Virus genome (UHGV): UHGV-0305615
Strand: one strand, 5' to 3'
DNA: 30,965 bases
DNA from: a virus
In this document: positions 1 through 30,965 of the stretch, piece by piece
Numbering within the stretch: the stretch's first letter is position 1
How the letters are laid out: the number at the start of each line of letters is the position of its first letter
Program-made: the position numbers and the translations under genes
Notes under the pieces: model-generated
Databases searched by the model: none
What the model was told of the DNA's origin: nothing
What the model saw: the letters and a program-made list of their open reading frames with translations, nothing else

Positions 1-591
1 TTTGCTCACACCGACGATGTAGCAGAACATGGTGGTCAGCTCCGCCGCCGCGCCCGATACGTCGTGCCCGTCTTCCTGTAACTGGTTCAGCAGATTCATC
101 AGCAGTGAGTTCTCCGTCAGGCCGAGAACACCAGACGGCGAGTGAATCAGGCTGCGGTAGCCGGGCTTCAGTGGGGCACTGTATTCTTTTTTGTCTTCCA
201 GCTTGATCGCCTCCATAATGGCGGGCATGAAGCCTGACAAGACCTTCTCCACTTTTGTTTCTTGTTGTCTTAAACGTTTCTCGCATTCAATGAAGTAGCG
301 TCGTACCTGACGACCTTTTTCATTACGCTCGACCATCGCCAGCTCTTTGGCTGTATCGAGGGTGAGGTGGTAGTCTTTTGCAGGACGGCCTCTGCCTATT
401 TTTTCCCGAACTTGGGAAATAATCATAAAGTCTTGATTTTCAACGAAACCATATTCAGCAATTCGTTCGACAATCCACGAAGCAAATCGCTTACCCACAT
501 CGAGGAAAGTGTGTAAATCACGGGCATTAACGAGAAGAGCGGTTTCGTTGGATATAGTGCCGTTGAATACGGGGATGAGTTGACTGGTCAT
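1..591 (-). CDS. Phage antirepressor (Ant/KilA-N-type), N-terminal 197 codons; 3' end lies beyond window start
   Basis: ATG at 591..589 with GGAGG 5 nt upstream; open frame runs to window edge; translation MTSQLIPVFNG...DYHLTLDTAKELAMVERNEKGRQVRRYFIECEKRL resembles remembered antirepressor N-terminal domains. Not in the supplied ORF track (no stop in window). Confidence 0.7.
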   Translation of the reverse strand, partial: MTSQLIPVFNGTISNETALLVNARDLHTFLDVGKRFASWIVERIAEYGFVENQDFMIISQVREKIGRGRPAKDYHLTLDTAKELAMVERNEKGRQVRRYFIECEKRLRQQETKVEKVLSGFMPAIMEAIKLEDKKEYSAPLKPGYRSLIHSPSGVLGLTENSLLMNLLNQLQEDGHDVSGAAAELTTMFCYIVGVSK

Positions 592-915
592 GATGACCTC
601 CTGTTTGTTTTTAGTTACGAAAACCAGTTAGTAGCTGGTGATCGGGTGTCAACTAGAGCACAAACAGTAGCTCCGGGCATATTCCCCTTTCGGGTGTTGT
701 ATTACGCCTCTCCACCCGACCTTTGTACGGATGTGACTATGCCAGATTGCAGGCATAAAAAAGCCGCAAAGCTATCGGGTGCGGATGACCGCTGTTTGTT
801 TTCTAGTGCGGTCAGTATGCGATAGCTCTGGCGGCATTGTCAAATCATGCGCCATTGAGTCCAGCAATCTCTGCAATACCAATAGCGAGATAATCGCGAT
901 TCGTCAGGCGTGATT

Positions 916-1164
916 TTATTGCATATGTCTTAGCTCCACTGAAGTTTTGATTTTATATGGGTTGCCTTTTACCTCAATAACACGATGAGGATCATTTTTT
1001 AGTTCTTCCGCAATCTTCCGTAATTTTCTAACAGCTGAACTGCGGTGTTTATAACGGTAAGTTACAGTTTCTTTTCTGTGCAATACCTCATCATTGTGGA
1101 ACTTAGTCAAAACCATGACGACTTCAAACCTGACGCCGTTGTGTGCAACCATAATCTGCTTCAT
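916..1164 (-). CDS. Hypothetical small phage protein (82 aa)
   Basis: Internal ATG of track ORF 916..1284; this ATG overlaps the TGA of the upstream methyltransferase gene (ATGA, 1161-1164), suggesting translational coupling. No recognisable domain. Confidence 0.45.
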   Translation of the reverse strand: MKQIMVAHNGVRFEVVMVLTKFHNDEVLHRKETVTYRYKHRSSAVRKLRKIAEELKNDPHRVIEVKGNPYKIKTSVELRHMQ

Positions 1165-1811
1165 GCTGCACGCTCCCGCCCCTGGATGTCTGTTGGTGAC
1201 AGCGGAGCATTGCTGAATGCATTTGTTAATCCGCCAATATCCAACGCGTATCCAGGGTGTAGTTGCACTGCCGGGTCTTCGCACTGATTACCCCAAACAT
1301 CGAAGCCATGAGACGTCTGGCGGGCGAACAGTTCAATGCGAGAAACATCGCCTAATAATTGCACAAGTTTTTCACGAACGATATCTGGCTTTCTTGAATG
1401 CTCAAGCCGCGGTGCGGTAAATGACTGAACGATCCCTGCATTAATGCGCGGAGGTAGTTTTCCCTTTACTGCAAACAGGCAATCTTCACTATTGGCGCGA
1501 GTCATGTGTCCCATACCCATAACCAGTTTATCTGGTTGTCGACTACCACATTTTATCCATGTGAAGCCCTTCATGGTCATCAGACGGAATCCCCAGGCTT
1601 CAACAACTTTTAGCGCTTCGAGTGGTTGTGTTGGCACCCACCACATGGCCAACAGACAGTTTTCATCGGCCAAATCCCACACAGGAAGGCGGCAGATATC
1701 CATCACACTCATAACCGGATATTTAAAACCGGCACCGCGATTACCATCTGCGGCTTTGTCCCGGTATACCCAGGGTGGATCTGCATAGATTAGTGTGTAT
1801 TTCTTAGTCAT
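1161..1811 (-). CDS. DNA N6-adenine methyltransferase, MT-A70-like
   Basis: 216-aa ORF with N-terminal catalytic motif LIYADPPWVY (DPPW) typical of phage MT-A70/Dam-like adenine methylases. Confidence 0.8.
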   Translation of the reverse strand: MTKKYTLIYADPPWVYRDKAADGNRGAGFKYPVMSVMDICRLPVWDLADENCLLAMWWVPTQPLEALKVVEAWGFRLMTMKGFTWIKCGSRQPDKLVMGMGHMTRANSEDCLFAVKGKLPPRINAGIVQSFTAPRLEHSRKPDIVREKLVQLLGDVSRIELFARQTSHGFDVWGNQCEDPAVQLHPGYALDIGGLTNAFSNAPLSPTDIQGRERAA

Positions 1812-2212
1812 AAACCACCCCGCAACATACTATACCGCTATAGTCGCCACGGCGAAGGCCGTTACCTTTTGTGATACATTGGTCCCTGCGAACCGCGATC
1901 CTTGCACGCTCAACATCACCAGAAGCAACATCCATACACTGAAGCCAAAGGTGAGCGGCAATGCGGAACTGTCCTTTTTTCTATCTTTCAATTGCGCGTT
2001 TTTCGATCTCTATCGCCGCAGGAGTAACGGCGACAATCTTTGACGGACTGCGCATTGAAACCTTGTTCATGTGATATTTTTCAAGTCGGCTTAACTTTCT
2101 CACTTAATCCAACCCTCTCTGAAAATTAATGCCAGCAGATAAAGCCATGCTGAAACAGAGGCCAGGAATAAGTACCATCCTGACCATTTGCTCCAGTGCC
2201 TTAGCAGCACAC

Positions 2213-2461
2213 TCATGCAGCGTTGCTCACAGGACGATATACACGTTGCTGAACAGGAGGCTTTTTACCCTGGAACTCTGCCGGGCTTGCTGCCTGACGT
2301 TCATCAAGCCAACGCTCAACTTCGTCACGGTTCCATGCGCAGCGTTTGTCAGTGATATACCAGCGTTTAGGAAATTCACCTGCGCGCTCCATACGGTCGA
2401 TAGTGCTCCATGACAGTGGCACCACCGCCAGGAGTTCCTTCTTACCTAATGCACCTTTCAT
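2213..2461 (-). CDS. AlpA-family HTH regulator / excisionase-like protein
   Basis: 82 aa; KKELLAVVPLSWSTIDRMERAGEFPKRW resembles AlpA/Xis-type HTH; GAGAGG RBS 6 nt upstream. Confidence 0.6.
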   Translation of the reverse strand: MKGALGKKELLAVVPLSWSTIDRMERAGEFPKRWYITDKRCAWNRDEVERWLDERQAASPAEFQGKKPPVQQRVYRPVSNAA

Positions 2462-2510
2462 AAATACCTCTCTTGGTTGCAGTGCGGCGCGCGTGGCGCC
2501 GCGGTGGTGG

Positions 2511-3392
2511 TTACATAGATGTTTCGTTTAATTCTTCCCGACGAACGCTGTAAACGTCGGTGGCTTTTGCCAGCAGTTCGTCATCATCTGAAAGTTTTTG
2601 TGCAATGTATTTGTAAGCCTTATCCAGTTCGGAGACAGTGCTGTAATTCATCGCTGCGCTGGTAAAGGCCATCAGCATTTCTTCTGGATCACGGCTATCC
2701 GCTTTACGCGTTTGCTCATCATGCTTTTTCACTGGTTTAGCGTTGATCAGACTGTTCATTCCCGCAGCAGTAGTCGTTTGCGGAGTAATGTCTCGCTCAA
2801 CGCGCGGTGCCGTTTCCTGTAATTCGTCAGGGGTGTAAACACCGAGAAGCACATCAGGAGCGTGCAGGCGAGCCCATCGTTTCGTGCAAAGATAGGCAAG
2901 CTGCTGGCGCGGATCCTGTTCCCACAATGGAGAGTTACGCACTCCGGCTTGCGCCATACTGATGGTAAGCTCACGGGGTTCTGCTTCTCCTTTAAGAACT
3001 GCTGACACAGTTACCGTCAGATTCGGTGATTTATCTGTTTTGCCGTTAACATTCGACCAGTCACCGCTCCAGCGATAATTCAGGCGTGTCGCTAGCAGGC
3101 TGGAAGAGGATACGACCGCGTTTACCAACTGTGCTTCGTAGCCTAACGTTCCGTTTACCACATGCGTTTTCTGCGCCACGGCGAAAGGGTTCATTCCCCA
3201 CTGTGCCGCCTGCATGGTCACCGCCAGACAATCGGCAGGTTTGCCTTCAAGATGTTTCGGTACAGTCGCTTTGCTTTGTGACATCAACTCCGCGAAACGC
3301 ACCAGTTGATTCATGCCCTCGGGGCTGAAGATTGCCGCAGCAGTGCCTACAGTTGCGCCTGGTTGTGATGTGATTGCGATATCATTGCTCAT
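2511..3392 (-). CDS. Single-strand annealing protein (RecT/Red-beta-like recombinase)
   Basis: 293 aa; start overlaps stop of the upstream exonuclease gene by 4 nt (3389-3392); family assigned mainly from synteny with the nuclease plus general sequence character. Confidence 0.65.
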   Translation of the reverse strand: MSNDIAITSQPGATVGTAAAIFSPEGMNQLVRFAELMSQSKATVPKHLEGKPADCLAVTMQAAQWGMNPFAVAQKTHVVNGTLGYEAQLVNAVVSSSSLLATRLNYRWSGDWSNVNGKTDKSPNLTVTVSAVLKGEAEPRELTISMAQAGVRNSPLWEQDPRQQLAYLCTKRWARLHAPDVLLGVYTPDELQETAPRVERDITPQTTTAAGMNSLINAKPVKKHDEQTRKADSRDPEEMLMAFTSAAMNYSTVSELDKAYKYIAQKLSDDDELLAKATDVYSVRREELNETSM

Positions 3393-4210
3393 ACGTACAT
3401 ATCCTGTTTACGTGCCCAGTCAGGGCGTTTAATAATTTCCACGCCGCCCCATTCATCATTTATGCGGCATTCGTGATAGGTATTCAGATCCCGGCGGAAC
3501 AGAGCGTGCCCGGCATCGACATCCGGCGCATCCAGCTCGAACACGCGTACCGGATACCGACCACAATCAATGCTTTCGCTCACGGCAAGAAAGAAAAAAC
3601 CATGCGGTTGACCAGTAACCCTCATTGCGCCTTCGCGGTACATTGCGTCCTGCACGTGGTAGCGGAATTCCTCGATGTGGCGTGCAAAACGGTCCATATC
3701 TGCAACCTTTTTCACGTCGACGATCACGTTGTGCTCGTTCAGCCATTTGTCTGGACGAATGCGGCACAACTCACCCGTCTCTTCATCGTTCCAGTACATT
3801 GATGCTTCGCAGTAACCAGGTGCTTCCAGCATCCAGCGTGCCGCCGGATGAGCCATTGCGCTATCACGCATGAGCTCAAGTTTTCGCCACTGCTCGACAT
3901 CAAGTACCGTAATACCCATATCCGCCACATCACGAAGAAATGCTTCTTCGTCAGCTTTACCTTGTTTTGTCCGACGATCGAATTTCGGTGAAACGATGAA
4001 GCGTTTGTCAAACTCTCCAGGTTCCAGAAGCAGACAGTGCAGAGCAGTACCCATGTCCAGTGCAGACTTCTTCTCTTCGTCTTCCGGAGCAGCCTTCACC
4101 CATTTCAGAAGGGCAGGGTTCTTAGCCACCATATCTAGCTGCGACTTACTCACGCCGTCACCGGCGTGGTAGTCCTCGTTGCTGATATCGAAATAAATTC
4201 CCGGATTCAT
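3389..4210 (-). CDS. Phage exonuclease, PD-(D/E)XK family (YqaJ/RecE-like)
   Basis: 273 aa; RIRPDKW...VIVDVKKV resembles PD-(D/E)XK active-site motifs; paired with annealing protein. Confidence 0.7.
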   Translation of the reverse strand: MNPGIYFDISNEDYHAGDGVSKSQLDMVAKNPALLKWVKAAPEDEEKKSALDMGTALHCLLLEPGEFDKRFIVSPKFDRRTKQGKADEEAFLRDVADMGITVLDVEQWRKLELMRDSAMAHPAARWMLEAPGYCEASMYWNDEETGELCRIRPDKWLNEHNVIVDVKKVADMDRFARHIEEFRYHVQDAMYREGAMRVTGQPHGFFFLAVSESIDCGRYPVRVFELDAPDVDAGHALFRRDLNTYHECRINDEWGGVEIIKRPDWARKQDMYV

Positions 4211-4506
4211 GCCGCGTCCCTCTGCCCATCAATCTGATCAGCCAGATCCCAGCGGGCGATAATTGCCATTGCCTCGCGCCGGTAGGCATCCATCAGTTCT
4301 TCGAACTCAGGGCTGCCTTTAGCAGCCTCCAGCACTTCCTGACGAACGCCTTTGCCTGTTACAACGTCGAAAGTTGAGGACAGTTGATGAAGTCGGATGC
4401 TCTCAATCAGTTCAACTTGTCGGTCATATAGCTGTTCTGACAGGCGGTAGTCCTTGTCGAATGCCAGCATGATTTTTTGAAGATTTTTCTGCTGATTAAC
4501 GTTCAT
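4207..4506 (-). CDS. Hypothetical early protein (99 aa)
   Basis: Track ORF 4207..4521 trimmed to ATG 4506 (MNVNQQ...) with GGGAGGG RBS; stop overlaps exonuclease start. Confidence 0.55.
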   Translation of the reverse strand: MNVNQQKNLQKIMLAFDKDYRLSEQLYDRQVELIESIRLHQLSSTFDVVTGKGVRQEVLEAAKGSPEFEELMDAYRREAMAIIARWDLADQIDGQRDAA

Positions 4507-4508
4507 TA

Positions 4509-4661
4509 TCAGCCCTCCCATATCTCGTTATCGTTGGCTACATCGCGAGCTTCTTTGCTGACGAAAGCCCACTTAATGCCTTCCTGTAAGGTGCGGAACT
4601 TCCAGCTCATGAATCCGCATGCAGTAACGCAGTACCAACCGTTGATGATTTTCCACTGCAT
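4509..4661 (-). CDS. Hypothetical small protein (50 aa), first gene of leftward early operon
   Basis: Not in ORF track (below size cut-off). ATG 4661..4659 preceded by GAGGT; translation MQWKIINGWYCVTACGFMSWKFRTLQEGIKWAFVSKEARDVANDNEIWEG; stop 3 nt before next gene's start. Confidence 0.4.
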   Translation of the reverse strand: MQWKIINGWYCVTACGFMSWKFRTLQEGIKWAFVSKEARDVANDNEIWEG

Positions 4662-4680
4662 AACTTGTTACCTCGGTCGG

Positions 4681-4695
4681 TTACCGTTGAGGTAA
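4681..4695. promoter_or_regulatory. Predicted operator (dyad TTACCGTTGAGGTAA), leftward early promoter region
   Basis: Exact TTACC-N5-GGTAA dyad just downstream of a leftward TTGACA -35 (rc of 4718-4723). Confidence 0.5.
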
Positions 4696-4742
4696 TGATT
4701 ATGCGTATCTGGTTTGATGTCAATAGATATGAGTTAAAAAAA

Positions 4743-4757
4743 TTACCCATAAGGTAA
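4743..4757. promoter_or_regulatory. Predicted operator (dyad TTACCCATAAGGTAA)
   Basis: Exact TTACC-N5-GGTAA dyad between repressor-gene terminator and leftward promoter. Confidence 0.5.
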
Positions 4758-4769
4758 TCTTGTTGGTAA

Positions 4770-4792
4770 TAAAAAAGCCGCCATAAGGCGGC
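4770..4792 (-). terminator. Rho-independent terminator downstream of repressor gene
   Basis: GCCGCC-ATAA-GGCGGC hairpin (4777-4792) followed on the minus strand by a T6 run (A-run 4771-4776 on plus). Confidence 0.7.
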
Positions 4793-4814
4793 TTACTTAC
4801 TGAAAAATATGATT

Positions 4815-5399
4815 TTATTGTTTGTTTTTTTCGTTCTGGTTGATGACAAATTCAATGTAACTTTCGATCTTTGCCTTCTCTGTTTCAGGTAACAATGCGT
4901 AGCGCGAGCGGTCATAGTTGATAGTTGCAGGGTCATGCGGATGAATCAGTAGTTCATATCCGTGACGCCCGAATGCAGATGCAACATTCTCCAGGGTGGA
5001 AATGGAAACGCTGACTTCATTGTTTAACAGGCGGCTTATTGTCACCTGGGCGACGCCGGATGCGCGGTGAAGTTTTCCCTGAGTTGAAAGGTCGCGGCTT
5101 TCACTCATCCAGCGTTCCAGGTTGTGAGCTGCCAGCTGACCAATGTCGCTTGGGCCGACAGGCTGAAAACCTTCCTGAGAAAGCGAGCGATCGATATCAA
5201 GCCAGTTACGGGGTTTATTGGCGGCAGCTTCAATTTTTCGCGCAACCTGGTCGCCGATAACCTTCTTGCCAAGAGCCCAGCGGTTTACCAGATTTGCCTG
5301 AGTTCCAAGTTTTTCTGCCATCCGCGTCTGAACACCATTGAATTCACGGTCGATCAAGTCGTTGAGATTTTGCCTGCGGACGTCCTGGATACTTTTCAT
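4815..5399 (-). CDS. Prophage repressor, CI-like, two HTH domains, no peptidase S24 (autocleavage) domain
   Basis: 194 aa; two XRE-like HTH stretches (MAEKLGTQANLVNRWALGKK... and ASGVAQVTISRLLNNEVSVSISTLENVAS...); divergent from Cro-like gene; dyad operators on both sides. Confidence 0.7.
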   Translation of the reverse strand: MKSIQDVRRQNLNDLIDREFNGVQTRMAEKLGTQANLVNRWALGKKVIGDQVARKIEAAANKPRNWLDIDRSLSQEGFQPVGPSDIGQLAAHNLERWMSESRDLSTQGKLHRASGVAQVTISRLLNNEVSVSISTLENVASAFGRHGYELLIHPHDPATINYDRSRYALLPETEKAKIESYIEFVINQNEKNKQ

Positions 5400-5454
5400 T
5401 TTCTGGAAAATCGCCTCATATATGAATCAGTAGATGATTCAATTTAAAGCAATA

Positions 5455-5469
5455 TTACCCAACAGGTAA
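5455..5469. promoter_or_regulatory. Predicted operator (dyad TTACCCAACAGGTAA) in repressor/cro intergenic region
   Basis: Exact TTACC-N5-GGTAA dyad. Confidence 0.55.
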
Positions 5470-5502
5470 ATGCACCTCATAGGTAACTATCCTTGATTTT
5501 TG

Positions 5503-5517
5503 TTACCTTATGGGTGA
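5503..5517. promoter_or_regulatory. Predicted operator (TTACCTTATGGGTGA) overlapping rightward promoter
   Basis: One mismatch in right half; lies within the spacer of a TTGATT -35 / AT-rich -10 upstream of the Cro-like gene. Confidence 0.45.
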
Positions 5518-5553
5518 ATATTTATTATCTGAAATAAATATCAGGCAATAGCT

Positions 5554-5784
5554 ATGAGCGATAACGGACATTTCGATTTCAAAAAGCACTGGCTTGCACT
5601 TACTCCGGATGAGCGTGAAGCCTTCGCACAGGAAGCCGGAACGACGAGTCACTATATCCAGACTCACTTAACAGGTAAGCGCAAAATGCCAGGTAAAGTA
5701 TTGATGAATGGGCTTTTTAAAGCCTGTAAAACAAGACAATGGCTGCGCTCAAAAGCAGAACTGGCATACTTCTTCTACTCATGA
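5554..5784 (+). CDS. Cro-like HTH regulator
   Basis: 76 aa; divergent from repressor; HTH-like EAFAQEAGTTSHYIQTHLTGKRK; assignment mostly positional. Confidence 0.55.
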   Translation: MSDNGHFDFKKHWLALTPDEREAFAQEAGTTSHYIQTHLTGKRKMPGKVLMNGLFKACKTRQWLRSKAELAYFFYS

Positions 5785-5805
5785 TATCCAGCTACAACCC
5801 TCTGT

Positions 5806-5829
5806 AGACCGCCACCCGGCGGTCTTTTC
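5806..5829 (+). terminator. Rho-independent terminator after cro-like gene (tR1-like position)
   Basis: AGACCGCC-ACCC-GGCGGTCT hairpin followed by TTTT. Confidence 0.65.
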
Positions 5830-5934
5830 ATATCTATTCGTACCTCAAAGGTAATAAAAAACCAAATCTGGTTGATCTTTTTTTTGTGTCAGCACAAAAT
5901 GACCGTAATCCCAATACTAATAACAGGGCTTACC

Positions 5935-6135
5935 ATGGAAATCATTACACGTATTGATGCCGCAAAGCGCGGACTTAAACGCTACTACACCGGAAAAACA
6001 TGTAAGCACGGACATGACAGTGAACGCTGGGTTTACAACGGACACTGTGTTGAGTGCACCATGGAATCAAACCGTCGTATCAGGGCAGAGATTAAGCAGA
6101 TCATGATTAATTCCTCCCCACAACATTCAAGCTGA
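5935..6135 (+). CDS. Hypothetical small zinc-ribbon protein (66 aa)
   Basis: Track ORF 5872..6135; ATG 5935 chosen (alternative ATG 5899); CKHGH...CVEC cysteine/histidine cluster. Confidence 0.4.
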   Translation: MEIITRIDAAKRGLKRYYTGKTCKHGHDSERWVYNGHCVECTMESNRRIRAEIKQIMINSSPQHSS

Positions 6136-6150
6136 TAGCGGAGATTAATC

Positions 6151-6942
6151 ATGAGCAGACATGCAACAGATTGGGCCTGGGAGACAGATCCAGGTAGCTC
6201 GTCATTAAAGCTCATACTGCTCTCGATGGCTGACAGAGCCGATGAATATAACCTCTGCTACCCCAGCATAGAACGCCTCGTTAAAGACACTTGCCTGAAT
6301 AAAAAAACCGTGCAGGCCGGGCTTATATCGCTCATGAAAATGGGGCTTATTTCAGATACCGGAGAGAGAAAGGGAGCGACGAAAAGAGTGCGGGTTTTCT
6401 CTCTTAATATAACCAAAAACGGGAACATTAAAGGCAACCGGGAAGGGGGTAATGAACCCGAAAACGGTAATGTTACCGAAAACGGGAATATACCCAAAAA
6501 CGGGATGTTGAATGATCCCAAAAACGGGATCCAGAACCAGTCATATAACCAGTCATTTAACCAAGAGAGGGAGAGCAGGACAAAAACCGGGAATTCTGTG
6601 CCTCATGACCCCGGCGCAAACAACGCCGTGATGAATAACTTTGTTCCTCCTGGTGGGCCAGGGCAATTAGGCAAATTTGTCATGCATGAACAATGGCAAC
6701 CATCAGATGACTTTCTTCGGAAAAGCTCATTGCAGGGAATCTACCTGGACAGTCTGCCAACGGCACAGGAACTTGCAGAGTTCAGAATTTACTGGATGGC
6801 TGAGGGTAAGGCATACCATCAGGCACAGTGGGAGCAGAAGCTGGCAAGGCGGCTGCAGATTAGCAGACAGAAGCAACCAACATTACCTGATAACAACGTT
6901 CCGCACTGGAACAGCCCTGAAGCGTGGGAGGATTTCTTGTGA
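6151..6942 (+). CDS. Replication initiator, lambda-O-like (HTH N-terminus, internal iterons)
   Basis: 263 aa; GGAG RBS; N-terminal HTH-like LILLSMADRADEYNLCYPSIERLVKDTCLNKKTVQAGL; internal DNA iterons produce an Asn/Gly/Lys-rich low-complexity linker; immediately upstream of P-like gene. Confidence 0.65.
   Translation: MSRHATDWAWETDPGSSSLKLILLSMADRADEYNLCYPSIERLVKDTCLNKKTVQAGLISLMKMGLISDTGERKGATKRVRVFSLNITKNGNIKGNREGGNEPENGNVTENGNIPKNGMLNDPKNGIQNQSYNQSFNQERESRTKTGNSVPHDPGANNAVMNNFVPPGGPGQLGKFVMHEQWQPSDDFLRKSSLQGIYLDSLPTAQELAEFRIYWMAEGKAYHQAQWEQKLARRLQISRQKQPTLPDNNVPHWNSPEAWEDFL
6413..6530 (+). repeat. Iteron array (five direct repeats, core CCmAAAACGGkAA) inside the O-like gene; candidate replication origin
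   Basis: Repeats starting at 6413, 6457, 6476, 6493 and 6517. Confidence 0.55.
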
Positions 6943-7724
6943 ACAACGTTTTTACCGCGATACAAAACCGTGACGGAGAAGCCCTTTCTCGCATGTCAGG
7001 TTATCAGCATCAATACGTCAACAATGACAATGTGGTGAACATGTCAGCAGAGAGGCTTGTTGATGCCCTTTTCAAACAGCTGAAACAACTGTTTCCGGCG
7101 GCAGTGGTAACCAACCTGAAGACGCCAGAGCAGGAAGTCGCTGCAAAACAGCAGTGGATTGCTGCGTTTGCCGAAGGTGGGATCCGAACCCGTGAACAGG
7201 TTTCTGCTGGTATGCGCCACGCCCGTGCCAGTGAGTCTCCGTTCTGGCCGTCGCCAGGGCAATTCATCAAGTGGTGTAAAGACAGCAAGATGGTTCTTGG
7301 CGTCACCATTGACGATGTGATGGCGGAGTTTCACCGGTACAGCAAGGAAAAAAGTTTATATCCTGGTGGTCCCGAAAGATTCCCGTGGCGACATCCGGTT
7401 ATGTACTGGGTCGTATGTGATACCCGCCGTGCAATGTATCAGCGCCAGCTTAGCGAGATTGAGGTTGAGAAACACGCGCGCAGGCTGCTCGATGATTGGG
7501 CGAAAAAGGTAGCTTCCGGACAGCAGATACCCGATCCGGTGATCAGCATACAGGCAAAGCGAGAGCCCATGAGTACACCTCCGGACACAGGGAGAGACGT
7601 TTACCATCCACCAGGGCGAAGTTTCGGGTGCATGCCTAACGCCGCCACCCTTGGGGGAATAACACCGGCGCAGTGGCTGATGGAGGAAAACAGGCGGGGA
7701 AAGGCGGCAGGATTTATCAAGTAA
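6939..7724 (+). CDS. Replication protein P-like (helicase loader)
   Basis: Clear similarity to remembered lambda P (SPFWPSPGQFIKWC vs lambda PFLPSPGQFVAWC; NGITTMEQVNAGMR-like block). GTG start 6939 overlapping O-like stop (GTGA) with GGGAGGA RBS; track lists 6924 GTG. Confidence 0.85.
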   Translation: MNNVFTAIQNRDGEALSRMSGYQHQYVNNDNVVNMSAERLVDALFKQLKQLFPAAVVTNLKTPEQEVAAKQQWIAAFAEGGIRTREQVSAGMRHARASESPFWPSPGQFIKWCKDSKMVLGVTIDDVMAEFHRYSKEKSLYPGGPERFPWRHPVMYWVVCDTRRAMYQRQLSEIEVEKHARRLLDDWAKKVASGQQIPDPVISIQAKREPMSTPPDTGRDVYHPPGRSFGCMPNAATLGGITPAQWLMEENRRGKAAGFIK

Positions 7725-7761
7725 TACCAGCGCGATAGCGCATTTTTTTACGTCTTGATAA

Positions 7762-7776
7762 TTACCTGTTGGGTAA
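7762..7776. promoter_or_regulatory. Predicted operator (dyad TTACCTGTTGGGTAA) filling a promoter spacer
   Basis: Exact dyad lying between TTGATA (7755-7760) and TAAAAT (7777-7782). Confidence 0.55.
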
Positions 7777-7823
7777 TAAAATATTCTAAAATCTATTGAT
7801 TTCGTGTATTATGTGGTTTTTAA

Positions 7824-7838
7824 TTACCTTAGGGGTAA
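7824..7838. promoter_or_regulatory. Predicted operator (dyad TTACCTTAGGGGTAA) 4 nt upstream of ATG 7842
   Basis: Exact dyad. Confidence 0.5.
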
Positions 7839-7841
7839 ATC

Positions 7842-8186
7842 ATGAGAAAACAGATACAGGCTCTTGGTCGACTCAAAACAGGCCAGATGAACAAAACAGA
7901 ATCTGCGTATTGCCAGCACCTTGAGCTGCGTAAACGTGCAGGGGAAATCGCCTGGTATCGATTCGAGGGTATCAAGCTGCGGTTAGCTGATAACACGTTC
8001 TATACGCCAGATTTCGCTGTGATGCTCGCCACCGGAGAGATGGAACTGCACGAAGTGAAAGGTTTCTGGACCGACGACGCCAGGGTGAAAACCAAAGTAG
8101 CCGCAGATCAGTATCCGTTCCGAATCATCGGGGTAACGGTTAAACCAAAGAAAGCAGGTGGCGGCTGGAACATCGAAGAGTTCTGA
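7842..8186 (+). CDS. Hypothetical phage protein (114 aa)
   Basis: Complete ORF; first gene after the third operator-bearing promoter; no confidently recognised domain. Confidence 0.6.
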   Translation: MRKQIQALGRLKTGQMNKTESAYCQHLELRKRAGEIAWYRFEGIKLRLADNTFYTPDFAVMLATGEMELHEVKGFWTDDARVKTKVAADQYPFRIIGVTVKPKKAGGGWNIEEF

Positions 8187-8247
8187 ATCGACGATCTTTT
8201 TAGTTATCAATGTAATCAATAAGTTATGTGGATAAGCGAGGGTAAAG

Positions 8248-8754
8248 ATGAAACCGAGCTACGAAGAACTTGAAGAGCAACTGAACAGATCGCGGCGTCT
8301 ATGTGATGCCGCGCTGGCCAATGAGCGGTCTTGGGAAACAGCCATGATGCAGGCATGCGGTGAAGACGGTCCGAAGTCAGTAGCTGATAAGTTTGCGGAA
8401 CTTGAAGCCAGATGCGCGGCGCTGGCGGCGGAGAATACGGAGCTGAAGTCTGTGCACCCTCAACCATTCGGAGCTGAGATGATGAAGGCTCTTGATGCGT
8501 ATGAGAAGCATCAGGATGAAGTGCCAGAGACAGGAATGCTCAATGCATTTTTCATCTTGCGCGACAGCATCCGTGTTGAAACGCCAGCCACCGATGCTTT
8601 CCTGGCTGAAGTCCGGGCGCAGGGATTGGAGATGTTTGCACAGAAATGTAACTCAAAATCCGAACAGTCGCTTGCATCTGATATACGCGATAACTGGAAA
8701 CTACTCGGTGAGCATGCGACTGACTTTGCCGCAGAGCTTCGCAAAGGAGAGTGA
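8248..8754 (+). CDS. Hypothetical phage protein (168 aa), coiled-coil-like N-terminus
   Basis: ATG with GAGGG RBS; acidic, Ala/Glu-rich. Confidence 0.6.
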   Translation: MKPSYEELEEQLNRSRRLCDAALANERSWETAMMQACGEDGPKSVADKFAELEARCAALAAENTELKSVHPQPFGAEMMKALDAYEKHQDEVPETGMLNAFFILRDSIRVETPATDAFLAEVRAQGLEMFAQKCNSKSEQSLASDIRDNWKLLGEHATDFAAELRKGE

Positions 8755-8755
8755 T

Positions 8756-9574
8756 ATGACCACTATTACCAGAGAAAGCTCGAAGATTAAATCATTCATC
8801 AATGGCTTCCTGAGCGACCCGGCGCACGGTAATCAATCTTTAGACAGTCTGCTTGCTGATGTGTTTCGTATCGCACTGGCATCGTTGGAAGCAGAGCCTG
8901 TTCTGTATCAGTCCTGCACTCGCCCCACCTGGAATAGCGGTGTTCCGTGGACGGAATGGAAAGAACGAAGTCGTGAGTGCTACGAAGACGATTTGCGCTT
9001 TACAGACACGCCTGACCATGCCGGTTGGATATACAAATGTCGAAAACTATATACCACTCCGCCAGCGCCGATAGCGTTAGAGGCCATTGAAAACGCAATT
9101 GAATACATCCGCAGTATCGCTTTTCACATCGATGAAGACGATTACCACGGCAAACATATTGCGTATTTCATGCAGCAAGCATTGGCCTGGCTGGAAGGGC
9201 ATTCATGCAGCGACGACAGACTGGGTAAAGCCGAGAATCAACCAGTACGCGGCAACCAGGCTGCCGAATCCAATCGCGGTAATGAGTGGACTGGCAATCC
9301 TGATATTGATAACGCCATCATCATGCTCGACCGCATAGATACGGCGGAAAGTTACGATGATGACCGTATTGAGGCTGTTAAGGTTGTTTTGCGTAGACTG
9401 GCTGGCAACTCTCCGGTAACTCCGGATGGTTGGGTTATGGTCCCTAAACAGGTAACGCCGGAAATCAGCAACGCGATAAACGTTGTGGGTCAACGCTGTA
9501 CATGTGGGAATTGCTCTCAGCGGTTGTGGGATTTATTACTCGACGCCACACAGCAAGGGGTTAACCGTGGCTAA
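8756..9574 (+). CDS. Hypothetical phage protein (272 aa) with C-terminal CxCGNC motif
   Basis: Internal ATG 8756 of track ORF 8492..9574, preceded by AAAGGAGAG and abutting the previous stop. Confidence 0.6.
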   Translation: MTTITRESSKIKSFINGFLSDPAHGNQSLDSLLADVFRIALASLEAEPVLYQSCTRPTWNSGVPWTEWKERSRECYEDDLRFTDTPDHAGWIYKCRKLYTTPPAPIALEAIENAIEYIRSIAFHIDEDDYHGKHIAYFMQQALAWLEGHSCSDDRLGKAENQPVRGNQAAESNRGNEWTGNPDIDNAIIMLDRIDTAESYDDDRIEAVKVVLRRLAGNSPVTPDGWVMVPKQVTPEISNAINVVGQRCTCGNCSQRLWDLLLDATQQGVNRG

Positions 9575-9848
9575 CCTGCAACTTGCCGTCAAAGGTGAAT
9601 ACTTCGATGCCATGATTCGCGGAGAGAAAACGGAAGAGTATCGCCTGTGTAATGACTACTGGAATAAGCGAATTATGTTCCGGGAGTATGACCGCCTGAT
9701 TATCACAAAGGGATATCCGAAGCGTGACGATTCCAGCCGCAGAATTGACGTTCCGTATGGCGGCTATGAAATCAAGACAATCACACATCCGCACTTCGGC
9801 GATAAACCGGTAAAGGTGTACGCGATAAAGGTGAATATTGATGGCTAA
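9567..9848 (+). CDS. Hypothetical protein (93 aa), possible ASCH/PUA-like fold
   Basis: GTG 9567 with AAGGGG RBS, overlapping previous stop; fold guess from LAVKGEYFDAMIRGEKTEEYR pattern only. Confidence 0.45.
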   Translation: MANLQLAVKGEYFDAMIRGEKTEEYRLCNDYWNKRIMFREYDRLIITKGYPKRDDSSRRIDVPYGGYEIKTITHPHFGDKPVKVYAIKVNIDG

Positions 9849-10179
9849 ATCAGCAGCAGAGCGCAAAGCCGCTCAGAGAGCCAGACAAGCTGCATCCGGT
9901 GTACGTAAGCTGGAGATTGTGCTGGATGCTCAGGAAATTGAAATGCTGGAGCGTAGCTGTGCCACGCGTCGCCCCGGGCGTGCGCCTTACGAATTTGGTG
10001 AGTATATAGCGTTACTGATCCGCCAGGATGATGCACGCGTGCACGGGCGTATAAAATCGATCAGCAGAAAACGTTGCGGTAAGTGCGGCGAGAGAGTTCC
10101 TGTGAATTCATGCCCGTGTAATGGTGACTCGCAATGCTGGGTGACTAAAGGCTGGCATGAAACGAAATTAATAGTGTGA
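9841..10179 (+). CDS. Hypothetical protein (112 aa): basic N-terminus plus C-terminal zinc ribbon
   Basis: ATG 9841 with AAAGGTGAA RBS; CGKCGERVPVNSCPCNG; stop codon lies inside the 12-bp palindrome. Confidence 0.55.
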   Translation: MAKSAAERKAAQRARQAASGVRKLEIVLDAQEIEMLERSCATRRPGRAPYEFGEYIALLIRQDDARVHGRIKSISRKRCGKCGERVPVNSCPCNGDSQCWVTKGWHETKLIV

Positions 10180-10187
10180 CATGTCAC
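10176..10187. repeat. Perfect 12-bp palindrome GTGACATGTCAC (copy 1 of 3)
   Basis: Exact sequence; identical copies at 12627-12638 and 29977-29988. Confidence 0.6.
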
Positions 10188-10196
10188 GAAGGTGTT

Positions 10197-10409
10197 ATGC
10201 CAAAAATACGCTACGACCTTGAAGATATGAGAGATAACTCAGCAAATTTTCCGAAAGAGGTTAAATTTCTCATGCATAAGTATGGTTGCGCTAGGAGGGA
10301 TATAGTTATCGACAGTCAGCACCCTTGCGGCGAGGATGTAATTTTCATTCGCGGTAAATGGGAAGGGTATCTTGACGAGAGTTTTTACGATGAATTTGAT
10401 GGACTTTGA
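10197..10409 (+). CDS. Hypothetical small protein (70 aa)
   Basis: ATG 10197 within track ORF 10176..10409; GAAGG upstream with short spacing. Confidence 0.4.
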   Translation: MPKIRYDLEDMRDNSANFPKEVKFLMHKYGCARRDIVIDSQHPCGEDVIFIRGKWEGYLDESFYDEFDGL

Positions 10410-10414
10410 ATACT

Positions 10415-10440
10415 GCCGCCAACTATGGCGGCTTTATTTT
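10415..10440 (+). terminator. Rho-independent terminator separating early genes from packaging genes
   Basis: GCCGCC-AACTAT-GGCGGC followed by TTTATTTT. Confidence 0.65.
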
Positions 10441-10451
10441 GCATGGTACTA

Positions 10452-10466
10452 TTACCAAAACGGTAA
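10452..10466. promoter_or_regulatory. Predicted operator (dyad TTACCAAAACGGTAA) upstream of TerS
   Basis: Exact dyad between terminator and TerS start; extra TTACC half-site at 10469-10473. Confidence 0.5.
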
Positions 10467-10483
10467 CTATTACCACGGTGGTT

Positions 10484-11080
10484 ATGATGCCTGCTGAACC
10501 TAAAACCTATAAACGCAAATCAACGCAATTTAAGCCACTAACAGCAATGCAGGAGGCTTATTGCCAGTCATACATCAAAACGCCTGAAAACCAGACTCAG
10601 GCAGCGATTAACGCAGGATTCTCCCCAAATACAGCGGCAGTTAAAGCCAGTGTCATGATGCGCGATGAACGCATTCAAAAACGGATTGCCGAGTTGATGG
10701 AGGAGCGCAACAAACGAATGCGCGTCAGTGCTGATTACGTTCTCATGCGCCTGGTGGAGATCGACCAGATGGACGTGATCGACATCCTCAACGACGATGG
10801 GAGCCTTAAGCCAATCCGCGAGTGGCCGAAAATCTGGCGCACTACGCTTAGTGGCTTTGATCTGTCATCGACCATCATGAACATGAACGAGGATTCGATA
10901 GAGACAATCCTCAAAAAAATTAAATGGCCTGACAAGGTGAAGAACCTCGAACTGATTGGTAAGCACGTCGACGTCAACGCATTCAAAGAACGCCTGGATG
11001 TTAATGTGAATGTGACAATTGCTGATCGCATAGCGGCAGCCAGGAAGAGACTGAAAGAACGTCAGGATGGCAATCAGTGA
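10484..11080 (+). CDS. Terminase small subunit
   Basis: Track ORF 10406..11080 trimmed to ATG 10484 because the 5' part contains the terminator and operator; family guess from sequence character and position before TerL. Confidence 0.65.
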   Translation: MMPAEPKTYKRKSTQFKPLTAMQEAYCQSYIKTPENQTQAAINAGFSPNTAAVKASVMMRDERIQKRIAELMEERNKRMRVSADYVLMRLVEIDQMDVIDILNDDGSLKPIREWPKIWRTTLSGFDLSSTIMNMNEDSIETILKKIKWPDKVKNLELIGKHVDVNAFKERLDVNVNVTIADRIAAARKRLKERQDGNQ

Positions 11081-12552
11081 CAGATACAGCGTTATCTCCT
11101 GAAGAGCAGTTAATCGAGGATATTGCAGGGTTCACTCACGATCCGCTTGGCTATGCCCTCTATGCGTTCCCGTGGGGGGAACAGGGGACTGAACTGGCAC
11201 ATGCCACCGGCCCACGTCAGTGGCAGGCTGATGCGTTCCGAGAGATACGTGATCACCTGCAGAATCCAGAGACGCGCTATCAGCCGCTTATGCTGGCACG
11301 CGCTTCTGGTCACGGTATTGGTAAATCCGCATTCATCTCAATGCTGATCAACTGGGGCATGTCCACTTGCGAGGATTGTAAGGTCGTGGTGACCGCCAAC
11401 ACCGACAACCAGCTACGAACGAAGACCTGGCCGGAAATTATCAAGTGGTCGAACCTTGCTATCACGAAAGACTGGTTTACCTGTACCGCTACCGCGATGT
11501 ACAGCAATGATCCTGGGCACGACAAGCGGTGGCGAGCTGACGCAATCCCCTGGTCTGAGCACAACACTGAGGCATTCGCCGGACTACACAACGAGCGCAA
11601 ACGCATCATCGTGGTATTCGATGAAGCGTCGAACATTGCGGATCTGGTGTGGGAAGTTGCTGAGGGTGCGCTTACGGACGAAGACACTGAGATTATCTGG
11701 GTGGCGTTCGGAAACCCTACACGTAACACCGGGCGTTTCCGCGAATGTTTCCGCAAATATAAACACCGCTGGAAAACTGCGCAGATTGACAGCCGGACGG
11801 TGGAAGGCACTAACAAACAGCAGTTGCAGAAATGGGTCGATGACTACGGGGAAGACAGCGACTTCGTTAAAATCCGTGTGCGCGGCATATTCCCTGATGC
11901 ATCTGAATTGCAGTTTATCCCTACCGGTCTTACTGATGAGGCAATGAAACGGGTGGTAACCGCTGCGCAGGTGGCGCATGCTCCGGTGATAATCGGTGTT
12001 GACCCTGCATATTCAGGCGTTGATGACGCGGTGATATACCTGCGGCAGGGGCTACACAGTAAGGTGCTGTGGACTGGCAACAAGACTACCGACGATCTGA
12101 TTATGGCGAAGCGTATCGCTGACTTTGAAGACCAGTATCAGGCTGACGCGGTGTTCATCGACTTCGGTTACGGTACCGGTCTGAAGTCAATCGGTGATGG
12201 TTGGGGGCGCACATGGCAACTTGTTCCGTTCGGTGGCGCGTCTACTGACCCGCAGATGCTCAACAAGCGTGGGGAGATGTTCAACTCATGCAAGACATGG
12301 CTGAGGCTGGGCGGGATGCTGGATGACCAGGAAACAGCGGACGACCTGTCGGCGGCAGAGTATAAAGTTCGAGTGGACGGTAAAATCGTTATCGAACCGA
12401 AGGAAGATATCAAGGAGCGGCTTGGGCGTTCTCCTGGTAAAGGCGATGCGCTACTGCTGACGTTTGCTTTCCCTGTGTCAAAGCGTCTGCGAATTCCCGG
12501 GCAGCAGAACCAGCAAGGCAAGGCCATCACAGATTACGATCCCTATGCTTAA
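11077..12552 (+). CDS. Terminase large subunit
   Basis: 491 aa; Walker-A-like ARASGHGIGKS; GTG start overlapping TerS stop with AGGATGG RBS. Confidence 0.9.
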   Translation: MTDTALSPEEQLIEDIAGFTHDPLGYALYAFPWGEQGTELAHATGPRQWQADAFREIRDHLQNPETRYQPLMLARASGHGIGKSAFISMLINWGMSTCEDCKVVVTANTDNQLRTKTWPEIIKWSNLAITKDWFTCTATAMYSNDPGHDKRWRADAIPWSEHNTEAFAGLHNERKRIIVVFDEASNIADLVWEVAEGALTDEDTEIIWVAFGNPTRNTGRFRECFRKYKHRWKTAQIDSRTVEGTNKQQLQKWVDDYGEDSDFVKIRVRGIFPDASELQFIPTGLTDEAMKRVVTAAQVAHAPVIIGVDPAYSGVDDAVIYLRQGLHSKVLWTGNKTTDDLIMAKRIADFEDQYQADAVFIDFGYGTGLKSIGDGWGRTWQLVPFGGASTDPQMLNKRGEMFNSCKTWLRLGGMLDDQETADDLSAAEYKVRVDGKIVIEPKEDIKERLGRSPGKGDALLLTFAFPVSKRLRIPGQQNQQGKAITDYDPYA

Positions 12553-12596
12553 TCCGCTAGTGGGGATAATGTCGTTGATATCCTCTGATGAGGATA

Positions 12597-12626
12597 AAAC
12601 AAAGCCAGCTCATCGGCTGGCTGTTT
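12597..12626. terminator. Bidirectional rho-independent terminator between convergent TerL and minus-strand ORF
   Basis: GCCAGC-TCATCG-GCTGGC hairpin (12604-12621) flanked by an A-run upstream and TGTTT downstream. Confidence 0.5.
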
Positions 12627-12638
12627 GTGACATGTCAC
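12627..12638. repeat. Perfect 12-bp palindrome GTGACATGTCAC (copy 2 of 3)
   Basis: Exact sequence. Confidence 0.6.
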
Positions 12639-12642
12639 GGTG

Positions 12643-13017
12643 TTACTTAATGGCATCAAATCCAGCGTTGATGGCTTCCGCAATATTGATGGCGCTTGTT
12701 TTATCGAAGTGCCCATTCTGAATAAGCGCCGCATGCAGGCATTGTAACTTCATGTTGTATAAGTGTTCGCTCATGTAATCATTATCACGTTTTTCCATTT
12801 CAGAATGTTGTGCTGTTATCCAGTCATGGAACGTAACGCTAGTACCATGGTCTTCGCTAAGAGTTAACCCGGCCAGTCCCTCACTCTGAATTACTTCGTA
12901 ATGCATTTCATTACCAGCAAAAACGCCATAAAAAACGCAGTCTTCAGCCTGAACGATACGAGAATATTTTAATGGCCATTCATTTAGATACTTAGCCAAC
13001 ATATCAATTGTTTTCAT
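12643..13017 (-). CDS. Hypothetical protein (124 aa), minus-strand insert between TerL and portal
   Basis: Complete ORF with AAGGTGAG RBS; lower GC than flanks; no recognised domain. Confidence 0.55.
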   Translation of the reverse strand: MKTIDMLAKYLNEWPLKYSRIVQAEDCVFYGVFAGNEMHYEVIQSEGLAGLTLSEDHGTSVTFHDWITAQHSEMEKRDNDYMSEHLYNMKLQCLHAALIQNGHFDKTSAINIAEAINAGFDAIK

Positions 13018-13028
13018 GATCTCACCTT

Positions 13029-13052
13029 AAAAAAATGCCCGGCGACCCGGGC
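13029..13052 (-). terminator. Rho-independent terminator on minus strand between tRNA and the 124-aa ORF
   Basis: GCCCGG-CGAC-CCGGGC hairpin followed on the minus strand by a T-run (A-run 13029-13035 on plus). Confidence 0.5.
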
Positions 13053-13215
13053 GAACTGGAAGCAATGAGTTATGCCTTCCGTGGCTGTACTGGTTTACAG
13101 CATGAAGTCATCGCAATGGCGTCCTGCTGTAAAAAGGGCGGTGATAGTTCTTCAAGGGAAACCATCACCGCCAAGCACCTGGAACTTCTGGCATCACGGT
13201 CCTTAGGCGTGATTC

Positions 13216-13292
13216 TGGCGTGGCATGCAGGATTCGAACCTGCGACCAACCGCTTAGAAGGCGGTTGCTCTGTCCGACTGAGCTAATGCCAC
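13216..13292 (-). tRNA. tRNA-Arg (anticodon UCU)
   Basis: 77-nt minus-strand sequence GTGGCATTAGCTCAGTCGGACAGAGCAACCGCCTTCTAAGCGGTTGGTCGCAGGTTCGAATCCTGCATGCCACGCCA folds as a cloverleaf: 7-bp acceptor stem, GCTC/GAGC D-stem, ACCGC/GCGGT anticodon stem with loop CTTCTAA, GCAGG/CCTGC T-stem with TTCGAAT loop, encoded CCA. Confidence 0.9.
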
Positions 13293-13614
13293 AACGCTGA
13301 GAGCACTTAGCCTGTTAAGGCACCACACTTTGTCGCGGCTCCATAAATGCTCTCATCGTTGTACCCTCGTCTCTTCCGAGGCGTCACACCGAATCGCCGG
13401 GATGGTGAATCCCCGTGCGCGGAATAAAACCGCTCGACTTGCACATTCCGGCTACCTGGTTCGTTTGCCCGAGCAAGGGAGGGTGCCCCTTAAACGTATC
13501 CAGACCGCTATCGTCGCATGTGCCATACGCCGTACTGCTCAAAATAAAAGCTCACTCCACCTGTTCAATTTAACGACAAGCCAGTCAGGTTAGTAACCGG
13601 AATGAACTTTTTGG

Positions 13615-13629
13615 TTACCTGAAAGGTAA
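13615..13629. promoter_or_regulatory. Predicted operator (dyad TTACCTGAAAGGTAA) between tRNA leader and virion genes
   Basis: Exact dyad; a leftward TTGACA -35 (rc of 13646-13651) lies 17 bp away. Confidence 0.5.
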
Positions 13630-13719
13630 TAATTCGTGCGTTAAATGTCAACAGTCTACGATAAATAAATCATATGTGGTTAAATTGGTAATAATTTAAT
13701 TGCGTACGGAGTCATTGAT

Positions 13720-13926
13720 ATGTGCATGGGTAGCTCACCATCAGTGCCTGCAACACCAGAAGTTCAGGCAGCACCACAGGAGCAGGATGCCGCCGTTGTT
13801 GATGCCCGCGACGAAGAAACTCGTCGCCGTCGCGCTGCTGCTGGTCGTAGTTCTACGCTGCTTACCGGTTCTCAGGGCGACACATCAACCGCTAATACCA
13901 GCGGTAAAACGCTACTTGGTCAGTAA
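13720..13926 (+). CDS. Small hypothetical virion-module protein (68 aa), possibly T7 gp6.7-like
   Basis: GGAG RBS; begins MC..., Pro/Ala/acidic then basic; sits just upstream of portal. Homology is a recollection, not verified. Confidence 0.4.
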   Translation: MCMGSSPSVPATPEVQAAPQEQDAAVVDARDEETRRRRAAAGRSSTLLTGSQGDTSTANTSGKTLLGQ

Positions 13927-13940
13927 CCGGAGTCATTGAA

Positions 13941-15620
13941 ATGGCGGAAACAACTAAAGAGCGATTGAACAAACAGTTCGCACAACTTGAAAGCGAGCGT
14001 CAGTCGTTCGAGCCGCACTGGCGCGAGTTGAGTGATTACATCAACCCGCGTGGTTCCCGCTTTCTGACTTCTGAGGTCAACCGTAACGATCGACGCAATA
14101 CACGCATTATTGATTCGACCGGGACTATGGCGGCGCGCACTCTCGCCAGCGGCATGATGTCAGGCATCACAAGCCCCGCGCGTCCGTGGTTTCGCCTGGC
14201 TACGCCAGATCCTGAAATGATGGATTATGGCCCTGTTAAGTTGTGGCTTGAGGCGGTGCAGAACCGCATGAACGATATGTTCAATAAGTCGAATCTCTAT
14301 CAGTCGCTGCCGCAGTTATACGGAAGCCTCGGCACATACAGCACTGGTGCAATGGCAGTGCTGGAGGATGACGAGGACATCATTCGCACAATGCCATTCC
14401 CGATAGGCAGTTACTACCTGGCTAACTCACCTCGTGGCAGTGTGGACACCTGTTTTCGCAAGTTCTCTATGACTGTTCGTCAGCTTGTTCAGGAGTTCGG
14501 GCTAAATAACGTCAGCGAATCCGTAAAAAGCATGTGGGAAAGCGGCACCTACGAGAAGTGGGTTGAAGTGATGCATTCGGTTTACCCGAACATTGACCGC
14601 GATACATCGAAGCTGGATAGCAAGAACAAGCCATTCAAATCGGTTTATTACGAGGTTGGTGGCGATAACGACAAGTTGTTGCGTGAGTCCGGATTCGATG
14701 AGTTTCCAATTATGGCTCCGCGCTGGGAAGTTAACGGCGAAGATGTTTATGGATCATCATGCCCGGGTATGCTGGCGCTTGGACCTGTTAAGGCATTGCA
14801 GCTTCTCCAGAAGCGCAAGTCGCAGTTGATTGATAAAGCCACCAATCCGCCGATGATTGCTCCGACTTCCCTCAAGAATCAGCGTGCCTCCCTTCTTCCT
14901 GGCGACATCACGTATATCGATCAGATTACTGGTCAGGATAGTTTCAGGCCTGCTTATCTGGTTAACCCCAGTACAGCAGATTTGGTGGCAGACATTCAGG
15001 ACACTCGTCAAATCATTAACAGCGCCTACTTTGTCGATCTGTTCATGATGTTGCAGAACATCAATACCCGCTCGATGCCTGTTGAAGCGGTGATCGAAAT
15101 GAAAGAAGAAAAACTTCTGATGTTGGGGCCGGTTCTGGAGCGTCTGAACGACGAATGTCTTAATCCTCTCATTGACCGCGCTTTCTCGATGATGGTGCGT
15201 AAAAACATGCTGCCGCCACCACCTGACGCGATGGAAGGTATGCCCCTGAAGGTCGAATACATTTCCGTCATGGCTCAGGCGCAGAAGTCTATCGGCCTGT
15301 CCAGTCTGGCATCCACGGTCAACTTCATTGGTCAACTTGCGCAAGCGAAACCAGAAGCTCTCGACAAACTCAACGTTGATCAGGCGATCGATGCATTCGC
15401 TGATATGTCCGGAGTGTCTCCAACCGTCATTGTTCCGCAGGAACAGGTTGAGCAGGCTCGCCAGCAACGGGCACAGCAACAACAGCAGCAACAAATGATG
15501 GCGATGGGGATGGCGGCGGCACAGGGTGCCAAGACGCTAAGCGAAGCTAAAACTTCGGATCCGAGTGTTTTGTCAGCTATGGCGAATGCATTTAGTGGTC
15601 AGGGTGGGCAATCACAATGA
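13941..15620 (+). CDS. Portal protein, T7 gp8-like
   Basis: 559 aa; GGAG RBS; Gln-rich C-terminus (QQRAQQQQQQQMMAMGMAAAQ) and overall layout resemble the remembered T7 connector. Confidence 0.8.
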   Translation: MAETTKERLNKQFAQLESERQSFEPHWRELSDYINPRGSRFLTSEVNRNDRRNTRIIDSTGTMAARTLASGMMSGITSPARPWFRLATPDPEMMDYGPVKLWLEAVQNRMNDMFNKSNLYQSLPQLYGSLGTYSTGAMAVLEDDEDIIRTMPFPIGSYYLANSPRGSVDTCFRKFSMTVRQLVQEFGLNNVSESVKSMWESGTYEKWVEVMHSVYPNIDRDTSKLDSKNKPFKSVYYEVGGDNDKLLRESGFDEFPIMAPRWEVNGEDVYGSSCPGMLALGPVKALQLLQKRKSQLIDKATNPPMIAPTSLKNQRASLLPGDITYIDQITGQDSFRPAYLVNPSTADLVADIQDTRQIINSAYFVDLFMMLQNINTRSMPVEAVIEMKEEKLLMLGPVLERLNDECLNPLIDRAFSMMVRKNMLPPPPDAMEGMPLKVEYISVMAQAQKSIGLSSLASTVNFIGQLAQAKPEALDKLNVDQAIDAFADMSGVSPTVIVPQEQVEQARQQRAQQQQQQQMMAMGMAAAQGAKTLSEAKTSDPSVLSAMANAFSGQGGQSQ

Positions 15621-15913
15621 CAGATTACGAAGACGATCAACTGAAAGAAGAAAACGCCCGTAAGCAACGTGACATGGCACAGCGTGAAATTGATGACATT
15701 CGCTTTGTCATGAGCAGTGAACAGGGGCGTCGCGTTGTCTGGTCGGTGCTGGAGAAAGGCCGGGTGTTTTCCGCTATCTCTCCGATGGATGCTATGGCAA
15801 TGGCATTTAATGAGGGGCAACGCAATCTGGCGCTGGAACTGTTTCAGCGCGTTATGGCGCATTGCCCTGAACAGTATTTGAAGATGGCCAAAGAGGCCAG
15901 TGAACAGGAGTGA
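15617..15913 (+). CDS. Hypothetical head-module protein (98 aa)
   Basis: Complete ORF overlapping the portal stop. Confidence 0.55.
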   Translation: MTDYEDDQLKEENARKQRDMAQREIDDIRFVMSSEQGRRVVWSVLEKGRVFSAISPMDAMAMAFNEGQRNLALELFQRVMAHCPEQYLKMAKEASEQE

Positions 15914-15915
15914 TC

Positions 15916-16611
15916 ATGAATTTATTTGAGCGTTTGCTGTATCGCCGTCTTTGCAATGAGCAACCAGTTGATGGCGGAGCAGCTCCGGCTGCGTCAGAAC
16001 CGTCAGCGCCTGCAGGTGATAACCCTGCTCCAGTTGGTGATCCATCACAACTGGAAGGTGATAAGCCACAACCTGTTGCTGATGGCGATAAACCTGCTGA
16101 TGACAAAAAGCCTGAAAACGATAAGCAGGATGAAAAAAAGGACGGCGATAAACCAGAGGGTGCGCCTGAGAAGTACGAGTTTCAGGCTGCCGAAGGCGTA
16201 GAGCTGGATACAGAAGCGTTGAAGGAATTCGAGCCGGTGGCGCGAGAACTTAACCTGACCAACGAGCAAGCGCAAAAGCTGGTTGATGCTTATCCGAAGA
16301 TTCTGGCAGGTGTTCAGCAGCGCCAGGCAGAAGCCTGGCAGAAAACAACCGAGCAGTGGGCTGCGGATGTAAAAGCTGACAAAGAAATCGGTGGCGACAA
16401 GTTGATTTCTAACCTTAGCGCCGCACAGCGTGCGCTTGACCAGTTCGGGACACCTGAACTCAAAGAATATCTGAACACCACCGGACTGGGTAATCACCCT
16501 GATCTGGTCAAAACGTTCGTGAAAATCGGAAAGGCGATGTCTGAAGATGGCATGGTCACCGGTGGTAATGAAGGCCAGCGTAGTGCGGCCGAAGTGCTCT
16601 ATGGCAAATAA
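15916..16611 (+). CDS. Scaffolding protein
   Basis: ATG 15916 with AGGAG RBS; acidic, Pro/Asp/Lys-rich low-complexity N-terminus, helical C-terminus; located between portal and capsid. Confidence 0.65.
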   Translation: MNLFERLLYRRLCNEQPVDGGAAPAASEPSAPAGDNPAPVGDPSQLEGDKPQPVADGDKPADDKKPENDKQDEKKDGDKPEGAPEKYEFQAAEGVELDTEALKEFEPVARELNLTNEQAQKLVDAYPKILAGVQQRQAEAWQKTTEQWAADVKADKEIGGDKLISNLSAAQRALDQFGTPELKEYLNTTGLGNHPDLVKTFVKIGKAMSEDGMVTGGNEGQRSAAEVLYGK

Positions 16612-16625
16612 GAGAGGAAATGACA

Positions 16626-17612
16626 ATGGCTGTTAAAGGCTTAACTGCGCTAACGCTGGCTGACTGGGGTAAGCGCGTCGATCCAAACGGGAAAGTCGAT
16701 AAGATTATCGAGCTTCTCGGTCAAACTAACCCGATCCTTCAGGATATGCCTTTTGTCGAAGGGAACCTTCCTACCGGACACCGAACCACCATTCGTTCTG
16801 GTTTACCTTCAGCTACCTGGCGTTTGCTGAACTATGGCGTACAGCCAAGCAAATCAACCACAGTGCAGGTCACCGATTCCGTTGGCATGCTGGAAACCTA
16901 TGCTGAAGTCGATAAGTCACTGGCTGATCTGAACGGCAATACCGCCGAATTCCGCCTGTCTGAAGACCGAGCATTTATTGAAGCGATGAATCAGCAGATG
17001 GCGCAGACGCTGTTTTATGGTGATTCCAGCGTTAACCCTCAGCAGTTTATGGGACTGTCCTCCCGCTATTCCAGCCTGTCTGCGGGTAATGCTCAGAACA
17101 TCATTGATGCTGGTGGCACGGGTACAGATAACACCTCAATCTGGTTAGTGGTGTGGGGCGAAAACACCGTGCATGGCATCTTCCCGAAAGGGCAGAAGGC
17201 TGGCATCCAGATGGAAGATAAAGGCCAGGTGACACTGGAAGATGCTAATGGCGGCAAGTACGAAGGCTACCGTACCCATTACAAATGGGACAACGGACTT
17301 GCTCTGCGTGACTGGCGTTATGTTGTTCGCATTGCAAACATCGATGTCAGCAATCTTTCAGAACCTTCCTCTGCCGCAAATATTGCGAAGTTGATGGTTA
17401 AAGCACTACATCGCATTCCAAACCGTGGCATGGGCCGCCCGGTGTTCTACATGAACCGCACTGTAGGCCAGACTCTTGATCTGCAGTCTCTGGAGAAAAC
17501 ATCCCTGGCTATCAGCGTAAAAGAGACAGAAGGCGAGTGGTGGACTTCATTCCGTGGTGTACCAATCCGTGAAACTGATGCGCTTCTGGAAACAGAAGCC
17601 CGCGTGGTGTAA
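16626..17612 (+). CDS. Major capsid protein
   Basis: 329 aa; ATG 16626 with GAGG RBS; assignment by synteny (portal-scaffold-capsid). Confidence 0.65.
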   Translation: MAVKGLTALTLADWGKRVDPNGKVDKIIELLGQTNPILQDMPFVEGNLPTGHRTTIRSGLPSATWRLLNYGVQPSKSTTVQVTDSVGMLETYAEVDKSLADLNGNTAEFRLSEDRAFIEAMNQQMAQTLFYGDSSVNPQQFMGLSSRYSSLSAGNAQNIIDAGGTGTDNTSIWLVVWGENTVHGIFPKGQKAGIQMEDKGQVTLEDANGGKYEGYRTHYKWDNGLALRDWRYVVRIANIDVSNLSEPSSAANIAKLMVKALHRIPNRGMGRPVFYMNRTVGQTLDLQSLEKTSLAISVKETEGEWWTSFRGVPIRETDALLETEARVV

Positions 17613-17663
17613 CGCCTGTTATTAACCTGTGGGTCGTAACAGACCCACTAATGGAGAAAGAAG

Positions 17664-18101
17664 ATGATCACCGACAAACTGTTGATGTTCTCCGAAGCAC
17701 AGGCGGTAACTGATACCGCGGCTTCTACTGACGTAATCGATCTCGGTCCAATTGATGGGAAACGTCGTGATATCGGCGTGGGTTACCCGCTTGAGTTTTG
17801 GGCGCTGGTTAACACAGCCGCCGCAGCAAGCGGTGATGCAACTGTAAACATCCAGTTGCAGACGAGTGAGGATAACAGCTCATGGACCACTATTTATGAT
17901 AGTGGTGCACTGGCAAAGACCGCCCTGACAGCAGGTAAACGAGTTGTTTCTGCAAAGGTGCCTGCCGGTGTTCAGCGATATCTGCGTGTTAACTACTCCG
18001 TCGCAACTGGCCCACTAACGGCTGGCGAATTCACTGCTGGTATCAGTCTTGATGTTGATGCCAATACGCCGTATCCGATCCGCTCAAAAGTAACTGGTTA
18101 A
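17664..18101 (+). CDS. Hypothetical virion protein (145 aa), possible capsid decoration protein
   Basis: Complete ORF immediately after capsid gene. Confidence 0.5.
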   Translation: MITDKLLMFSEAQAVTDTAASTDVIDLGPIDGKRRDIGVGYPLEFWALVNTAAAASGDATVNIQLQTSEDNSSWTTIYDSGALAKTALTAGKRVVSAKVPAGVQRYLRVNYSVATGPLTAGEFTAGISLDVDANTPYPIRSKVTG

Positions 18102-18111
18102 GGTGATATCG

Positions 18112-18447
18112 ATGTCAGGTGAGAAACCAAGATACCGCGTTCTGCGCCTCTCTCATATCCATAACACTCTGTGGCCGGAGGGGGCAGAAATCGAATACGA
18201 AGGTGAGCCTGGTAGCGCACTGGAACCTGTTAACGATGCAGCCAGACAGGCAAAAGCAAAAGTTGCAGGAAAGGTGTCAATGGCAGCAACCAGCACCAAA
18301 ATCATCAACGATGTGTCAGATGATGGTGAACTGGATAAGCTCCGTGAAGAGTACGAATTGCTCTTTAACGAGAAGCCACACCATAACGCTAAAGCCGAAA
18401 CGCTCCGCGAGAAGATCGCAGATAAGCGTAAAGAACTAGGCGTGTAA
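18112..18447 (+). CDS. Hypothetical protein (111 aa)
   Basis: ATG 18112 with AAGGTGA RBS (track start 18103 is GTG). Confidence 0.5.
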   Translation: MSGEKPRYRVLRLSHIHNTLWPEGAEIEYEGEPGSALEPVNDAARQAKAKVAGKVSMAATSTKIINDVSDDGELDKLREEYELLFNEKPHHNAKAETLREKIADKRKELGV

Positions 18448-18464
18448 GCCTCGCGAATCCGACA

Positions 18465-18485
18465 AGGGGCTTCGGCCCCTTTATT
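18465..18485 (+). terminator. Rho-independent terminator / stable hairpin within virion operon
   Basis: AGGGGC-TTCG-GCCCCT hairpin followed by TTATT. Confidence 0.55.
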
Positions 18486-18497
18486 GCAGGAGTGTAT

Positions 18498-18821
18498 ATG
18501 GAACTCGTAAACCTCAAAACCGGCACTGACAGCTACCAGGATGAGAGCGGAGAAACCAGAACTCGCGATGAATACCCGTGGGGGCTGTGCATCACTCTTA
18601 ATAACGACACATTGAATAAGCTGAAGGCGCAACCTCAGGGCGTCGGAACAGAAGTGATGATAACTGCAAAAGCTGTTATTCGAGGCCTGTCTGCCAGAGA
18701 AACTGACGATGGTGTTAATCGCAGCGCCGATCTGCAGATCACTGATATGGCGATCGCTCCTGTTTCCGGGGATGTAGAAAAATCAGCGGCTGAAACTCTG
18801 TACGGTAACGGAGGTGAGTGA
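18498..18821 (+). CDS. Hypothetical protein (107 aa)
   Basis: ATG 18498 with AGGAG RBS. Confidence 0.5.
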   Translation: MELVNLKTGTDSYQDESGETRTRDEYPWGLCITLNNDTLNKLKAQPQGVGTEVMITAKAVIRGLSARETDDGVNRSADLQITDMAIAPVSGDVEKSAAETLYGNGGE

Positions 18822-19426
18822 TGGCCTCTGTAGTAGAGATCTGTAATCGTGCGCTGTCCAATATTGGCAACAGCCGCAGCATTAACAGCCTGACGGAAGC
18901 CAGCAAGGAAGCGGGGGAATGTTCGCTGCACTTTGAGGCCTGCCGTGATGCTGTGCTTTCTGATTTTGACTGGAACTTTGCTACCAAACGCGTGGCGCTT
19001 GCAGATACGAGCAATCCACCGCCTGACTGGGAATATGCGTATCAGTACCCGTCCGATTGTCTGCGCATTACTGAAATTATGCTTCCTGGTGTACGCAATC
19101 CAACAGCAGCAATGCGCGTTCAGTACGAAGTAGGTGTAGACACCAACGGAACAGGAAAGTTGATCTACACAGACCAGCCTCAGGCATGGCTCAAGTATGT
19201 CTCTCGCGTTACAGATGTGAACATGTTTGATGCCATTTTTATGGAGGCGTTGGCCTGGCGTCTTGCGGCAGCTATTAACATGGCGCTGACTGGGAATGCA
19301 GACCTCGGTACATTTGCTCTCAATATGTACAATCGCGTGATTCTTAGTGCTGGCTCGCATAGCCAGAATGAATCACAGGAACCACAGCCACCGGTTGACG
19401 AGTTTACCATTGCGAGGTTGTCCTGA
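18821..19426 (+). CDS. Tail tubular protein A / gatekeeper, T7 gp11-like
   Basis: ATG overlaps previous TGA; N-terminus MASVVEICNRALSNIGNSRSINSLTE resembles remembered gp11 N-terminus. Confidence 0.6.
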   Translation: MASVVEICNRALSNIGNSRSINSLTEASKEAGECSLHFEACRDAVLSDFDWNFATKRVALADTSNPPPDWEYAYQYPSDCLRITEIMLPGVRNPTAAMRVQYEVGVDTNGTGKLIYTDQPQAWLKYVSRVTDVNMFDAIFMEALAWRLAAAINMALTGNADLGTFALNMYNRVILSAGSHSQNESQEPQPPVDEFTIARLS

Positions 19427-21897
19427 TGGCTATCAGTTGGATCCAGCCCAGCTTTGCCGGTGGTGAGATTGGACCGTCGTTGTATGGGCGTATTGACATG
19501 GCGAAGTACCAGGTGGCATTGCGCAAGTGCGATAACTTTATCGTGCGGCAGTATGGCGGCGTTGAGAATCGACCTGGTACGCGTTTTGTCGGTGCCGCCA
19601 AATATCCAAATCGGAAATGCCGCCTGATCCCGTTCCAGTTCTCGACGGTTCAGACCTATGCTCTGGAGTTCGGACACCAGTACATGCGCGTTATCAAAGA
19701 TGGTGCGTTGGTGCTGAACAGCAGCAATGTTATTTATGAAATTGCCACGCCATATACTGAAGCCGATCTGTTCCGAATTAAATTCACGCAAAGCGCCGAC
19801 GTGCTTACGCTGGTTCATCCGGCATACCCGCCGAAAGAGTTGCGCCGCTATGCGCATGACAACTGGCAACTGGTTGATGTGGTAACGAAGAACGGGCCAT
19901 TTGAAGATATCAATATTGACGAGTCAGTGACGGTTTATGCCAGCGCCAGCACCGGGACAATTACGTTAACGGCAAGCGCCTCTATTTTTGGCGCGGAGCA
20001 GGTAGGCAAATTGTTCTATCTGGAACAGCCTGCAGTGGATTCAGTACCGGTATGGGAAACCAGCAAGAGTACGTCGATTGGCGATATTCGCCGTGCAGAC
20101 AGTAACTACTATCGCGCCGTTACAGCAGGCAAAACAGGCACTTTGCGCCCTTCGCATACAGAAGGCACATCATGGGATGGCTGGGGCGGATCCGGTGATG
20201 ATGATACTGGCATTGAGTGGGAGTATCTGCACAGTGGTTTTGGCATTGCCCGTATCACGGCTGCAAATGGCACTACTGCAACTGCTGAGGTGATTTCCTA
20301 TATCCCTTCGCAGGTCGTTGGCGAGGATAATGCCAGCTATAAATGGGCTAAATATGCCTGGAACAGTGTTAATGGTTATCCTGGCACTGTTGTTTATTAT
20401 CAACAACGTCTTTACTTCGCCGCATCGACTGCGTTCCCTCAGACTATCTGGGCCAGCCGTACTGGGGATTATAAGGATTTTGGCAAAAGCAATCCTACGC
20501 AGGATGACGACAGAATTATCTACACCTATGCCGGGCGTCAGGTTAATGAGATCCGCCACCTGATTGATGTTGGTTCGCTGGTAGCGCTGACTTCCGGAGG
20601 TGAGTACGTCATCACTGGCGACCAGAACAAAGTGTTAACCCCATCATCATTTGCATTCAGCTCTCAGGGATCAAATGGCTCGAGCAATGTCCCACCAATT
20701 GCCGTGGCGAATATTGCTCTGTTCGTCCAGGAGAAAGGCAGTGTTGTCCGTGATCTGGCCTACTCATTCGATGTTGACGGCTATCAGGGGAACGACCTGA
20801 CCATCCTTGCCAATCATCTTTTTCAGAAGCACAGCATTGTTGACTGGTGCTTCTCTATTGTCCCTTACTCCAGCGCCTTCTGCATTCGTGATGACGGTAA
20901 ATTACTGGTGATGACCTATTTGCGTGATCAGCAGGTTTTTGCATGGGCACCACAATCCAGTACCGGAAAATATGAAAGCACATGCAGTATCAGCGAAGGA
21001 AATGAAGATGCGGTGTATTTCGTCGTTAACCGAACCGTTAACGGGCAAACAGTGAGATACATCGAGAGACTGTCCAGCCGTTTATTTACCAGCGATGAAG
21101 ATGCTTTCTTTGTTGATTCTGGCCTTAGCTATGATGGAAGAAATACGTCTGACAGAACGATGACCATCACTGGTGGTTCTGGCGAATGGGATTACCGCGC
21201 GGAATATACAATCAGTATTTCTGGCGGTGCGTACTTCACCAGTAGTGATGTCGGTGCGCAACTACAGTTCCCTTATACCGGAACTGCTCCTGATACTGGC
21301 GATGAAGTGTCAAAAGAATTACGTTGCGACATTATTTCTGTAACCAGCAACACCGCTGTAGTGGTTCGTGCTAACAGGAACGTCCCGCCATCCCTCAGGA
21401 ATGTGGCCACCACGAACTGGCAGATGGCGCGCCGGGCATTTGGCGGCTTGTCTCATCTTGAAGGTCAGACCGTAAACATCCTCTCTGATGCGAACGTGGA
21501 ACCACAGAAAGTAGTTTCCGGAGGTGCCGTCACGCTGGAATCACCGGGGGCTGTAGTGCACATCGGCCTGCCAATAACTGCTGAATTCGAAACACTGGAT
21601 ATCAACATTAACGGGCAGGAAACGCTGCTGGACAAAAAACAGGTGATCCCATCCGTTACTCTGGTTGTGAATGCCAGCCGCGGCATCTGGGCGACTACGC
21701 CCGGCGGTAAATGGTACGAATATCCACAGCGTGAATTCGAGTTCTACGATGATCCTGTTGATGACGCTACCGGAAAAGTAGAAGTGAAACTGGACAGTAA
21801 CTGGGGCAAAAACGGACGTGTAAGAATCCGTCAGCTTGACCCGTTGCCACTGTCTGTTCTTGCCGTTATTCCTCGCCTTACTGTTGGGGGATTCTGA
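19426..21897 (+). CDS. Tail tubular protein B / nozzle, T7 gp12-like
   Basis: 823 aa; N-terminus MAISWIQPSFAGGEIGPSLYGR parallels remembered gp12 MALISQSIKNLKGGISQQP; size close to T7 gp12 (794 aa). Confidence 0.65.
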   Translation: MAISWIQPSFAGGEIGPSLYGRIDMAKYQVALRKCDNFIVRQYGGVENRPGTRFVGAAKYPNRKCRLIPFQFSTVQTYALEFGHQYMRVIKDGALVLNSSNVIYEIATPYTEADLFRIKFTQSADVLTLVHPAYPPKELRRYAHDNWQLVDVVTKNGPFEDINIDESVTVYASASTGTITLTASASIFGAEQVGKLFYLEQPAVDSVPVWETSKSTSIGDIRRADSNYYRAVTAGKTGTLRPSHTEGTSWDGWGGSGDDDTGIEWEYLHSGFGIARITAANGTTATAEVISYIPSQVVGEDNASYKWAKYAWNSVNGYPGTVVYYQQRLYFAASTAFPQTIWASRTGDYKDFGKSNPTQDDDRIIYTYAGRQVNEIRHLIDVGSLVALTSGGEYVITGDQNKVLTPSSFAFSSQGSNGSSNVPPIAVANIALFVQEKGSVVRDLAYSFDVDGYQGNDLTILANHLFQKHSIVDWCFSIVPYSSAFCIRDDGKLLVMTYLRDQQVFAWAPQSSTGKYESTCSISEGNEDAVYFVVNRTVNGQTVRYIERLSSRLFTSDEDAFFVDSGLSYDGRNTSDRTMTITGGSGEWDYRAEYTISISGGAYFTSSDVGAQLQFPYTGTAPDTGDEVSKELRCDIISVTSNTAVVVRANRNVPPSLRNVATTNWQMARRAFGGLSHLEGQTVNILSDANVEPQKVVSGGAVTLESPGAVVHIGLPITAEFETLDININGQETLLDKKQVIPSVTLVVNASRGIWATTPGGKWYEYPQREFEFYDDPVDDATGKVEVKLDSNWGKNGRVRIRQLDPLPLSVLAVIPRLTVGGF

Positions 21898-22361
21898 TGA
21901 TCGATGTTCGAATTGTTCCCGCTACCGAAGAGCATCTTCAGATGATTTTGCCGGATGTTCGTCAGGCTGATATTGACGAACTGTATGCGGTATCACTGAT
22001 GACTACCGAAGATGCGCTGCGTGTTGGTCTGCGTACTGCGACTATGGCCTGGTCAGGATTTGCGAACGGAGAACTGGTAACCATGTTTGGCGTATCTCCG
22101 GCGTCAATGATCGGTGGCAATGGTACGCCCTGGCTGGTCGGAACCAGCCGTATCGAAAAATATCAGAAGACATTTCTTCGCCACTGCCGCCCTGTATTGC
22201 AGCAGATGCTGGCAGTTTATCCGCGCCTGGAAAACTATGTCGACGAGCGAAACCATGTTGCCAAAGCATGGCTGCACTGGCTTGGATTCAGGCTTGAAGA
22301 AGCCGCGCCTTATGGTGCTCTTGGTCTTAATTTCCACAGATTTCACATGGAGAGAAAATAA
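21897..22361 (+). CDS. Hypothetical virion-associated protein (154 aa), in the position of T7 gp13
   Basis: TGATG overlap with previous gene. Confidence 0.5.
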   Translation: MIDVRIVPATEEHLQMILPDVRQADIDELYAVSLMTTEDALRVGLRTATMAWSGFANGELVTMFGVSPASMIGGNGTPWLVGTSRIEKYQKTFLRHCRPVLQQMLAVYPRLENYVDERNHVAKAWLHWLGFRLEEAAPYGALGLNFHRFHMERK

Positions 22362-22936
22362 TGTGCGATCCGGTTATTGCTGGTGGCGCAATGCTCGCTA
22401 TGAGTGGCATTCAGGCATACACCCAGTACCAACAGGGAAAGTATGCCTCGAAGGTTGCAGAAGCGAACGCAGATATAGCCACAGCTCAGGCAAATGATGC
22501 AATAAACAGAGGTAACGCTGAAGCTGAGCAACGGCGCAGAGAGACCCGACAGCGGCTTGGTACACAGGCGGCGACAATGGGGGCTACCGGCGCTGATTTA
22601 TCTACAGGTAACGCGCTGGATATATTTGGCGACACTGCCCAGTTTGGCGCTCTTGATTCTCTGACAACGGTGAATAACGCGCAACGCGAGGCTTACGGTT
22701 ATCAGGTTCAGGCTGCCAACTATAAAGCAGAAGCCAGTTCAGCCCGTAAACAGGGGAATGTGGGAGCAGCAACAACTTTACTCACTGCGCCTCTGAAGGC
22801 ATACGGTGCGTACCAGATGTTTGGTGGGACGTGGAGTCCGTTCTCTAAAGGAAGTACATCTAGTGGTGGGACGCCAATGTTATCTAACTCAGGTTTTATG
22901 AATTCTGACTCCCGATTCAAAATAGGAGGTTACTGA
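22361..22936 (+). CDS. Internal virion protein, T7 gp14-like
   Basis: 191 aa; begins MC..., Ala/Gln-rich; TAATG overlap with previous gene. Confidence 0.5.
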   Translation: MCDPVIAGGAMLAMSGIQAYTQYQQGKYASKVAEANADIATAQANDAINRGNAEAEQRRRETRQRLGTQAATMGATGADLSTGNALDIFGDTAQFGALDSLTTVNNAQREAYGYQVQAANYKAEASSARKQGNVGAATTLLTAPLKAYGAYQMFGGTWSPFSKGSTSSGGTPMLSNSGFMNSDSRFKIGGY

Positions 22937-25683
22937 TGCCAGTTGTACCAACAACATCGGGACGCCAGGTGCAAAGTCGTGGTGTGCAAACCGGTGGTTT
23001 TCAGACCTTCGATGTTCCTCAAGCAGGTCAGGTGCTGGCGAATGTCGCAGATCAGTATGCGGTGGCATATGGTGAAGCCAGGCAGAAAGCGAATGTTGCT
23101 ATGGCCCAGGAGGCGTTACTGCAATTTAACCAATTTGCAGATGACCAGATTAACAACCCTGAAAATGGGCTGATTTCTAAACAGGGTAAAAACGCTCTTG
23201 GTCAGAGTGACGCTGTTATGAAAAATATGCAGGAAAGGGCTCAGGCATTATTAGGCTCAATTCCTGAAAGTGAGGAAAGGAATAAATTATCCTTTCAACT
23301 CCAGAAGTCTATGCAGTCTTATTACAATCAGGCACGTCGATATGAAGTTGGGCAGTTTCAGCAATTCCAAGATCAAACGTATTTGTCAGGAAATGCATTG
23401 GCTGTCACTCAGTCTGCGGGGCTATATAGCGATAACCAAGCATTTGTCGATTTAGCCAAGCAGCGATTTGAATCTATTGATCAATACGCTGATGCGCATG
23501 GGCTTCCTGATGAGTGGCGTGTTCAGCAGAAAACTCAGCTCAAGGAACAAATGGGGCAGCAAGCATGGATAGGAAATATCGCTCAAAAATACAACGAGTT
23601 TCTTCAGGTTAATGGAGAGCCAGGGGATCTTGATGGTGTGAGTCGCGCAATATCACATGGTAATTCATTGGATGCTCGTGGTTTACGTAATAATAACCCT
23701 GGTAATATTGAAGCGAGCAAATCTAACCCGTGGGAAGGTCAGATCGGTAGCGATGGACGTTTTGCAACGTTTGCTACCCCTGAGCATGGAATCCGCGCGT
23801 TGGGTAAAAATATGTTGTCTTACCAGCGTCAAGGCTATGACACCGTTAGCGAGATTGTTAATCGCTATGCTCCGGCTAGTGATGGTAATAATACTGATGC
23901 TTATATTAGGGCATTGTGTGGTGAGCTTGGTGTTGGGGAGAATGATCAGCTTGATATCTCTAACCCAAAGACACTAGCTGCTTTATGTGCTGGGATTATT
24001 AAACACGAAAATGGCAGTATGCCTTATAGCACCGAACAGCTTGAAACTGGTATCTCGGCAGCCCTTGGTCTAACTAACCTTGATTCACCTAAGCGTTATA
24101 CGGGCAATGCGGCATTTGATGCTATGAGCCCTCAAATGCAAATACAGGCATTGAGGCAGGCTAATGAGCTGAGAAATCAGTACCGCCAGCAGTATGCGGA
24201 CCAGCTTAGCACCGTAGTTAAAGATGCATATTCAGCCCTTGATGAAGGATTGAAACCTGAGAAGTTACCTTCTGAGGACGATTTTATCCGGGCCAATGGT
24301 CCGCGCATTGGCGCTATGAAGTGGAAGGATATGCAGGCGCAGATACAATATGGAGGTGTCATTGGTGCCGCTAAAGACCTCACTCCAGAAGGACGACAAG
24401 ACATTCTTGAACGTTTACGTCCACAGGATCCAAACGCTCCTGGATTTGCAGCTAACCAGCAACGCTGGGAGAAAATGCAGGCCAAATTTAAAGAGATGGA
24501 TAGGGAGTGGGAGATTCAGCAGGGAAGAAACAGGTTCGTGTCTTCAATGCAAAATAACTTCCCGCTGGACCCGAACGACAAAAACAATCAGGCAGCGGTA
24601 GACCGCTATTTCGCGCAGGATATCGCGCCTTCGTTTTCCATATCTGATCCGCAGAGCATCAATACACTGGTCACCGTCACAACTAAAAGCGGCATGATAC
24701 CAACTCAGGTTAAAACAATGCTTAACAGTGGAGCAACATCAAGAGATCCTGCGCTGGTTGTCCCGATGGCAAAATTCTACGGTCAGTTATTCGATAATAA
24801 TCCGGCGGCAGCGGCAACACTTGATAAAAGTACGATGGCATTTTACGGCAAGGTTTACGATTATTCCCGCGCTGGCGTGCCGGAGGATAAGGCTGTTGAT
24901 ATGGCTTACAGCCAGGTGTTCCAACAGGATGACCGAATGAAACAGATGCTTTCCACTGCCATGCGAGACAAAAAATATGTCGCGGCGAGGGCAACTGCTG
25001 CACAAAATAACGCCAGCAGTCTGACTTCCTTTGGTTCGTGGTCTCCGGATATTACCGATCCAGGAAAATCAAATGCGGCCTATCAGCGAGATTACCAGAC
25101 AATTTACGATGCTAACTTTGTACAGACAGGTGGCGATGCAGAACAGGCTGAGAAAATGACCAATGCCATGATCAGAACCACCTGGGGAGTTTCTACGGTT
25201 AATGGCAAAGCAGAGGTTATGAAGTATGCACCTGAGGCATTGTACGGAGTAAATAATGGTGCTGGTAACTGGATACAGGGGCAGTGGGAGCAGGAAAAAC
25301 GCGAGCTTAAATCAAAATCCTTTGGCGGTCCTCGCAGTGATACGGACTTAATACTTGTTTCTGATGGCCTTACGGCAAGGGATAGGAGTTATGCTGTTAT
25401 GGTTTTACAGCCTGACGCAAACGGAGCGATAGAACCGAGAAATTATATTGGAGAAAATGGTCTCCCTGTTCGTTTCAAGCCGGATCAGCTGACATCTCCA
25501 ATGTACAGGCAAACCATTCAGTTCCAGCAACAGCGTGTTGATGAGGCTAGAGTGCGGAGAGAAGGCAATCCGCTGCCGCAGTTCAGCAATAAAGATGGAT
25601 ATACTCCTCCAGATCTGACCAAACCATTCGGTTATGGTTCAGCCAATTACCTTCCGAGCAATATATACGCAGGGGGCAAATAA
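22936..25683 (+). CDS. Internal virion (ejection) protein with putative cell-wall hydrolase-like segment, gp15-position
   Basis: 915 aa; AGGAGG RBS; segment GLRNNNPGNIEASKSNPWEGQIGSDGRFATF... looks like a lysozyme-like domain (recollection). Confidence 0.55.
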   Translation: MPVVPTTSGRQVQSRGVQTGGFQTFDVPQAGQVLANVADQYAVAYGEARQKANVAMAQEALLQFNQFADDQINNPENGLISKQGKNALGQSDAVMKNMQERAQALLGSIPESEERNKLSFQLQKSMQSYYNQARRYEVGQFQQFQDQTYLSGNALAVTQSAGLYSDNQAFVDLAKQRFESIDQYADAHGLPDEWRVQQKTQLKEQMGQQAWIGNIAQKYNEFLQVNGEPGDLDGVSRAISHGNSLDARGLRNNNPGNIEASKSNPWEGQIGSDGRFATFATPEHGIRALGKNMLSYQRQGYDTVSEIVNRYAPASDGNNTDAYIRALCGELGVGENDQLDISNPKTLAALCAGIIKHENGSMPYSTEQLETGISAALGLTNLDSPKRYTGNAAFDAMSPQMQIQALRQANELRNQYRQQYADQLSTVVKDAYSALDEGLKPEKLPSEDDFIRANGPRIGAMKWKDMQAQIQYGGVIGAAKDLTPEGRQDILERLRPQDPNAPGFAANQQRWEKMQAKFKEMDREWEIQQGRNRFVSSMQNNFPLDPNDKNNQAAVDRYFAQDIAPSFSISDPQSINTLVTVTTKSGMIPTQVKTMLNSGATSRDPALVVPMAKFYGQLFDNNPAAAATLDKSTMAFYGKVYDYSRAGVPEDKAVDMAYSQVFQQDDRMKQMLSTAMRDKKYVAARATAAQNNASSLTSFGSWSPDITDPGKSNAAYQRDYQTIYDANFVQTGGDAEQAEKMTNAMIRTTWGVSTVNGKAEVMKYAPEALYGVNNGAGNWIQGQWEQEKRELKSKSFGGPRSDTDLILVSDGLTARDRSYAVMVLQPDANGAIEPRNYIGENGLPVRFKPDQLTSPMYRQTIQFQQQRVDEARVRREGNPLPQFSNKDGYTPPDLTKPFGYGSANYLPSNIYAGGK

Positions 25684-28600
25684 TGCCGATATATGAACAG
25701 GATCCTAAAGAGTTGCTTGGCGAGGATATTCAGCAAATAGCAGCACCTGATGACAGTAATTTCTATATGGAAACACCTTCTTTGCTTTCTGCTGTGAACC
25801 CATTTACCAGTGATCAACGCGTTCAAAGGTCTAGACAAGCAGCATTTCGTATAGATAACACGCTGGGTAGCTTTATTGCCAGTGCTCCTTTCAGTCAGTT
25901 TGACAGGGTTGAAGGATATAACCCATTTGATAACGATGCAGCAGATATTAAAGGCTATGAAGATTTTGCAGATTCGTTTATCAACTCCGGTTCGCATGAA
26001 GAAACAATGGCAATTAAACATCGAATCGATAAGCAAAGAACAGATAGAGAATATCTATCTGAAATGGGTGGTGCTGGTACTATTTCAAGCTTAGCAATGG
26101 GAATGATAGACCCGGTTAATGTGGCTGCAATGTTCATCCCTGTAGGGGCGGTAGCGCGTGGAGGAAGTATTGCTGAGACGGCAGGGCGTTTTGCCCTGGC
26201 GAATGCTGCTGGTGGGGGAGTATCAGAAGCCGCATTACAGGCCACTCAGGAAGCTCGCTCACCGATGGAGAGCGTATCGAACGTTGTTGTTGATGCTCTC
26301 GTTGGTGGGATCCTTGGTGCTGGTGCACAGCTACTTGCTGGACCTAGCGCGCGCGAGGCAGTGGTTAACTCAGTAGGTAATCATTTGAGAGGTATGGATT
26401 CTCCTCAAAGCATTGGTGCAGCTCAGGTTTTCAATACCACACTCGATCAGGAACAGCTCGCTGGACTTGGACTTGCTAACAAAACGTTGAGTGTCACTCC
26501 TGCTGGCCGCTTGGCTCAATCACCATCTCTTGTCTCCCGTCAGATTAACCAGCAGCTTGCCGAAAATAACTATTTCTTCGCCAAAAATGATGAGGGGTTG
26601 GCTACGTTTACGGCAGTCGAGACTAAGATTAAGCAATACGACGCCATGCTTTATAAGCAGATGGAAGCCACTCGTGATGCTTACCAGCAGTACAGCAAAT
26701 CTGTTAGCGCCCGCGGCGTGAAGAGGATGAACTTTATTGATTTCAATGAAGCTGTTGGCATGGCTATGCGCCGTGGTGATCAGAGTGATATTCCTGAGGT
26801 TTCACAAGCAGCCGCCAGAATCCGCCCCATTTTTGAGACCACAAAAGCCCGTATGCAGGAACTGGGGATCCTTCCTGAGGATATCGATGTCGTGACGGCG
26901 AAAAGTTATCTTCCCCGCATTTATAAGTTCGATAAGATACTTTCCGACCGCACTGAATTCAGAGGGCGAATTGCCAACTGGATACAAGGGATTAGTGCCA
27001 AAGGTGCTGACAAAGCAGGTCAGCGAATTGAAAGGATAAATTCATTGCTAAAAACTGCAGAGGAATCGGCACCGCGCGCTGATGCTCTCGCTAGTGAAAT
27101 CGCTGAAGCGGAGAAATGGTCTGGTAAAAAAATTCTACTCATGGAAGAACTGGATAAACGAAATAAGCTTATATCTCAGGAGACTGACACACAGGCGCGT
27201 CTTACAAGAATAGAAAAAGAGTTGGCCGAGACTTCATCAGAAAAACTTCAGGCAAGAATGATGAAAGAAAGTTCTGACCTTAAAACACGCCTTGATGATA
27301 TAGCGCAGGCAAAGAGTGAGCTTCCTGTCTATCAGCGCCATATGGAGTTGCTGGATAATCCACGGAAATATCGTTCTGAGCTTCGCCGACTGCAAAAACG
27401 GGCAAATTCAACCACAAGGCTGAATGCAAGCCGCGAACGAGCACTGAAGCAGATGGAGCCTCTATCCCGAGAGGAAGCAGAGGACGCTGCTGACGAGATC
27501 GTGAATAAAATAATAGGCGCACCTTCCGGGCTTGTACCAGCCGATATTATCCCAGAGAGACTCGTTGGTCGGGCTGGTTTCACTAAAAGCAGAACGCTGC
27601 TTATTCCTGATGAGCGTATAGAAGATTTTCTTGAATCAGATGTTAACTACATCATGGAAAGTTATCTCCGGCAGGTGGCACCAGAAATTGAGCTGACTGC
27701 GCAGTTTGGCCGTAAAGATATGGGGGAGCAAATCCGTCAGGTTAGTGAGGAATATACCCGGCTAATAAAAGAGGCTAAAACACCTAAACGACGTGCAGTT
27801 CTTGAGAAGCAACGGGAGGCTGATATTAGGGATATTACGGCTATGCGTGATCGACTGCTTGGTACTTACGGTGCACCTCAAGATCCACGCAGTTTCTTTG
27901 TTCGTGCCGGGCGAGTTGCTAGGAATATTAACTTCCTCCGTTTGCTTGGTGGAATGACTGTCTCCGCTGCAACTGATCTGATGCGACCGATGATGCAGCA
28001 TGGCCTGAGAAAATCTCTCGGACCAATGGTAAGCATGCTTAAAAATATGGACTCAGTGAAAATTGCAACCAGGGATTTGCGAGAAATGGCCGTTGGGCTT
28101 GATTATGTCCTGTCTACGCGTACAAAGGCTATAGCGGATCTTACTGACCCCTATAGCCGGAGAAGCGCCGCTGAGCGAGGTCTGAACTGGATGACGCAGA
28201 AATTCGGTAACTGGACGCTGATGAATCAGTGGAACAGCGCACTTAAATCATGGTCCGGGATTATAGTGCAGTCGAGGATACTTGACGCGGCTCGCCAAGT
28301 TTCTGCTGGTGGCACGCTCTCCAAAAGTGAAATGCGGAAGATGGCACAGGTCGGCATCAATGAAGATGTTCTGCGCCGAATCGGGGAGCAATTCGGGAAG
28401 CACGGAGAGGATATGGACGGGCTGTTAACCGGGCATAGTCATCTGTGGGATGACCGTTTCGCTAGAGAGATTTTCCAGTCTGCAGTGCTGAAAGATGTAG
28501 ACTCAGTGATTGTAACGCCTGGCGTAGGTGATACACCGCTGTTTTTTAGTAAAGAAGGCTGGAAGATGATCACGCAGTTCAAAACGTTTATCTTCGCACA

Positions 28601-29072
28601 GCATAACAGGGTGCTAGTATCTGGTATCCAGCAGGGCGATGCTGCATTCTATCTTGGTGCGCTTGGCACGATTGCGCTTGGCTCAATGGTCTATATGATG
28701 AAACAGAAGTTAAGCGGTCGCGATATCGACTACAGCTGGAATAACCTTGTGAAAGAGGGGATCGACCGGGGCGGAATGCTTGGCTGGCTCTCTGAGCCGC
28801 TGAATACCGTTGAGAACATAAGCGGCGGTAGGTTTGGTCTTGGCGCGATGTTTGGTGCGCCTCCGGTATCAAGGTTTCAGAGTCGTAATGCTATTGGTGC
28901 TTTACTTGGTCCTACCTTTGATCTTGGCGGTGATGCCGCGACGGTTGCGAATGGTGTACTTAACGGAGAATTTGACAGCCAGCAAACCCACGCGGTCCGT
29001 AAAATGCTACCTTTTCAGAACCTGTGGGCGATATCACCGTTACTAAATAAAGTTGAAGAGCAGATGAAATAG
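25683..29072 (+). CDS. Large internal virion / ejection protein, gp16-position
   Basis: 1129 aa; TAATG overlap with previous gene; call from size and position. Confidence 0.55.
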   Translation: MPIYEQDPKELLGEDIQQIAAPDDSNFYMETPSLLSAVNPFTSDQRVQRSRQAAFRIDNTLGSFIASAPFSQFDRVEGYNPFDNDAADIKGYEDFADSFINSGSHEETMAIKHRIDKQRTDREYLSEMGGAGTISSLAMGMIDPVNVAAMFIPVGAVARGGSIAETAGRFALANAAGGGVSEAALQATQEARSPMESVSNVVVDALVGGILGAGAQLLAGPSAREAVVNSVGNHLRGMDSPQSIGAAQVFNTTLDQEQLAGLGLANKTLSVTPAGRLAQSPSLVSRQINQQLAENNYFFAKNDEGLATFTAVETKIKQYDAMLYKQMEATRDAYQQYSKSVSARGVKRMNFIDFNEAVGMAMRRGDQSDIPEVSQAAARIRPIFETTKARMQELGILPEDIDVVTAKSYLPRIYKFDKILSDRTEFRGRIANWIQGISAKGADKAGQRIERINSLLKTAEESAPRADALASEIAEAEKWSGKKILLMEELDKRNKLISQETDTQARLTRIEKELAETSSEKLQARMMKESSDLKTRLDDIAQAKSELPVYQRHMELLDNPRKYRSELRRLQKRANSTTRLNASRERALKQMEPLSREEAEDAADEIVNKIIGAPSGLVPADIIPERLVGRAGFTKSRTLLIPDERIEDFLESDVNYIMESYLRQVAPEIELTAQFGRKDMGEQIRQVSEEYTRLIKEAKTPKRRAVLEKQREADIRDITAMRDRLLGTYGAPQDPRSFFVRAGRVARNINFLRLLGGMTVSAATDLMRPMMQHGLRKSLGPMVSMLKNMDSVKIATRDLREMAVGLDYVLSTRTKAIADLTDPYSRRSAAERGLNWMTQKFGNWTLMNQWNSALKSWSGIIVQSRILDAARQVSAGGTLSKSEMRKMAQVGINEDVLRRIGEQFGKHGEDMDGLLTGHSHLWDDRFAREIFQSAVLKDVDSVIVTPGVGDTPLFFSKEGWKMITQFKTFIFAQHNRVLVSGIQQGDAAFYLGALGTIALGSMVYMMKQKLSGRDIDYSWNNLVKEGIDRGGMLGWLSEPLNTVENISGGRFGLGAMFGAPPVSRFQSRNAIGALLGPTFDLGGDAATVANGVLNGEFDSQQTHAVRKMLPFQNLWAISPLLNKVEEQMK

Positions 29073-29513
29073 CTATTCACAATTAGTGATGGCGTATGTA
29101 TCAAATATATTGCCATCACTAAATACATACCTATACTCAATCTCTCCGCCAAGGTGAATAAATGCTTTCATTTGCCTGTTGGAGCAAATGCTCGATTTTG
29201 AATAATTTCGCATTACACTCTTTAATTTATTTTCTAAGGTTACATCACCATTATAAACTTTTGATAAATAGCTGTTGTTGTAATTAAGATGCGCTACAAC
29301 TAAAAGTTTGTTTAGTATTGCATTTATTGAAACAATAGACATATTATCATTCAATTTTATGGGAAGTGACTTTCCTGCTTCTGATGCAATTTTGTTTGCA
29401 TGTGCACACATATCCTCATTTATTAAATTCTTAAAACATATGTCGTTTGCAAACGAAAAAATTGGTAGGATAAACAAAACGGTAGCTGTAATAGCGTGCA
29501 TCGGCTTAATCAT
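29073..29513 (-). CDS. Hypothetical secreted protein (146 aa) with N-terminal signal peptide, AT-rich cargo gene
   Basis: MIKPMHAITATVLFILPIFSFA then NDICF...; 4 Cys; coding DNA roughly one-third GC versus ~50% in flanks. Confidence 0.55.
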   Translation of the reverse strand: MIKPMHAITATVLFILPIFSFANDICFKNLINEDMCAHANKIASEAGKSLPIKLNDNMSIVSINAILNKLLVVAHLNYNNSYLSKVYNGDVTLENKLKSVMRNYSKSSICSNRQMKAFIHLGGEIEYRYVFSDGNIFDTYAITNCE

Positions 29514-29525
29514 TAGGTGACCTTT

Positions 29526-29975
29526 ATGTTCAAGAAGATGATCAACAGATTAATCGGTGGTAAGGAGGTTAGCAATAAAATTCAACCTCTTATCTTTAAG
29601 GATAACTTTTCAGCTTTTGAGTATGCGTGTAAGTATCTTGACACAAGCCTTTCAGCCAATAAACCAATGCCAGCCATCATCATACCTGGTCCCAGTGGGG
29701 AACAGCCAGTTTTGCTAGATTCTGGAAGACAAAGGGCAATGCTGAAGGTGTGCTCAGCTGATGGTGGATTTTTTGTTATTGCCGATTCATCTTACAGCAA
29801 AGGACCAAAGCTGAGGATTGGTGATCTTGTTGCTTGGTTGCCTGTGAGTTATGCCGAAGAATTAACGGATAAAATAGAAGATCCTCGCTCCGCTATGGTT
29901 GGCTTTATATTGGGAACCATTCATCCTGAACTAACATCTACTGGCTGGAAGGGTAAAGAAAGATTTCGCAAGTAG
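29526..29975 (+). CDS. Hypothetical cytoplasmic protein (149 aa), AT-rich cargo gene
   Basis: ATG 29526 with AGGTGA RBS (track start 29517 is GTG); divergent from the secreted-protein gene with only ~12 bp between starts. Confidence 0.5.
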   Translation: MFKKMINRLIGGKEVSNKIQPLIFKDNFSAFEYACKYLDTSLSANKPMPAIIIPGPSGEQPVLLDSGRQRAMLKVCSADGGFFVIADSSYSKGPKLRIGDLVAWLPVSYAEELTDKIEDPRSAMVGFILGTIHPELTSTGWKGKERFRK

Positions 29976-29976
29976 C

Positions 29977-29988
29977 GTGACATGTCAC
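29977..29988. repeat. Perfect 12-bp palindrome GTGACATGTCAC (copy 3 of 3)
   Basis: Exact sequence, 1 nt after the TAG of the 149-aa gene. Confidence 0.6.
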
Positions 29989-30013
29989 AGGCCGCTTTCG
30001 CGGCCTTGTTTTT
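29989..30013 (+). terminator. Rho-independent terminator
   Basis: AGGCCGC-TTTC-GCGGCCT hairpin followed by TTGTTTTT. Confidence 0.6.
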
Positions 30014-30173
30014 AACGAATGCCACCGCCGCCCGGGCGGGAATCCGCAGAACGCCCACCGCAGCGGGAGCCGTCAGCGGCAGTATCGCTGTCGTGCTGAC
30101 AACGACCGGCAAAGGCCTGAGTTGAAGCTACCAGAGACAACAAAACGAACAGTGCAGCAAATGCTTTTTTCAT
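30012..30173 (-). CDS. Hypothetical small secreted peptide (53-aa precursor, 2 Cys in mature part)
   Basis: Internal ATG 30173 of track ORF 30012..30245; MKKAFAALFVLLSLVASTQAFA signal-peptide-like; upstream TTGACG-16-TATAGA promoter-like element; RBS weak. Confidence 0.35.
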   Translation of the reverse strand: MKKAFAALFVLLSLVASTQAFAGRCQHDSDTAADGSRCGGRSADSRPGGGGIR

Positions 30174-30245
30174 TGTGACATTTCCATCTATAAGCCACCT
30201 CGATGTGGCGTCAATGAGTGTAGCACTGACTTTTGTTTCGTCCAT

Positions 30246-30266
30246 AAAAAAGCCCGCAACGCGGGC
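30246..30266 (-). terminator. Rho-independent terminator ending the membrane-protein operon
   Basis: GCCCGC-AAC-GCGGGC hairpin followed on the minus strand by T6 (A-run 30246-30251 on plus). Confidence 0.7.
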
Positions 30267-30270
30267 TTAT

Positions 30271-30603
30271 TCAGTTATTTACTTTCTTTGGCACTATTGC
30301 TGATAATGAGATCATAAAGCCAGTTAGAGCAGCAATAATTAATGGGAATATGAAAGCATCTGAAGTTCTCAGTGGATTCTTCATATCGAACAGAATAACA
30401 ATGAAGAATGCGCTGGTTGCAAAAGTAGATGATGAATAAACCTCATTCATCTTGTATTGCAACTTATCCAAAGAAAAAGGAGGCGTATCTTTGCAAACGG
30501 CATCCCATATCAGATGAACAGCAAGATAAGCAATGCACAGTATGAAATAAAACCTTGTCAATTGCTGTGCATCTCTGGGCGCAAGCCAAGATAAATCAGG
30601 CAT
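30271..30603 (-). CDS. Hypothetical membrane protein (110 aa, about three predicted TM segments)
   Basis: Hydrophobic stretches FYFILCIAYLAVHLIW, FATSAFFIVILF, AFIFPLIIAALTGFMISLSAIV; start 1 nt after upstream gene's stop. Confidence 0.6.
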   Translation of the reverse strand: MPDLSWLAPRDAQQLTRFYFILCIAYLAVHLIWDAVCKDTPPFSLDKLQYKMNEVYSSSTFATSAFFIVILFDMKNPLRTSDAFIFPLIIAALTGFMISLSAIVPKKVNN

Positions 30604-30604
30604 T

Positions 30605-30793
30605 TTAGTTGGCTAACTTCTTTGCGGCATAGATAGCAGGGAGTGCAACAGCACCAGCCACAGCAAATGCATAGGCTATCCCAGCTGTAACAGTAAAAGC
30701 AGGAAGCAGGAAAGATAATCCGCCTGGTAGGGCAAAGCCTAAGCCCGCTCCGCCAATAATGGCCTTCAGCAATGTAATGATGTTGATTTCCAT
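30605..30793 (-). CDS. Hypothetical small membrane protein (62 aa, Gly/Ala-rich, two hydrophobic segments)
   Basis: GAGGGGG RBS; MEINIITLLKAIIGGAGLGFALPGG... with charged C-terminus KKLAN. Confidence 0.55.
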   Translation of the reverse strand: MEINIITLLKAIIGGAGLGFALPGGLSFLLPAFTVTAGIAYAFAVAGAVALPAIYAAKKLAN

Positions 30794-30819
30794 GTTTCCC
30801 CCTCATGTAAACTCTCGGT

Positions 30820-30834
30820 TTACCTTTGGGGTAA
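30820..30834. promoter_or_regulatory. Predicted operator (dyad TTACCTTTGGGGTAA) abutting the -10 of the membrane-operon promoter
   Basis: Exact dyad; minus-strand promoter TTGCAG (rc of 30857-30862), 17-bp spacer, TACTAT (rc of 30834-30839). Confidence 0.5.
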
Positions 30835-30905
30835 TAGTACTCTATTCACCCCCAGTCTGCAATCTGTACAGAATTATTTAAAGGCACGTCCCTGTGCCGC
30901 CGCCG

Positions 30906-30965
30906 TCAGAAGAACCCTGCCTTGTCGTTGATGTACTCCGCGTGAGTCTGGATATCACGCAGGCA
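30906..30965 (-). CDS. 3' end of a minus-strand gene (19 C-terminal codons ...CLRDIQTHAEYINDKAGFF); 5' part beyond window
   Basis: Open frame from window edge to TGA (rc of 30906-30908), followed by a weak hairpin (30883-30898). Confidence 0.3.
   Translation of the reverse strand, partial: CLRDIQTHAEYINDKAGFF

Follow-up and report, generated by a model that had tools for sequence, protein, structure and literature searches.

Background

Which transcription unit does a short inverted repeat serve when it lies between a tRNA gene and the virion genes of a prophage? This question is raised by the window, i.e. the whole stretch of 30,965 nucleotides analysed here, in which the non-coding gap between tRNA-Arg(UCU) and the gp3-like ORF holds a dyad at 13615-13629. 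The initial annotation had regarded this dyad as an operator and placed it at the -10 position of a leftward promoter that would transcribe the tRNA-Arg and a 124-aa ORF, with a rightward promoter for the head genes as the alternative. Its two starting observations agree with the sequence: the dyad is exact and lies in the non-coding gap before the structural genes, and the plus strand reads TGTCAA at 13646-13651, the reverse complement of a perfect minus-strand TTGACA.

The window shares 98-99% identity with phiV10, HEMP4 and TL-2011b and, judged by its sequence, is a phiV10/epsilon15-like prophage (Uetakevirus) with E. coli as host. The stretch is present at a coverage of at least 80% in 503 of 5426 complete E. 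coli genomes. The features discussed below are collected in Table 1.

Table 1. Positions of the observed and predicted features, numbered from the first letter of the window.
Feature	Position	Strand	Remarks
PL-like promoter, operator pair	4681-4695 and 4743-4757		62 bp apart; promoter TTGACA-17-AATCAT on the minus strand
Rep repressor gene	4815-5399	minus	presumed ligand of the operator
PR/PRM operators	5455-5469 and 5503-5517		between rep and the cro-like gene
Cro-like repressor gene	5554-5784		
Operator pair 5' of the DUF1064 gene	7762-7776 and 7824-7838		62 bp apart
Two adjoining operators	10452-10484		just before the small-terminase start codon, after an extended -10, TGgTACTAT
124-aa ORF	12643-13017	minus	phrog_4846; Sf6 gp66 / N4 gp49-like family
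RNA unit, 3' domain	13029-13215	minus	hairpins and intrinsic terminator
tRNA-Arg(UCU)	13216-13292	minus	anticodon UCU; Rfam tRNA match
RNA unit, 5' domain ('B-domain')	13361-13537	minus	conserved structured non-coding RNA, 3' of the leftward promoter
Operator dyad TTACCTgaaAGGTAA	13615-13629	none	predicted Rep-binding site
-10 TACCTT of the leftward promoter	13623-13628	minus	within the operator
Gap between -35 and dyad, 16 nt	13630-13645	minus	length fixed, sequence free; the 17-nt promoter spacer is 13629-13645
-35 TTGACA of the leftward promoter	13646-13651	minus	TGTCAA on the plus strand
Islands CTACG and AAATAA(AT)	13656-13670	minus	conserved
Probable rightward gp3/portal/capsid promoter	13671-13699	+	
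Box CATATGTGGTT	13671-13681	+	followed after 7 nt by a -10-like TAATAA(T), 13689-13695
GGAG ribosome-binding site of the gp3-like ORF	13709-13712	+	
gp3-like 68-aa ORF	13720-13926	+	heads the portal/capsid operon; phrog_831; epsilon15 gp3 and phiV10 p06 annotations

Results

The dyad belongs to a dispersed family of probable operators

The dyad reads TTACCTGAAAGGTAA, with exact 6-bp arms (TTACCT/AGGTAA) around a centre of 3 nt; its 17-bp form, gTTACCTGAAAGGTAAt, spans 13614-13630 and is imperfect in the outermost pair (G...T). Taken singly, neither the dyad nor the TTGACA is of any significance, as about 7.6 perfect inverted repeats with 6-bp arms at one fixed spacing are expected per 30,965 bp (30965/4^6) and TTGACA should turn up about 15 times over both strands of the window. 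The dyad rises beyond chance through its relatives within the window and its conservation outside it. The core of the dyad matches the pattern TTACC-N5-GGTAA without a mismatch. When one mismatch is allowed, this pattern is present 11 times in the window, whereas 0.47 +/- 0.66 occurrences would be expected and all 100 shuffled sequences had fewer than 11. Among 58 distinct relatives from at least 10 enterobacterial genera the half-sites are unchanged in 57 while the central 5 nt vary, the TTGAC core and the spacing between the two being likewise conserved.

Sites of this family are found where transcription units begin, among them on either side of the repressor gene. The operator at 7762-7776 sits within the spacer of a TTGATA-16-TAAAAT element, and the epsilon15 orthologue of the terminase operators is annotated as a repressor site. 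Comparable enriched sets, in syntenic positions, are present in epsilon15 (15 sites), SPC32H (18) and ZX5 (14), with about one site in shuffled sequences. Most members read TTACCC/GGGTAA and lack ACCT/AGGT, hence the conserved determinant is TTACC/GGTAA.

Two other interpretations of the repeat were considered and rejected. An intrinsic terminator or RNA hairpin does not fit the 6-bp, A/T-rich stem, the 3-nt loop and the missing T-run, and the terminator scan was negative at the dyad. The stoperators of mycobacteriophage L5 are asymmetric and orientation-dependent, lie within transcribed regions and block elongation; the sites in the window are symmetric, intergenic and at or near promoters, and have only the dispersed distribution in common with them.

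A cognate repressor is encoded in the window. The Rep protein is 42% identical to Rep of SPC32H over its full length, matches PDB 5D50 with E = 4e-42 and contains an HTH_3 domain. SPC32H Rep, as described in PMC9638917 (citing Kim et al. 2016), is a tetramer on palindromic DNA sites which the antirepressor Ant disassembles. Overexpression of the orthologous repressor of ZX5 reduced the lysis-gene transcripts by more than 99.9%, in a study in which the operators were not mapped (PMC9782041). The gene adjoining the operator at 30820 displayed no homology in a comparison with SPC32H Ant. From family, orthology and encoded repressor we infer that Rep is the protein that would bind the dyad; by analogy, the Cro-like protein probably binds it as well. 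The comparative evidence, i.e. an 11-member family, an annotated epsilon15 orthologue and a cognate Rep, thus supports the view of the initial annotation that the dyad is an operator: it would serve the prophage's own repressor and is of a kind already known.

A conserved, predicted leftward promoter overlaps the operator

On the minus strand the TTGACA is followed, after a 17-bp spacer, by TACCTT within the operator. The distance of 17 bp given in the initial annotation is right for this -10 hexamer (13628-13623), since the dyad extends one base closer to the -35 than TACCTT does and is separated from it by only 16 nt (13645-13630). Compared with the consensus, the -35 hexamer matches at six of six positions and the -10 at three of six, with A2 and T6 kept. 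A consensus promoter scan of 12500-14100 returned no promoter, and it could not have returned this one because it requires at least four matches of six in each hexamer. A weight-matrix scan was therefore used in its place, in which the leftward promoter scores 12.0, joint second among the sigma-70-like sites of the window, and tops the sigma-70-like candidates of each of the ten lineages scanned (10.8-12.0). Four of the top eight sigma-70-like predictions in the window overlap Rep operators, the PL-like and the PR-like promoter included.

Among the 58 distinct sequences the -35 reads TTGACA in 42, TTGACC in 11, TTGACT in three, TTGACG in one and TTGGCA in one, so that 57 of them retain the TTGAC core, at a constant distance from the operator. 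The -10 reads TACCTT in 44 and TACCCT in 14, and A2 and T6 are consequently always retained. The 16 nt between -35 and dyad exist in 30 versions with zero indels. By contrast with this conservation, the combination TTGACA-N17-TACC is not enriched in the window (one occurrence with at most one mismatch, 1.77 expected): a -35 is coupled to the operator in this way at 13615-13651 and nowhere else, so that the promoter draws its support from conservation rather than repetition.

Downstream, from the promoter to the terminators, all features are minus-sense, namely a structured RNA, a tRNA and the terminator-like hairpins themselves. Top rank in ten lineages, a fixed spacing with a drifting spacer and this minus-sense unit together support the placement of the dyad at the -10 of a leftward sigma-70 promoter, as had been proposed; a transcription start is predicted near 13616. 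The A/T-rich stretch at 13656-13670, at about -40 to -55 of this promoter, could act as an UP-like element. The conservation of TTGAC could also reflect a wider conserved region (13646-13699) rather than a -35. In the phiV10 lineage there is a second minus-strand candidate, TTGAAC-16-TATTTT at 13568-13541 (score 9.2), which is free of operators and immediately borders the RNA domain on its 5' side; such a promoter could provide expression of RNA and tRNA in lysogens.

The leftward unit contains a structured RNA

The region that the initial annotation called the tRNA leader is a conserved structured RNA, which exists with or without the tRNA. Its 5' domain is conserved in blocks and lacks codon periodicity. 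In the alignment, 36 pairs are 92-96% paired, 10-15 of them with compensatory changes, compared with 29-46% pairing in slid controls, and G-U pairs are numerous on the minus strand. Folding of the leader as a single sequence was uninformative (z-scores of -1.35 for the minus and -1.28 for the plus strand). Rfam searches found only the tRNA in the window and no match to this domain, and no match in the leader region of nine relatives (a lone int-alpA match in Tyrion lies elsewhere).

The 3' domain comprises a hairpin AUCACG..CGUGAU, a hairpin with a U-run (13172-13137), a long UUUACA/UGUAAA helix and, detected by the terminator scan, an intrinsic terminator at 13052-13037 on the minus strand, followed by U7. 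RNAalifold shows compensatory changes in the terminator stems of this domain. The 124-aa ORF begins directly 3' of the second terminator, and with the hairpins at 13172-13137 and 13052-13037 in between it would be reached from the leftward promoter by read-through only. Of the leftward unit as originally described, the minus-sense tRNA-Arg before the terminators thus stands, and the 124-aa ORF does not belong to it except by read-through.

tRNA-Arg(UCU) is missing from most relatives, where other sequence fills the slot, and on this comparison it is optional cargo within the RNA unit. AGA codons number 6.4 per 1000 in late and terminase genes, against 6.2 in early ones.

The same structured RNA occurs in P1 and in lambdoid phages, and 34% of complete E. 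coli genomes contain it; RefSeq does not annotate it. In lambdoid phages it lies just 3' of the cI-like gene, in PL direction. A literature search for Uetakevirus non-coding RNA and for the conserved strings of this RNA returned nothing relevant. A paper on mEpimmI has other phages as its subject. The comparison suggests a module with a structured 5' domain of about 170 nt, a slot for a tRNA or other sequence and a 3' domain of hairpins and terminator, which appears to recur at repressor-controlled early operons of three unrelated groups of temperate phages (epsilon15-like, lambdoid and P1-like). Since the module is invariably flanked by a repressor-controlled promoter on one side and, on the other, by terminator-like hairpins that stand before the next genes, it may act in cis, e.g. 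as a put-like antitermination or attenuation leader. We tentatively propose, with rather more doubt than conviction, that the operator is the on/off switch of an undescribed but widespread phage RNA module, which would act either in cis or as a processed, stable RNA made upon induction only.

A separate invariant block probably holds the head-gene promoter

To the right of the operator, a 26-nt block (13673-13699) is invariant in the relatives found by BLAST and unique in the window. The box CATATGTGGTT, with which it overlaps, recurs in epsilon15 and ZX5 before the tailspike/tail-fibre, lysis and DUF1064 genes, and there the Rep operator starts 44-47 bp ahead of it; in the window this distance is 56 bp, i.e. 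about one helical turn longer. Copies of the box with up to two mismatches are not enriched, and only exact copies and those with one mismatch are informative, about 0.02 exact copies being expected per genome. A sigma-70 consensus promoter was not found in 13671-13699. The plus-strand sigma-70 scan of 13560-13719 gave a best score of 5.1 at a position that is not conserved, and across ten lineages the best rightward sigma-70-like candidates reach at most 8.3, again without a conserved position.

A rightward sigma-70 promoter overlapping the dyad was rejected, as the plus strand shows no recognisable -35 and -10 hexamers at the dyad or in its immediate vicinity; box and -10-like element (13671-13695) are 40-65 bp away. 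From the invariance of the block and the recurrence of the box, the head-gene promoter probably lies in 13673-13699. The rightward alternative of the initial annotation may hold in a modified form: conserved sigma-70 hexamers are missing at the dyad, and the operator lies upstream of a likely head-gene promoter about 60-80 bp to its right. At about 80 bp upstream of the probable rightward start, the operator may help to silence the gp3/portal/capsid promoter. A GGTAAT half-site at 13687-13692 is exactly 62 bp from the GGTAA of the operator. It was rejected as a full partner operator, because only the right half is present and the left half matches at one of five positions; one Rep tetramer bound to operator and half-site might nevertheless silence both divergent promoters by looping.

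Discussion

Alternative explanations

Since an operator lies upstream of every other promoter that contains the box, the main task of the operator at 13615-13629 could be a rightward one. If it served the gp3/portal/capsid promoter only, the TTGACA would be part of the upstream region of that promoter and leftward RNA would come from elsewhere. The comparable operator-to-box distances (44-47 bp elsewhere, 56 bp here), the GGTAAT at 62 bp, which is the spacing of the full pairs 4681/4743 and 7762/7824, and the constant distance between operator and block would all suit such an arrangement, and the phiV10 lineage has a candidate for the leftward RNA at 13568-13541. That candidate, however, is missing from all other lineages, yet the RNA is kept there, and an operator centred near -80 cannot by itself occlude RNA polymerase, so that looping or interference with an activator would be needed. 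Moreover, the tailspike and lysis promoters do not have the GTCAA, CTACG and AAATAA islands between operator and box; these islands are specific to the 13615-13699 site, as expected if they serve a leftward promoter. An exclusively rightward role is accordingly, in our judgement, unlikely.

The identity of the bound protein and the very role of the repeat in DNA binding may also be questioned. A protein other than Rep, be it the Cro-like repressor encoded in the window, IHF or a host HTH-XRE factor recognising ACCT-N3-AGGT, could be the main ligand: in lambda, Cro and repressor share operators, the IHF site annotated in epsilon15 (2918-2940) overlaps the operator, and the ACCT-N3-AGGT core appears to resemble the MqsA palindrome. 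Yet conservation in the window does not extend to the IHF-like sequence of epsilon15, most members of the family do without ACCT/AGGT, and binding of Cro would add to that of Rep without replacing it, all of which makes a principal ligand other than Rep quite improbable. The least credible explanation by far is that of a chance palindrome or an RNA hairpin without any role in DNA binding. It could appeal to the number of exact palindromes expected in the window (about 7.6) and to the lack of enrichment of TTGACA-N17-TACC, but it leaves unexplained the excess of family sites (11 found, 0.47 expected, 0 of 100 shuffles) and the constancy of the half-sites around a variable 5-nt centre among relatives, and the A/T-rich stem with a 3-nt loop and no U-run is not terminator-like.

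Proposed mechanism

We therefore regard it as likely, if well short of certain, that the dyad is a Rep operator overlying the -10 hexamer of a strong sigma-70 promoter that points leftward, and that it gates a minus-strand RNA. Rep, an HTH protein of the SPC32H type, would bind the dyad, as probably would the Cro-like protein, and through the 11 dispersed TTACC-N5-GGTAA operators Rep would directly silence each transcription unit. In the lysogen, Rep on the -10 (TACCTT) and the start region would exclude RNA polymerase from the leftward promoter, which would fire once Rep is inactivated. The predicted product, deduced from the hexamers and their spacing and from strand and structure of the RNA, is a minus-strand RNA of about 590 nt (from about 13616 to about 13030) consisting of the structured domain, tRNA-Arg(UCU) and the 3' hairpin domain with its intrinsic terminator; read-through would lead to transcription of the 124-aa ORF. 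The same operator may in addition help to repress the gp3/portal/capsid promoter to the right, as operators 44-47 bp ahead of the CATATGTGGTT box would do at other promoters of these phages.

In itself the operator is of a textbook kind and adds little, since the matching site of epsilon15 already has an annotation. The comparative data favour the leftward direction and point to another, invariant block with a common box as the probable promoter of the head genes, from which testable promoter constructs could be derived, e.g. for reporter phages based on phiV10 or SPC32H. The leftward RNA is conserved and supported by covariation; if it is functional, the operator sets when this RNA is made.

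Comparison with known systems

The closest counterpart is found in epsilon15 (AY150271.2), where ATTACCTAAAAGGTAAT at 2931-2947 is marked 'protein_bind, repressor, lysogeny', a feature which is itself a prediction, and aligns column for column with 13614-13630. The outermost pair is G...T in the window and A...T in epsilon15; the distance to gp3 is the same, and the same TGTCAA and invariant block follow. Consensus and dispersal of the epsilon15 operators likewise match those of the window, with sites at terS, gp3, ant/tailspike, PL and the DUF1064/RuvC-like gene. Repressor-binding sites of epsilon15 were reportedly predicted by Kropinski et al. in 2007 (Virology 369:234). The epsilon15 record annotates no promoter at the site and places its IHF site over the left half of the operator; the IHF-like sequence ATTCAACTAATTA corresponds to ATGAACTTTTTGG in the window and is not conserved. 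Furthermore, the tRNA is missing from epsilon15, as is the greater part of the RNA domain. In SPC32H, the Rep of which is a full-length homologue, an operator at 3175 occupies the same place as in the window. The Rep/Ant immunity system of this phage is said to have been described by Kim & Ryu in 2013 and Kim et al. in 2016 (PDB 5D50, 5D4Z).

A similar logic is known from C1 of P1, where a single repressor silences numerous scattered operons, its operators overlapping their promoters, as proposed here for the window. The C1-controlled ban operon of P1 (Op72/Oban) even combines tRNA genes with the same structured RNA domain, although this RNA lies 2.3 kb 3' of the promoter, after trnI. The operators of P1 are asymmetric 17-mers, and repressor protein and operator sequence of P1 are unrelated to those of the window. 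OL and OR of lambda resemble the sites of the window in being dyads that overlap sigma-70 promoters and in forming pairs or triplets around the repressor gene; likewise, the operators are probably common to repressor and Cro, and repression would consist in occlusion of RNA polymerase. In lambda, however, operators are confined to the immunity region and late genes are controlled via the antiterminators N and Q, whereas in the window they are also found directly at packaging, virion and tail-gene units. In E. coli and Salmonella prophages of the phiV10/epsilon15 type, the repressor thus apparently acts directly on every unit, including those for packaging, virion and tail, and these prophages seem to do without reliance on a lambda-style antitermination cascade.

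Prophage context and the predicted repressor operators

The 1.3 kb surrounding the dyad upstream of the structural genes is 98-99% identical to the Escherichia phages phiV10, HEMP4, TL-2011b, ZX5 and their relatives and ~79% identical to the Salmonella phages SPN1S, SPC32H and epsilon15 (genus Uetakevirus), and the gene order of the window is that of phiV10 and epsilon15 (see table). Among 5426 complete E. coli genomes, 503 contain this stretch at a coverage of at least 80%. Two gene models of these phages are doubtful here. With the TTG start of the small terminase used in phiV10 (10406), two operators and a terminator would come to lie within the gene (10406-10487); the ATG near 10487, as in epsilon15 and ZX5, directly follows these operators and an extended -10 (TGgTACTAT) and is the more likely start. 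The hypothetical-protein ORF of phiV10 and ZX5 (PhiV10p04 equivalent, plus strand, 13035-13286) is antisense to tRNA-Arg and to conserved RNA hairpins, and is probably not a gene.

Coordinates of features and predicted promoters in the window and of box copies in two relatives
Feature	Position	Strand	Remarks
Early-left genes			before repressor gene
Repressor (Rep)	4815-5399	minus	
cro-like gene	5554-5784		then replication genes
terS/terL	~10487-12552		
124-aa ORF	12643-13017	minus	
tRNA-Arg(UCU)	13216-13292	minus	
gp3-like 68-aa ORF	13720-13926		then portal, capsid and tail genes
RNA module	13029-13537	minus	5' domain (~170 nt), slot, 3' hairpin/terminator domain
Operator family	4681, 4743, 5455, 5503, 5840, 7762, 7824, 10452, 10470, 13615, 30820		
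PL-like promoter	4723-4695		overlaps operator 4681
PR-like promoter	5500-5528		overlaps operator 5503
Promoter	7755-7782		overlaps operator 7762
Leftward promoter	13651-13623	minus	overlaps operator 13615
Box CATATGTGGTT	13671-13681, 7808-7818		window
Box CATATGTGGTT	2988, 19940, 24751, 35953		epsilon15 (L003)
Box CATATGTGGTT	2467, 5897, 16155, 22812		ZX5 (L004)

The dyad itself, TTACCTGAAAGGTAA at 13615-13629, has exact 6-bp arms around a 3-nt centre, as the initial annotation described it. The minus-strand TTGACA (TGTCAA, 13646-13651) is separated by 17 nt from a minus-strand hexamer, TACCTT (13628-13623), which begins one base within the dyad. By arithmetic, 31 kb should contain ~7.6 such palindromes and ~15 TTGACA hexamers, so that neither is unusual alone; TTGACA-N17-TACC, the two taken together, shows no enrichment in the window either. 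The motif TTACC-N5-GGTAA (with at most one mismatch), by contrast with its expectation of 0.47, occurs 11 times, a number reached in none of 100 shuffles. Each of the 11 is intergenic or sits where a gene begins. Two are found immediately 3' of the repressor gene at the PL-like promoter, two between the repressor and cro-like genes, and the remainder follow terminators and head further units. Complete relatives possess syntenic enriched sets (15 sites in epsilon15, 18 in SPC32H, 14 in ZX5, versus about one in shuffles), and in the GenBank record of epsilon15 eight sites of this kind bear the label 'protein_bind, repressor, lysogeny'. One of these, ATTACCTAAAAGGTAAT (epsilon15 2931-2947), aligns column for column with window positions 13614-13630.

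The repressor of the window is 42% identical to SPC32H Rep over its whole length and matches the crystal structure of the latter (5D50, E = 4e-42). PMC9638917, with reference to Kim et al. 2016, states that SPC32H Rep occupies palindromic sites as a tetramer and that the antirepressor Ant disassembles it. When the ZX5 orthologue was overexpressed, transcripts for holin and endolysin fell by over 99.9% (PMC9782041). Judging from annotation, genomic logic and homology, Rep would be the ligand of the operator motif. The proposal that the dyad is an operator thus gains support from the enriched family, the syntenic sets, the epsilon15 annotation and the repressor homology.

A near-perfect LexA box (TACTGTATAAACATACAGTA) is found upstream of the ant-like gene of epsilon15 (19841-19860) and ZX5 (~2365-2385), where it adjoins the Rep operator that this gene shares with the tailspike promoter; its placement fits SOS-controlled antirepression. 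An 82-aa gene of the window (30558-30806) had no homology to Ant when the two were compared.

Candidate leftward and rightward promoters

The operator could act on a leftward promoter, whose -10 position the dyad was said to occupy, or on a rightward promoter for the gp3, portal and capsid operon. An alignment of the sequence preceding gp3 covered phages and prophages of Escherichia, Salmonella, Enterobacter, Klebsiella, Citrobacter, Superficieibacter, Pseudocitrobacter, Scandinavium, Pseudescherichia and 'Ca. Erwinia dacicola', and showed no indels anywhere from the operator to the gp3 ribosome-binding region. In 58 distinct sequences from 77 loci a single TTATC is the only departure from the operator half-sites; the 5-nt centre varies, and the 16-nt stretch that separates operator and TTGAC core has 30 versions. 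The minus-strand -35 reads TTGACA in 42 sequences, TTGACC in 11, TTGACT in three, and TTGACG and TTGGCA in one each; the -10 is TACCTT (44) or TACCCT (14), with A2 and T6 kept throughout. Fixed hexamers and spacing around a free spacer are the signature expected of a promoter. In a weight-matrix scan (from approximate published hexamer frequencies, with scores that are relative only), TTGACA-17-TACC(T/C)T was the top sigma-70-like candidate in ten of ten lineages (10.8-12.0), and the best plus-strand candidates reached 8.3 at most, at positions that are not conserved. This leftward candidate ranks joint second in the whole window, where Rep operators coincide with four of the eight highest-scoring predictions. 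A stricter consensus scan found no promoter at 13651-13623, because TACCTT fits only three of six positions.

The conserved hexamers and spacing, together with the matrix scan, therefore make the leftward reading the better supported one, and comparison supports the placement of the dyad on the -10. Rep bound at 13615-13629 would cover this hexamer and the predicted start point, near 13616. The evidence supports the dyad as an operator that would act directly on the leftward promoter. Another minus-strand candidate, TTGAAC-16-TATTTT (13568-13541, score 9.2), is operator-free, borders the structured domain on its 5' side and is restricted to phiV10-type sequences; such a promoter could provide tRNA and RNA expression in lysogens.

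The virion operon nevertheless needs a rightward promoter, and consensus and weight-matrix scans of the plus strand found no sigma-70 consensus promoter for it. The 26 nt at 13673-13699 (TATGTGGTTAAATTGGTAATAATTTAA), present once in the window, are invariant among the relatives found by BLAST, and conservation ends at 13699, right before a variable 5'-UTR, which points to an element acting at the DNA level. Its left part is a box, CATATGTGGTT, that recurs exactly or with one or two mismatches, always intergenic and on the coding strand; exact copies are expected ~0.02 times per genome by arithmetic. At gp3, at the tailspike/tail-fibre promoters of epsilon15 and ZX5 and at the epsilon15 lysis promoter, a -10-like hexamer (TAATAA, TAATAG or TATGAT) follows the box after 7 nt; the ZX5 lysis and DUF1064 copies have no such hexamer at this spacing. 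The box may define a class of promoters specific to the phage, or may be the site of an activator. Mostly, the start of a Rep operator is found 44-47 bp 5' of the box; the distance of 56 bp at gp3 is about one helical turn longer, and the leftward -35 is located in the extra stretch. The operator may also control the rightward promoter.

A GGTAAT half-site within the invariant block lies exactly 62 bp from the GGTAA of the operator (13687 versus 13625). Full operators are paired at the same start-to-start distance at PL (4681/4743) and the DUF1064 gene (7762/7824), in epsilon15 (32555/32617 and 35907/35969) and at the ZX5 counterparts. This recurrence suggests bridging by a tetrameric repressor; a Rep tetramer spanning operator and half-site could conceivably silence both divergent promoters.

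A structured RNA downstream of the proposed leftward promoter

From the operator to ~13030 the sequence is non-coding, strongly conserved in blocks and devoid of codon periodicity. Only some lineages possess the tRNA; in others this slot is taken by different sequence. The central part is deleted in epsilon15. The 5' part of the RNA (13537 to 13361, minus strand) folds into seven helices. In ten sequences, 95.6% of cells are paired (31-46% in slid controls) and 10 of 36 pairs have compensatory changes; neither the paired fraction nor the covariation score was matched in any of 500 shuffles, and the number of compensated pairs was matched in two. A set of 80 distinct sequences gave 92.3% paired cells (29-46% in slid controls) and compensatory changes at 15 pairs (137 cells). 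The RNA is minus-sense, because its abundant G-U pairs become A-C mismatches on the other strand. Further conserved hairpins form the 3' part, the last being a canonical terminator (GCCCGG..CCGGGC and U7, 13052-13037) whose stem shows compensatory changes. No Rfam family matches this RNA in the window or in nine relatives, nor does RefSeq annotate it.

The leftward promoter had been proposed to transcribe both the tRNA-Arg and the 124-aa ORF. The tRNA does lie in its path; the ORF starts directly after the terminator and would therefore be reached by read-through only. Its ribosome-binding site and ATG (13028-13017) trail the U-run of this strong terminator so closely that no promoter would fit between them, a layout shared by all relatives. 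Expression of the ORF must, as far as the sequence tells, depend on read-through. AGA codons amount to 6.4 per 1000 in late and terminase genes and 6.2 in early genes, roughly threefold the average for E. coli, which would give a tRNA-Arg(UCU) made on induction a purpose.

Comparison with other phages

The 5' domain also occurs in P1, P7, D6, SJ46 and RCS47, in the lambdoid phages cdtI, mEp460, Ayreon, 2H10 and Stx2a/Stx2c phages, and in Klebsiella and Stenotrophomonas phages. An exact 26-mer of it is present in at least 120 IMG/VR contigs (56 in Uetakevirus context, 64 in others). Of 5426 complete E. coli genomes, 1840 contain the domain, whether on a chromosome or on a P1-like plasmid, and it is never annotated there. 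In lambdoid phages it lies directly 3' of the cI-like gene in PL direction; mEp460 (locus L141, 2200-2740) carries the whole module, i.e. 5' domain, slot and hairpin with U-run, between PL and the first gene. By analogy, this context 3' of repressor-controlled promoters independently fits repressor control of 13651-13623. A cis-acting leader (antitermination or attenuation) or a processed stable RNA are ideas for its role.

The operator as such is already known, being orthologous to the annotated epsilon15 site, and would act as promoter-overlapping operators of phages generally do. In the literature searched we found no description of the leftward promoter, the box-type block, the 62-bp spacing or the RNA module, for each of which the support is sequence comparison; the structured RNA that this operator would gate is the part that deserves follow-up. 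The closest analogue in logic is P1, in which one repressor serves many dispersed operators and one of these controls an operon with tRNAs and the same structured RNA: there, the 5' domain (P1 locus L140, 2490-2672) lies between trnI and ban, in the sense of the C1-repressor-controlled ban operon.

Follow-up and report, generated by a model that had tools for sequence, protein, structure and literature searches.

The gene block at positions 13720-29072 of the DNA stretch analyzed here (virus genome UHGV-0305615, 30,965 nt, termed the window below) is very probably the late operon for the virion proteins of a temperate Enterobacterales podophage of epsilon15/phiV10 type (Uetakevirus-like). It carries head, tail, and DNA-injection genes and belongs to a known kind of phage with an already published architecture. 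The block consists of 14 open reading frames, all genuine genes on the plus strand, whose identities and family memberships were established directly:

13720-13926, plus strand: 68-aa MC protein, orthologue of epsilon15 gp3 (phrog_831)
13941-15620, plus strand: portal protein, 559 aa, T7 gp8 family (PF12236)
15617-15913, plus strand: Bbp19-like small head-module protein, 98 aa (PF25181)
15910/15916-16611, plus strand: scaffold-like protein, 233/231 aa (phrog_458)
16620-17612, plus strand: major capsid protein, 330 aa, epsilon15 gp7/BPP-1 Bbp17 family (PF20911)
17664-18101, plus strand: Bbp16-like capsid cement/decoration protein, 145 aa (PF21190)
18103-18447, plus strand: small conserved protein, 114 aa, orthologue of epsilon15 gp9 (phrog_590)
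18492/18498-18821, plus strand: epsilon15 gp10-like "capsid staple", 109/107 aa (PF21628)
18818/18821-19426, plus strand: head-to-tail adaptor, 202/201 aa, probable T7 gp11/tail tubular protein A fold
19426-21897, plus strand: tail nozzle, 823 aa, probable equivalent of T7 gp12/tail tubular protein B (PDB 8ck1_A)
21897-22361, plus strand: T7 gp13 homologue (internal virion protein A), 154 aa (phrog_308)
22361-22936, plus strand: T7 gp14 homologue (internal virion protein B), 191 aa (PF24072)
22936-25683, plus strand: large helical ejection protein in the position of T7 gp15, 915 aa
25683-29072, plus strand: T7 gp16 homologue (internal virion protein D), 1129 aa (phrog_342)

The coordinates confirmed the tight gene overlaps described in the initial annotation, as neighboring genes overlap by 1-4 nt from position 18821 onward and also at 15617/15620. 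Promoter-like sites were rarer in the block than expected (13 versus 23 ± 4.5), which fits one long operon.

The same gene order was found in the Escherichia phages phiV10, TL-2011b, vB_EcoP_ZX5 (ZX5), PAS61, EC.W1-9, and HEMP4, which are Uetakevirus members or unclassified relatives. EC.W1-9 showed 97.8% DNA identity over 98% of the block, including the genes for the two large ejection proteins, and 98% over positions 18821-29072. phiV10, TL-2011b, ZX5, PAS61, and HEMP4 were about 98% identical to the window over positions 13720-22842, and for TL-2011b and HEMP4 an identity of about 97% was observed over 10389-22842 (to 23132 in TL-2011b). The Salmonella phage epsilon15, the type species of Uetakevirus, showed one-to-one synteny from gp3 to gp15. 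BLASTP of the 14 proteins against epsilon15 yielded 13 collinear matches with 36-88% identity, among them those of the portal (81%), the adaptor (85%), the nozzle (88%, gp12), and gp14 (77%). The lysogeny, recombination, and replication layout of epsilon15 is of the same kind as that of the window, and the annotations of TL-2011b, EC.W1-9, and epsilon15 agree with a syntenic late operon. Portal, Bbp19, scaffold-like, GP7 capsid, Bbp16 cement, adaptor, and nozzle proteins of the same families occur in BPP-1 (Bordetella, Rauchvirus), Carin-1 (Cobetia), and LME-1 (Legionella), whose solved structures serve as templates, but these phages infect other hosts and show far lower sequence identity.

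The initial annotation had described the block as a T7-like podoviral virion module in a lambda-like temperate backbone. The order portal, scaffold, capsid, adaptor, nozzle, gp13, gp14, gp15, gp16 is indeed that of T7 (Autographiviridae), and the MC start on gp14 and on a small protein upstream of the portal gene as well as a probable gp11-type adaptor fold are further likenesses. In pairwise comparisons by BLASTP and phmmer, none of the 14 proteins gave a significant match to T7 gp6.5-gp19, and the proposed parallels to the N-termini of T7 gp11 and gp12 were not reproduced by these programs; a profile comparison of the 202-aa protein with gp11 was also blank. A relationship to T7 is indicated only by membership in common Pfam and PHROG families and by fold comparisons. 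When the T7 proteins were scanned with the same libraries, the families in common were PF12236, PF24072, phrog_308, and phrog_342. Profile searches against the families of T7 gp8-gp16, as suggested previously, were positive for the portal, gp13, gp14, and gp16 and negative for the capsid and scaffold proteins. Unlike T7, the window lacks a single-subunit RNA polymerase (all ORFs of 600 aa or more lie within 19426-29072) and T7-type replication genes, its terminase genes are located upstream of the portal gene rather than at the genome end, its capsid and scaffold proteins are from other families and accompanied by three extra small head genes, and its lineage is temperate.

A lytic T7-like structural module that recombined recently into a lambda-type prophage would combine early genes for a CI-type repressor, RecT/RecE-like proteins, and the lambda P protein (PF06992) with late homologues of T7-family portal, gp13, gp14, and gp16, which is the combination present here. 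Nevertheless, a recent T7 x lambda chimera is very improbable and effectively refuted: identity to T7 is undetectable pairwise, the head genes and the terminase are from non-T7 families, and late-gene content and largely also order are conserved across epsilon15, phiV10, Tyrion, PAT1, BPP-1, BcepC6B, and metagenomic relatives. The lineage is old and already in the literature (PMC4819975). Rather than a one-off mosaic, the block shows an architecture that is conserved throughout an already described lineage comprising Uetakevirus and BPP-1-like relatives. The earlier description was largely correct, yet the block is not new.

The portal protein, grouped here with the T7-like tail and ejection half, matched PF12236 (E = 2e-187), the Pfam family that also contains T7 gp8 (E = 3e-113); the portal families phrog_332 and phrog_449 showed reciprocal cross-matches. 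The protein also matched the Carin-1 portal (PDB 8ck0_A, E = 2e-179), and its Gln-rich C-terminus (...QARQQRAQQQQQQQMMAMGMAAAQ...) is present as described. The head half departs from the T7 type: its capsid protein is of the GP7 family, its cement protein is a Bbp16 protein, and it further includes Bbp19, a gp10 "staple", and a scaffold-like protein. The capsid protein matched PF20911 (GP7; E = 4e-149), whereas T7 gp10 belongs to PF21703, and it matched the structures of the BPP-1 (PDB 3j4u_A, E = 1e-128), Carin-1 (8cjz_Y), and epsilon15 gp7 (3j40_A) capsid proteins. The epsilon15 gp7/BPP-1 Bbp17 family is a variant of the HK97 fold, and Hardies et al. (PMC4819975) grouped capsid and terminase of epsilon15 with siphovirus lineages. 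The initial annotation had missed this non-T7 capsid family and also three small head genes without T7 counterpart (Bbp19, Bbp16-like, and gp10-like). The Bbp19-like protein (15617-15913) matched PF25181 (E = 3e-17) and is 66% identical to epsilon15 gp5. For the Bbp16-like protein (17664-18101), matches were obtained to PF21190 (E = 7e-47), the BPP-1 cementing protein (PDB 3j4u_H, E = 4e-26), and the Carin-1 capsid decoration protein (8cjz_B, E = 1e-21). The 114-aa protein (18103-18447) matched phrog_590 (E = 4e-61) and is 40% identical to epsilon15 gp9.

The scaffold-like protein (15916-16611), whose gene sits between the portal and capsid genes, has an acidic, low-complexity N-terminus, a conserved core, and the C-terminus ...SAAEVLYGK. 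It belongs to phrog_458, which is named "protease", and is listed as "protease/endoprotease" in databases. No protease family was matched in Pfam (E ≤ 10) or NCBIfam (E ≤ 1); the T7 scaffold family PF05396 was absent as well, as the protein had no Pfam match at all even at E ≤ 10. Its relatives comprise 13,770 cluster representatives at E ≤ 1e-3. In an alignment of 30 sequences the invariant residues were Y, A, W, D, L, P, and D; neither Ser nor Cys was invariant at any position. The protein labeled as protease in databases is more likely a scaffold, in contradiction to that label.

The staple protein (18498-18821) matched PF21628 (E = 1e-51) and the solved epsilon15 gp10 (PDB 3j40_N, E = 2e-21); "capsid staple protein" is the NCBI name for the gp10-like family. 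In BPP-1, which carries a tropism-switching retroelement, the gp10-like gene (bbp20) directly follows the portal gene (PMC3863775). The protein of the window ends with ...SAAETLYGNGGE, the same peptide as at the C-terminus of the scaffold-like protein, and both C-termini follow the pattern xAxx[LFMI]Y[GPA]. This peptide varies from phage to phage and agrees inside each phage. In the comparison of the window with epsilon15, it lies within the divergent capsid-protein cassette. The staple gene is present in the window but absent from EC.W1-9, and it is likewise absent from loci L098 and L101. Among four diverse scaffold proteins that were looked up, two were located on contigs too short for this purpose and two on contigs without the staple gene. 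Relatives of the staple protein were found on 330 viral contigs in IMG/VR, of which 80 were kept; since 79 of these were 100% and one 99% identical, they are useless for covariation. The C-terminal peptide common to scaffold-like and staple proteins and co-varying between phages may be a new observation. Tentatively, it could represent a transferable capsid-docking signal by which two unrelated proteins recognize the same site of the GP7-type capsid, much as cargo-loading peptides function in encapsulins or capsid-targeting sequences in T4.

The tail genes encode the adaptor and the nozzle. The fold of the adaptor (18821-19426) matched podophage adaptors of the "tail tubular protein A" type, and the Carin-1 connector is a homologue with solved structure; when the alignment of the adaptor family was compared with T7 gp11 by hhalign, no match resulted. 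The nozzle matched the "Tail Nozzle" of Carin-1 (PDB 8ck1_A, E = 3e-217) and also 9efk_M from LME-1, and the tails of both phages are T7-like (PMC12407071). No direct Pfam match of the nozzle to PF25675 was obtained at E ≤ 10, but an HMM-HMM match of its epsilon15 orthologue gp12 to T7 gp12 (E < 1e-10) has been reported (PMC4819975). Tube or nozzle families for the unassigned proteins were not found in Pfam (E ≤ 10) or NCBIfam (E ≤ 1), and profile searches detected no tail-tube or tape-measure families in the window. As noted before, a long tape-measure gene is missing; only the two internal-virion-type proteins of the block reach such a size. A siphovirus or myovirus module was rejected. Neither head genes nor long-tail genes of lambda or HK97 type were detected, and portal, capsid, adaptor, and nozzle are of podophage type. 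Podovirus morphology and temperate lifestyle are documented in the literature for near-identical phages. The predicted short tail agrees with electron micrographs of EC.W1-9 (60 nm head, very short tail; bioRxiv 10.1101/2024.06.28.601134) and ZX5 (60 nm head, 15 nm tail), the latter being temperate and integrating at guaA (PMC9782041).

The nozzle gene is followed by four genes for ejection (internal virion) proteins. The first one, the gp13 homologue at 21897-22361 between the nozzle and gp14-like genes, had escaped the initial annotation. It matched phrog_308 (E = 1e-62), as did T7 gp13 (E = 1e-42), and showed a weak match to PF11090 (E = 0.088) under the curated cut-off. The gp14-like protein has a hydrophobic N-terminus and the previously described MC start (MCDPVIAGGAM...); it matched PF24072 (T7_gp14) with E = 4e-8 and 33.7 bits versus a cut-off of 27, and T7 gp14 is in the same family. 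The two very large proteins described in the gp15 and gp16 positions are present as ORFs of 915 aa and 1129 aa. In the former, a previously overlooked Enc34-type peptidoglycan hydrolase domain, which matches the Enc34 endolysin, is embedded at residues ~247-399 (nt ~23674-24132). A Foldseek search with a model of this protein led to the T7 ejectosome/core entries 7k5c, 9jyy, 6yt5, and 7eyb, and by this structural comparison alone it appears related to T7 gp15; an hhalign comparison of its family alignment with T7 gp15 covered 180 collinear columns at E = 0.054 and was not significant. The gp16-like protein matched phrog_342 (E = 2e-235) over profile positions 192-1227 of 1235, and T7 gp16 matched it over positions 4-1227. 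In T7, the hydrolase is a transglycosylase (SLT) domain at the N-terminus of gp16; the gp16-like protein of the window lacks this domain, and its hydrolase is of Enc34 type and located in the gp15-like protein. A relocation of the hydrolase to the gp15 homologue has already been described for K1E/K1-5-type phages (PMC8954989). A hydrophobic segment near the C-terminus of the gp16-like protein (...AAFYLGALGTIALGSMVYMM...) is visible in the translation. PDB sequence searches with the gp14-like and gp16-like proteins yielded nothing.

MC starts are common to the gp14-like protein, the 68-aa protein upstream of the portal gene (MCMGSSPSVP...), T7 gp14, and T7 gp6.7. The 68-aa protein matched phrog_831 (E = 2e-36) and is 88% identical to epsilon15 gp3; its MC start and C-terminal TLLGQ are kept in the distant relatives L098 and L101. 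No match to PF17570 (T7 gp6.7) was obtained even at E ≤ 10, nor to any gp6.7 family in NCBIfam (E ≤ 1), so that the possible analogy to the T7 gp6.7 core protein refers to position, size, and MC start only.

A virion module of the P22-like (Lederbergvirus-type) lambdoid podophages was also considered, since the phage is a temperate podophage of enterobacteria, its early region is lambdoid, and it has ejection proteins and a small terminase subunit of the Terminase_2 family; in addition, epsilon15 gp14 and gp16 homologues are nearer to P22 in the trees of PMC8954989. Yet the portal falls into PF12236 instead of the family of P22 portals, the capsid protein belongs to the GP7/BPP-1 type, the nozzle is a full-length homologue of that of Carin-1, and no P22-like phage was among the DNA matches listed. 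This extremely improbable assignment was rejected.

Within the epsilon15/phiV10-type lineage, two cassettes have been swapped, and this is the real mosaicism of the block. In the capsid-shell cassette, which covers the capsid, Bbp16-like, gp9-like, and gp10-like proteins plus the scaffold's last residues, identity to epsilon15 drops to 36-43%, and the capsid protein of the window scores higher against BPP-1 (432 bits) than against epsilon15 (291 bits). The gp15-like and gp16-like proteins, preceded by the C-terminal end of the gp14-like protein, make up the ejectosome cassette. The last ~28 residues of the gp14-like protein differ from those of phiV10 and TL-2011b and mark the boundary, and from ~23132 phiV10, TL-2011b, ZX5, and PAS61 carry another ejectosome allele (29% and 32-42% amino acid identity). 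In place of the two large proteins of the window, epsilon15 has three (gp15, gp16, and gp17). From the Escherichia phages of the same gene order, the window also differs by its low-GC two-gene cassette at 29073-29975.

The early genes code for MT-A70, RecT, PDDEXK, HTH repressor, DnaT-type initiator, and lambda P proteins. The lambda-like character claimed for this region holds for lambda P (PF06992, E = 2e-56), the HTH repressor, and the RecT/RecE-like genes. It does not hold for the presumed O protein, as the initiator upstream of lambda P contains DnaT (PF17948) and HTH_36 rather than lambda O (PF04492). The 194-aa HTH_3 protein (4815-5399, minus strand) faces a 76-aa ORF (5554-5784, plus strand) without family match, the two forming a putative pair of repressor and cro-like genes. 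Only part of the early region is lambdoid, namely lambda P, the CI-type repressor, and RecET.

No genes for integrase, tailspike, holin, or endolysin were found in the window, and tailspike, lysis cassette, and integrase are present in EC.W1-9, TL-2011b, and epsilon15. When the end of the window is joined to its start, an intact Bro-N ORF of 228 codons results; in TL-2011b, the end of the window is matched by positions 33328-33479 and its start by 33480-33692. The missing genes and the joining ends indicate that the window is not a complete functional genome. These properties, together with the finding that no complete E. coli genome holds the whole junction (matches reach only window position 216), would fit a Uetakevirus genome of ~39-40 kb that either became defective by deletion or collapsed during assembly, non-inducible but with an intact virion module. 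We regard this explanation as evenly balanced. Against it, the contig may just have been rotated or trimmed, and none of the 14 virion ORFs is disrupted, their identity to the counterparts in plaque-forming phages being 97-98%.

For virion assembly and infection, we infer stoichiometries, ejection pathway, and the scaffold role as follows. Judging from solved relatives, a dodecameric T7-type portal would nucleate a procapsid of the BPP-1/epsilon15-type HK97-fold capsid protein, helped by the acidic scaffold-like protein. The shell would be reinforced by the Bbp16-type cement protein and, in this phage, would also carry the gp10-type "staple". A 12-mer of the gp11-type adaptor and a 6-mer of the gp12-type nozzle would form the short tail, with tailspikes encoded outside the window. 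The gp13-, gp14-, gp15-, and gp16-like proteins, perhaps together with the 68-aa MC protein as gp6.7 analogue, would form an internal stack on the portal inside the head. Upon infection, this stack would be ejected, the hydrolase domain of the gp15-like protein would digest peptidoglycan, and the ejected proteins would rebuild as a trans-envelope DNA channel, as in T7.

This family of temperate Enterobacterales podophages is common and described, and identification of the block itself adds little. It provides correct labels for the tail and ejectosome genes, namely adaptor, nozzle, and internal virion proteins A-D, in place of "hypothetical", "endolysin", or "head protein". The modular exchange of the capsid-shell and ejectosome cassettes shows which virion parts co-evolve. 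If the shared C-terminal peptide is a docking signal, the staple would be recruited via the binding site of the scaffold, possibly inside the procapsid, and the question whether the Bbp16-like or the gp10-like protein is the external decoration of epsilon15-type capsids would be reopened. The peptide would then also offer a simple handle to load or display proteins on BPP-1/epsilon15-type capsids.

The block at 13720-29072 contains 14 co-oriented ORFs on the + strand, most of whose junctions overlap by 1-4 nt. Promoter-like sites are depleted in this region (13 observed compared to 23 ± 4.5 expected), which fits a single long late operon. Using Pfam and PHROGs, the genes were assigned one by one as follows.

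13941-15620, + strand: portal (PF12236, E 2e-187)
15617-15913, + strand: Bbp19-like protein (PF25181)
15916-16611, + strand: scaffold-like protein, 231 aa (phrog_458, labelled "protease")
16620-17612, + strand: capsid protein (PF20911, GP7)
17664-18101, + strand: cement protein (PF21190, Bbp16)
18498-18821, + strand: staple (PF21628, Gp10-like)
18821-19426, + strand: tail protein (phrog_394)
19426-21897, + strand: tail protein, 823 aa (phrog_376)
21897-22361, + strand: gp13-like protein (phrog_308)
22361-22936, + strand: gp14-like protein, 191 aa (PF24072, T7_gp14)
22936-25683, + strand: gp15-like protein (phrog_1044/992)
25683-29072, + strand: gp16-like protein (phrog_342)

Translation bore out both the Gln-rich C-terminus of the portal and the Met-Cys start of the gp14-like protein that the initial annotation had described. 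A small protein encoded upstream of the portal gene (13720-13926) also starts with Met-Cys, and both proteins do so in every relative examined (loci L098, L101, L102, L104, and L105), as do gp6.7 and gp14 of T7. Sequence searches of the PDB gave matches to the portal, connector, nozzle, capsid protein and decoration protein of the Cobetia phage Carin-1 (8CK0, 8CK1, 8CJZ), the capsid protein and cementing protein of the Bordetella phage BPP-1 (3J4U), gp7 and gp10 of epsilon15 (3J40), and orf17 and orf18 of Legionella LME-1 (9EFK).

To place the block among known phages, its DNA was compared by megablast with 50,697 phage records. Escherichia phage EC.W1-9 (L003) was 97.8% identical over 98% of the block, and phiV10, TL-2011b, ZX5, PAS61, phiv142-3, and HEMP4 covered 13720-22842 at about 98%. 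Matches of 76-82% were obtained with Tyrion, PAT1/65FD and one Klebsiella prophage. Positions 1160-13719, the window's left half, matched the same phages as the block, and BLASTP identified gp3 to gp15 of epsilon15 as one-to-one collinear orthologues of the block proteins. Based on these DNA matches and collinear orthologues, we classify the window as a temperate podophage of the epsilon15/phiV10 type (Uetakevirus-like). For two near-identical phages the morphology has been described: the head of EC.W1-9 measures 60 nm and its non-contractile tail is very short (bioRxiv 10.1101/2024.06.28.601134); for ZX5, a temperate phage whose integration site is the 3′ end of guaA, head and tail measure 60 nm and 15 nm, respectively (PMC9782041). 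The EC.W1-9 preprint denies an integrase, yet the GenBank record (L003 34301-35551) annotates an integrase and a repressor, a discrepancy that matters since this phage has been proposed for therapy.

The ends of the window were inspected as well. Joining its end to its start (30909-30965 plus 1-627, - strand) yields an intact 228-codon ORF of the Bro-N/antirepressor type, and adjacent coordinates of TL-2011b match the window's end and start. In complete E. coli genomes, a contiguous match across the 30965/1 junction extended only to window position 216, and the whole junction was found in none of them. The window lacks genes for tailspike, lysis and integrase. Because of these features, the window is probably either a contig that was circularised or collapsed at a repeat of about 216 bp present in two Bro/Ant paralogues, or a derivative that arose by deletion.

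The initial annotation had proposed a T7-like virion module, and the T7 proteins were scanned with the same profile libraries as the window proteins. Four families were found to be common to both: the portal family (PF12236, with reciprocal phrog_332/449 cross-hits), gp13 (phrog_308), gp14 (PF24072), and gp16 (phrog_342). The match of the gp16-like protein to phrog_342 starts only at profile position 192, so this protein lacks the N-terminal SLT domain. No window protein matched the Pfam families of T7 gp6.7, gp9, gp10, gp11, or gp12, even at E ≤ 10, and neither pairwise BLASTP nor phmmer gave a significant pair between window and T7 proteins. Along its full length, the 823-aa protein is homologous to the nozzle of Carin-1 (E 3e-217 in the PDB search), and portal, adaptor and nozzle of Carin-1 and LME-1 resemble those of T7 (PMC12407071). 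Hardies et al. were unable to confirm IVP-C at the sequence level (PMC4819975). For the 915-aa gp15-like protein, a Foldseek search with its structural model provides moderate evidence that it is the gp15 equivalent; the location of a peptidoglycan hydrolase in the gp15 homologue instead of gp16 has already been described for K1E/K1-5 (PMC8954989). For the gp13/IVP-A protein (21897-22361), RefSeq notes on epsilon15 gp13, BPP-1-type annotations (bbp24) and PMC4819975 indicate a GNAT acetyltransferase fold; in BPP-1 the GNAT gene lies upstream of the portal gene, whereas in the window it follows the nozzle gene.

Other features set the window apart from T7. Its capsid protein belongs to the BPP-1/epsilon15 GP7 family, it encodes an additional Bbp16 cement protein, a Bbp19 protein, a gp9-like protein and the gp10 "staple", and its terminase genes (Terminase_2 small subunit, 10406-11080; large subunit, 11077-12552) are located upstream of the portal gene. 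Unlike T7, the window contains no RNA polymerase gene. In the analysis of Hardies et al., capsid and terminase of epsilon15 group with those of siphovirus lineages (PMC4819975). The early region is lambdoid in style and in part also by family. Concerning the lambda O/P replication genes postulated initially, a P family protein is present (PF06992, 6924-7724), but the initiator (6151-6942) carries DnaT and HTH_36 domains and is not lambda O. An HTH_3 repressor gene (4815-5399, - strand) faces a small + strand ORF, and RecT, a PDDEXK RecE-like nuclease and an MT-A70 methylase are also encoded. In summary, the observation on the block was confirmed, its interpretation was supported in part, and modules of this kind were already known.

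PHROGs and GenBank list the 231-aa protein, whose gene separates those of portal and capsid, as a "protease" or "endoprotease", but no protease family of Pfam or NCBIfam matched it. An exhaustive search identified 13,770 cluster representatives. In an alignment of 30 sequences, the N-terminal third was variable, acidic and of low complexity; the invariant residues were Y, A, W, D, L, P, and D. Neither Ser nor Cys was among them, and just one His was near-invariant. Given this alignment, the missing protease family and the gene position, the initial call as a putative scaffold is the better reading.

The gp10-like staple gene (window 18497-18820) is absent from EC.W1-9 (L003 14611-14619) and from the distant relatives L098 and L101. 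EC.W1-9 forms plaques and is otherwise 96-98% identical, with the staple gene precisely missing. Because of its absence from these three, the gene seems to be dispensable in some relatives. The capsid decoration solved for BPP-1 and for Carin-1 is the Bbp16 homologue, whereas entry 3J40 of epsilon15 (4.50 Å according to a RefSeq note) assigns it to gp10 and is the only one with a model of a gp10-like protein.

DNA identity to epsilon15 is about 75-80% over 13700-16568, falls to 40-58% over 16569-18899, recovers to about 80% in the adaptor and nozzle genes, and drops again from 22784 onward. The first divergent stretch comprises the 3′-terminal ~45 nt of the scaffold gene and the capsid protein, Bbp16-like, gp9-like and gp10-like genes. 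Identity to TL-2011b and phiV10 is 97% up to 23132 and absent thereafter until 29967; the gp14-like protein diverges from these phages over its C-terminal ~28 residues, and the two large proteins share only 29% and 32-42% amino-acid identity with TL-2011b gp37 and gp38. The window's ejectosome allele (22784-29072) is common to EC.W1-9 and shows ~81% DNA identity to Klebsiella prophages, whereas epsilon15 has three large proteins at this site instead of two. Judged by these breakpoints, the capsid-shell cassette and the ejectosome cassette (gp14 C-terminus, gp15-like and gp16-like proteins) are exchanged as units. Downstream, a low-GC (37.6%) two-gene cassette (29073-29975), followed by a terminator-like hairpin (29989-30006), encodes on the - strand a protein of 146 aa whose N-terminus resembles a signal peptide (phrog_8772) and on the + strand one of 152 aa (phrog_9944). 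This cassette looks like a moron, and another gene occupies the corresponding position in EC.W1-9.

The scaffold-like protein and the staple end alike, in the window with ...RSAAEVLYGK (16575-16611) and ...KSAAETLYGNGGE (18780-18821), respectively, and in epsilon15 with ...SAFYPKK and ...DAFYPDGEDD. The motif xAxx[LFM]Y[GPA] closes both proteins in seven independent lineages (window group, epsilon15, BPP-1, zth2-2, ctQRb9, Caulobacter Jess A, Xanthomonas CP2), and a wider consensus, xAxx[LFMI]Y[GPA], covers the wider set of loci (besides the window L004, L085-L087, L090, L091, L094-L096, L102, L104, and L105). The peptide varies between phages and agrees within each, as seen in the scaffold/staple pairs SAAEVLYG/SAAETLYG (window), SAFYP/DAFYP (epsilon15), RRLYAASNM/QRLYGASSM (BPP-1), and NRMYP/ARMYA (CP2). 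Over the seven lineages, pairs from the same genome were more alike than pairs across genomes (BLOSUM62 sum 93 versus a permutation mean of 27, sd 22); the observed sum was reached in 13 of 5040 permutations, and in 22 of 5040 with both anchor residues removed. Three further enterobacterial loci were concordant (AFYP with AFYP twice, AEVIYG with AEVMYG once). In the comparison with epsilon15, the capsid cassette has its left boundary a short way upstream of the scaffold C-terminal peptide, which therefore falls inside the divergent capsid-protein cassette. From these sequence patterns, we read the common peptide as a putative capsid-docking peptide.

Follow-up and report, generated by a model that had tools for sequence, protein, structure and literature searches.

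The window analyzed here, i.e. the whole 30,965-nucleotide stretch of virus genome UHGV-0305615, was matched at the DNA level to phiV10-like phages and prophages and, judged by its sequence, is an epsilon15/phiV10-like E. coli prophage. According to the open-reading-frame list, the last large internal-virion (ejection) protein of the window is a 1129-aa product encoded on the plus strand (25683..29072). Of the genes that run through the T7 gp14/gp15/gp16 positions, it is the third. The gene two upstream of it bears the RefSeq label “virion core protein, T7 gp14 family”, and a weak match to DUF919 was returned by Pfam for the 1129-aa protein itself. Its stop codon (29070-29072) abuts that of gene A (29075-29073 on the minus strand), which occupies 29073..29513 and encodes 146 aa from an ATG start. 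Gene B (29526..29975, plus strand) encodes 149 aa from its ATG, or 152 aa if an in-frame GTG at 29517 is used. The two ATGs are separated by a 12-nt spacer, TAGGTGACCTTT (29514..29525), in which AGGTGA serves as a Shine-Dalgarno-like element for B and AAAGG, on the opposite strand, as the same for A. This spacer is kept with two substitutions in two other lineages (L013 and L015), and it is 19 nt long in Cedecea.

A perfect 12-nt palindrome, GTGACATGTCAC, is located just past the stop codon of B (29977..29988), inside a block that is conserved in phiV10-like phages. It is followed on the plus strand by an intrinsic terminator (29989..30016) that features a GC hairpin (AGGCCGC-TTTC-GCGGCCT; -16.5 kcal/mol, z = -2.3) and a T-run, TGTTTTTAAC. 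In the phiV10 record, a terminator is annotated under the match to window positions 29974-30034, and the terminator of the window closes the late (virion) transcription unit. The far flank is a minus-strand gene (30012..30173) for a conserved small exported or membrane-associated protein of 53 aa (WP_000708858.1; phrog_14503, “membrane associated protein”), which was present in all three of the slot layouts compared, whichever cassette was inserted. The arrangement described in the original prediction, namely two divergent genes with starts 12 bp apart, one for a Cys-containing protein of 146 aa that bears a signal peptide and one for a cytoplasmic protein of 149 aa, and a palindrome and terminator after the pair, was confirmed in the sequence. 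The GC content of “roughly one-third” that had been ascribed to the pair holds for A only, as the values are 31.7% for A and 42.0% for B (window, 49.0%); the 100-nt minimum (27%) is at 29200.

It had also been remarked that the close starts leave no room for conventional divergent promoters. This puzzle is real. It is softened by the location of B inside the late unit, ahead of the terminator, and by a conserved sigma-70-like element in the first codons of B that may drive A. This candidate promoter (29547..29575, minus strand, within codons 8-17 of B) comprises TTGCTA (29575-29570), a 17-nt spacer, and TAATCT (29552-29547). L013 and L015 share both hexamers, which read TTGCCA and TATTCT in Cedecea. 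A scan with a stricter consensus yielded no more promoter sites than did shuffled sequence and did not detect the candidate. No Rfam match was obtained at the gathering score.

Ka/Ks values against relatives were 0.20-0.21 for A and 0.07-0.16 for B, and both products were matched end-to-end by PHROG families whose function is not given (A, phrog_8772, E = 2e-79; B, phrog_9944, E = 1.4e-92). Because of these low ratios and full-length matches, A and B are, on sequence grounds, real genes under purifying selection. The original prediction had named, as outcomes that would speak against it, a lack of both expression and conservation or a match to tail-fibre or assembly proteins; no tail match was found, and the Ka/Ks range over both genes (0.07-0.21) signifies conservation. 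These results bear on the notion that the pair encodes tail-fibre, tail-assembly or chaperone proteins or consists of non-functional remnants. The position of the pair, past the virion core genes and ahead of the tailspike, counts in favour of this notion, but no similarity to tail proteins was evident in sequence or fold, purifying selection argues against decay, the strand of A is opposite to that of the late operon, and the cassette is missing from most relatives that have identical flanks. Moreover, the tailspike of the relatives is a separate gene ca. 3.4 kb further downstream, past a BRO-N gene; the slot is therefore not the tail-fibre position that had been proposed for it. We consider a tail or remnant identity extremely improbable.

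The slot that houses A and B, bounded by the ejection-protein genes on one side and the tailspike gene on the other, is variable. Its map matches that of P22, where gene 16 is succeeded by sieA, which is convergent with it, and next by mnt, arc/ant, and gene 9; the slot is the positional equivalent of the P22 sieA/immI region. Among 5426 complete E. coli genomes, the flanks were detected in 533 and the pair in 14, all of them flank carriers. In the E. coli loci without the pair that were examined (L002 and L003), the slot is filled by an unrelated 283-aa secreted protein; other occupants are likewise exported proteins that contain Cys. The idea of a cargo locus was thus borne out: the site is an optional, mosaic hot spot, occupied by the pair in 14 of 533 flank-carrying E. 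coli genomes, and the composition of A is atypical for the window. Among the titles and abstracts listed by a literature search, none dealt with this slot in epsilon15/phiV10-like phages.

The product of A has a type-I signal peptide (residues 1-22; cleavage at MIKPMHAITATVLFILPIFSFA/ND) and four conserved Cys residues, at positions 26, 36, 110, and 145, for which two disulfides were predicted. All homologues of A have an AxA-type cleavage site (SFA/ND, SLA/NN, ALA/ES, and similar), with the first Cys located 3-4 residues past it, and a lipobox (L-x-[GAS]-C) is absent from all of them. A structural model was built from nine sequences, with low confidence in the first 30 residues. The predicted fold is alpha/beta, and its top structural neighbours were AspS, a pilotin (GspS-beta/YghG-type) of type II secretion (T2SS), and its P. 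aeruginosa relative PA3611, a periplasmic non-lipoprotein. In the model, the order of elements (alpha1-beta1-3-(extra helix)-alpha2-alpha3-beta4-5) is that of an AspS-type pilotin. The conserved disulfide by which AspS-type pilotins tie their C-terminal segment to helix alpha2 may have a counterpart in A: Cys110, at the end of helix 91-111 of A, and the C-terminal Cys145 are invariant in 10 lineages and are 35 residues apart, compared to 37 for Cys74-Cys111 of AspS. Like PA3611, A has a signal peptide that lacks a lipobox. However, A is only 15% identical to these proteins, it has an additional N-terminal Cys pair (CxxNLIxEDxC), and, unlike AspS, it is prophage-encoded beside ejection genes, with no secretin gene at any A locus. 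Because A is not a lipoprotein, it would not undergo Lol targeting as pilotins do.

Sequence-based searches with A were otherwise unproductive. Pfam, NCBIfam, and PADLOC returned only noise for A, B, and their neighbours, and no Pfam pilotin family was matched by A even at E <= 1. A search of the PDB with the A profile gave nothing even at E <= 10, and no match at E <= 1e-3 came from a fold search of BFVD, a viral library. A match of A to Ntox35 (E = 0.056) was below threshold and was dismissed. The family is small (9 clusters at 90% identity); A was absent from 185,579 species-representative genomes, and a tblastn search of 50,697 phage records with A gave no match.

The predicted fold invites the proposal that A is a lysogenic-conversion factor, i.e. 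a soluble, non-lipidated pilotin mimic that binds a host secretin at its S-domain, the secretin being the T2SS-beta GspD of E. coli or one that serves a pilus or a filamentous phage. Such a mimic would protect or mislocalise the secretin and thereby alter secretion, virulence, or sensitivity to other phages. The top structural neighbours of A and its PA3611-like export without a lipobox accord with this proposal, and a periplasmic interaction of PA3611 with secretins has been proposed by Dunstan et al. (PMC3542185). The hosts of A, however, include Klebsiella, Providencia, and Cedecea, A is strictly tied to one type of ejection gene and not to any secretin gene, and the Pfam pilotin families fail to recognize it. 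The secretins of those three genera probably have other pilotin types or are absent. We judge a secretin-directed role to be unlikely.

The genomic association of A is with the ejection genes. A lies 0-46 bp past the last ejection gene, and convergent with it, in every one of the 10 divergent lineages (28-79% identity). It was found only with ejection proteins of the “YNPF...GYE...ETxAIKxRID” type; loci that have B alone feature another type. Shared ancestry could simply explain the confinement of A to a single ejection-protein type. In one lineage (L038, known from one IMG/VR contig only), the A homologue is a 290-aa fusion in which A is extended by a ca. 100-aa copy of the N-terminus of the neighbouring ejection protein, followed by a C-terminal transmembrane helix. 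By BLASTP, this extension was matched to its neighbour with E = 4e-17 and to residues 66-119 of the 1129-aa protein of the window with E = 3e-10.

Gene B encodes a protein with no hydrophobic segment that consists of an N-terminal amphipathic/basic peptide and a domain of ca. 130 aa. It is a member of a widespread, unnamed domain family that, as judged from the sequences of its members, is usually membrane-tethered. A total of 307 cluster representatives were collected at E<=1e-3 (ca. 300 clusters at 50% identity), the family is not in Pfam, and 33 of 33 diverse sequences of the domain were matched to phrog_9944. Transmembrane helices were present in 36 of 58 long homologues, and an aromatic-plus-polybasic N-terminal peptide was found in at least 36 of 89 stand-alone ones. 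The domain is also fused to Zn-ribbons or to Zeta_toxin/AAA_33 kinases, or it occurs in tandem copies. In a different podophage lineage, a homologue with a transmembrane anchor occupies the same slot. With these families at hand, the original statement that neither protein resembles anything recognizable no longer stands: A has a predicted AspS/PA3611 fold, and B belongs to a large, if unnamed, family.

The structural model of B was poor (pLDDT 61), and a structure search with it gave no match; searches of the PDB with narrow and broad B profiles gave nothing even at E <= 10. Among the 50,697 phage records, tblastn with B produced one weak match, in an Acinetobacter phage. PADLOC assigned neither A nor B to any of its families and gave one marginal match among 45 B homologues. 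In cellular genomes, the homologues of B have no conserved partner or cyclase and are mostly orphans among housekeeping genes; a GmrSD gene adjoins one of them. These neighbourhoods undercut the notion that proteins with a membrane-anchored B domain act as effectors in signalling defence systems.

The domain architectures also bear on whether B is a counter-defence decoy or sponge, i.e. a free copy of a domain that in bacteria is membrane-anchored or fused to effector-like parts, or, alternatively, an ejection-module protein that is virion-associated or a late accessory. B shares the strand of the late genes and is upstream of their terminator, and where a prophage has B only, B comes straight after the last ejection gene in the same orientation; the fusions, the tandem copies, and the single GmrSD neighbour are likewise compatible with such roles. 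On the other hand, most cellular homologues are orphans, no structural or family match to sponge, anti-defence, or virion proteins was obtained, and B is dispensable, being absent from most relatives. A decoy or late accessory role for B is, in our estimation, quite improbable.

The original prediction had treated A and B as a single functional unit. Such a unit might be a two-component system (toxin-antitoxin, abortive infection, or sensor-effector defence) in which the head-to-head layout couples expression. In E. coli, both genes occur in the same 14 genomes; the layout, with its spacer of 12-19 nt, is kept in Cedecea despite identities of only 28% (A) and 57% (B), and both genes are also present in Klebsiella prophages. 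Yet A occurs alone in at least six lineages (the Providencia-type and five others; L004-6, L038-42), and B occurs alone in at least five prophage lineages (L011, L012, L014, L016, and L029); 13 cellular genomes likewise have B without A, and B is an orphan gene there in a range of Proteobacteria. L013 and L028 have retained B, but an unrelated domain has taken the place of the mature part of their A. In the Klebsiella prophages (L007-9), A and B are ca. 1.6 kb apart, with an mnt/arc/ant module between them. As each gene is found without the other and this module can intervene, A and B are not an obligate two-component system; they are independent modules of a two-gene accessory (“moron”) cassette. 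Direct contact of a toxin-antitoxin kind is in any case unlikely, because A is periplasmic and B cytoplasmic, and no toxin or antitoxin match was found in PADLOC or Pfam. A two-component system is thus very unlikely.

The Klebsiella loci resemble P22 immI in that an Arc/Mnt-type RHH gene, an arc-like gene, and a P22_AR_N antirepressor gene are situated exactly between A and B. There, A lies downstream of the mnt-like repressor gene, shares its strand, and is beside arc/ant, which is also the setting of sieA in P22; B is downstream of ant. The window differs in having no such module; with none present and the starts of A and B only 12 nt apart, neither Mnt nor Arc can exert any regulation here.

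The likeness to P22 SieA is one of position and life style. Both A and sieA lie past the last ejection gene, convergent with it and ahead of an immI-type module and the tailspike, and both are prophage-borne and optional among relatives. The targets of SieA have been defined genetically as gp16 and gp20, both of them ejection proteins (Leavitt et al. 2024, PMC10883804), and the fusion partner of A in L038 is likewise an ejection protein. SieA, however, is an inner-membrane protein with three transmembrane segments and a cytoplasmic FxRYPxEAxxFNK motif (PMC10883804), whereas A is a soluble exported domain, B has no transmembrane segment, and the motif is found in neither. HMMs of A and B gave no match to the P22 locus, and the epsilon15-like lineage is not P22-like, with a different set of ejection proteins.

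Superinfection exclusion or host interaction, as originally suggested, is the most plausible class of function for the locus. T4 Imm, Sp, and other envelope exclusion proteins are small, phage-encoded proteins of the membrane or periplasm that stop DNA entry by related phages. T4 differs in being a lytic myovirus whose exclusion genes are expressed early in infection and not from a prophage, and we know of no sequence or structural relationship of Imm or Sp to A or B. The explanation that we favour, tentatively and as something short of probable, is that A is a periplasmic superinfection-exclusion factor and that A and B are independent moron modules in a slot equivalent to that of P22 sieA/immI. 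Being transcribed antisense to the late operon, A would presumably be expressed in the lysogen. Its type-I signal peptide would deliver a disulfide-stabilised alpha/beta domain of the AspS/PA3611 type to the periplasm. There, when related phages come in, A could bind their last ejection protein at its N-terminal part, which would be exposed to the periplasm, much as pilotins of the AspS fold grip a short secretin peptide. Such a clamp would prevent the formation of a working DNA conduit, and superinfection exclusion would be the most likely mechanism. B, presumably transcribed late, would be a cytoplasmic domain tethered to the inner membrane by its N-terminal amphipathic/basic peptide, a role that one or more transmembrane helices would play in many homologues. 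An exclusion or abortive function for B at the inner face of the membrane is a guess.

Counted in favour of exclusion were the position of A, its link to one ejection-protein type, the L038 fusion, and the exported, Cys-containing occupants of the slot. Counted against it were the lack of homology of A and B to SieA, the fact that neither is an integral membrane protein, and the circumstance that a match to the AspS/PA3611 fold gives no direct information on the ligand; PA3611 itself has no established function (PMC3542185).

A bolder version, which we regard as doubtful, is that the A family constitutes a previously unrecognised class of soluble periplasmic exclusion proteins of epsilon15-like phages that have re-used the AspS/PA3611 fold to clamp the N-terminus of the ejection protein at the gp16 position, which would keep the DNA conduit from being assembled. 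The L038 fusion would then be a membrane-anchored “decoy subunit”, and B would represent a new, widespread membrane-tethered domain, a one-gene module for immunity or exclusion in Proteobacteria and the mobile elements they carry.

Genetic detail on the DNA conduits of short-tailed phages, and on their blockage by prophages, is available for few systems, P22 SieA among them. Should A be a soluble periplasmic binder of ejection proteins, it would offer a tractable handle on the epsilon15/phiV10-type ejectosome, usable in pull-downs, structural work, and the mapping of escape mutants, and it would provide the first phage-biology function for the AspS/PA3611 fold. phiV10-like phages are used in the detection of E. 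coli O157 and in the typing of STEC strains, so prophage-encoded exclusion would affect predictions of host range. Given how often the B domain occurs in Proteobacteria and mobile elements, it merits the definition of a family. Should neither gene confer a phenotype, the locus would be just another pair of moron ORFs.

One further comparison concerned the C-terminal tails of the Providencia-type A proteins. Alignments of these tails to the N-termini of their own ejection proteins were not significant. They resemble only the L038-type N-terminus, with scores that were equalled in 1 of 500 and 5 of 500 shuffles, a sequence resemblance that is suggestive only.

The A/B locus is horizontally mobile cargo and belongs with the accessory or exclusion genes that prophages are known to carry between their ejection genes and tailspike gene. 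It adds to these a protein of predicted AspS/PA3611 fold linked with ejection proteins, along with an unnamed domain family of large size that is most likely membrane-tethered. Per the ORF list and the sequence, the 1129-aa ejection gene (plus strand) ends at 29072, and its stop codon directly adjoins that of gene A (146 aa, minus strand, 29513 to 29073). A 12-nt spacer (TAGGTGACCTTT, 29514-29525) separates the start codon of A from that of gene B (149 aa, plus strand, 29526 to 29975; alternative in-frame GTG start at 29517). AGGTGA in the spacer is positioned as a ribosome-binding site for B, and AAAGG on its other strand as one for A. On the 3' side of B, positions 29977-29988 form a perfect palindrome (GTGACATGTCAC), and a GC-rich hairpin plus T-run occupies 29989-30016 (-16.5 kcal/mol, z = -2.3). 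The two-gene anatomy of the original prediction was thus confirmed. Protein A has a canonical type-I signal peptide at its N-terminus and four Cys (26, 36, 110, and 145); no hydrophobic segment was found in B. Gene A has a GC content of 31.7% and B one of 42.0%, compared with 49.0% for the window; the drop in composition is therefore essentially that of A.

The window DNA matches phiV10, TL-2011b, phiv142-3, and other epsilon15-like (Uetakevirus) phages, and of 5426 complete E. coli genomes, 533 had matching prophages. Two genes upstream of the 1129-aa one, RefSeq annotates a T7 gp14-family virion core protein, which places the 915-aa and 1129-aa genes at the gp15 and gp16 (ejection-protein) positions. 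The pair had been said to lie where a tail-fibre gene would be expected; it does not, because the tailspike of relatives is located ca. 3.4 kb farther downstream, past small membrane-protein genes and a BRO-N gene. The layout parallels that of P22 (gene 16, convergent sieA, mnt, arc/ant, tailspike gene 9). A minus-strand 53-aa ORF (30012-30173; MKKAFAALFVLLSLVASTQAFA followed by GRCQ...; signal peptide, two Cys, 58% GC; phrog_14503, “membrane associated protein”) and the terminator were retained in all slot variants, whichever cassette was present, and the phiV10 record has a terminator annotated within its match to window 29974-30034. Since the terminator is kept past the slot, the plus-strand genes of the slot, including B, belong to the late transcription unit, to which A is antisense. 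Farther along are small hydrophobic minus-strand ORFs at 30271-30603 (110 aa, phrog_36716) and 30605-30793 (62 aa, phrog_13406); their position is also variable, being occupied in relatives by a DUF4760 protein or a RefSeq-annotated YafO-family toxin gene. A sub-threshold Rfam Trp_leader match (30244-30340, minus strand; 26 bits vs. a gathering score of 41) overlaps a minus-strand terminator hairpin at 30250-30268 and is probably just that terminator.

The proposal of horizontally acquired cargo was borne out: A was found in only 14 E. coli genomes and B in the same 14 (identity of at least 98.6%), vs. the 533 that match the phage DNA. In two loci with identical flanks (L002 and L003), the slot holds an unrelated plus-strand gene instead of A and B, encoding a 283-aa product with a signal peptide and many Cys (phrog_6118). 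It is the only gene in the slot (4175-5026 in both loci), a layout of other E. coli relatives and phage EC.W1-9. With Ka/Ks values of 0.20-0.21 (A) and 0.07-0.16 (B), both are real genes. The A family is small, comprising 9 clusters among 5.8 billion proteins and five more divergent IMG/VR members; no relatives were found in 185,579 species-representative genomes.

The layouts of A and B were established by HMM searches over all loci analysed. The genes are head to head in E. coli, L015, and Cedecea (L010), the last with a 19-nt spacer and the order kept at just 28% (A) and 57% (B) identity. A is alone in the Providencia-type loci (L004-6) and in L038-L042; B is alone in L011, L012, L014, and L029, and in a TM-anchored form in L016. 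In Klebsiella (L007-9, 4024-6432) the two are ca. 1.6 kb apart, A downstream of an mnt-like gene and B downstream of ant. Exactly between them is a module like P22 immI, consisting of an Arc/Mnt-type RHH gene, an arc-like gene, and a P22_AR_N antirepressor gene; the Klebsiella B has 133 aa and is devoid of the N-terminal amphipathic peptide. In L013 and L028 the signal-peptide codons, spacer, and B are retained, and mature A is swapped for unrelated sequence (120 aa; minus-strand genes at L013:4545-4988 and L028:4544-4987), with the breakpoint directly past the signal-peptide codons. The coupled pair of the original prediction was consequently abandoned, as each gene occurs without the other and they are separated in Klebsiella. 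A toxin-antitoxin or strict two-component pair was rejected on the same grounds, on the L013/L028 swap, and on the compartments, one product being exported and the other cytoplasmic. The gene divergent from lone A encodes a small multi-TM phrog_3075 protein in L004 (5387-5674) and L042 (4662-5000; 39% mutual identity); unrelated small TM proteins take its place in L038 and L040.

That the close starts leave no room for conventional divergent promoters was upheld: as only 12 nt separate the start codons, the promoter of either gene must be inside the other. A candidate minus-strand promoter for A (TTGCTA, 29575-29570; 17-nt spacer; TAATCT, 29552-29547) lies in B codons 8-17. L013 and L015 conserve both hexamers, which in Cedecea read TTGCCA/TATTCT, although this conservation may reflect protein constraint; a stricter promoter scan did not report the site. 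B could be transcribed by late-operon read-through, which would also yield antisense RNA to A in lytic growth. Elsewhere, as the Klebsiella gene layout shows, a conventional divergent immI control region drives both A and B.

Protein A had been described as resembling nothing recognizable; its predicted element order, however, is the published order of AspS, including the PA3611-specific extra helix after beta3. AspS and PA3611 have in common a conserved disulfide from helix alpha2 to the C-terminal segment (PMC3542185); in A, Cys110 (end of the long helix) and Cys145 (C-terminus) are invariant in all ten lineages. A has no lipobox, as in PA3611 and unlike AspS, and therefore cannot be a Lol-targeted pilotin. 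Family and PDB profile searches gave no sequence-profile link to the AspS/PA3611 families. On these two grounds a pilotin was rejected, and A was filed as a PA3611-like periplasmic protein of predicted AspS fold.

In every lineage, A is convergent with the last ejection gene and follows it at 0-46 bp, which is the arrangement of sieA in P22. It was found only with ejection proteins that have an N-terminal YNPF...GYE...ETxAIKxRID segment; B-only loci have another type (824 or 922 aa). The A homologue of L038 (4980-5852, same contig as L056; IMGVR_UViG_2619619210_000012) has 290 aa, comprising an A domain, a linker, a ca. 100-aa segment homologous to the N-terminus of the adjoining ejection protein, and a C-terminal transmembrane helix. 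BLASTP matched this segment to the adjoining ejection protein (E = 4e-17) and to residues 66-119 of the window's 1129-aa protein (E = 3e-10); its 36% identity rules out a recent duplication. This fusion was found only once, in IMG/VR, and its architecture resembles a natural “decoy subunit”. The shorter tails of Providencia-type A are only suggestively related to the L038-type N-terminus. P22 SieA, a superinfection-exclusion protein, blocks injection, and escape mutations map to the ejection proteins gp16 and gp20 (PMC10883804). From position, association, fusion, and the SieA precedent, we infer as the most economical mechanism that A would bind the last ejection protein of an incoming phage, at the N-terminal part exposed to the periplasm, and thereby block conduit assembly.

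B, likewise thought to resemble nothing, belongs to a large unnamed domain family. Among 1.84 billion cluster representatives, a profile search returned 307 relatives at E <= 1e-3, 172 of these at E <= 1e-10. The domain has ca. 130 aa (consensus FKxxxAAFEYxCKY...LPAxVLDA...DGxQxAxLKVASDDGGFxV...GPxLxPGDLVxW...DxRxGWVGxI) and no match in Pfam, PADLOC, or the PDB; phrog_9944 is its only match. One to five TM helices were predicted in 36 of 58 long homologues, N-terminal to the domain in those inspected and C-terminal in a few (e.g. P0088). At least 36 of 89 stand-alone homologues have an aromatic-plus-polybasic start (MxWPFxKKK, MFxFFKRKK), and the window B begins with the amphipathic MFKKMINRLIG. 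Given these helices and starts, the domain most likely stays in the cytoplasm, tethered to the inner membrane. Zn-ribbons were seen in some long homologues, Zeta_toxin/AAA_33 kinase domains in two, and a tandem repeat in one (P0049, P0053, and P0023: P-loop kinase fusions, once at each end, and one tandem duplication); other homologues combine Zn-ribbons with TM helices. B gave a poor AF2 model, whose structural matches are meaningless. In prophages, B is on the late strand directly past the ejection genes; in cellular genomes the gene is an orphan without a conserved partner. As a putative function of B, exclusion or an abortive effect at the inner membrane ranks first, ahead of decoy or anti-defence activity. 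Cellular B loci had housekeeping neighbours only, other than one gammaproteobacterial MAG (L044:4088-6405) in which a GmrSD-type restriction gene directly precedes it, a hint of a possible defence island.

Follow-up and report, generated by a model that had tools for sequence, protein, structure and literature searches.

The palindrome GTGACATGTCAC, with the consensus GTGAC-N2-GTCAC, directly abuts an intrinsic terminator near the right end of the window, the term used here for the whole 30,965-nucleotide stretch of DNA that was analysed. Comparison of sequences indicates that this 37-bp feature is one of three fixed backbone copies in Uetakevirus-type prophages. We consider it somewhat probable that the palindrome is a protein-recognition site bound by the product of a phage gene, designated here the gp49-family gene, and that palindrome and abutting terminator together insulate operon ends and anchor gene replacement. 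The parts of this proposal would rank in descending order of support, with the recognition site and its gp49-family binder ahead of insulation, which is put forward as a hypothesis, and insulation ahead of the anchoring of swapped genes. By megablast against phages and E. coli prophages, the window is a phiV10/epsilon15-like podovirus of the genus Uetakevirus, an E. coli prophage.

Three copies of the palindrome and their terminators

Exact copies of the 12-mer occur three times in the window (at 10176, 12627 and 29977), together with a one-mismatch copy at 15669 that is possibly due to chance; coordinates are collected in Table 1. The number of matches expected at no more than one mismatch is 0.04 by dinucleotide-preserving shuffles, and none of 100 shuffles reached four. 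According to a repeat finder, likeness between the copies scarcely reaches past the 14-bp form YGTGACATGTCACR.

Table 1. Palindromes, terminators and neighbouring genes in the window.
Feature	Position	Strand	Evidence or remark
gp49-family gene, 112 aa	9841..10179	+	phrog_536 'transcriptional regulator'; epsilon15 gp49 / phiV10 p55 / N15 gp46
Palindrome copy 1	10176..10187		bases 2-4 (TGA) serve as the gp49-family stop codon
Small accessory gene, 70 aa	10197..10409	+	phrog_1541; between palindrome 1 and its terminator
Terminator GCCGCC-AACTAT-GGCGGC plus TTTATTTTGC	10415..10442	+	closes the early-right operon before a repressor operator and terS
Terminator of copy 2, stem AGCCAGC/GCTGGCT, tail TTGTTTTATC	12593..12622	-	terminator scan (12622..12603)
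Palindrome copy 2	12627..12638		exact; syntenic in phiV10, epsilon15, Tyrion, SPN1S and 7 genome loci
Cargo gene between TerL and portal module	12643..13017	-	phrog_4846
One-mismatch copy GTGACATGGCAC	15669..15680		inside a small gene after the portal gene; also in phiV10 (5306), absent from epsilon15
A+T-rich cargo gene	29073..29513	-	phrog_8772
Cargo gene, likely start ATG 29527	29517..29975	+	phrog_9944, PHROG match 1.5e-92; ends 1 nt before the palindrome
Palindrome copy 3, GTGACATGTCAC	29977-29988		exact match; 14-bp form CGTGACATGTCACA
Intrinsic terminator, stem AGGCCGC/GCGGCCT, loop TTTC, T-run TGTTTTT	hairpin 29989-30006, T-run 30007-30013	+	terminator scan
Convergent small secreted/membrane peptide gene	30012..30245	-	phrog_3117 / phrog_14503, 'membrane associated protein, moron'

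At copy 3, the + strand ORF 29517..29975 ends in a TAG stop codon at 29973-29975, followed by a single C and then by the palindrome. The adjoining hairpin, called on the + strand by the terminator scan, has seven pairs, six of them G-C, and the tail TGTTTTTAAC. It is annotated as a terminator in phiV10, it alone makes up the RNA fold centroid at this copy, and it has the G+C-rich stem-loop and T-run of an intrinsic terminator, the structure being kept by compensatory substitutions. This terminator is predicted to end the long structural-gene operon together with the upstream cargo gene. The preliminary description, which set the palindrome against an AGGCCGC-TTTC-GCGGCCT hairpin and T-run at 29977-30013, matches the sequence base for base. 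It also correctly had the T-run overlap the stop codon of the convergent peptide gene, since that codon (TTA on the + strand, 30012-30014) covers the last two T's of TGTTTTT at 30007-30013; the likely start of this minus-strand ORF is ATG 30172-30174, giving 53 aa. The pair of cargo genes to the left, described as A+T-rich, has a GC fraction of 0.30-0.33 at 29000-29600 vs about 0.50 in the flanking tail gene. Searches with the cargo genes and gp49 against Pfam, NCBIfam, PDB sequences and PADLOC returned nothing informative, and the phrog_9944 gene had no match in Pfam, NCBIfam or PADLOC.

The hairpin at copy 2 lies 4 nt after the palindrome when read on the minus strand, where it terminates the cargo gene 12643..13017. 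On the + strand the same hairpin trails TerL, and the poor T-run after it, GTTTGTG, extends into the palindrome. Relatives show a compensatory A-T/C-G change in its stem. The preliminary description saw after TerL the same arrangement as at copy 3, and palindrome and terminator are indeed both present there; their order on the + strand, however, is hairpin and then palindrome. Because this order is reversed and the terminator is called on the minus strand, the matching order belongs to gene 12643..13017 rather than to TerL. This phrog_4846 gene is swapped in relatives (phiV10 p03 / 'Gp49 family protein' type, and others). The cargo region between TerL and the portal gene also carries a tRNA-Arg (anticodon TCT) at 13216-13292 on the minus strand, overlapped on the opposite strand by ORF 13035..13286 (+), which has a phrog_4647 match and may not be a real gene.

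Copy 1 reads G-TGA-CATGTCAC on the stop of ORF 9841..10179. PhiV10 and most E. coli relatives have a deletion of the phrog_1541 gene, which separates it from its terminator in the window. A fourth, degenerate copy of the palindrome was noticed in epsilon15 (GTGACATGGCAT, L004 26618) and SPN1S (GTGACATGTCAT, L006 26722), in a part of the genome outside the window, where it overlaps the TGA stop of the Rz spanin gene, which closes the lysis cassette. The early region of the window also holds an Rfam match to sRNA-Xcc1 at 632-721 on the minus strand (64.8 bits vs a gathering score of 53).

The exact 12-mer is found at three syntenic places in epsilon15, SPN1S and Tyrion, whose terminase-capsid region shares only 77-82% identity with that of the window. 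These places are the stop of the gp49 homologue upstream of terS, the junction on the TerL side between the hairpin and the minus-strand gene, and the position before the terminator of the structural operon. In phiV10, copies 2 and 3 are exact and copy 1, next to a deletion, has one mismatch. We aligned 23 distinct palindrome-hairpin units from the window, the named phages, IMG/VR contigs and prophages of other genera. Two of the seven pairs in the hairpin stem are changed on both sides (CG/GC in 10 sequences, CG/AU in 4), 99.4% of stem cells pair, and the covariation score was reached by none of 500 shuffles. The half-sites of the palindrome are invariant in all 23 units, a single unit differing at a centre base. 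Invariance of the palindrome beside a hairpin that covaries freely argues for recognition of the sequence itself.

The operator of the prophage repressor, by the annotation of epsilon15, is ATTACC-N5-GGTAAT. Eight copies occur in the window, at 4681, 4743, 5455, 7762, 7824, 10452, 13615 and 30820; they surround the repressor gene and also lie upstream of terS, the portal module, the right-hand cargo region and other units. Their placement suggests that the prophage repressor may directly control several late and cargo transcription units. The palindrome itself was rejected as a repressor operator, as the two differ in sequence and none of the eight operators falls at a palindrome.

Linkage of the palindrome to the gp49-family gene

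The preliminary description missed that a gene of DNA-binding type has its stop codon inside copy 1, and that this pair of gene and site is conserved in several unrelated groups of temperate phages. The gp49 family is small, with 221 clusters at 50% identity in 1.84 billion representatives. Its proteins have no Pfam match even at E = 10 over 34 family members, and none in NCBIfam. A scan of IMG/VR with the 14-mer returned many contigs that carry the motif on the stop codon of a gp49 homologue, some of these homologues being only about 50% identical.

An unbiased set was obtained by fetching loci through protein similarity alone, which gave 44 usable loci from different bacterial (Enterobacterales) species, 840 kb in all. 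GTGAC-N2-GTCAC occurs no more than 20 nt from the homologue's stop in 32 of the 44 loci, mostly at the same one-base offset, and within 300 nt of it in three more; a site at the stop codon itself is absent from 12. Where the C-terminus of the protein differs, the site lies a few bases after the stop, so that its position is independent of the reading frame. The half-sites are invariant across these loci, with AT, AC/GT or CT as the centre dinucleotide. Spacing is strict: the 44 loci hold 62 sites with N2 against 0.8 expected and one site with N3, each spacing from 0 to 8 other than N2 yields zero to two sites, and half-sites in reversed order at spacings of 0-6 yield none.

Named phages from several groups show the same linkage. 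N15 gp46 and phiKO2 p45 have GTGACTGGTCAC on the stop codon, the P2-like Yersinia phage vB_YenM_56.17 has TTGTGACGCGTCACAA on the stop codon as the sole site in that phage, and in Pectobacterium ZF40 the motif lies 2 nt after the homologue's stop. Vibrio phage K308 has three sites, two of them exactly 19 nt upstream of start codons, one of which is that of terS. In Serratia and Symbiopectobacterium prophages, the order of stop, palindrome and terminator recurs between a scaffold-like gene and the next gene. Judged from these sequences, the pair of gene and site is conserved across podovirus, siphovirus (N15-like), P2-like and lambdoid prophages. Extra copies of the site are not universal, as shown by the 12 of 44 loci without a stop-codon site and by the Yersinia phage with its one site.

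The gp49 protein was modelled with AlphaFold2 from a 34-sequence alignment (pLDDT 72). The model has a basic N-terminal helix at 5-18, an extended segment at 19-29 (RKLEIVLD), helices at 30-42 and 52-75, and a C-terminal Cys knuckle; the family-invariant residues R8, K9, Q12 and R13 sit in the N-terminal helix (ERKAAQRxR). A plausible description of the predicted protein is a ribbon-helix-helix DNA-binding protein with a zinc ribbon, and the invariant residues of the N-terminal helix suggest a part that would suit the reading of invariant half-sites. Across the homologue loci, no covariation was found between the centre dinucleotide and residues of the predicted beta strand, so there is no covariation of specificity to prove recognition. 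A fold search of a viral structure library returned only a fragment of the same family. From the linkage of gene and site, we infer that the gp49-family protein is the most likely binder of the palindrome.

Several other observations were made in and around these loci. N15 (L175) has three GTGAC-TG/CA-GTCAC sites with the same centre, at 28550, 33237 and 39269: one on the gp46 stop, one downstream of gene 33 and one inside repA. In some prophages (L127, L128, L134, L140, L142 and L143), LexA-box-like sequences of the TACTGT-N8-ACAG type and a promoter-like TTGACT come after the palindrome or after the gp49 homologue, which suggests that a gene that may be SOS-controlled stands right after the gp49 module in some prophages. 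In some lambdoid prophages a Q-type antiterminator gene begins with codons that contain the 12-mer (ATG CGT GAC ATG TCA CAG, M-R-D-M-S-Q), and others have it inside coding regions, as in ...ATCDMSR... (both kinds are among L013, L018, L023, L075, L116 and L153:256); these may be either functional sites or coincidences of coding. The TerL homologues of L129, L148 and L154 have 813-816 codons vs 491, with the tblastn match split in two, a pattern that suggests an insertion in frame, such as an intein. The top score to the gp49-family profile went to P0278, a sequence of 7287 aa, through six matched segments of the Cys-knuckle region; this is probably a repetitive zinc-ribbon protein with no relation to the family. 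Finally, a 24-nt inverted repeat, 92% complementary, joins 9867-9890 in the 5' coding region of the gp49 gene to 28778-28801 in the 3' part of the gene for a 1129-aa tail protein. None of phiV10, epsilon15, Tyrion and SPN1S conserves it, and it is therefore probably fortuitous or strain-specific.

Homology breakpoints at the palindromes

A search with the region 29600-30400 of the window gave 536 matching records, spread over 533 of 5426 complete E. coli genomes, so that about 10% contain the copy-3 unit. Alignment continues to the left of palindrome 3, into the phrog_9944 cargo gene, in only 9 of the 536 records; in nearly all the others it ends no more than about 10 nt from the palindrome. 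Sixty rows were sampled across the ranking of these matches. The left alignment end falls at query 368-388 in 58 of the 60, the palindrome being query 378-389, and the remaining two are records that share the cargo gene. Right ends are scattered (query 415, 435, 451, 492, 652, 670, 801). The shortest matches span query 377-415, or window 29976-30014, a minimal shared island of palindrome and terminator only, and nearly the same stretch as the preliminary description had marked. The boundary role proposed in the preliminary description, which called for such an alignment of relatives, is thus borne out by homology breaks that coincide with the palindrome.

Breaks accompany the other two copies as well. 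Most of the 510 records that match at copy 2 retain TerL, hairpin and palindrome but lose homology at 12645, 7 nt past the palindrome, and regain it about 375 nt later. At copy 1, the 3' end of gp49 is common to 637 genomes and the sequence to its right belongs to several unrelated classes. At least 7-11 different genes abut the copy-3 unit. Many unrelated genes have their 3' ends 0-10 nt from the palindrome, and several take its internal TGA as their stop. The simplest reading that this pattern suggests is that the unit would be the last conserved piece of backbone before replaceable DNA.

The preliminary description had supposed a reused boundary cassette. A cassette that moves with its cargo is contradicted by the fixed syntenic sites of the copies in each Uetakevirus compared and by their flanks. 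The 30-nt flanks of 190 distinct sites, read outward, were linked in a graph: the gp49-end flank has 22 partner classes, the copy-2 hairpin flank 10 and the copy-3 hairpin flank 7, and no partner class is common to any two of the three positions. With disjoint flanks, there is no sign of cassettes moving between sites. The one hint of sequence common to two palindrome positions is a coding remnant: deletion of 10197-10409 leaves a mini-ORF ending in ...DEFDGF (phiV10 junction, L003 39101 to position 60), a similar ...DEFDGF* remnant adjoins palindrome 2 on the other strand in L117 (5351), and L065 (6599) has a similar DNA tail.

The pattern of an anchor for swapped genes is directly visible in these alignments; the mechanism, in contrast, we infer. 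As the last piece of backbone before variable DNA, the exactly conserved unit of 35-40 bp would serve as a homology anchor for the replacement of accessory genes, used by recombinases of the RecET/RecT type, which Uetakevirus-type phages encode. Its resemblance to a 'boundary cassette' would follow from this role as an anchor.

Proposed mechanism, rival readings and known systems

A gp49-family dimer would bind the palindrome, with the invariant basic N-terminal helix and the ribbon-helix-helix sheet reading the DNA and the zinc-ribbon tail left free for a partner. More tentatively, the bound protein and the adjacent hairpin would act as an insulator at operon ends. In the direction of the T-run, the hairpin would terminate unaided. 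In the opposite direction the hairpin lacks a T-run and the palindrome takes its place, 0-4 nt after the stem, so that protein bound there would halt polymerase just after the hairpin, as the hairpin forms. Such a two-way stop would bar convergent cargo or antirepressor transcripts from the terminase and structural genes, and vice versa. The insulator or roadblock role leaves copy 1 unexplained, where the palindrome is 26-230 nt upstream of a terminator and the junction is not convergent. In addition, gp49 lies in an operon with repressor operators, and the protein would therefore be absent in the lysogen, when the cargo genes are presumably expressed.

An alternative that we regard as unlikely is antitermination, in which a gp49-family protein would be loaded at the palindrome onto elongating polymerase, in the manner of Q, and read through the next terminator, joining the early-right operon, terminase, structural genes and tailspike into one late transcript. 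The layout does recall lambda Q and tR', where the last early-right gene is followed by a presumed site, a terminator and the late or packaging genes in a module that stays together in mosaic phages. In many loci the regulator gene is last in the early-right operon, then come the site and a terminator (GCCGCC..GGCGGC, AGCCTC..GAGGCT and AACCGCC..GGCGGTT hairpins 15-35 nt downstream), and on the late-gene strand copy 3 precedes its terminator by 0-1 nt. A zinc ribbon would also be a plausible module for contact with polymerase, a use known from Q and from DksA/TraR-type proteins. The phage system differs from Q, however, in that gp49 has no Q homology and no Q-family Pfam match, that the other copies stand at operon ends, and that the palindrome of copy 2 is on the wrong side of its hairpin, downstream of it on the late-gene strand. 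Nor is any promoter or pause signal conserved at the site, since phages differ in what follows copy 1, and a promoter scan found no promoter at 10150-10250. Each late unit, moreover, already has its own repressor-controlled promoter region.

The other readings fare worse. Site-specific recombination or insertion at the palindrome, with gene, palindrome and hairpin as a mobile cassette in the manner of integron attC, would account for the sharp breakpoints and for the many unrelated genes that end 0-10 nt from the palindrome, some using its TGA. Sharp breaks are expected anyway where backbone meets replaceable DNA; no variable flank is shared by the three positions across the 190 sites, the syntenic places are fixed, and no dedicated recombinase is linked, the sole integrase being a P4-type prophage integrase with its own attP. 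On these grounds an integron-like gene cassette was rejected, and the recombination reading as a whole is highly improbable. So is an element that acts as RNA, a small hairpin or processing site that would set the stability of mRNA 3' ends with no protein on the DNA. The palindrome is transcribed at gene 3' ends and forms a 4-bp stem beside the terminator in minimum-energy folds, but as RNA this hairpin is marginal (-1.2 kcal/mol, z = 0 vs shuffles), its stem never covaries whereas that of the terminator does, and Rfam has no family over the site. Invariant half-sites, a free centre, strict spacing and use in either orientation are instead the signature of a dimeric DNA-binding protein. Boxes for CRP, LexA and similar host factors were rejected, as none fits the spacing; LexA-like boxes do occur downstream of copy 1, only in some prophages. 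A pac or packaging site is unlikely, given that cos phages (N15, P2-like) also carry the pair of gene and site, and there it is remote from the terminase genes.

Binding by a host factor, foremost MatP, by which the phage would position or organise its DNA, is very unlikely in our estimate. It has in its favor that matS, GTGACRNYGTCAC, a 13-bp site with a 3-bp spacer (PMC6907758), has the same half-sites. The spacer in the phage motif is 2 bp, however, the 13-bp spacing is unenriched in the homologue loci (1 vs 62) and never occurs in the window, and a host factor would not require its site to be fused to where a single, specific phage gene stops. True matS sites are reportedly avoided by prophages, with none in a survey of 500 from Escherichia and Salmonella (PMC3603311), a survey that the 12-bp form would have escaped. 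The phage sites also differ from the Ter macrodomain system of E. coli in adjoining terminators inside a 40-kb phage. Membership of gp49 in the MatP family was rejected: hhalign against E. coli MatP gave 0.1% probability, although the MatP search returned only near-identical sequences and so gave no deep MatP profile, and gp49 has no match to PF06303 or PF17414, both of which genuine MatP proteins carry. MatP has a four-helix bundle and a coiled coil, which gp49, by its model, would lack, having a zinc ribbon instead. Literature searches for a MatP-like or matS-like phage system found nothing relevant. We treat the resemblance to matS in site, fold class and dispersed layout as a lead. It is conceivable, if rather doubtful, that it reflects a private MatP-like phage system, in which temperate phages of bacteria with MatP would have a small ribbon-helix-helix/zinc-ribbon protein that uses a matS-like site 1 bp shorter, invisible to host MatP and to matS searches, with its gene joined to one copy of that site and a few more copies set at operon ends.

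Returning to the favored reading, a gp49-bound recognition site, its components are known kinds: a regulator with a palindromic site, an intrinsic terminator, a mosaic boundary. The operators of the ribbon-helix-helix regulators Arc, Mnt, MetJ, CopG, ParG/omega and TraM are at promoters, whereas the phage site is at the regulator's own stop and at gene 3' ends, and these regulators have no counterpart of the C-terminal Cys knuckle of gp49. In T4-type phages, repeats made up of a promoter and a stem-loop flank variable genes and anchor gene replacement. The unit described here is similar in being a conserved 35-40 bp element with a stem-loop that flanks hypervariable genes and coincides with breakpoints. 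It differs in that its units are fixed, are not present on both sides of a gene and show no exchange between positions, and in that the core is a palindrome of the protein-binding type and not a promoter. A module of gene and site shared by several temperate phage groups is undescribed in the literature searched, which made no mention of the sequence GTGACATGTCAC; the ZX5 paper is silent on the motif.

The pair of gene and site points to an unstudied regulatory or DNA-organising function in many temperate enterobacterial phages. The motif is short, exact and easily searched. It borders the accessory-gene hot spots of a prophage family that roughly one in ten complete E. coli genomes carry, and lends itself to delimiting and mining cargo such as toxins, membrane peptides and candidate defence or anti-defence genes. 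Should the MatP-like reading be true, the function of the system in lytic growth would be to organise, insulate or bridge the chromosome of the phage, or to manipulate the host SMC or division machinery, and the hot spots of accessory-gene exchange would be a by-product. The occurrence of matS half-sites with a spacer 1 bp shorter offers a concrete, testable link between phage biology and the organisation of the host chromosome.

Follow-up and report, generated by a model that had tools for sequence, protein, structure and literature searches.

The DNA analysed here, hereafter the window, is the whole 30,965-nucleotide stretch of virus genome UHGV-0305615, an epsilon15/phiV10-like (Uetakevirus) prophage of E. 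coli. A 53-codon ORF lies on its minus strand at 30173..30012, including the TAA stop codon (30012..30014), and encodes the product MKKAFAALFVLLSLVASTQAFAGRCQHDSDTAADGSRCGGRSADSRPGGGGIR. This product divides into a signal peptide, MKKAFAALFVLLSLVASTQAFA (M1-A22, codons at 30108..30173), with a predicted cut after A-F-A, and a mature 31-aa peptide, GRCQHDSDTAADGSRCGGRSADSRPGGGGIR (30015..30107), whose conserved module stops at RPGG. Two cysteines, Cys25 (30101-30099) and Cys38 (30062-30060), flank a loop of 12 residues. The elements named in a first-pass annotation of this DNA, an ORF for a 53-aa pre-peptide, a signal peptide and a two-cysteine mature part of 31 residues, are all present on the minus strand; the annotation itself gave no strand. 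It also called the ribosome-binding site weak, and the sequence indeed has a weak Shine-Dalgarno-like GGAAA (30181..30185, minus strand) located 7 nt 5' of the ATG. In the alignment of upstream regions, other genera have GGA, GGU or AAGGA where the E. coli gene has GGAAA.

The gene is bounded on both sides by hairpins. On the upstream side, the terminator scan and the sequence place an intrinsic terminator of the upstream variable gene at 30243..30268 (minus strand), with an 8-bp stem containing 6 G-C pairs (30268-30250) followed by a T-run. It comes after a minus-strand ORF for a 110-aa membrane protein, whose stop codon is at 30271, and is separated from the peptide ORF by a leader of about 75 nt. 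The same hairpin precedes the cassette in phages TL-2011b, phiv142-3 and EC.W1-9 and at two Klebsiella loci (L007 and L016), and this predicted terminator insulates the peptide gene from the leftward unit. On the downstream side, a G+C-rich terminator hairpin (29989..30006) is common to the convergent plus-strand genes and the peptide gene and, according to the terminator scan, begins 5 nt past the peptide stop codon. Only the plus strand has a T-run after this hairpin, the minus-strand continuation being GUGACAUGUCAC; a hairpin is found 3-10 nt past the stop codon in all genera compared, with a proper T-run in several. The earlier description of a stand-alone gene following a terminator is borne out by this arrangement, with a terminator hairpin directly 5' of it and another hairpin on its 3' side. 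The conserved cassette has at its outer edge a perfect 12-bp palindrome, GTGACATGTCAC (29977..29988, reading the same on both strands), past which the phage sequences diverge, and this edge is by all appearances a mosaic junction.

The DNA for the mature part has a G+C content of 67%, versus about 40% in the flanks, a peak that results from its Gly, Arg, Ala and Asp codons. Two other ORF assignments at this locus were set aside. A 77-aa form starting at an upstream ATG (30245), which is the form represented by PHROG 3117, has an extension that overlaps the terminator and the promoter and is unconserved in other genera, and is judged to be an over-extended gene call. An antisense ORF of 47 aa (29982..30125, plus strand) is regarded as a by-product of the G+C-rich coding strand opposite.

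The promoter-like element reported in the first-pass annotation, TTGACG-16-TATAGA, is present just 3' of the terminator (30187..30214, minus strand, with TTGACG at 30214-30209 and TATAGA at 30192-30187), but it is probably not the conserved promoter. According to the upstream alignment it is confined to the E. coli lineage; it overlaps an inverted repeat (30194..30209), its TATAGA lacks the final T of a -10 element and went unreported by the consensus scan, and an intact copy of the gene (L005) reads TATGGA at this place. Transcription from it would begin at or after the positionally conserved Shine-Dalgarno-like GGA. About 30 nt upstream of this -10 lies a hexamer of the form TAnnnT, in the window a candidate extended -10 element, TG-c-TACACT (30217..30225, minus strand, with TACACT at 30222-30217 and TG at 30225-30224). 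The pattern T-A-n-n-n-T is invariant in 17 aligned upstream regions from 10 genera, and it stands at a constant 40-49 nt from the ATG. TACACT at 30222-30217 is most likely the better -10 candidate, and the simplest reading is that transcription would start near 30210. Neither candidate promoter passes the consensus scan, their scores lying below the thresholds or just at them.

The inverted repeat, GCCAC-N6-GTGGC on the minus strand, would lie at the 5' end of the predicted mRNA. A hairpin or inverted repeat occurs 5-8 nt downstream of TAnnnT in 15 of 18 homologous upstream regions, with stem sequences that vary among genera (GCCAC/GUGGC, GCCGC/GCGGC, CACCACC/GGUGG), and is followed on its 3' side by a conserved CUACACA-like stretch and then by the weak GGA or AAGGA. 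The repeat may be either a 5' hairpin of the mRNA or a palindromic protein-binding site in the DNA. A search of the window found no second copy of it, and a repeated operator was therefore dropped as an explanation. Pairing between the start-codon region and the 3' palindrome was likewise discarded as fortuitous, the 5' partner being mutated at three loci (L002, L003 and L005).

The prophage origin assumed in the first-pass annotation is confirmed by comparison with Uetakevirus phages, the window being 96-98% identical over the cassette to TL-2011b, phiv142-3, HEMP4 and EC.W1-9; the cassette is 100% identical in E. coli ExPEC XM. Of 5426 complete E. coli genomes, 538 contain the 295-bp cassette, with differing upstream neighbours, and 427-463 (about 8%) contain the ORF itself. 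The carriers include ETEC H10407 as well as K1 and APEC strains. In the same set, a gp19-like marker of this prophage type is present in 529 genomes, and about 80% of the E. coli prophages with this marker carry the peptide gene. The gene always closes a leftward accessory unit, which is convergent with the end of the large virion or ejection-protein genes. Its upstream neighbours in E. coli are a BRO-N antirepressor and then YafO, DUF4760, DUF2335 or small membrane ORFs, and in Cronobacter an epsilon15 gp19-like ORF of 85 aa alone. Related prophages of Klebsiella, Cronobacter, Salmonella and Pectobacterium carry the peptide gene as well, those of Klebsiella and Cronobacter at the same position, while the Pectobacterium copy lies in a different prophage of the siphovirus type.

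That this is a prophage accessory gene, as had been proposed, follows from its presence or absence among otherwise syntenic Uetakevirus genomes. TL-2011b, phiv142-3 and EC.W1-9 have it at the same prophage position; phiV10 and the O157 typing phages do not, and all that is left in them is the terminator and some 23 nt from the 3' end of the gene. Being absent from phiV10, the gene behaves as a moron, and it also has terminator(s) of its own and is insulated from the neighbouring operons. As judged from the genomes compared, its anatomy and distribution are those of a prophage moron. The only experimental work close to this gene concerns orf10 of phiv142-3, which occupies the variable slot just upstream of the peptide gene and is reported to affect serum resistance (PMC7724020); the same study's list of genes with significantly higher expression in serum than in LB does not include the peptide orthologue, Orf11.

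Homologues of the peptide are numerous. A single-sequence search gave 57 clusters at 90% identity, from E. coli, Shigella, Klebsiella, Citrobacter, Cronobacter, Franconibacter, Salmonella, Pectobacterium and Dickeya, and a profile search gave more than 1000 clusters. The peptide matches phrog_14503 with an E value of 2.3e-40, residues 1-53 aligning with profile positions 1-53 of 53, and the over-extended 77-aa form, phrog_3117, with an E value of 4e-36. It has the leader, the C-x12-C spacing and the G-x-R-S-x-D-S-R-P-G-G core of the family. In an alignment of 18 sequences, columns C25, D30, A32, G35, S36, R37, C38, G40, R41, S42 and D44-G49 are invariant; the mature core is nearly unchanging, and the leader varies and keeps its basic-hydrophobic-AxA character.

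Nei-Gojobori counts on 21 distinct gene sequences from about 13 genera gave a pS of 0.69 and a pN/pS of 0.14 for the mature core, and a pS of 0.67 and a pN/pS of 0.35 for the signal peptide. Synonymous sites are saturated across these sequences; between the window and a Rahnella copy (L014), 18 of 19 synonymous sites in the core differ, as against 4 of 56 non-synonymous sites. This pattern indicates that selection acts on the protein in this frame. The first-pass annotation had named a lack of conservation as a finding that would speak against the gene; the ORF is conserved, and its protein is under strong purifying selection. On these comparisons the ORF is a real, translated and strongly conserved gene, and it is very probable that the peptide is both translated and exported.

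The leader consists of an n-region (MKK), a 13-residue h-region (AFAALFVLLSLVA) and the stretch STQ-A-F-A. A rule-based check found all features expected of Sec export and signal peptidase I cleavage, namely a basic n-region, an h-region within the range of 7-15 residues and small residues at -3 and -1, and these features and the AxA site are conserved throughout the family, in agreement with the classic signal peptide described earlier. Cleavage-site statistics were drawn from 126 stand-alone homologues. Position -3, five residues before the first Cys, is A, S or V in 117 of them (93%), and position -1, three residues before that Cys, is A or S in 112 (89%); the -2 position is mostly F, Y or L, and the +1 residue is G in 118. 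The -3/-1 rule is thus kept in about 90% of these homologues, with the predicted cut two residues before the first Cys. No lipobox of the form [LVI][ASTVI][GAS]-C is present in the window peptide, in which F-A-G-R precedes Cys25, nor does one occur across the family, the residue before the Cys being N, R or P in 114 of the 126. The reading as a bacterial lipoprotein processed by signal peptidase II was dropped because of this missing lipobox. Given how short the h-region is and how well the cleavage motif is conserved, a soluble peptide of 31 residues is likelier than a membrane anchor, and we consider a cleaved, soluble periplasmic form probable. A disulfide is expected between the two invariant cysteines, which are spaced 12 residues apart in an exported peptide.

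Further searches showed that the two-cysteine module extends well beyond the enterics. Its consensus, G-x-C-x4-D-x-A-x-DGSxCG-x-R-x4-RPGG, covers about 27 residues, the end of which reads G-x-R-(S/A)(A/S)-x-x-R-P-G-G at the level of single positions. Scans of 185,579 species genomes with back-translated motifs found 57 loci, including some in Mesorhizobium, Rhizobium/Agrobacterium, Bradyrhizobium, Devosia, Methylobacterium, Microvirga, Anabaena/Dolichospermum/Nostoc, Vibrio, Rhodoferax, Bacteriovorax and Polyangiaceae; all genomic matches of these scans are in diderm bacteria. The distant members share one design, a signal peptide followed by (G)-x-C-x4-D-[RT]-A-[AS]-D-G-S-R-C-G-x-R-[AS][AS]-x-x-R-P-G-G-x-stop, and stand-alone secreted peptides of this kind occur in Rhizobiales, cyanobacteria and Vibrio. 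Homologues in other phyla have 45-60% amino-acid identity, with DNA similarity gone.

When 1.84 billion representatives were searched exhaustively with HMMER, the mature part as query matched 183 representative clusters at E<=1e-3. The module ends no more than 6 residues from the C-terminus in 143 of 191 instances; 74 of the 191 are stand-alone peptides of at most 75 aa, and in 12 instances the module comes directly after an N-terminal signal peptide. A few proteins have two copies, sometimes in tandem. The fusion partners, SH3_3, PG_binding_1, T2SS-T3SS_pil_N and NucA/NucB, are domains of exported proteins, and a four-cysteine variant, GNCPCPY..NGSRCGGRSAYSRPGG.SP.CY, occurs with SH3_3 and PG_binding_1. 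A Pfam partner is present in only about 8 of the 101 long proteins that bear the module, so the link to the cell wall is a matter of few cases. The long homologues are mostly metagenomic proteins without names in the cluster look-up. In about 45% of the long proteins a hydrophobic stretch stands just before the module; if their N-terminal signal peptides are real, this stretch could put the module in the cytoplasm there, and some of the long homologues may be over-extended gene calls of stand-alone peptides.

No conserved partner gene was found at 44 non-enteric loci, and ten non-enteric neighbours examined with Pfam are a mix of housekeeping and mobile genes. With no conserved neighbour outside phages, the peptide appears to act alone. 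Searches of Pfam and NCBIfam found no family over the module in the peptide, the distant homologues or the 101 long proteins; PADLOC-DB defence profiles had no match at E<=0.1 to the peptide or to four neighbours; and Rfam had nothing on the ORF, with only sub-threshold matches on the upstream terminator. The module has no sequence or structural match in the PDB or among known folds, and a moderately confident AlphaFold model (pLDDT 71) has no structural analogue.

We suggest, as the account that on balance fits best, that this gene is a self-transcribed moron of Uetakevirus-like prophages, and that its product is an exported, soluble peptide with a ligand in the cell envelope. Leftward transcription would start from the gene's own weak sigma-70 promoter, with TG-n-TACACT (30225-30217) as the likely -10 element, and would produce an mRNA of about 200 nt with a short 5' hairpin, ending at the hairpin that also terminates the convergent operon of virion genes. 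The 53-aa pre-peptide would be exported by Sec and cut by signal peptidase I after A-F-A, releasing a soluble 31-aa peptide into the periplasm, where the Cys pair would be oxidised and the 12-residue loop closed. The module would then serve as a small unit for binding some conserved component of the envelope. In the lysogen, this component would be altered or occupied by the free copy from the phage, possibly to the benefit of the lysogen or to the hindrance of superinfecting phages. Peptidoglycan and a bound divalent cation would be the leading ligand candidates. Binding to an envelope ligand is proposed because small, terminal, repeatable modules on diverse exported proteins typically bind ligands; that the peptide acts in this way is a tentative suggestion, with the odds somewhat against it. 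A periplasmic, envelope-binding peptide made by the lysogen is our best guess, held with low confidence.

A bolder and rather doubtful version of this proposal is that the peptide represents an ancient, disulfide-closed module of about 27 residues from the diderm envelope with a specific, conserved ligand, captured by Uetakevirus-like prophages as a free periplasmic effector that manipulates the envelope of the host, for example as a competitive decoy for the site to which the module binds in the cell. If a decoy of this kind is indeed at work, it would mean superinfection exclusion or a trait of fitness or virulence, and the phage peptide would stand for a new class of periplasmic effector and its module for a new family of protein domains.

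Other explanations of the same gene were weighed, the nearest of which concerns the fate of the leader. If the leader stayed uncleaved, the peptide would remain in the inner membrane as a tiny bitopic protein (N-in, C-out) that carries the Cys-loop module on the periplasmic face. This would agree with the name 'transmembrane anchored protein' used in NCBI and phage records, and with the many longer homologues in which the module comes right after a TM-like stretch, where 'helix plus module' could be the unit. The database name is a prediction only, however, and 13 residues make a short h-region for a stable anchor. Moreover, the -3/-1 rule, the aromatic -2 residue and Gly at +1 are kept in about 90% of the 126 homologues while the rest of the leader drifts, which is the pattern that selection for cleavage would produce, and we regard the anchored form as unlikely. 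It is scarcely credible that the ORF goes untranslated, either as part of a conserved sRNA of about 200 nt or as a chance ORF in G+C-rich DNA. The weak Shine-Dalgarno, the compact promoter-to-terminator unit with its 5' hairpin and a transcript that folds slightly better than shuffled sequences (z = -2.1) would suit an RNA, but a pN/pS of 0.14 at saturated pS effectively refutes this explanation; in addition, the leader changes in sequence while its signal-peptide properties stay, homologues of 45-60% amino-acid identity exist in other phyla without DNA similarity, and no Rfam family lies on the ORF.

The remaining two explanations accept an exported peptide and differ in what it does. Exported or membrane proteins of prophages are a known source of exclusion, as with T5 Llp, phi80 Cor, P22 SieA and HK97 gp15. 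The peptide could similarly be a superinfection-exclusion or anti-phage factor that acts from the periplasm to hamper the ejection of genomes by incoming podoviruses, with the ejection proteins or lytic transglycosylase encoded by adjoining genes as possible targets. In Enterobacteria the gene is always at the end of the ejection-protein gene cluster, and the same slot holds toxin- or defence-like cargo (YafO, DUF4760 and, in Klebsiella, a Rap1a-like periplasmic protein). Against this stand the lack of any PADLOC match and the frequent occurrence of the module outside any phage context, both as a stand-alone gene of the chromosome and as part of ordinary exported proteins, in Rhizobiales, cyanobacteria and Vibrio; so common a module outside phages points to a general envelope role rather than to a phage-specific target, and exclusion as the specific function is quite improbable. 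About equally improbable is that the loop is a Ca2+ site of the DxDxDG/Excalibur type, by which the peptide would buffer or sense periplasmic metal. The loop, C-Q-H-D-S-D-T-A-A-D-G-S-R-C, is acidic and ends in D-G-x-x-C as the Excalibur motif does, and the module is small, Cys-bounded and extracytoplasmic, stands alone after a signal peptide and has one nuclease fusion. However, Pfam shows no match to the Excalibur or EF-hand families, even at E<=1; many members (W-Q-T-A-x-D-G-S) have Gln for the first Asp, His27 is conserved in enterics only, and an invariant Ala at the middle position leaves the canonical DxDxDG set of ligands incomplete.

As a gene, this one is well supported, common and easy to test, and it is not surprising in kind. 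Its core of 25 residues is among the most strongly constrained small-protein sequences, and the module occurs across Proteobacteria, cyanobacteria and other diderms without a Pfam entry. A peptide of 31 residues is cheap to make, which puts its structure, its ligand and its effect on phage infection or envelope stress within direct reach of experiment. Success would add a new domain to those known to bind the envelope and would tell what a very common prophage moron does; should the tests turn up nothing, the peptide would be one more well-annotated hypothetical small protein.

The protein belongs to the same family as PHROG 14503 and the NCBI 'transmembrane anchored protein', and is identical or nearly identical to their members, which include TL-2011b gp43 (YP_007001994.1), the RefSeq protein WP_000708858.1 and phiv142-3 Orf11. 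Phage and E. coli records call the ORF a 'putative transmembrane anchored protein' or a 'hypothetical protein', and the word 'anchored' is probably wrong, given the conserved cleavage site. No paper on the protein was found in the literature under its family name, its accession or its sequence motifs, and the ZX5 paper makes no mention of the peptide. The earlier description of such peptides as undescribed is thus half right, in that no function or literature is attached to the family, but it is already annotated in RefSeq and PHROGs. Compared with the curated databases, what appears to be new is that the mature part is a widely distributed, domain-like module.

Among known systems, the closest in kind are the morons, a concept said to go back to Juhala, Hendrix et al. 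in 2000. The classical lambdoid morons for exported envelope proteins are lambda bor and lom, phi80 cor and HK97 gp15. The peptide gene is like these in having a promoter-like element and terminators, a patchy presence, a virion-gene neighbour, an atypical composition and a product predicted to go to the envelope; it differs in having no sequence kinship with them and a mature product of only 31 aa that is neither a lipoprotein nor an outer-membrane barrel. It is, therefore, an uncharacterised prophage moron of a known class that encodes exported proteins. At the level of the module, resemblances to Excalibur (PF05901) and to the Ivy loop are leads only. Like the Ca2+-binding Excalibur domain, whose motif DxDxDGxxCE was reportedly described by Rigden et al. 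in 2003, the module is small and Cys-bounded, contains D-G-x-x-C, and occurs alone or on secreted enzymes. Unlike Excalibur, with which it has no detectable profile similarity, it is shorter (C-x12-C), has Ala in place of the central Asp, and carries an extra conserved R-x4-R-P-G-G tail. The module is also comparable to LysM, SPOR and PG_binding_1 in being short, repeatable and extracytoplasmic, sometimes alongside SH3_3 or PG_binding_1; it has no sequence or fold similarity to these domains, and binding to peptidoglycan is a hypothesis only.

The gene for the two-cysteine exported peptide, which belongs to a 295-bp cassette in E. coli, also occurs in Pectobacterium polaris (L008, 1-5826), where it lies in a prophage of a different type that carries Phage_Tail_Tip genes and adjoins the gene of a 1366-aa MuF_C-domain protein. 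The cassette has thus travelled from one phage backbone to another, unrelated one. A Colicin_M/Fer2 ORF is also found close to the Pectobacterium peptide gene.

At the 3' edge of the cassette is GTGACATGTCAC, a perfect 12-bp palindrome that is present in three exact copies in the window (10176-10187, 12627-12638 and 29977-29988; chance expectation about 0.004), with a further copy bearing one mismatch at 15669-15680. All three exact copies are located at gene ends, and two of them are directly adjoined by terminator hairpins. The identical palindrome borders the cassette in prophages of Cronobacter, Kluyvera, Klebsiella and Buttiauxella, and beyond it the sequences part ways. The palindrome could be a regulator-binding site, or else a sequence that marks module boundaries or serves in recombination. 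In the predicted transcript of the peptide gene, this same 3' palindrome (29977-29988, UGUGACAU) is able to pair with the start-codon region at 30174-30184 (AAUGUCACAAUG), and such pairing would hide the start codon in any transcript that extends through the hairpin at 30006-29989. The pairing is probably fortuitous, because its 5' partner is mutated in three homologous loci (L002, L003 and L005).

At the other end of the gene, an inverted repeat, GCCAC-N6-GTGGC (30194-30209), lies just downstream of the conserved candidate -10 element. Its position is kept across genera while both arms vary in step, and no second copy was found in the window; it is a hairpin at the mRNA 5' end or else a palindromic operator that co-evolves.

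Both neighborhoods of the cassette are variable. Between it and the last ejection-protein gene is an AT-rich island (24-37% G+C) with two divergent ORFs, one of 146 aa with a clear signal peptide, MIKPMHAITATVLFILPIFSFA (29073-29513, minus strand, phrog_8772), and one of 152 aa (29517-29975, plus strand, phrog_9944), neither of which matched a Pfam family. Other phages hold different genes at this position, including one for a Rap1a-like periplasmic protein in a Klebsiella locus (L007), and the island is probably a second moron slot. On the opposite side, two small hydrophobic ORFs on the minus strand, of 110 aa (30271-30603, phrog_36716) and 62 aa (30605-30793, phrog_13406), fill a variable slot between the peptide gene and the BRO-N antirepressor. 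This slot has the appearance of a hot spot for cargo genes. In other E. coli prophages it contains a YafO toxin, DUF4760, DUF2335 or orf9/orf10 of phiv142-3, the last of which, orf10, has been reported to raise serum resistance (PMC7724020).

Follow-up and report, generated by a model that had tools for sequence, protein, structure and literature searches.

The window analysed here is the whole 30,965-nt stretch of UHGV virus genome UHGV-0305615, a Uetakevirus prophage (epsilon15/phiV10-like podovirus) whose region matches TL-2011b, phiv142-3, and phiV10. Uetakevirus prophages were present in 470–504 of the 5,426 complete E. coli genomes (~9%). The exact mosaic, in which 146-aa and 152-aa genes accompany a cassette of 62-aa and 110-aa genes, was absent from the complete E. 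coli genomes in the collection, and the best matches to positions 28800–30965 among these genomes covered at most 75%; this part of the window appears to be a fresh mosaic. Because no complete E. coli genome carried it, the sequence past position 30965 could be deduced from relatives only. The following features were recognized near this end of the window, listed from upstream to downstream of the cassette promoter.

30906–30965, minus strand: 3' end of a BRO-N domain gene, putatively antirepressor-like (BRO-N annotation in identical E. coli prophages)
30908–30906, minus strand: TGA stop of the BRO-N gene
30883–30898, minus strand: GC hairpin GGCAC-AGGGAC-GTGCC followed by TTTAAAT, 3' of the BRO-N stop
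30862–30857, minus strand: -35 hexamer TTGCAG (TTG invariant in 12 diverged loci, last three bases variable)
between 30857 and 30839, minus strand: promoter spacer ACTGGGGGTGAATAGAG, 17 bp
30839–30834, minus strand: -10 hexamer TACTAT (TA invariant, AT 92% identical across the 12 loci)
30834–30820, both strands: predicted Rep operator TTACC-CCAAA-GGTAA, TTACCCCAAAGGTAA (exact motif match)
30823–30807, minus strand: stem-loop GTAAAC-CGAGA-GTTTAC with a 6-bp stem and a 5-nt loop, between the operator and the Shine-Dalgarno sequence
30804–30798, minus strand: Shine-Dalgarno sequence GAGGGGG (purine block kept in the alignment of homologous loci)
30793, minus strand: ATG start of the 62-aa ORF
30605–30793, minus strand: gene for a 62-aa Gly/Ala-rich hydrophobic protein (phrog_13406 in PHROGs)
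30271–30603, minus strand: gene for a 110-aa protein with three predicted helices (phrog_36716), an ORF one base after the 62-aa stop
30268–30250, minus strand: strong intrinsic terminator closing the cassette (8-bp stem with 6 GC pairs, T-run)
30012–30173, minus strand: 53-aa signal-peptide ORF bounding the accessory slot on its other side (PHROG 'moron, membrane associated protein')

The spacer, the ATG, the TGA, and the GC hairpin were read directly from the sequence. An initial annotation had described this region as the promoter of a two-gene membrane-protein operon with an operator dyad abutting its -10. Every element that it named (the -35, the 17-bp spacer, the -10, the dyad, the ribosome-binding site, and the ATG) was recovered in place on the minus strand; the range that it gave, 30794–30860, clips the first two bases of the -35 at its end. 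The operon was borne out as well, with the 62-aa and 110-aa ORFs lying one base apart and both being strongly hydrophobic.

The operator has 5-bp arms and a 5-bp centre, its extended form being ATTACC-N5-GGTAAA. The last T of the -10 TACTAT is also the first T of the operator, which spans approximately -7 to +8 of the TTGCAG-17-TACTAT promoter, with transcription predicted to start near 30827. The two hexamers match 7 of the 12 consensus sigma-70 positions, including the six most informative ones (TTGnnn/TAnnnT). A consensus promoter scan of the window did not list this promoter, and we therefore relied on comparative footprinting. A LexA box was also sought in the promoter region of the cassette, where only CTGT-N8-CAGA, not a LexA box, was found. 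A second candidate Rep site, TTACATGAGGGGGAA at 30810–30796, was treated as a chance match: it has two mismatches, overlaps the Shine-Dalgarno sequence, and is not kept in Klebsiella-type loci, and approximately 13 such two-mismatch sites are expected per window.

For the footprint, we aligned the sequences preceding the 62-aa gene in 12 diverged homologous loci. These were drawn from E. coli, Klebsiella, Enterobacter, Cronobacter, and unassigned phage contigs, and one of them carried a different cargo cassette. Pairwise identity was 1.00 for the TTG of the -35 and for the TA of the -10, 0.92 for the AT of the -10, and 0.97 for each operator arm, and fell to 0.45 in the operator centre and 0.38 in the spacer, whose length was always 17 bp. 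The -35 occurred as TTGCAG, TTGCAT, TTGCAA, TTGGCT, TTGCGT, and TTGCTT, and the -10 as TACTAT, TAAGAT, TATATT, TAAAAT, and TAATAT. Such a pattern would be expected if a sigma-70 promoter and an operator abutting it were under selection, and it points to TTGCAG-17-TACTAT as a weak but genuine sigma-70 promoter. In one locus (L081, IMGVR_UViG_2695420596_000007), a 7-bp deletion upstream of the 62-aa gene cuts the spacer to 10 bp, and the promoter is probably dead there. One-mismatch operators (GGTGA, GGTCA, TTAGC, and TTCCC) were seen in other lineages and would imply that control of the slot varies naturally in stringency.

The generic 5+5 dyad by itself is without significance; it is through its repetition in the window that TTACC-N5-GGTAA becomes significant. 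Allowing at most one mismatch, the motif was found 11 times against 0.47 expected, a count that none of the 100 shuffles reached; eight of the copies were exact (~0.03 expected from base composition) and three had one mismatch. The copies flank the repressor gene on both sides and occur at other promoter regions, and none lies inside an annotated gene. Apart from the cassette operator, the principal sites were as follows.

4681–4695 and 4743–4757: left-operator pair, spaced by 62 bp, on either side of the leftward early promoter TTGACA-17-AATCAT and downstream of rep
5455–5469, 5472–5486 (two mismatches), and 5503–5517: tripartite right operator separating rep from a cro-like gene of opposite orientation
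5840: operator copy after the cro-like gene
7762–7838 (sites 7762 and 7824): operator pair, 62 bp apart, at the resolvase-like gene promoter TTGATT-17-TTTAAT, the -10 fused to the operator
10452–10484 (sites 10452 and 10470): two tandem operators after TGgTACTAT and before the small terminase subunit gene, with equivalents annotated in epsilon15
13615–13629: single operator upstream of the portal operon, with an equivalent site annotated in epsilon15

A -10 whose last T opens TTACC, as at the cassette, recurs at PL, P7842, the terminase promoter, and the BRO-N promoter. In the GenBank record of epsilon15, the 17-mer ATTACC-N5-GGTAAT is annotated as a 'protein_bind' feature of the lysogeny repressor, and the annotated sites occupy equivalent positions at the terminase, portal, ant/tailspike, OL, and resolvase loci; SPC32H, phiv142-3, and TL-2011b likewise carry the motif at equivalent places. 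The site at 30820–30834 has the exact core and the left flanking A, with A instead of T on the right. Its centre, CCAAA, also conforms to the rule that the central base of N5 is A or T, which held for 100% of the 39 exact sites in four genomes. On this comparison, the 15-bp dyad can be assigned as one more instance of the established Uetakevirus repressor operator. A chance origin, with a fortuitous palindrome beside a fortuitous pair of hexamers, might be entertained for a 7/12 promoter below the scan threshold and a generic 5+5 dyad that is not rare; however, it is effectively refuted by the 11 motif copies, the footprint in 12 loci, and the epsilon15 annotation.

Two further arrangements were observed at these sites. 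In the 4681/4743 and 7762/7824 pairs, one site lies upstream of the -35 and the other is fused to the -10, and both promoters share the -35 context ATCTATTGA; this suggests that one Rep tetramer could bridge both sites of each 62-bp-spaced pair. At the small terminase gene (10440–10484), an extended -10, TGgTACTAT, without a -35 is followed by the tandem operators 18 bp apart, an arrangement that, in contrast to lambda, may place putative late promoters under direct control of the repressor.

The genome also encodes the protein presumed to bind the operator.

4815–5399, minus strand: Rep, the prophage repressor of 194 aa (Pfam HTH_3; PDB 5D50_A)

Rep carries two HTH domains but lacks an S24 peptidase domain; its gene is flanked by OL (two sites) and OR (three sites). 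The protein aligned over its full length with SPC32H Rep (PDB 5D50 chain A, E=4e-42). With the phiV10/ZX5/phiv142-3 repressor it shares 100% identity, and with that of SPC32H/epsilon15 42%. Its presumed binding to TTACC-N5-GGTAA is based on genomic position and the epsilon15 GenBank annotation. The same motif was found in epsilon15/SPC32H, despite the 42% identity of their Rep, and in cassette-carrying Klebsiella-type prophages, a uniformity that leaves no operator variation with which repressor specificity could be compared. In ZX5, overexpression of the repressor reduced endolysin and holin transcripts by >99.9% and abolished lytic transcription (PMC9782041). According to a secondary source, SPC32H Rep binds palindromic DNA as a tetramer, and tetrameric Ant splits it into dimers (PMC9638917). 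In an E. coli prophage identical to the window over 30200–30965, an 85-aa gene past the window end matches SPC32H Ant (5D50_E, E=4e-47), and the promoter of the Ant homologue, TTGATA-17-TATTGC, contains a perfect LexA box, CTGTATAAATATACAG (L003 11830–11925, minus strand). A Rep operator also lies approximately 50 bp upstream of the Ant homologue promoter, facing the tailspike gene (L003).

In E. coli phages, conservation runs from the BRO-N gene through the operator and ends within approximately 3 nt of its right arm. A survey of 57 IMG/VR loci sharing the promoter-operator, together with E. coli genomes, revealed at least eight alternative cassettes behind it in E. coli phages, with cargo including the following.

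Slot cargo: two distinct modules with matches to YafO_toxin of Pfam (scores of 26.3 and 19.7 bits; threshold, 25 bits)
Slot cargo: the orf9/orf10 pair of phiv142-3
Slot cargo: two related proteins of approximately 210 aa
Slot cargo: a 69-aa + 288-aa pair
Slot cargo: a DUF4760 protein
Slot cargo: the 62/110-aa pair of the window

Six of the seven IMG/VR cassette types rejoin the backbone at the conserved 53-aa signal-peptide ORF; for the 211-aa type, no backbone anchor was found within the stretch read. The promoter-operator thus seems to belong to the phage backbone, forming a fixed Rep-gated slot in which the cargo is swapped. The 53-aa ORF follows the cassette terminator and has a possible promoter of its own, TTGACG-16-TATAGA, with no operator upstream; it may be expressed in the lysogen. 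Since E. coli homology ends within approximately 3 nt of the operator right arm in all eight cargo types, the dyad could be viewed mainly as a recombination boundary, a microhomology for cassette exchange with no regulatory role. We consider this highly improbable. Among the Klebsiella, Enterobacter, and Cronobacter loci, the flanking sequence has drifted apart, whereas both hexamers, the operator arms, and the 17-bp spacing persist in front of the same cargo, and conservation of this kind indicates selection on function rather than a junction scar; moreover, a boundary would leave the fusion of -10 and operator unexplained.

In each of the 30 loci examined, the 62-aa gene was accompanied by the 110-aa gene. 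An invariant core, KAIIGGAGLGFA..GGLS...PAFTVT, marks the 62-aa family, and a conserved H30, D34, and NPLR..D motif the 110-aa family. The AlphaFold model of the 110-aa protein consists of three helices (pLDDT 68), and its comparison with PDB using Foldseek gave only matches with E>1, that is, no meaningful fold match. Neither protein matched a profile in Pfam, NCBIfam, or PADLOC, including the defence and toxin-antitoxin models of these collections (YafO_toxin was matched only in two sister cassettes), and PHROGs lists both as being of unknown function. The homologues, all annotated as hypothetical, were restricted to Enterobacterales. We also considered a class II microcin with a double-glycine leader and its immunity protein. 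Such a leader would end in GG and show acidic and hydrophobic consensus positions, and a dedicated C39-peptidase ABC exporter would be encoded nearby. The GG at residues 14–15 of the 62-aa protein is invariant, but residues 1–15 are hydrophobic and conserved like the rest of the protein, no exporter gene was present in the 30 loci, and Pfam and NCBIfam gave no match; the microcin reading was rejected. In Serratia fonticola (GCA_048352715.1, L072 5600–6620), a 61/114-aa pair stands alone between an ABM-domain gene and guaA. It adjoins the Uetakevirus attB core AATCATTCCCACTCAAT, where neither a prophage nor a Rep operator was present, and may be a domesticated remnant. The pair could be a superinfection exclusion or toxin-immunity system, useful enough to be retained in Serratia after loss of the phage.

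With these components, the cassette could be controlled as follows. In the lysogen, Rep bound to the dyad at 30820–30834 would block RNA polymerase, and the cassette would be held low. Upon DNA damage, LexA would be cleaved and the small antirepressor Ant would be made from the gene just past the window end; Ant would then dismantle Rep tetramers, and the cassette promoter would fire together with PL and PR. The resulting transcript would comprise the 5' stem-loop, the Shine-Dalgarno sequence, the 62-aa and 110-aa genes, and the terminator. Any read-through from the BRO-N promoter (TTGATT-18-TATCAT in relatives, with a pair of Rep operators 93 bp apart at P-BRO) would be under Rep control too. 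Repression in the lysogen with co-induction alongside the early genes is the best-supported mechanism, to which we assign a probability of approximately 0.78; we infer Rep occupancy at 30820–30834, the transcription start, and the strength of repression from sequence.

Published expression data for a close relative bear on this mechanism. In phiv142-3, whose Rep is identical to that of the window and whose promoter-operator is essentially identical, the same slot holds orf10 (L004 6153–6656), which has been published as a serum-resistance gene in a prophage of avian pathogenic E. coli. By qRT-PCR, orf10 was upregulated 2^4.12-fold in chicken serum relative to LB, while the PR-proximal orf41 and orf40 rose 2^4.56- and 2^3.68-fold, respectively, and the PL genes and the BRO-N gene also increased (PMC7724020, Table S1). 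This co-induction of the slot with the early operons, a connection not drawn in that study, is the co-regulation predicted by the Rep model. The initial annotation had placed the dyad against the -10 and predicted from this placement a cassette that is off in the lysogen and on at derepression. The placement is confirmed, the dyad being the phage's own operator motif at -7 to +8 of a footprinted promoter, and the expected behaviour follows from this geometry, with indirect support from the co-induction of orf10. The same study reported, however, that deletion of orf10 lowered serum survival and reduced K1 capsule (kps) gene expression even in LB (PMC7724020). A deletion phenotype in lysogen cultures means that the slot is not fully silent at the population level; either it leaks or a spontaneously induced subpopulation matters.

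The same phenotype supports a different balance, in which the single operator would repress only partly and the cassette would in effect be a moron, expressed in the lysogen at a level useful for lysogenic conversion or host fitness and merely boosted on induction. The cassette has one operator, as opposed to two or three at PL, OR, P7842, the terminase promoter, and P-BRO, with the paired sites at PL, P7842, and P-BRO lying 62–93 bp apart; as Rep is reportedly tetrameric and most other regions have two or three sites, repression here may be leaky. Like morons, the cassette brings a promoter and a terminator of its own, and the 62/110-aa pair persists beside guaA in S. fonticola without phage or operator. 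Some slot cargo consists of YafO-like toxin modules, usually thought of as lysogen-expressed functions, which counts against an induction-only reading. On the other hand, the operator stands in the classic occlusion position with arms 97% conserved across genera, orf10 behaves like the early-operon genes in the phiv142-3 expression data, and spontaneous induction is frequent, ZX5 lysogens releasing 10^7 PFU/mL (PMC9782041), so that the phenotype could stem from an induced minority. We therefore regard a leaky, lysogen-serving cassette as unlikely, although it keeps appreciable weight beside repression and co-induction. The further proposal that the genes serve a lytic-phase function rather than lysogenic conversion was overstated, being partly contradicted by the orf10 deletion phenotype, the singleton operator, and the operator-less pair in Serratia.

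Between the operator and the Shine-Dalgarno sequence lies the stem-loop at 30823–30807, an element missing from the initial annotation, which overlaps the operator's right arm by 4 nt. It is the minimum free energy structure of the predicted 5'UTR, at -4.2 kcal/mol, an energy no better than that of shuffled sequences (z = -0.32), and its support is therefore comparative. The 6-bp stem and 5-nt loop recur at this position in homologous loci, with three stem classes, GUAAAC/GUUUAC, UUCAAC/GUUGAA (one copy with a G-U pair), and UAGGU/ACCUA, with loops varying freely. In the alignment, which was registered by hand, 98.3% of the cells pair, compared with 7–43% in slid controls, and five of the six pairs have changed on both sides. 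The dyad at 30807–30823 is thus probably a 5'-terminal stem-loop of the mRNA; a palindrome acting at the DNA level instead is conceivable but less probable. From general knowledge of such structures, it might stabilise the transcript.

The closest known system is the Rep/Ant immunity of Uetakevirus itself (epsilon15 gp38, SPC32H Rep-Ant, and phiV10/ZX5), with which the window shares the repressor, the operator motif, and the genome-wide scatter of sites; relatives of the window likewise have the Ant gene and LexA box next door. Epsilon15 and SPC32H lack the BRO-N and cargo region, and an operator on an accessory cassette is a feature of the window; at such a slot, none was annotated in the GenBank records examined or mentioned in the accessible literature. 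The CI/Cro operators OL and OR of lambda are similar in having a dyad that overlaps the promoter core, polymerase occlusion, and a three-part OR that separates the divergently transcribed repressor and cro-like genes. Unlike the lambda repressor, Rep lacks a RecA-cleavable peptidase domain and contains two HTH domains, induction runs through an antirepressor, and operators extend beyond the immunity region to putative late (terminase and portal) and accessory promoters. A single repressor with many sites across the genome, including late and accessory regions, is also known from the gp71 'stoperators' of mycobacteriophage L5. Those are asymmetric 13-mers acting on elongation in an orientation-dependent manner, whereas the Rep sites are symmetric dyads placed at promoters.

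The cassette also resembles phage morons in the sense of Juhala and Hendrix, with its own promoter and an intrinsic terminator (30268–30250) around replaceable cargo (at least eight alternatives), highly exchangeable and set between backbone genes. Its promoter differs in carrying the operator of the prophage repressor, which predicts silence or low expression, the opposite of moron behaviour. As with the Stx toxin genes of lambdoid phages, accessory cargo would be tied to prophage derepression and not to lysogeny; Stx is coupled via late antitermination (Q/pR'), whereas here an operator for the repressor, set on a dedicated promoter, would provide the coupling directly. Overall, the type of switch is conventional and well understood, and the element is real and regulatory; the cassette genes are probably kept off in the dormant phage. 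What is modestly new is the Rep-gated, cargo-swapping slot and the conserved 5' stem-loop. A broader reading would combine a conserved Rep-gated Uetakevirus slot, at least eight unrelated cassettes deployed at induction or early infection, and the 62/110-aa pair as a possible new membrane-acting system; taken jointly, these parts make a tentative proposal to which we give perhaps one chance in four, and the combination as a whole is more doubtful than not.

For Uetakevirus prophages, these results suggest a rule: a gene behind ATTACC-N5-GGTAAT fused to a -10 should obey the Rep/Ant/LexA switch. The cargo of the hypervariable accessory slot, including the serum-resistance gene of the avian pathogen, is predicted to be induction-coupled and not constitutive, which is relevant to the interpretation of prophage 'virulence' genes and to the design of prophage-induction reporters. 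If this reading of the slot is true, induction or early infection would be the specific occasion for the expression of an entire class of accessory genes.

Several minor observations concern RNA elements. The stem of the GC hairpin at 30883–30898 covaries, being GGCGC/GCGCC in Klebsiella and Enterobacter loci, and its loop AGGGAN is kept. The terminator scan did not flag this hairpin, which is followed by only three U; it could be a weak terminator or a hairpin at the 3' end of the BRO-N mRNA. A leader of approximately 270 nt separates the Rep-operated promoter of the BRO-N gene from its start codon (L003 10417–10687, minus strand). This leader holds terminator-like hairpins, such as GCCAGACGTGG followed by TTTTTTT, and may be an attenuator or a regulatory RNA. 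An Rfam scan of the operator and cassette region found no known RNA family. Elsewhere in the window, Rfam matched sRNA-Xcc1 near the left end (632–721, minus strand, 64.8 bits), and a tRNA-Arg(tct) gene lies between the terminase and portal genes (13216–13292, minus strand).
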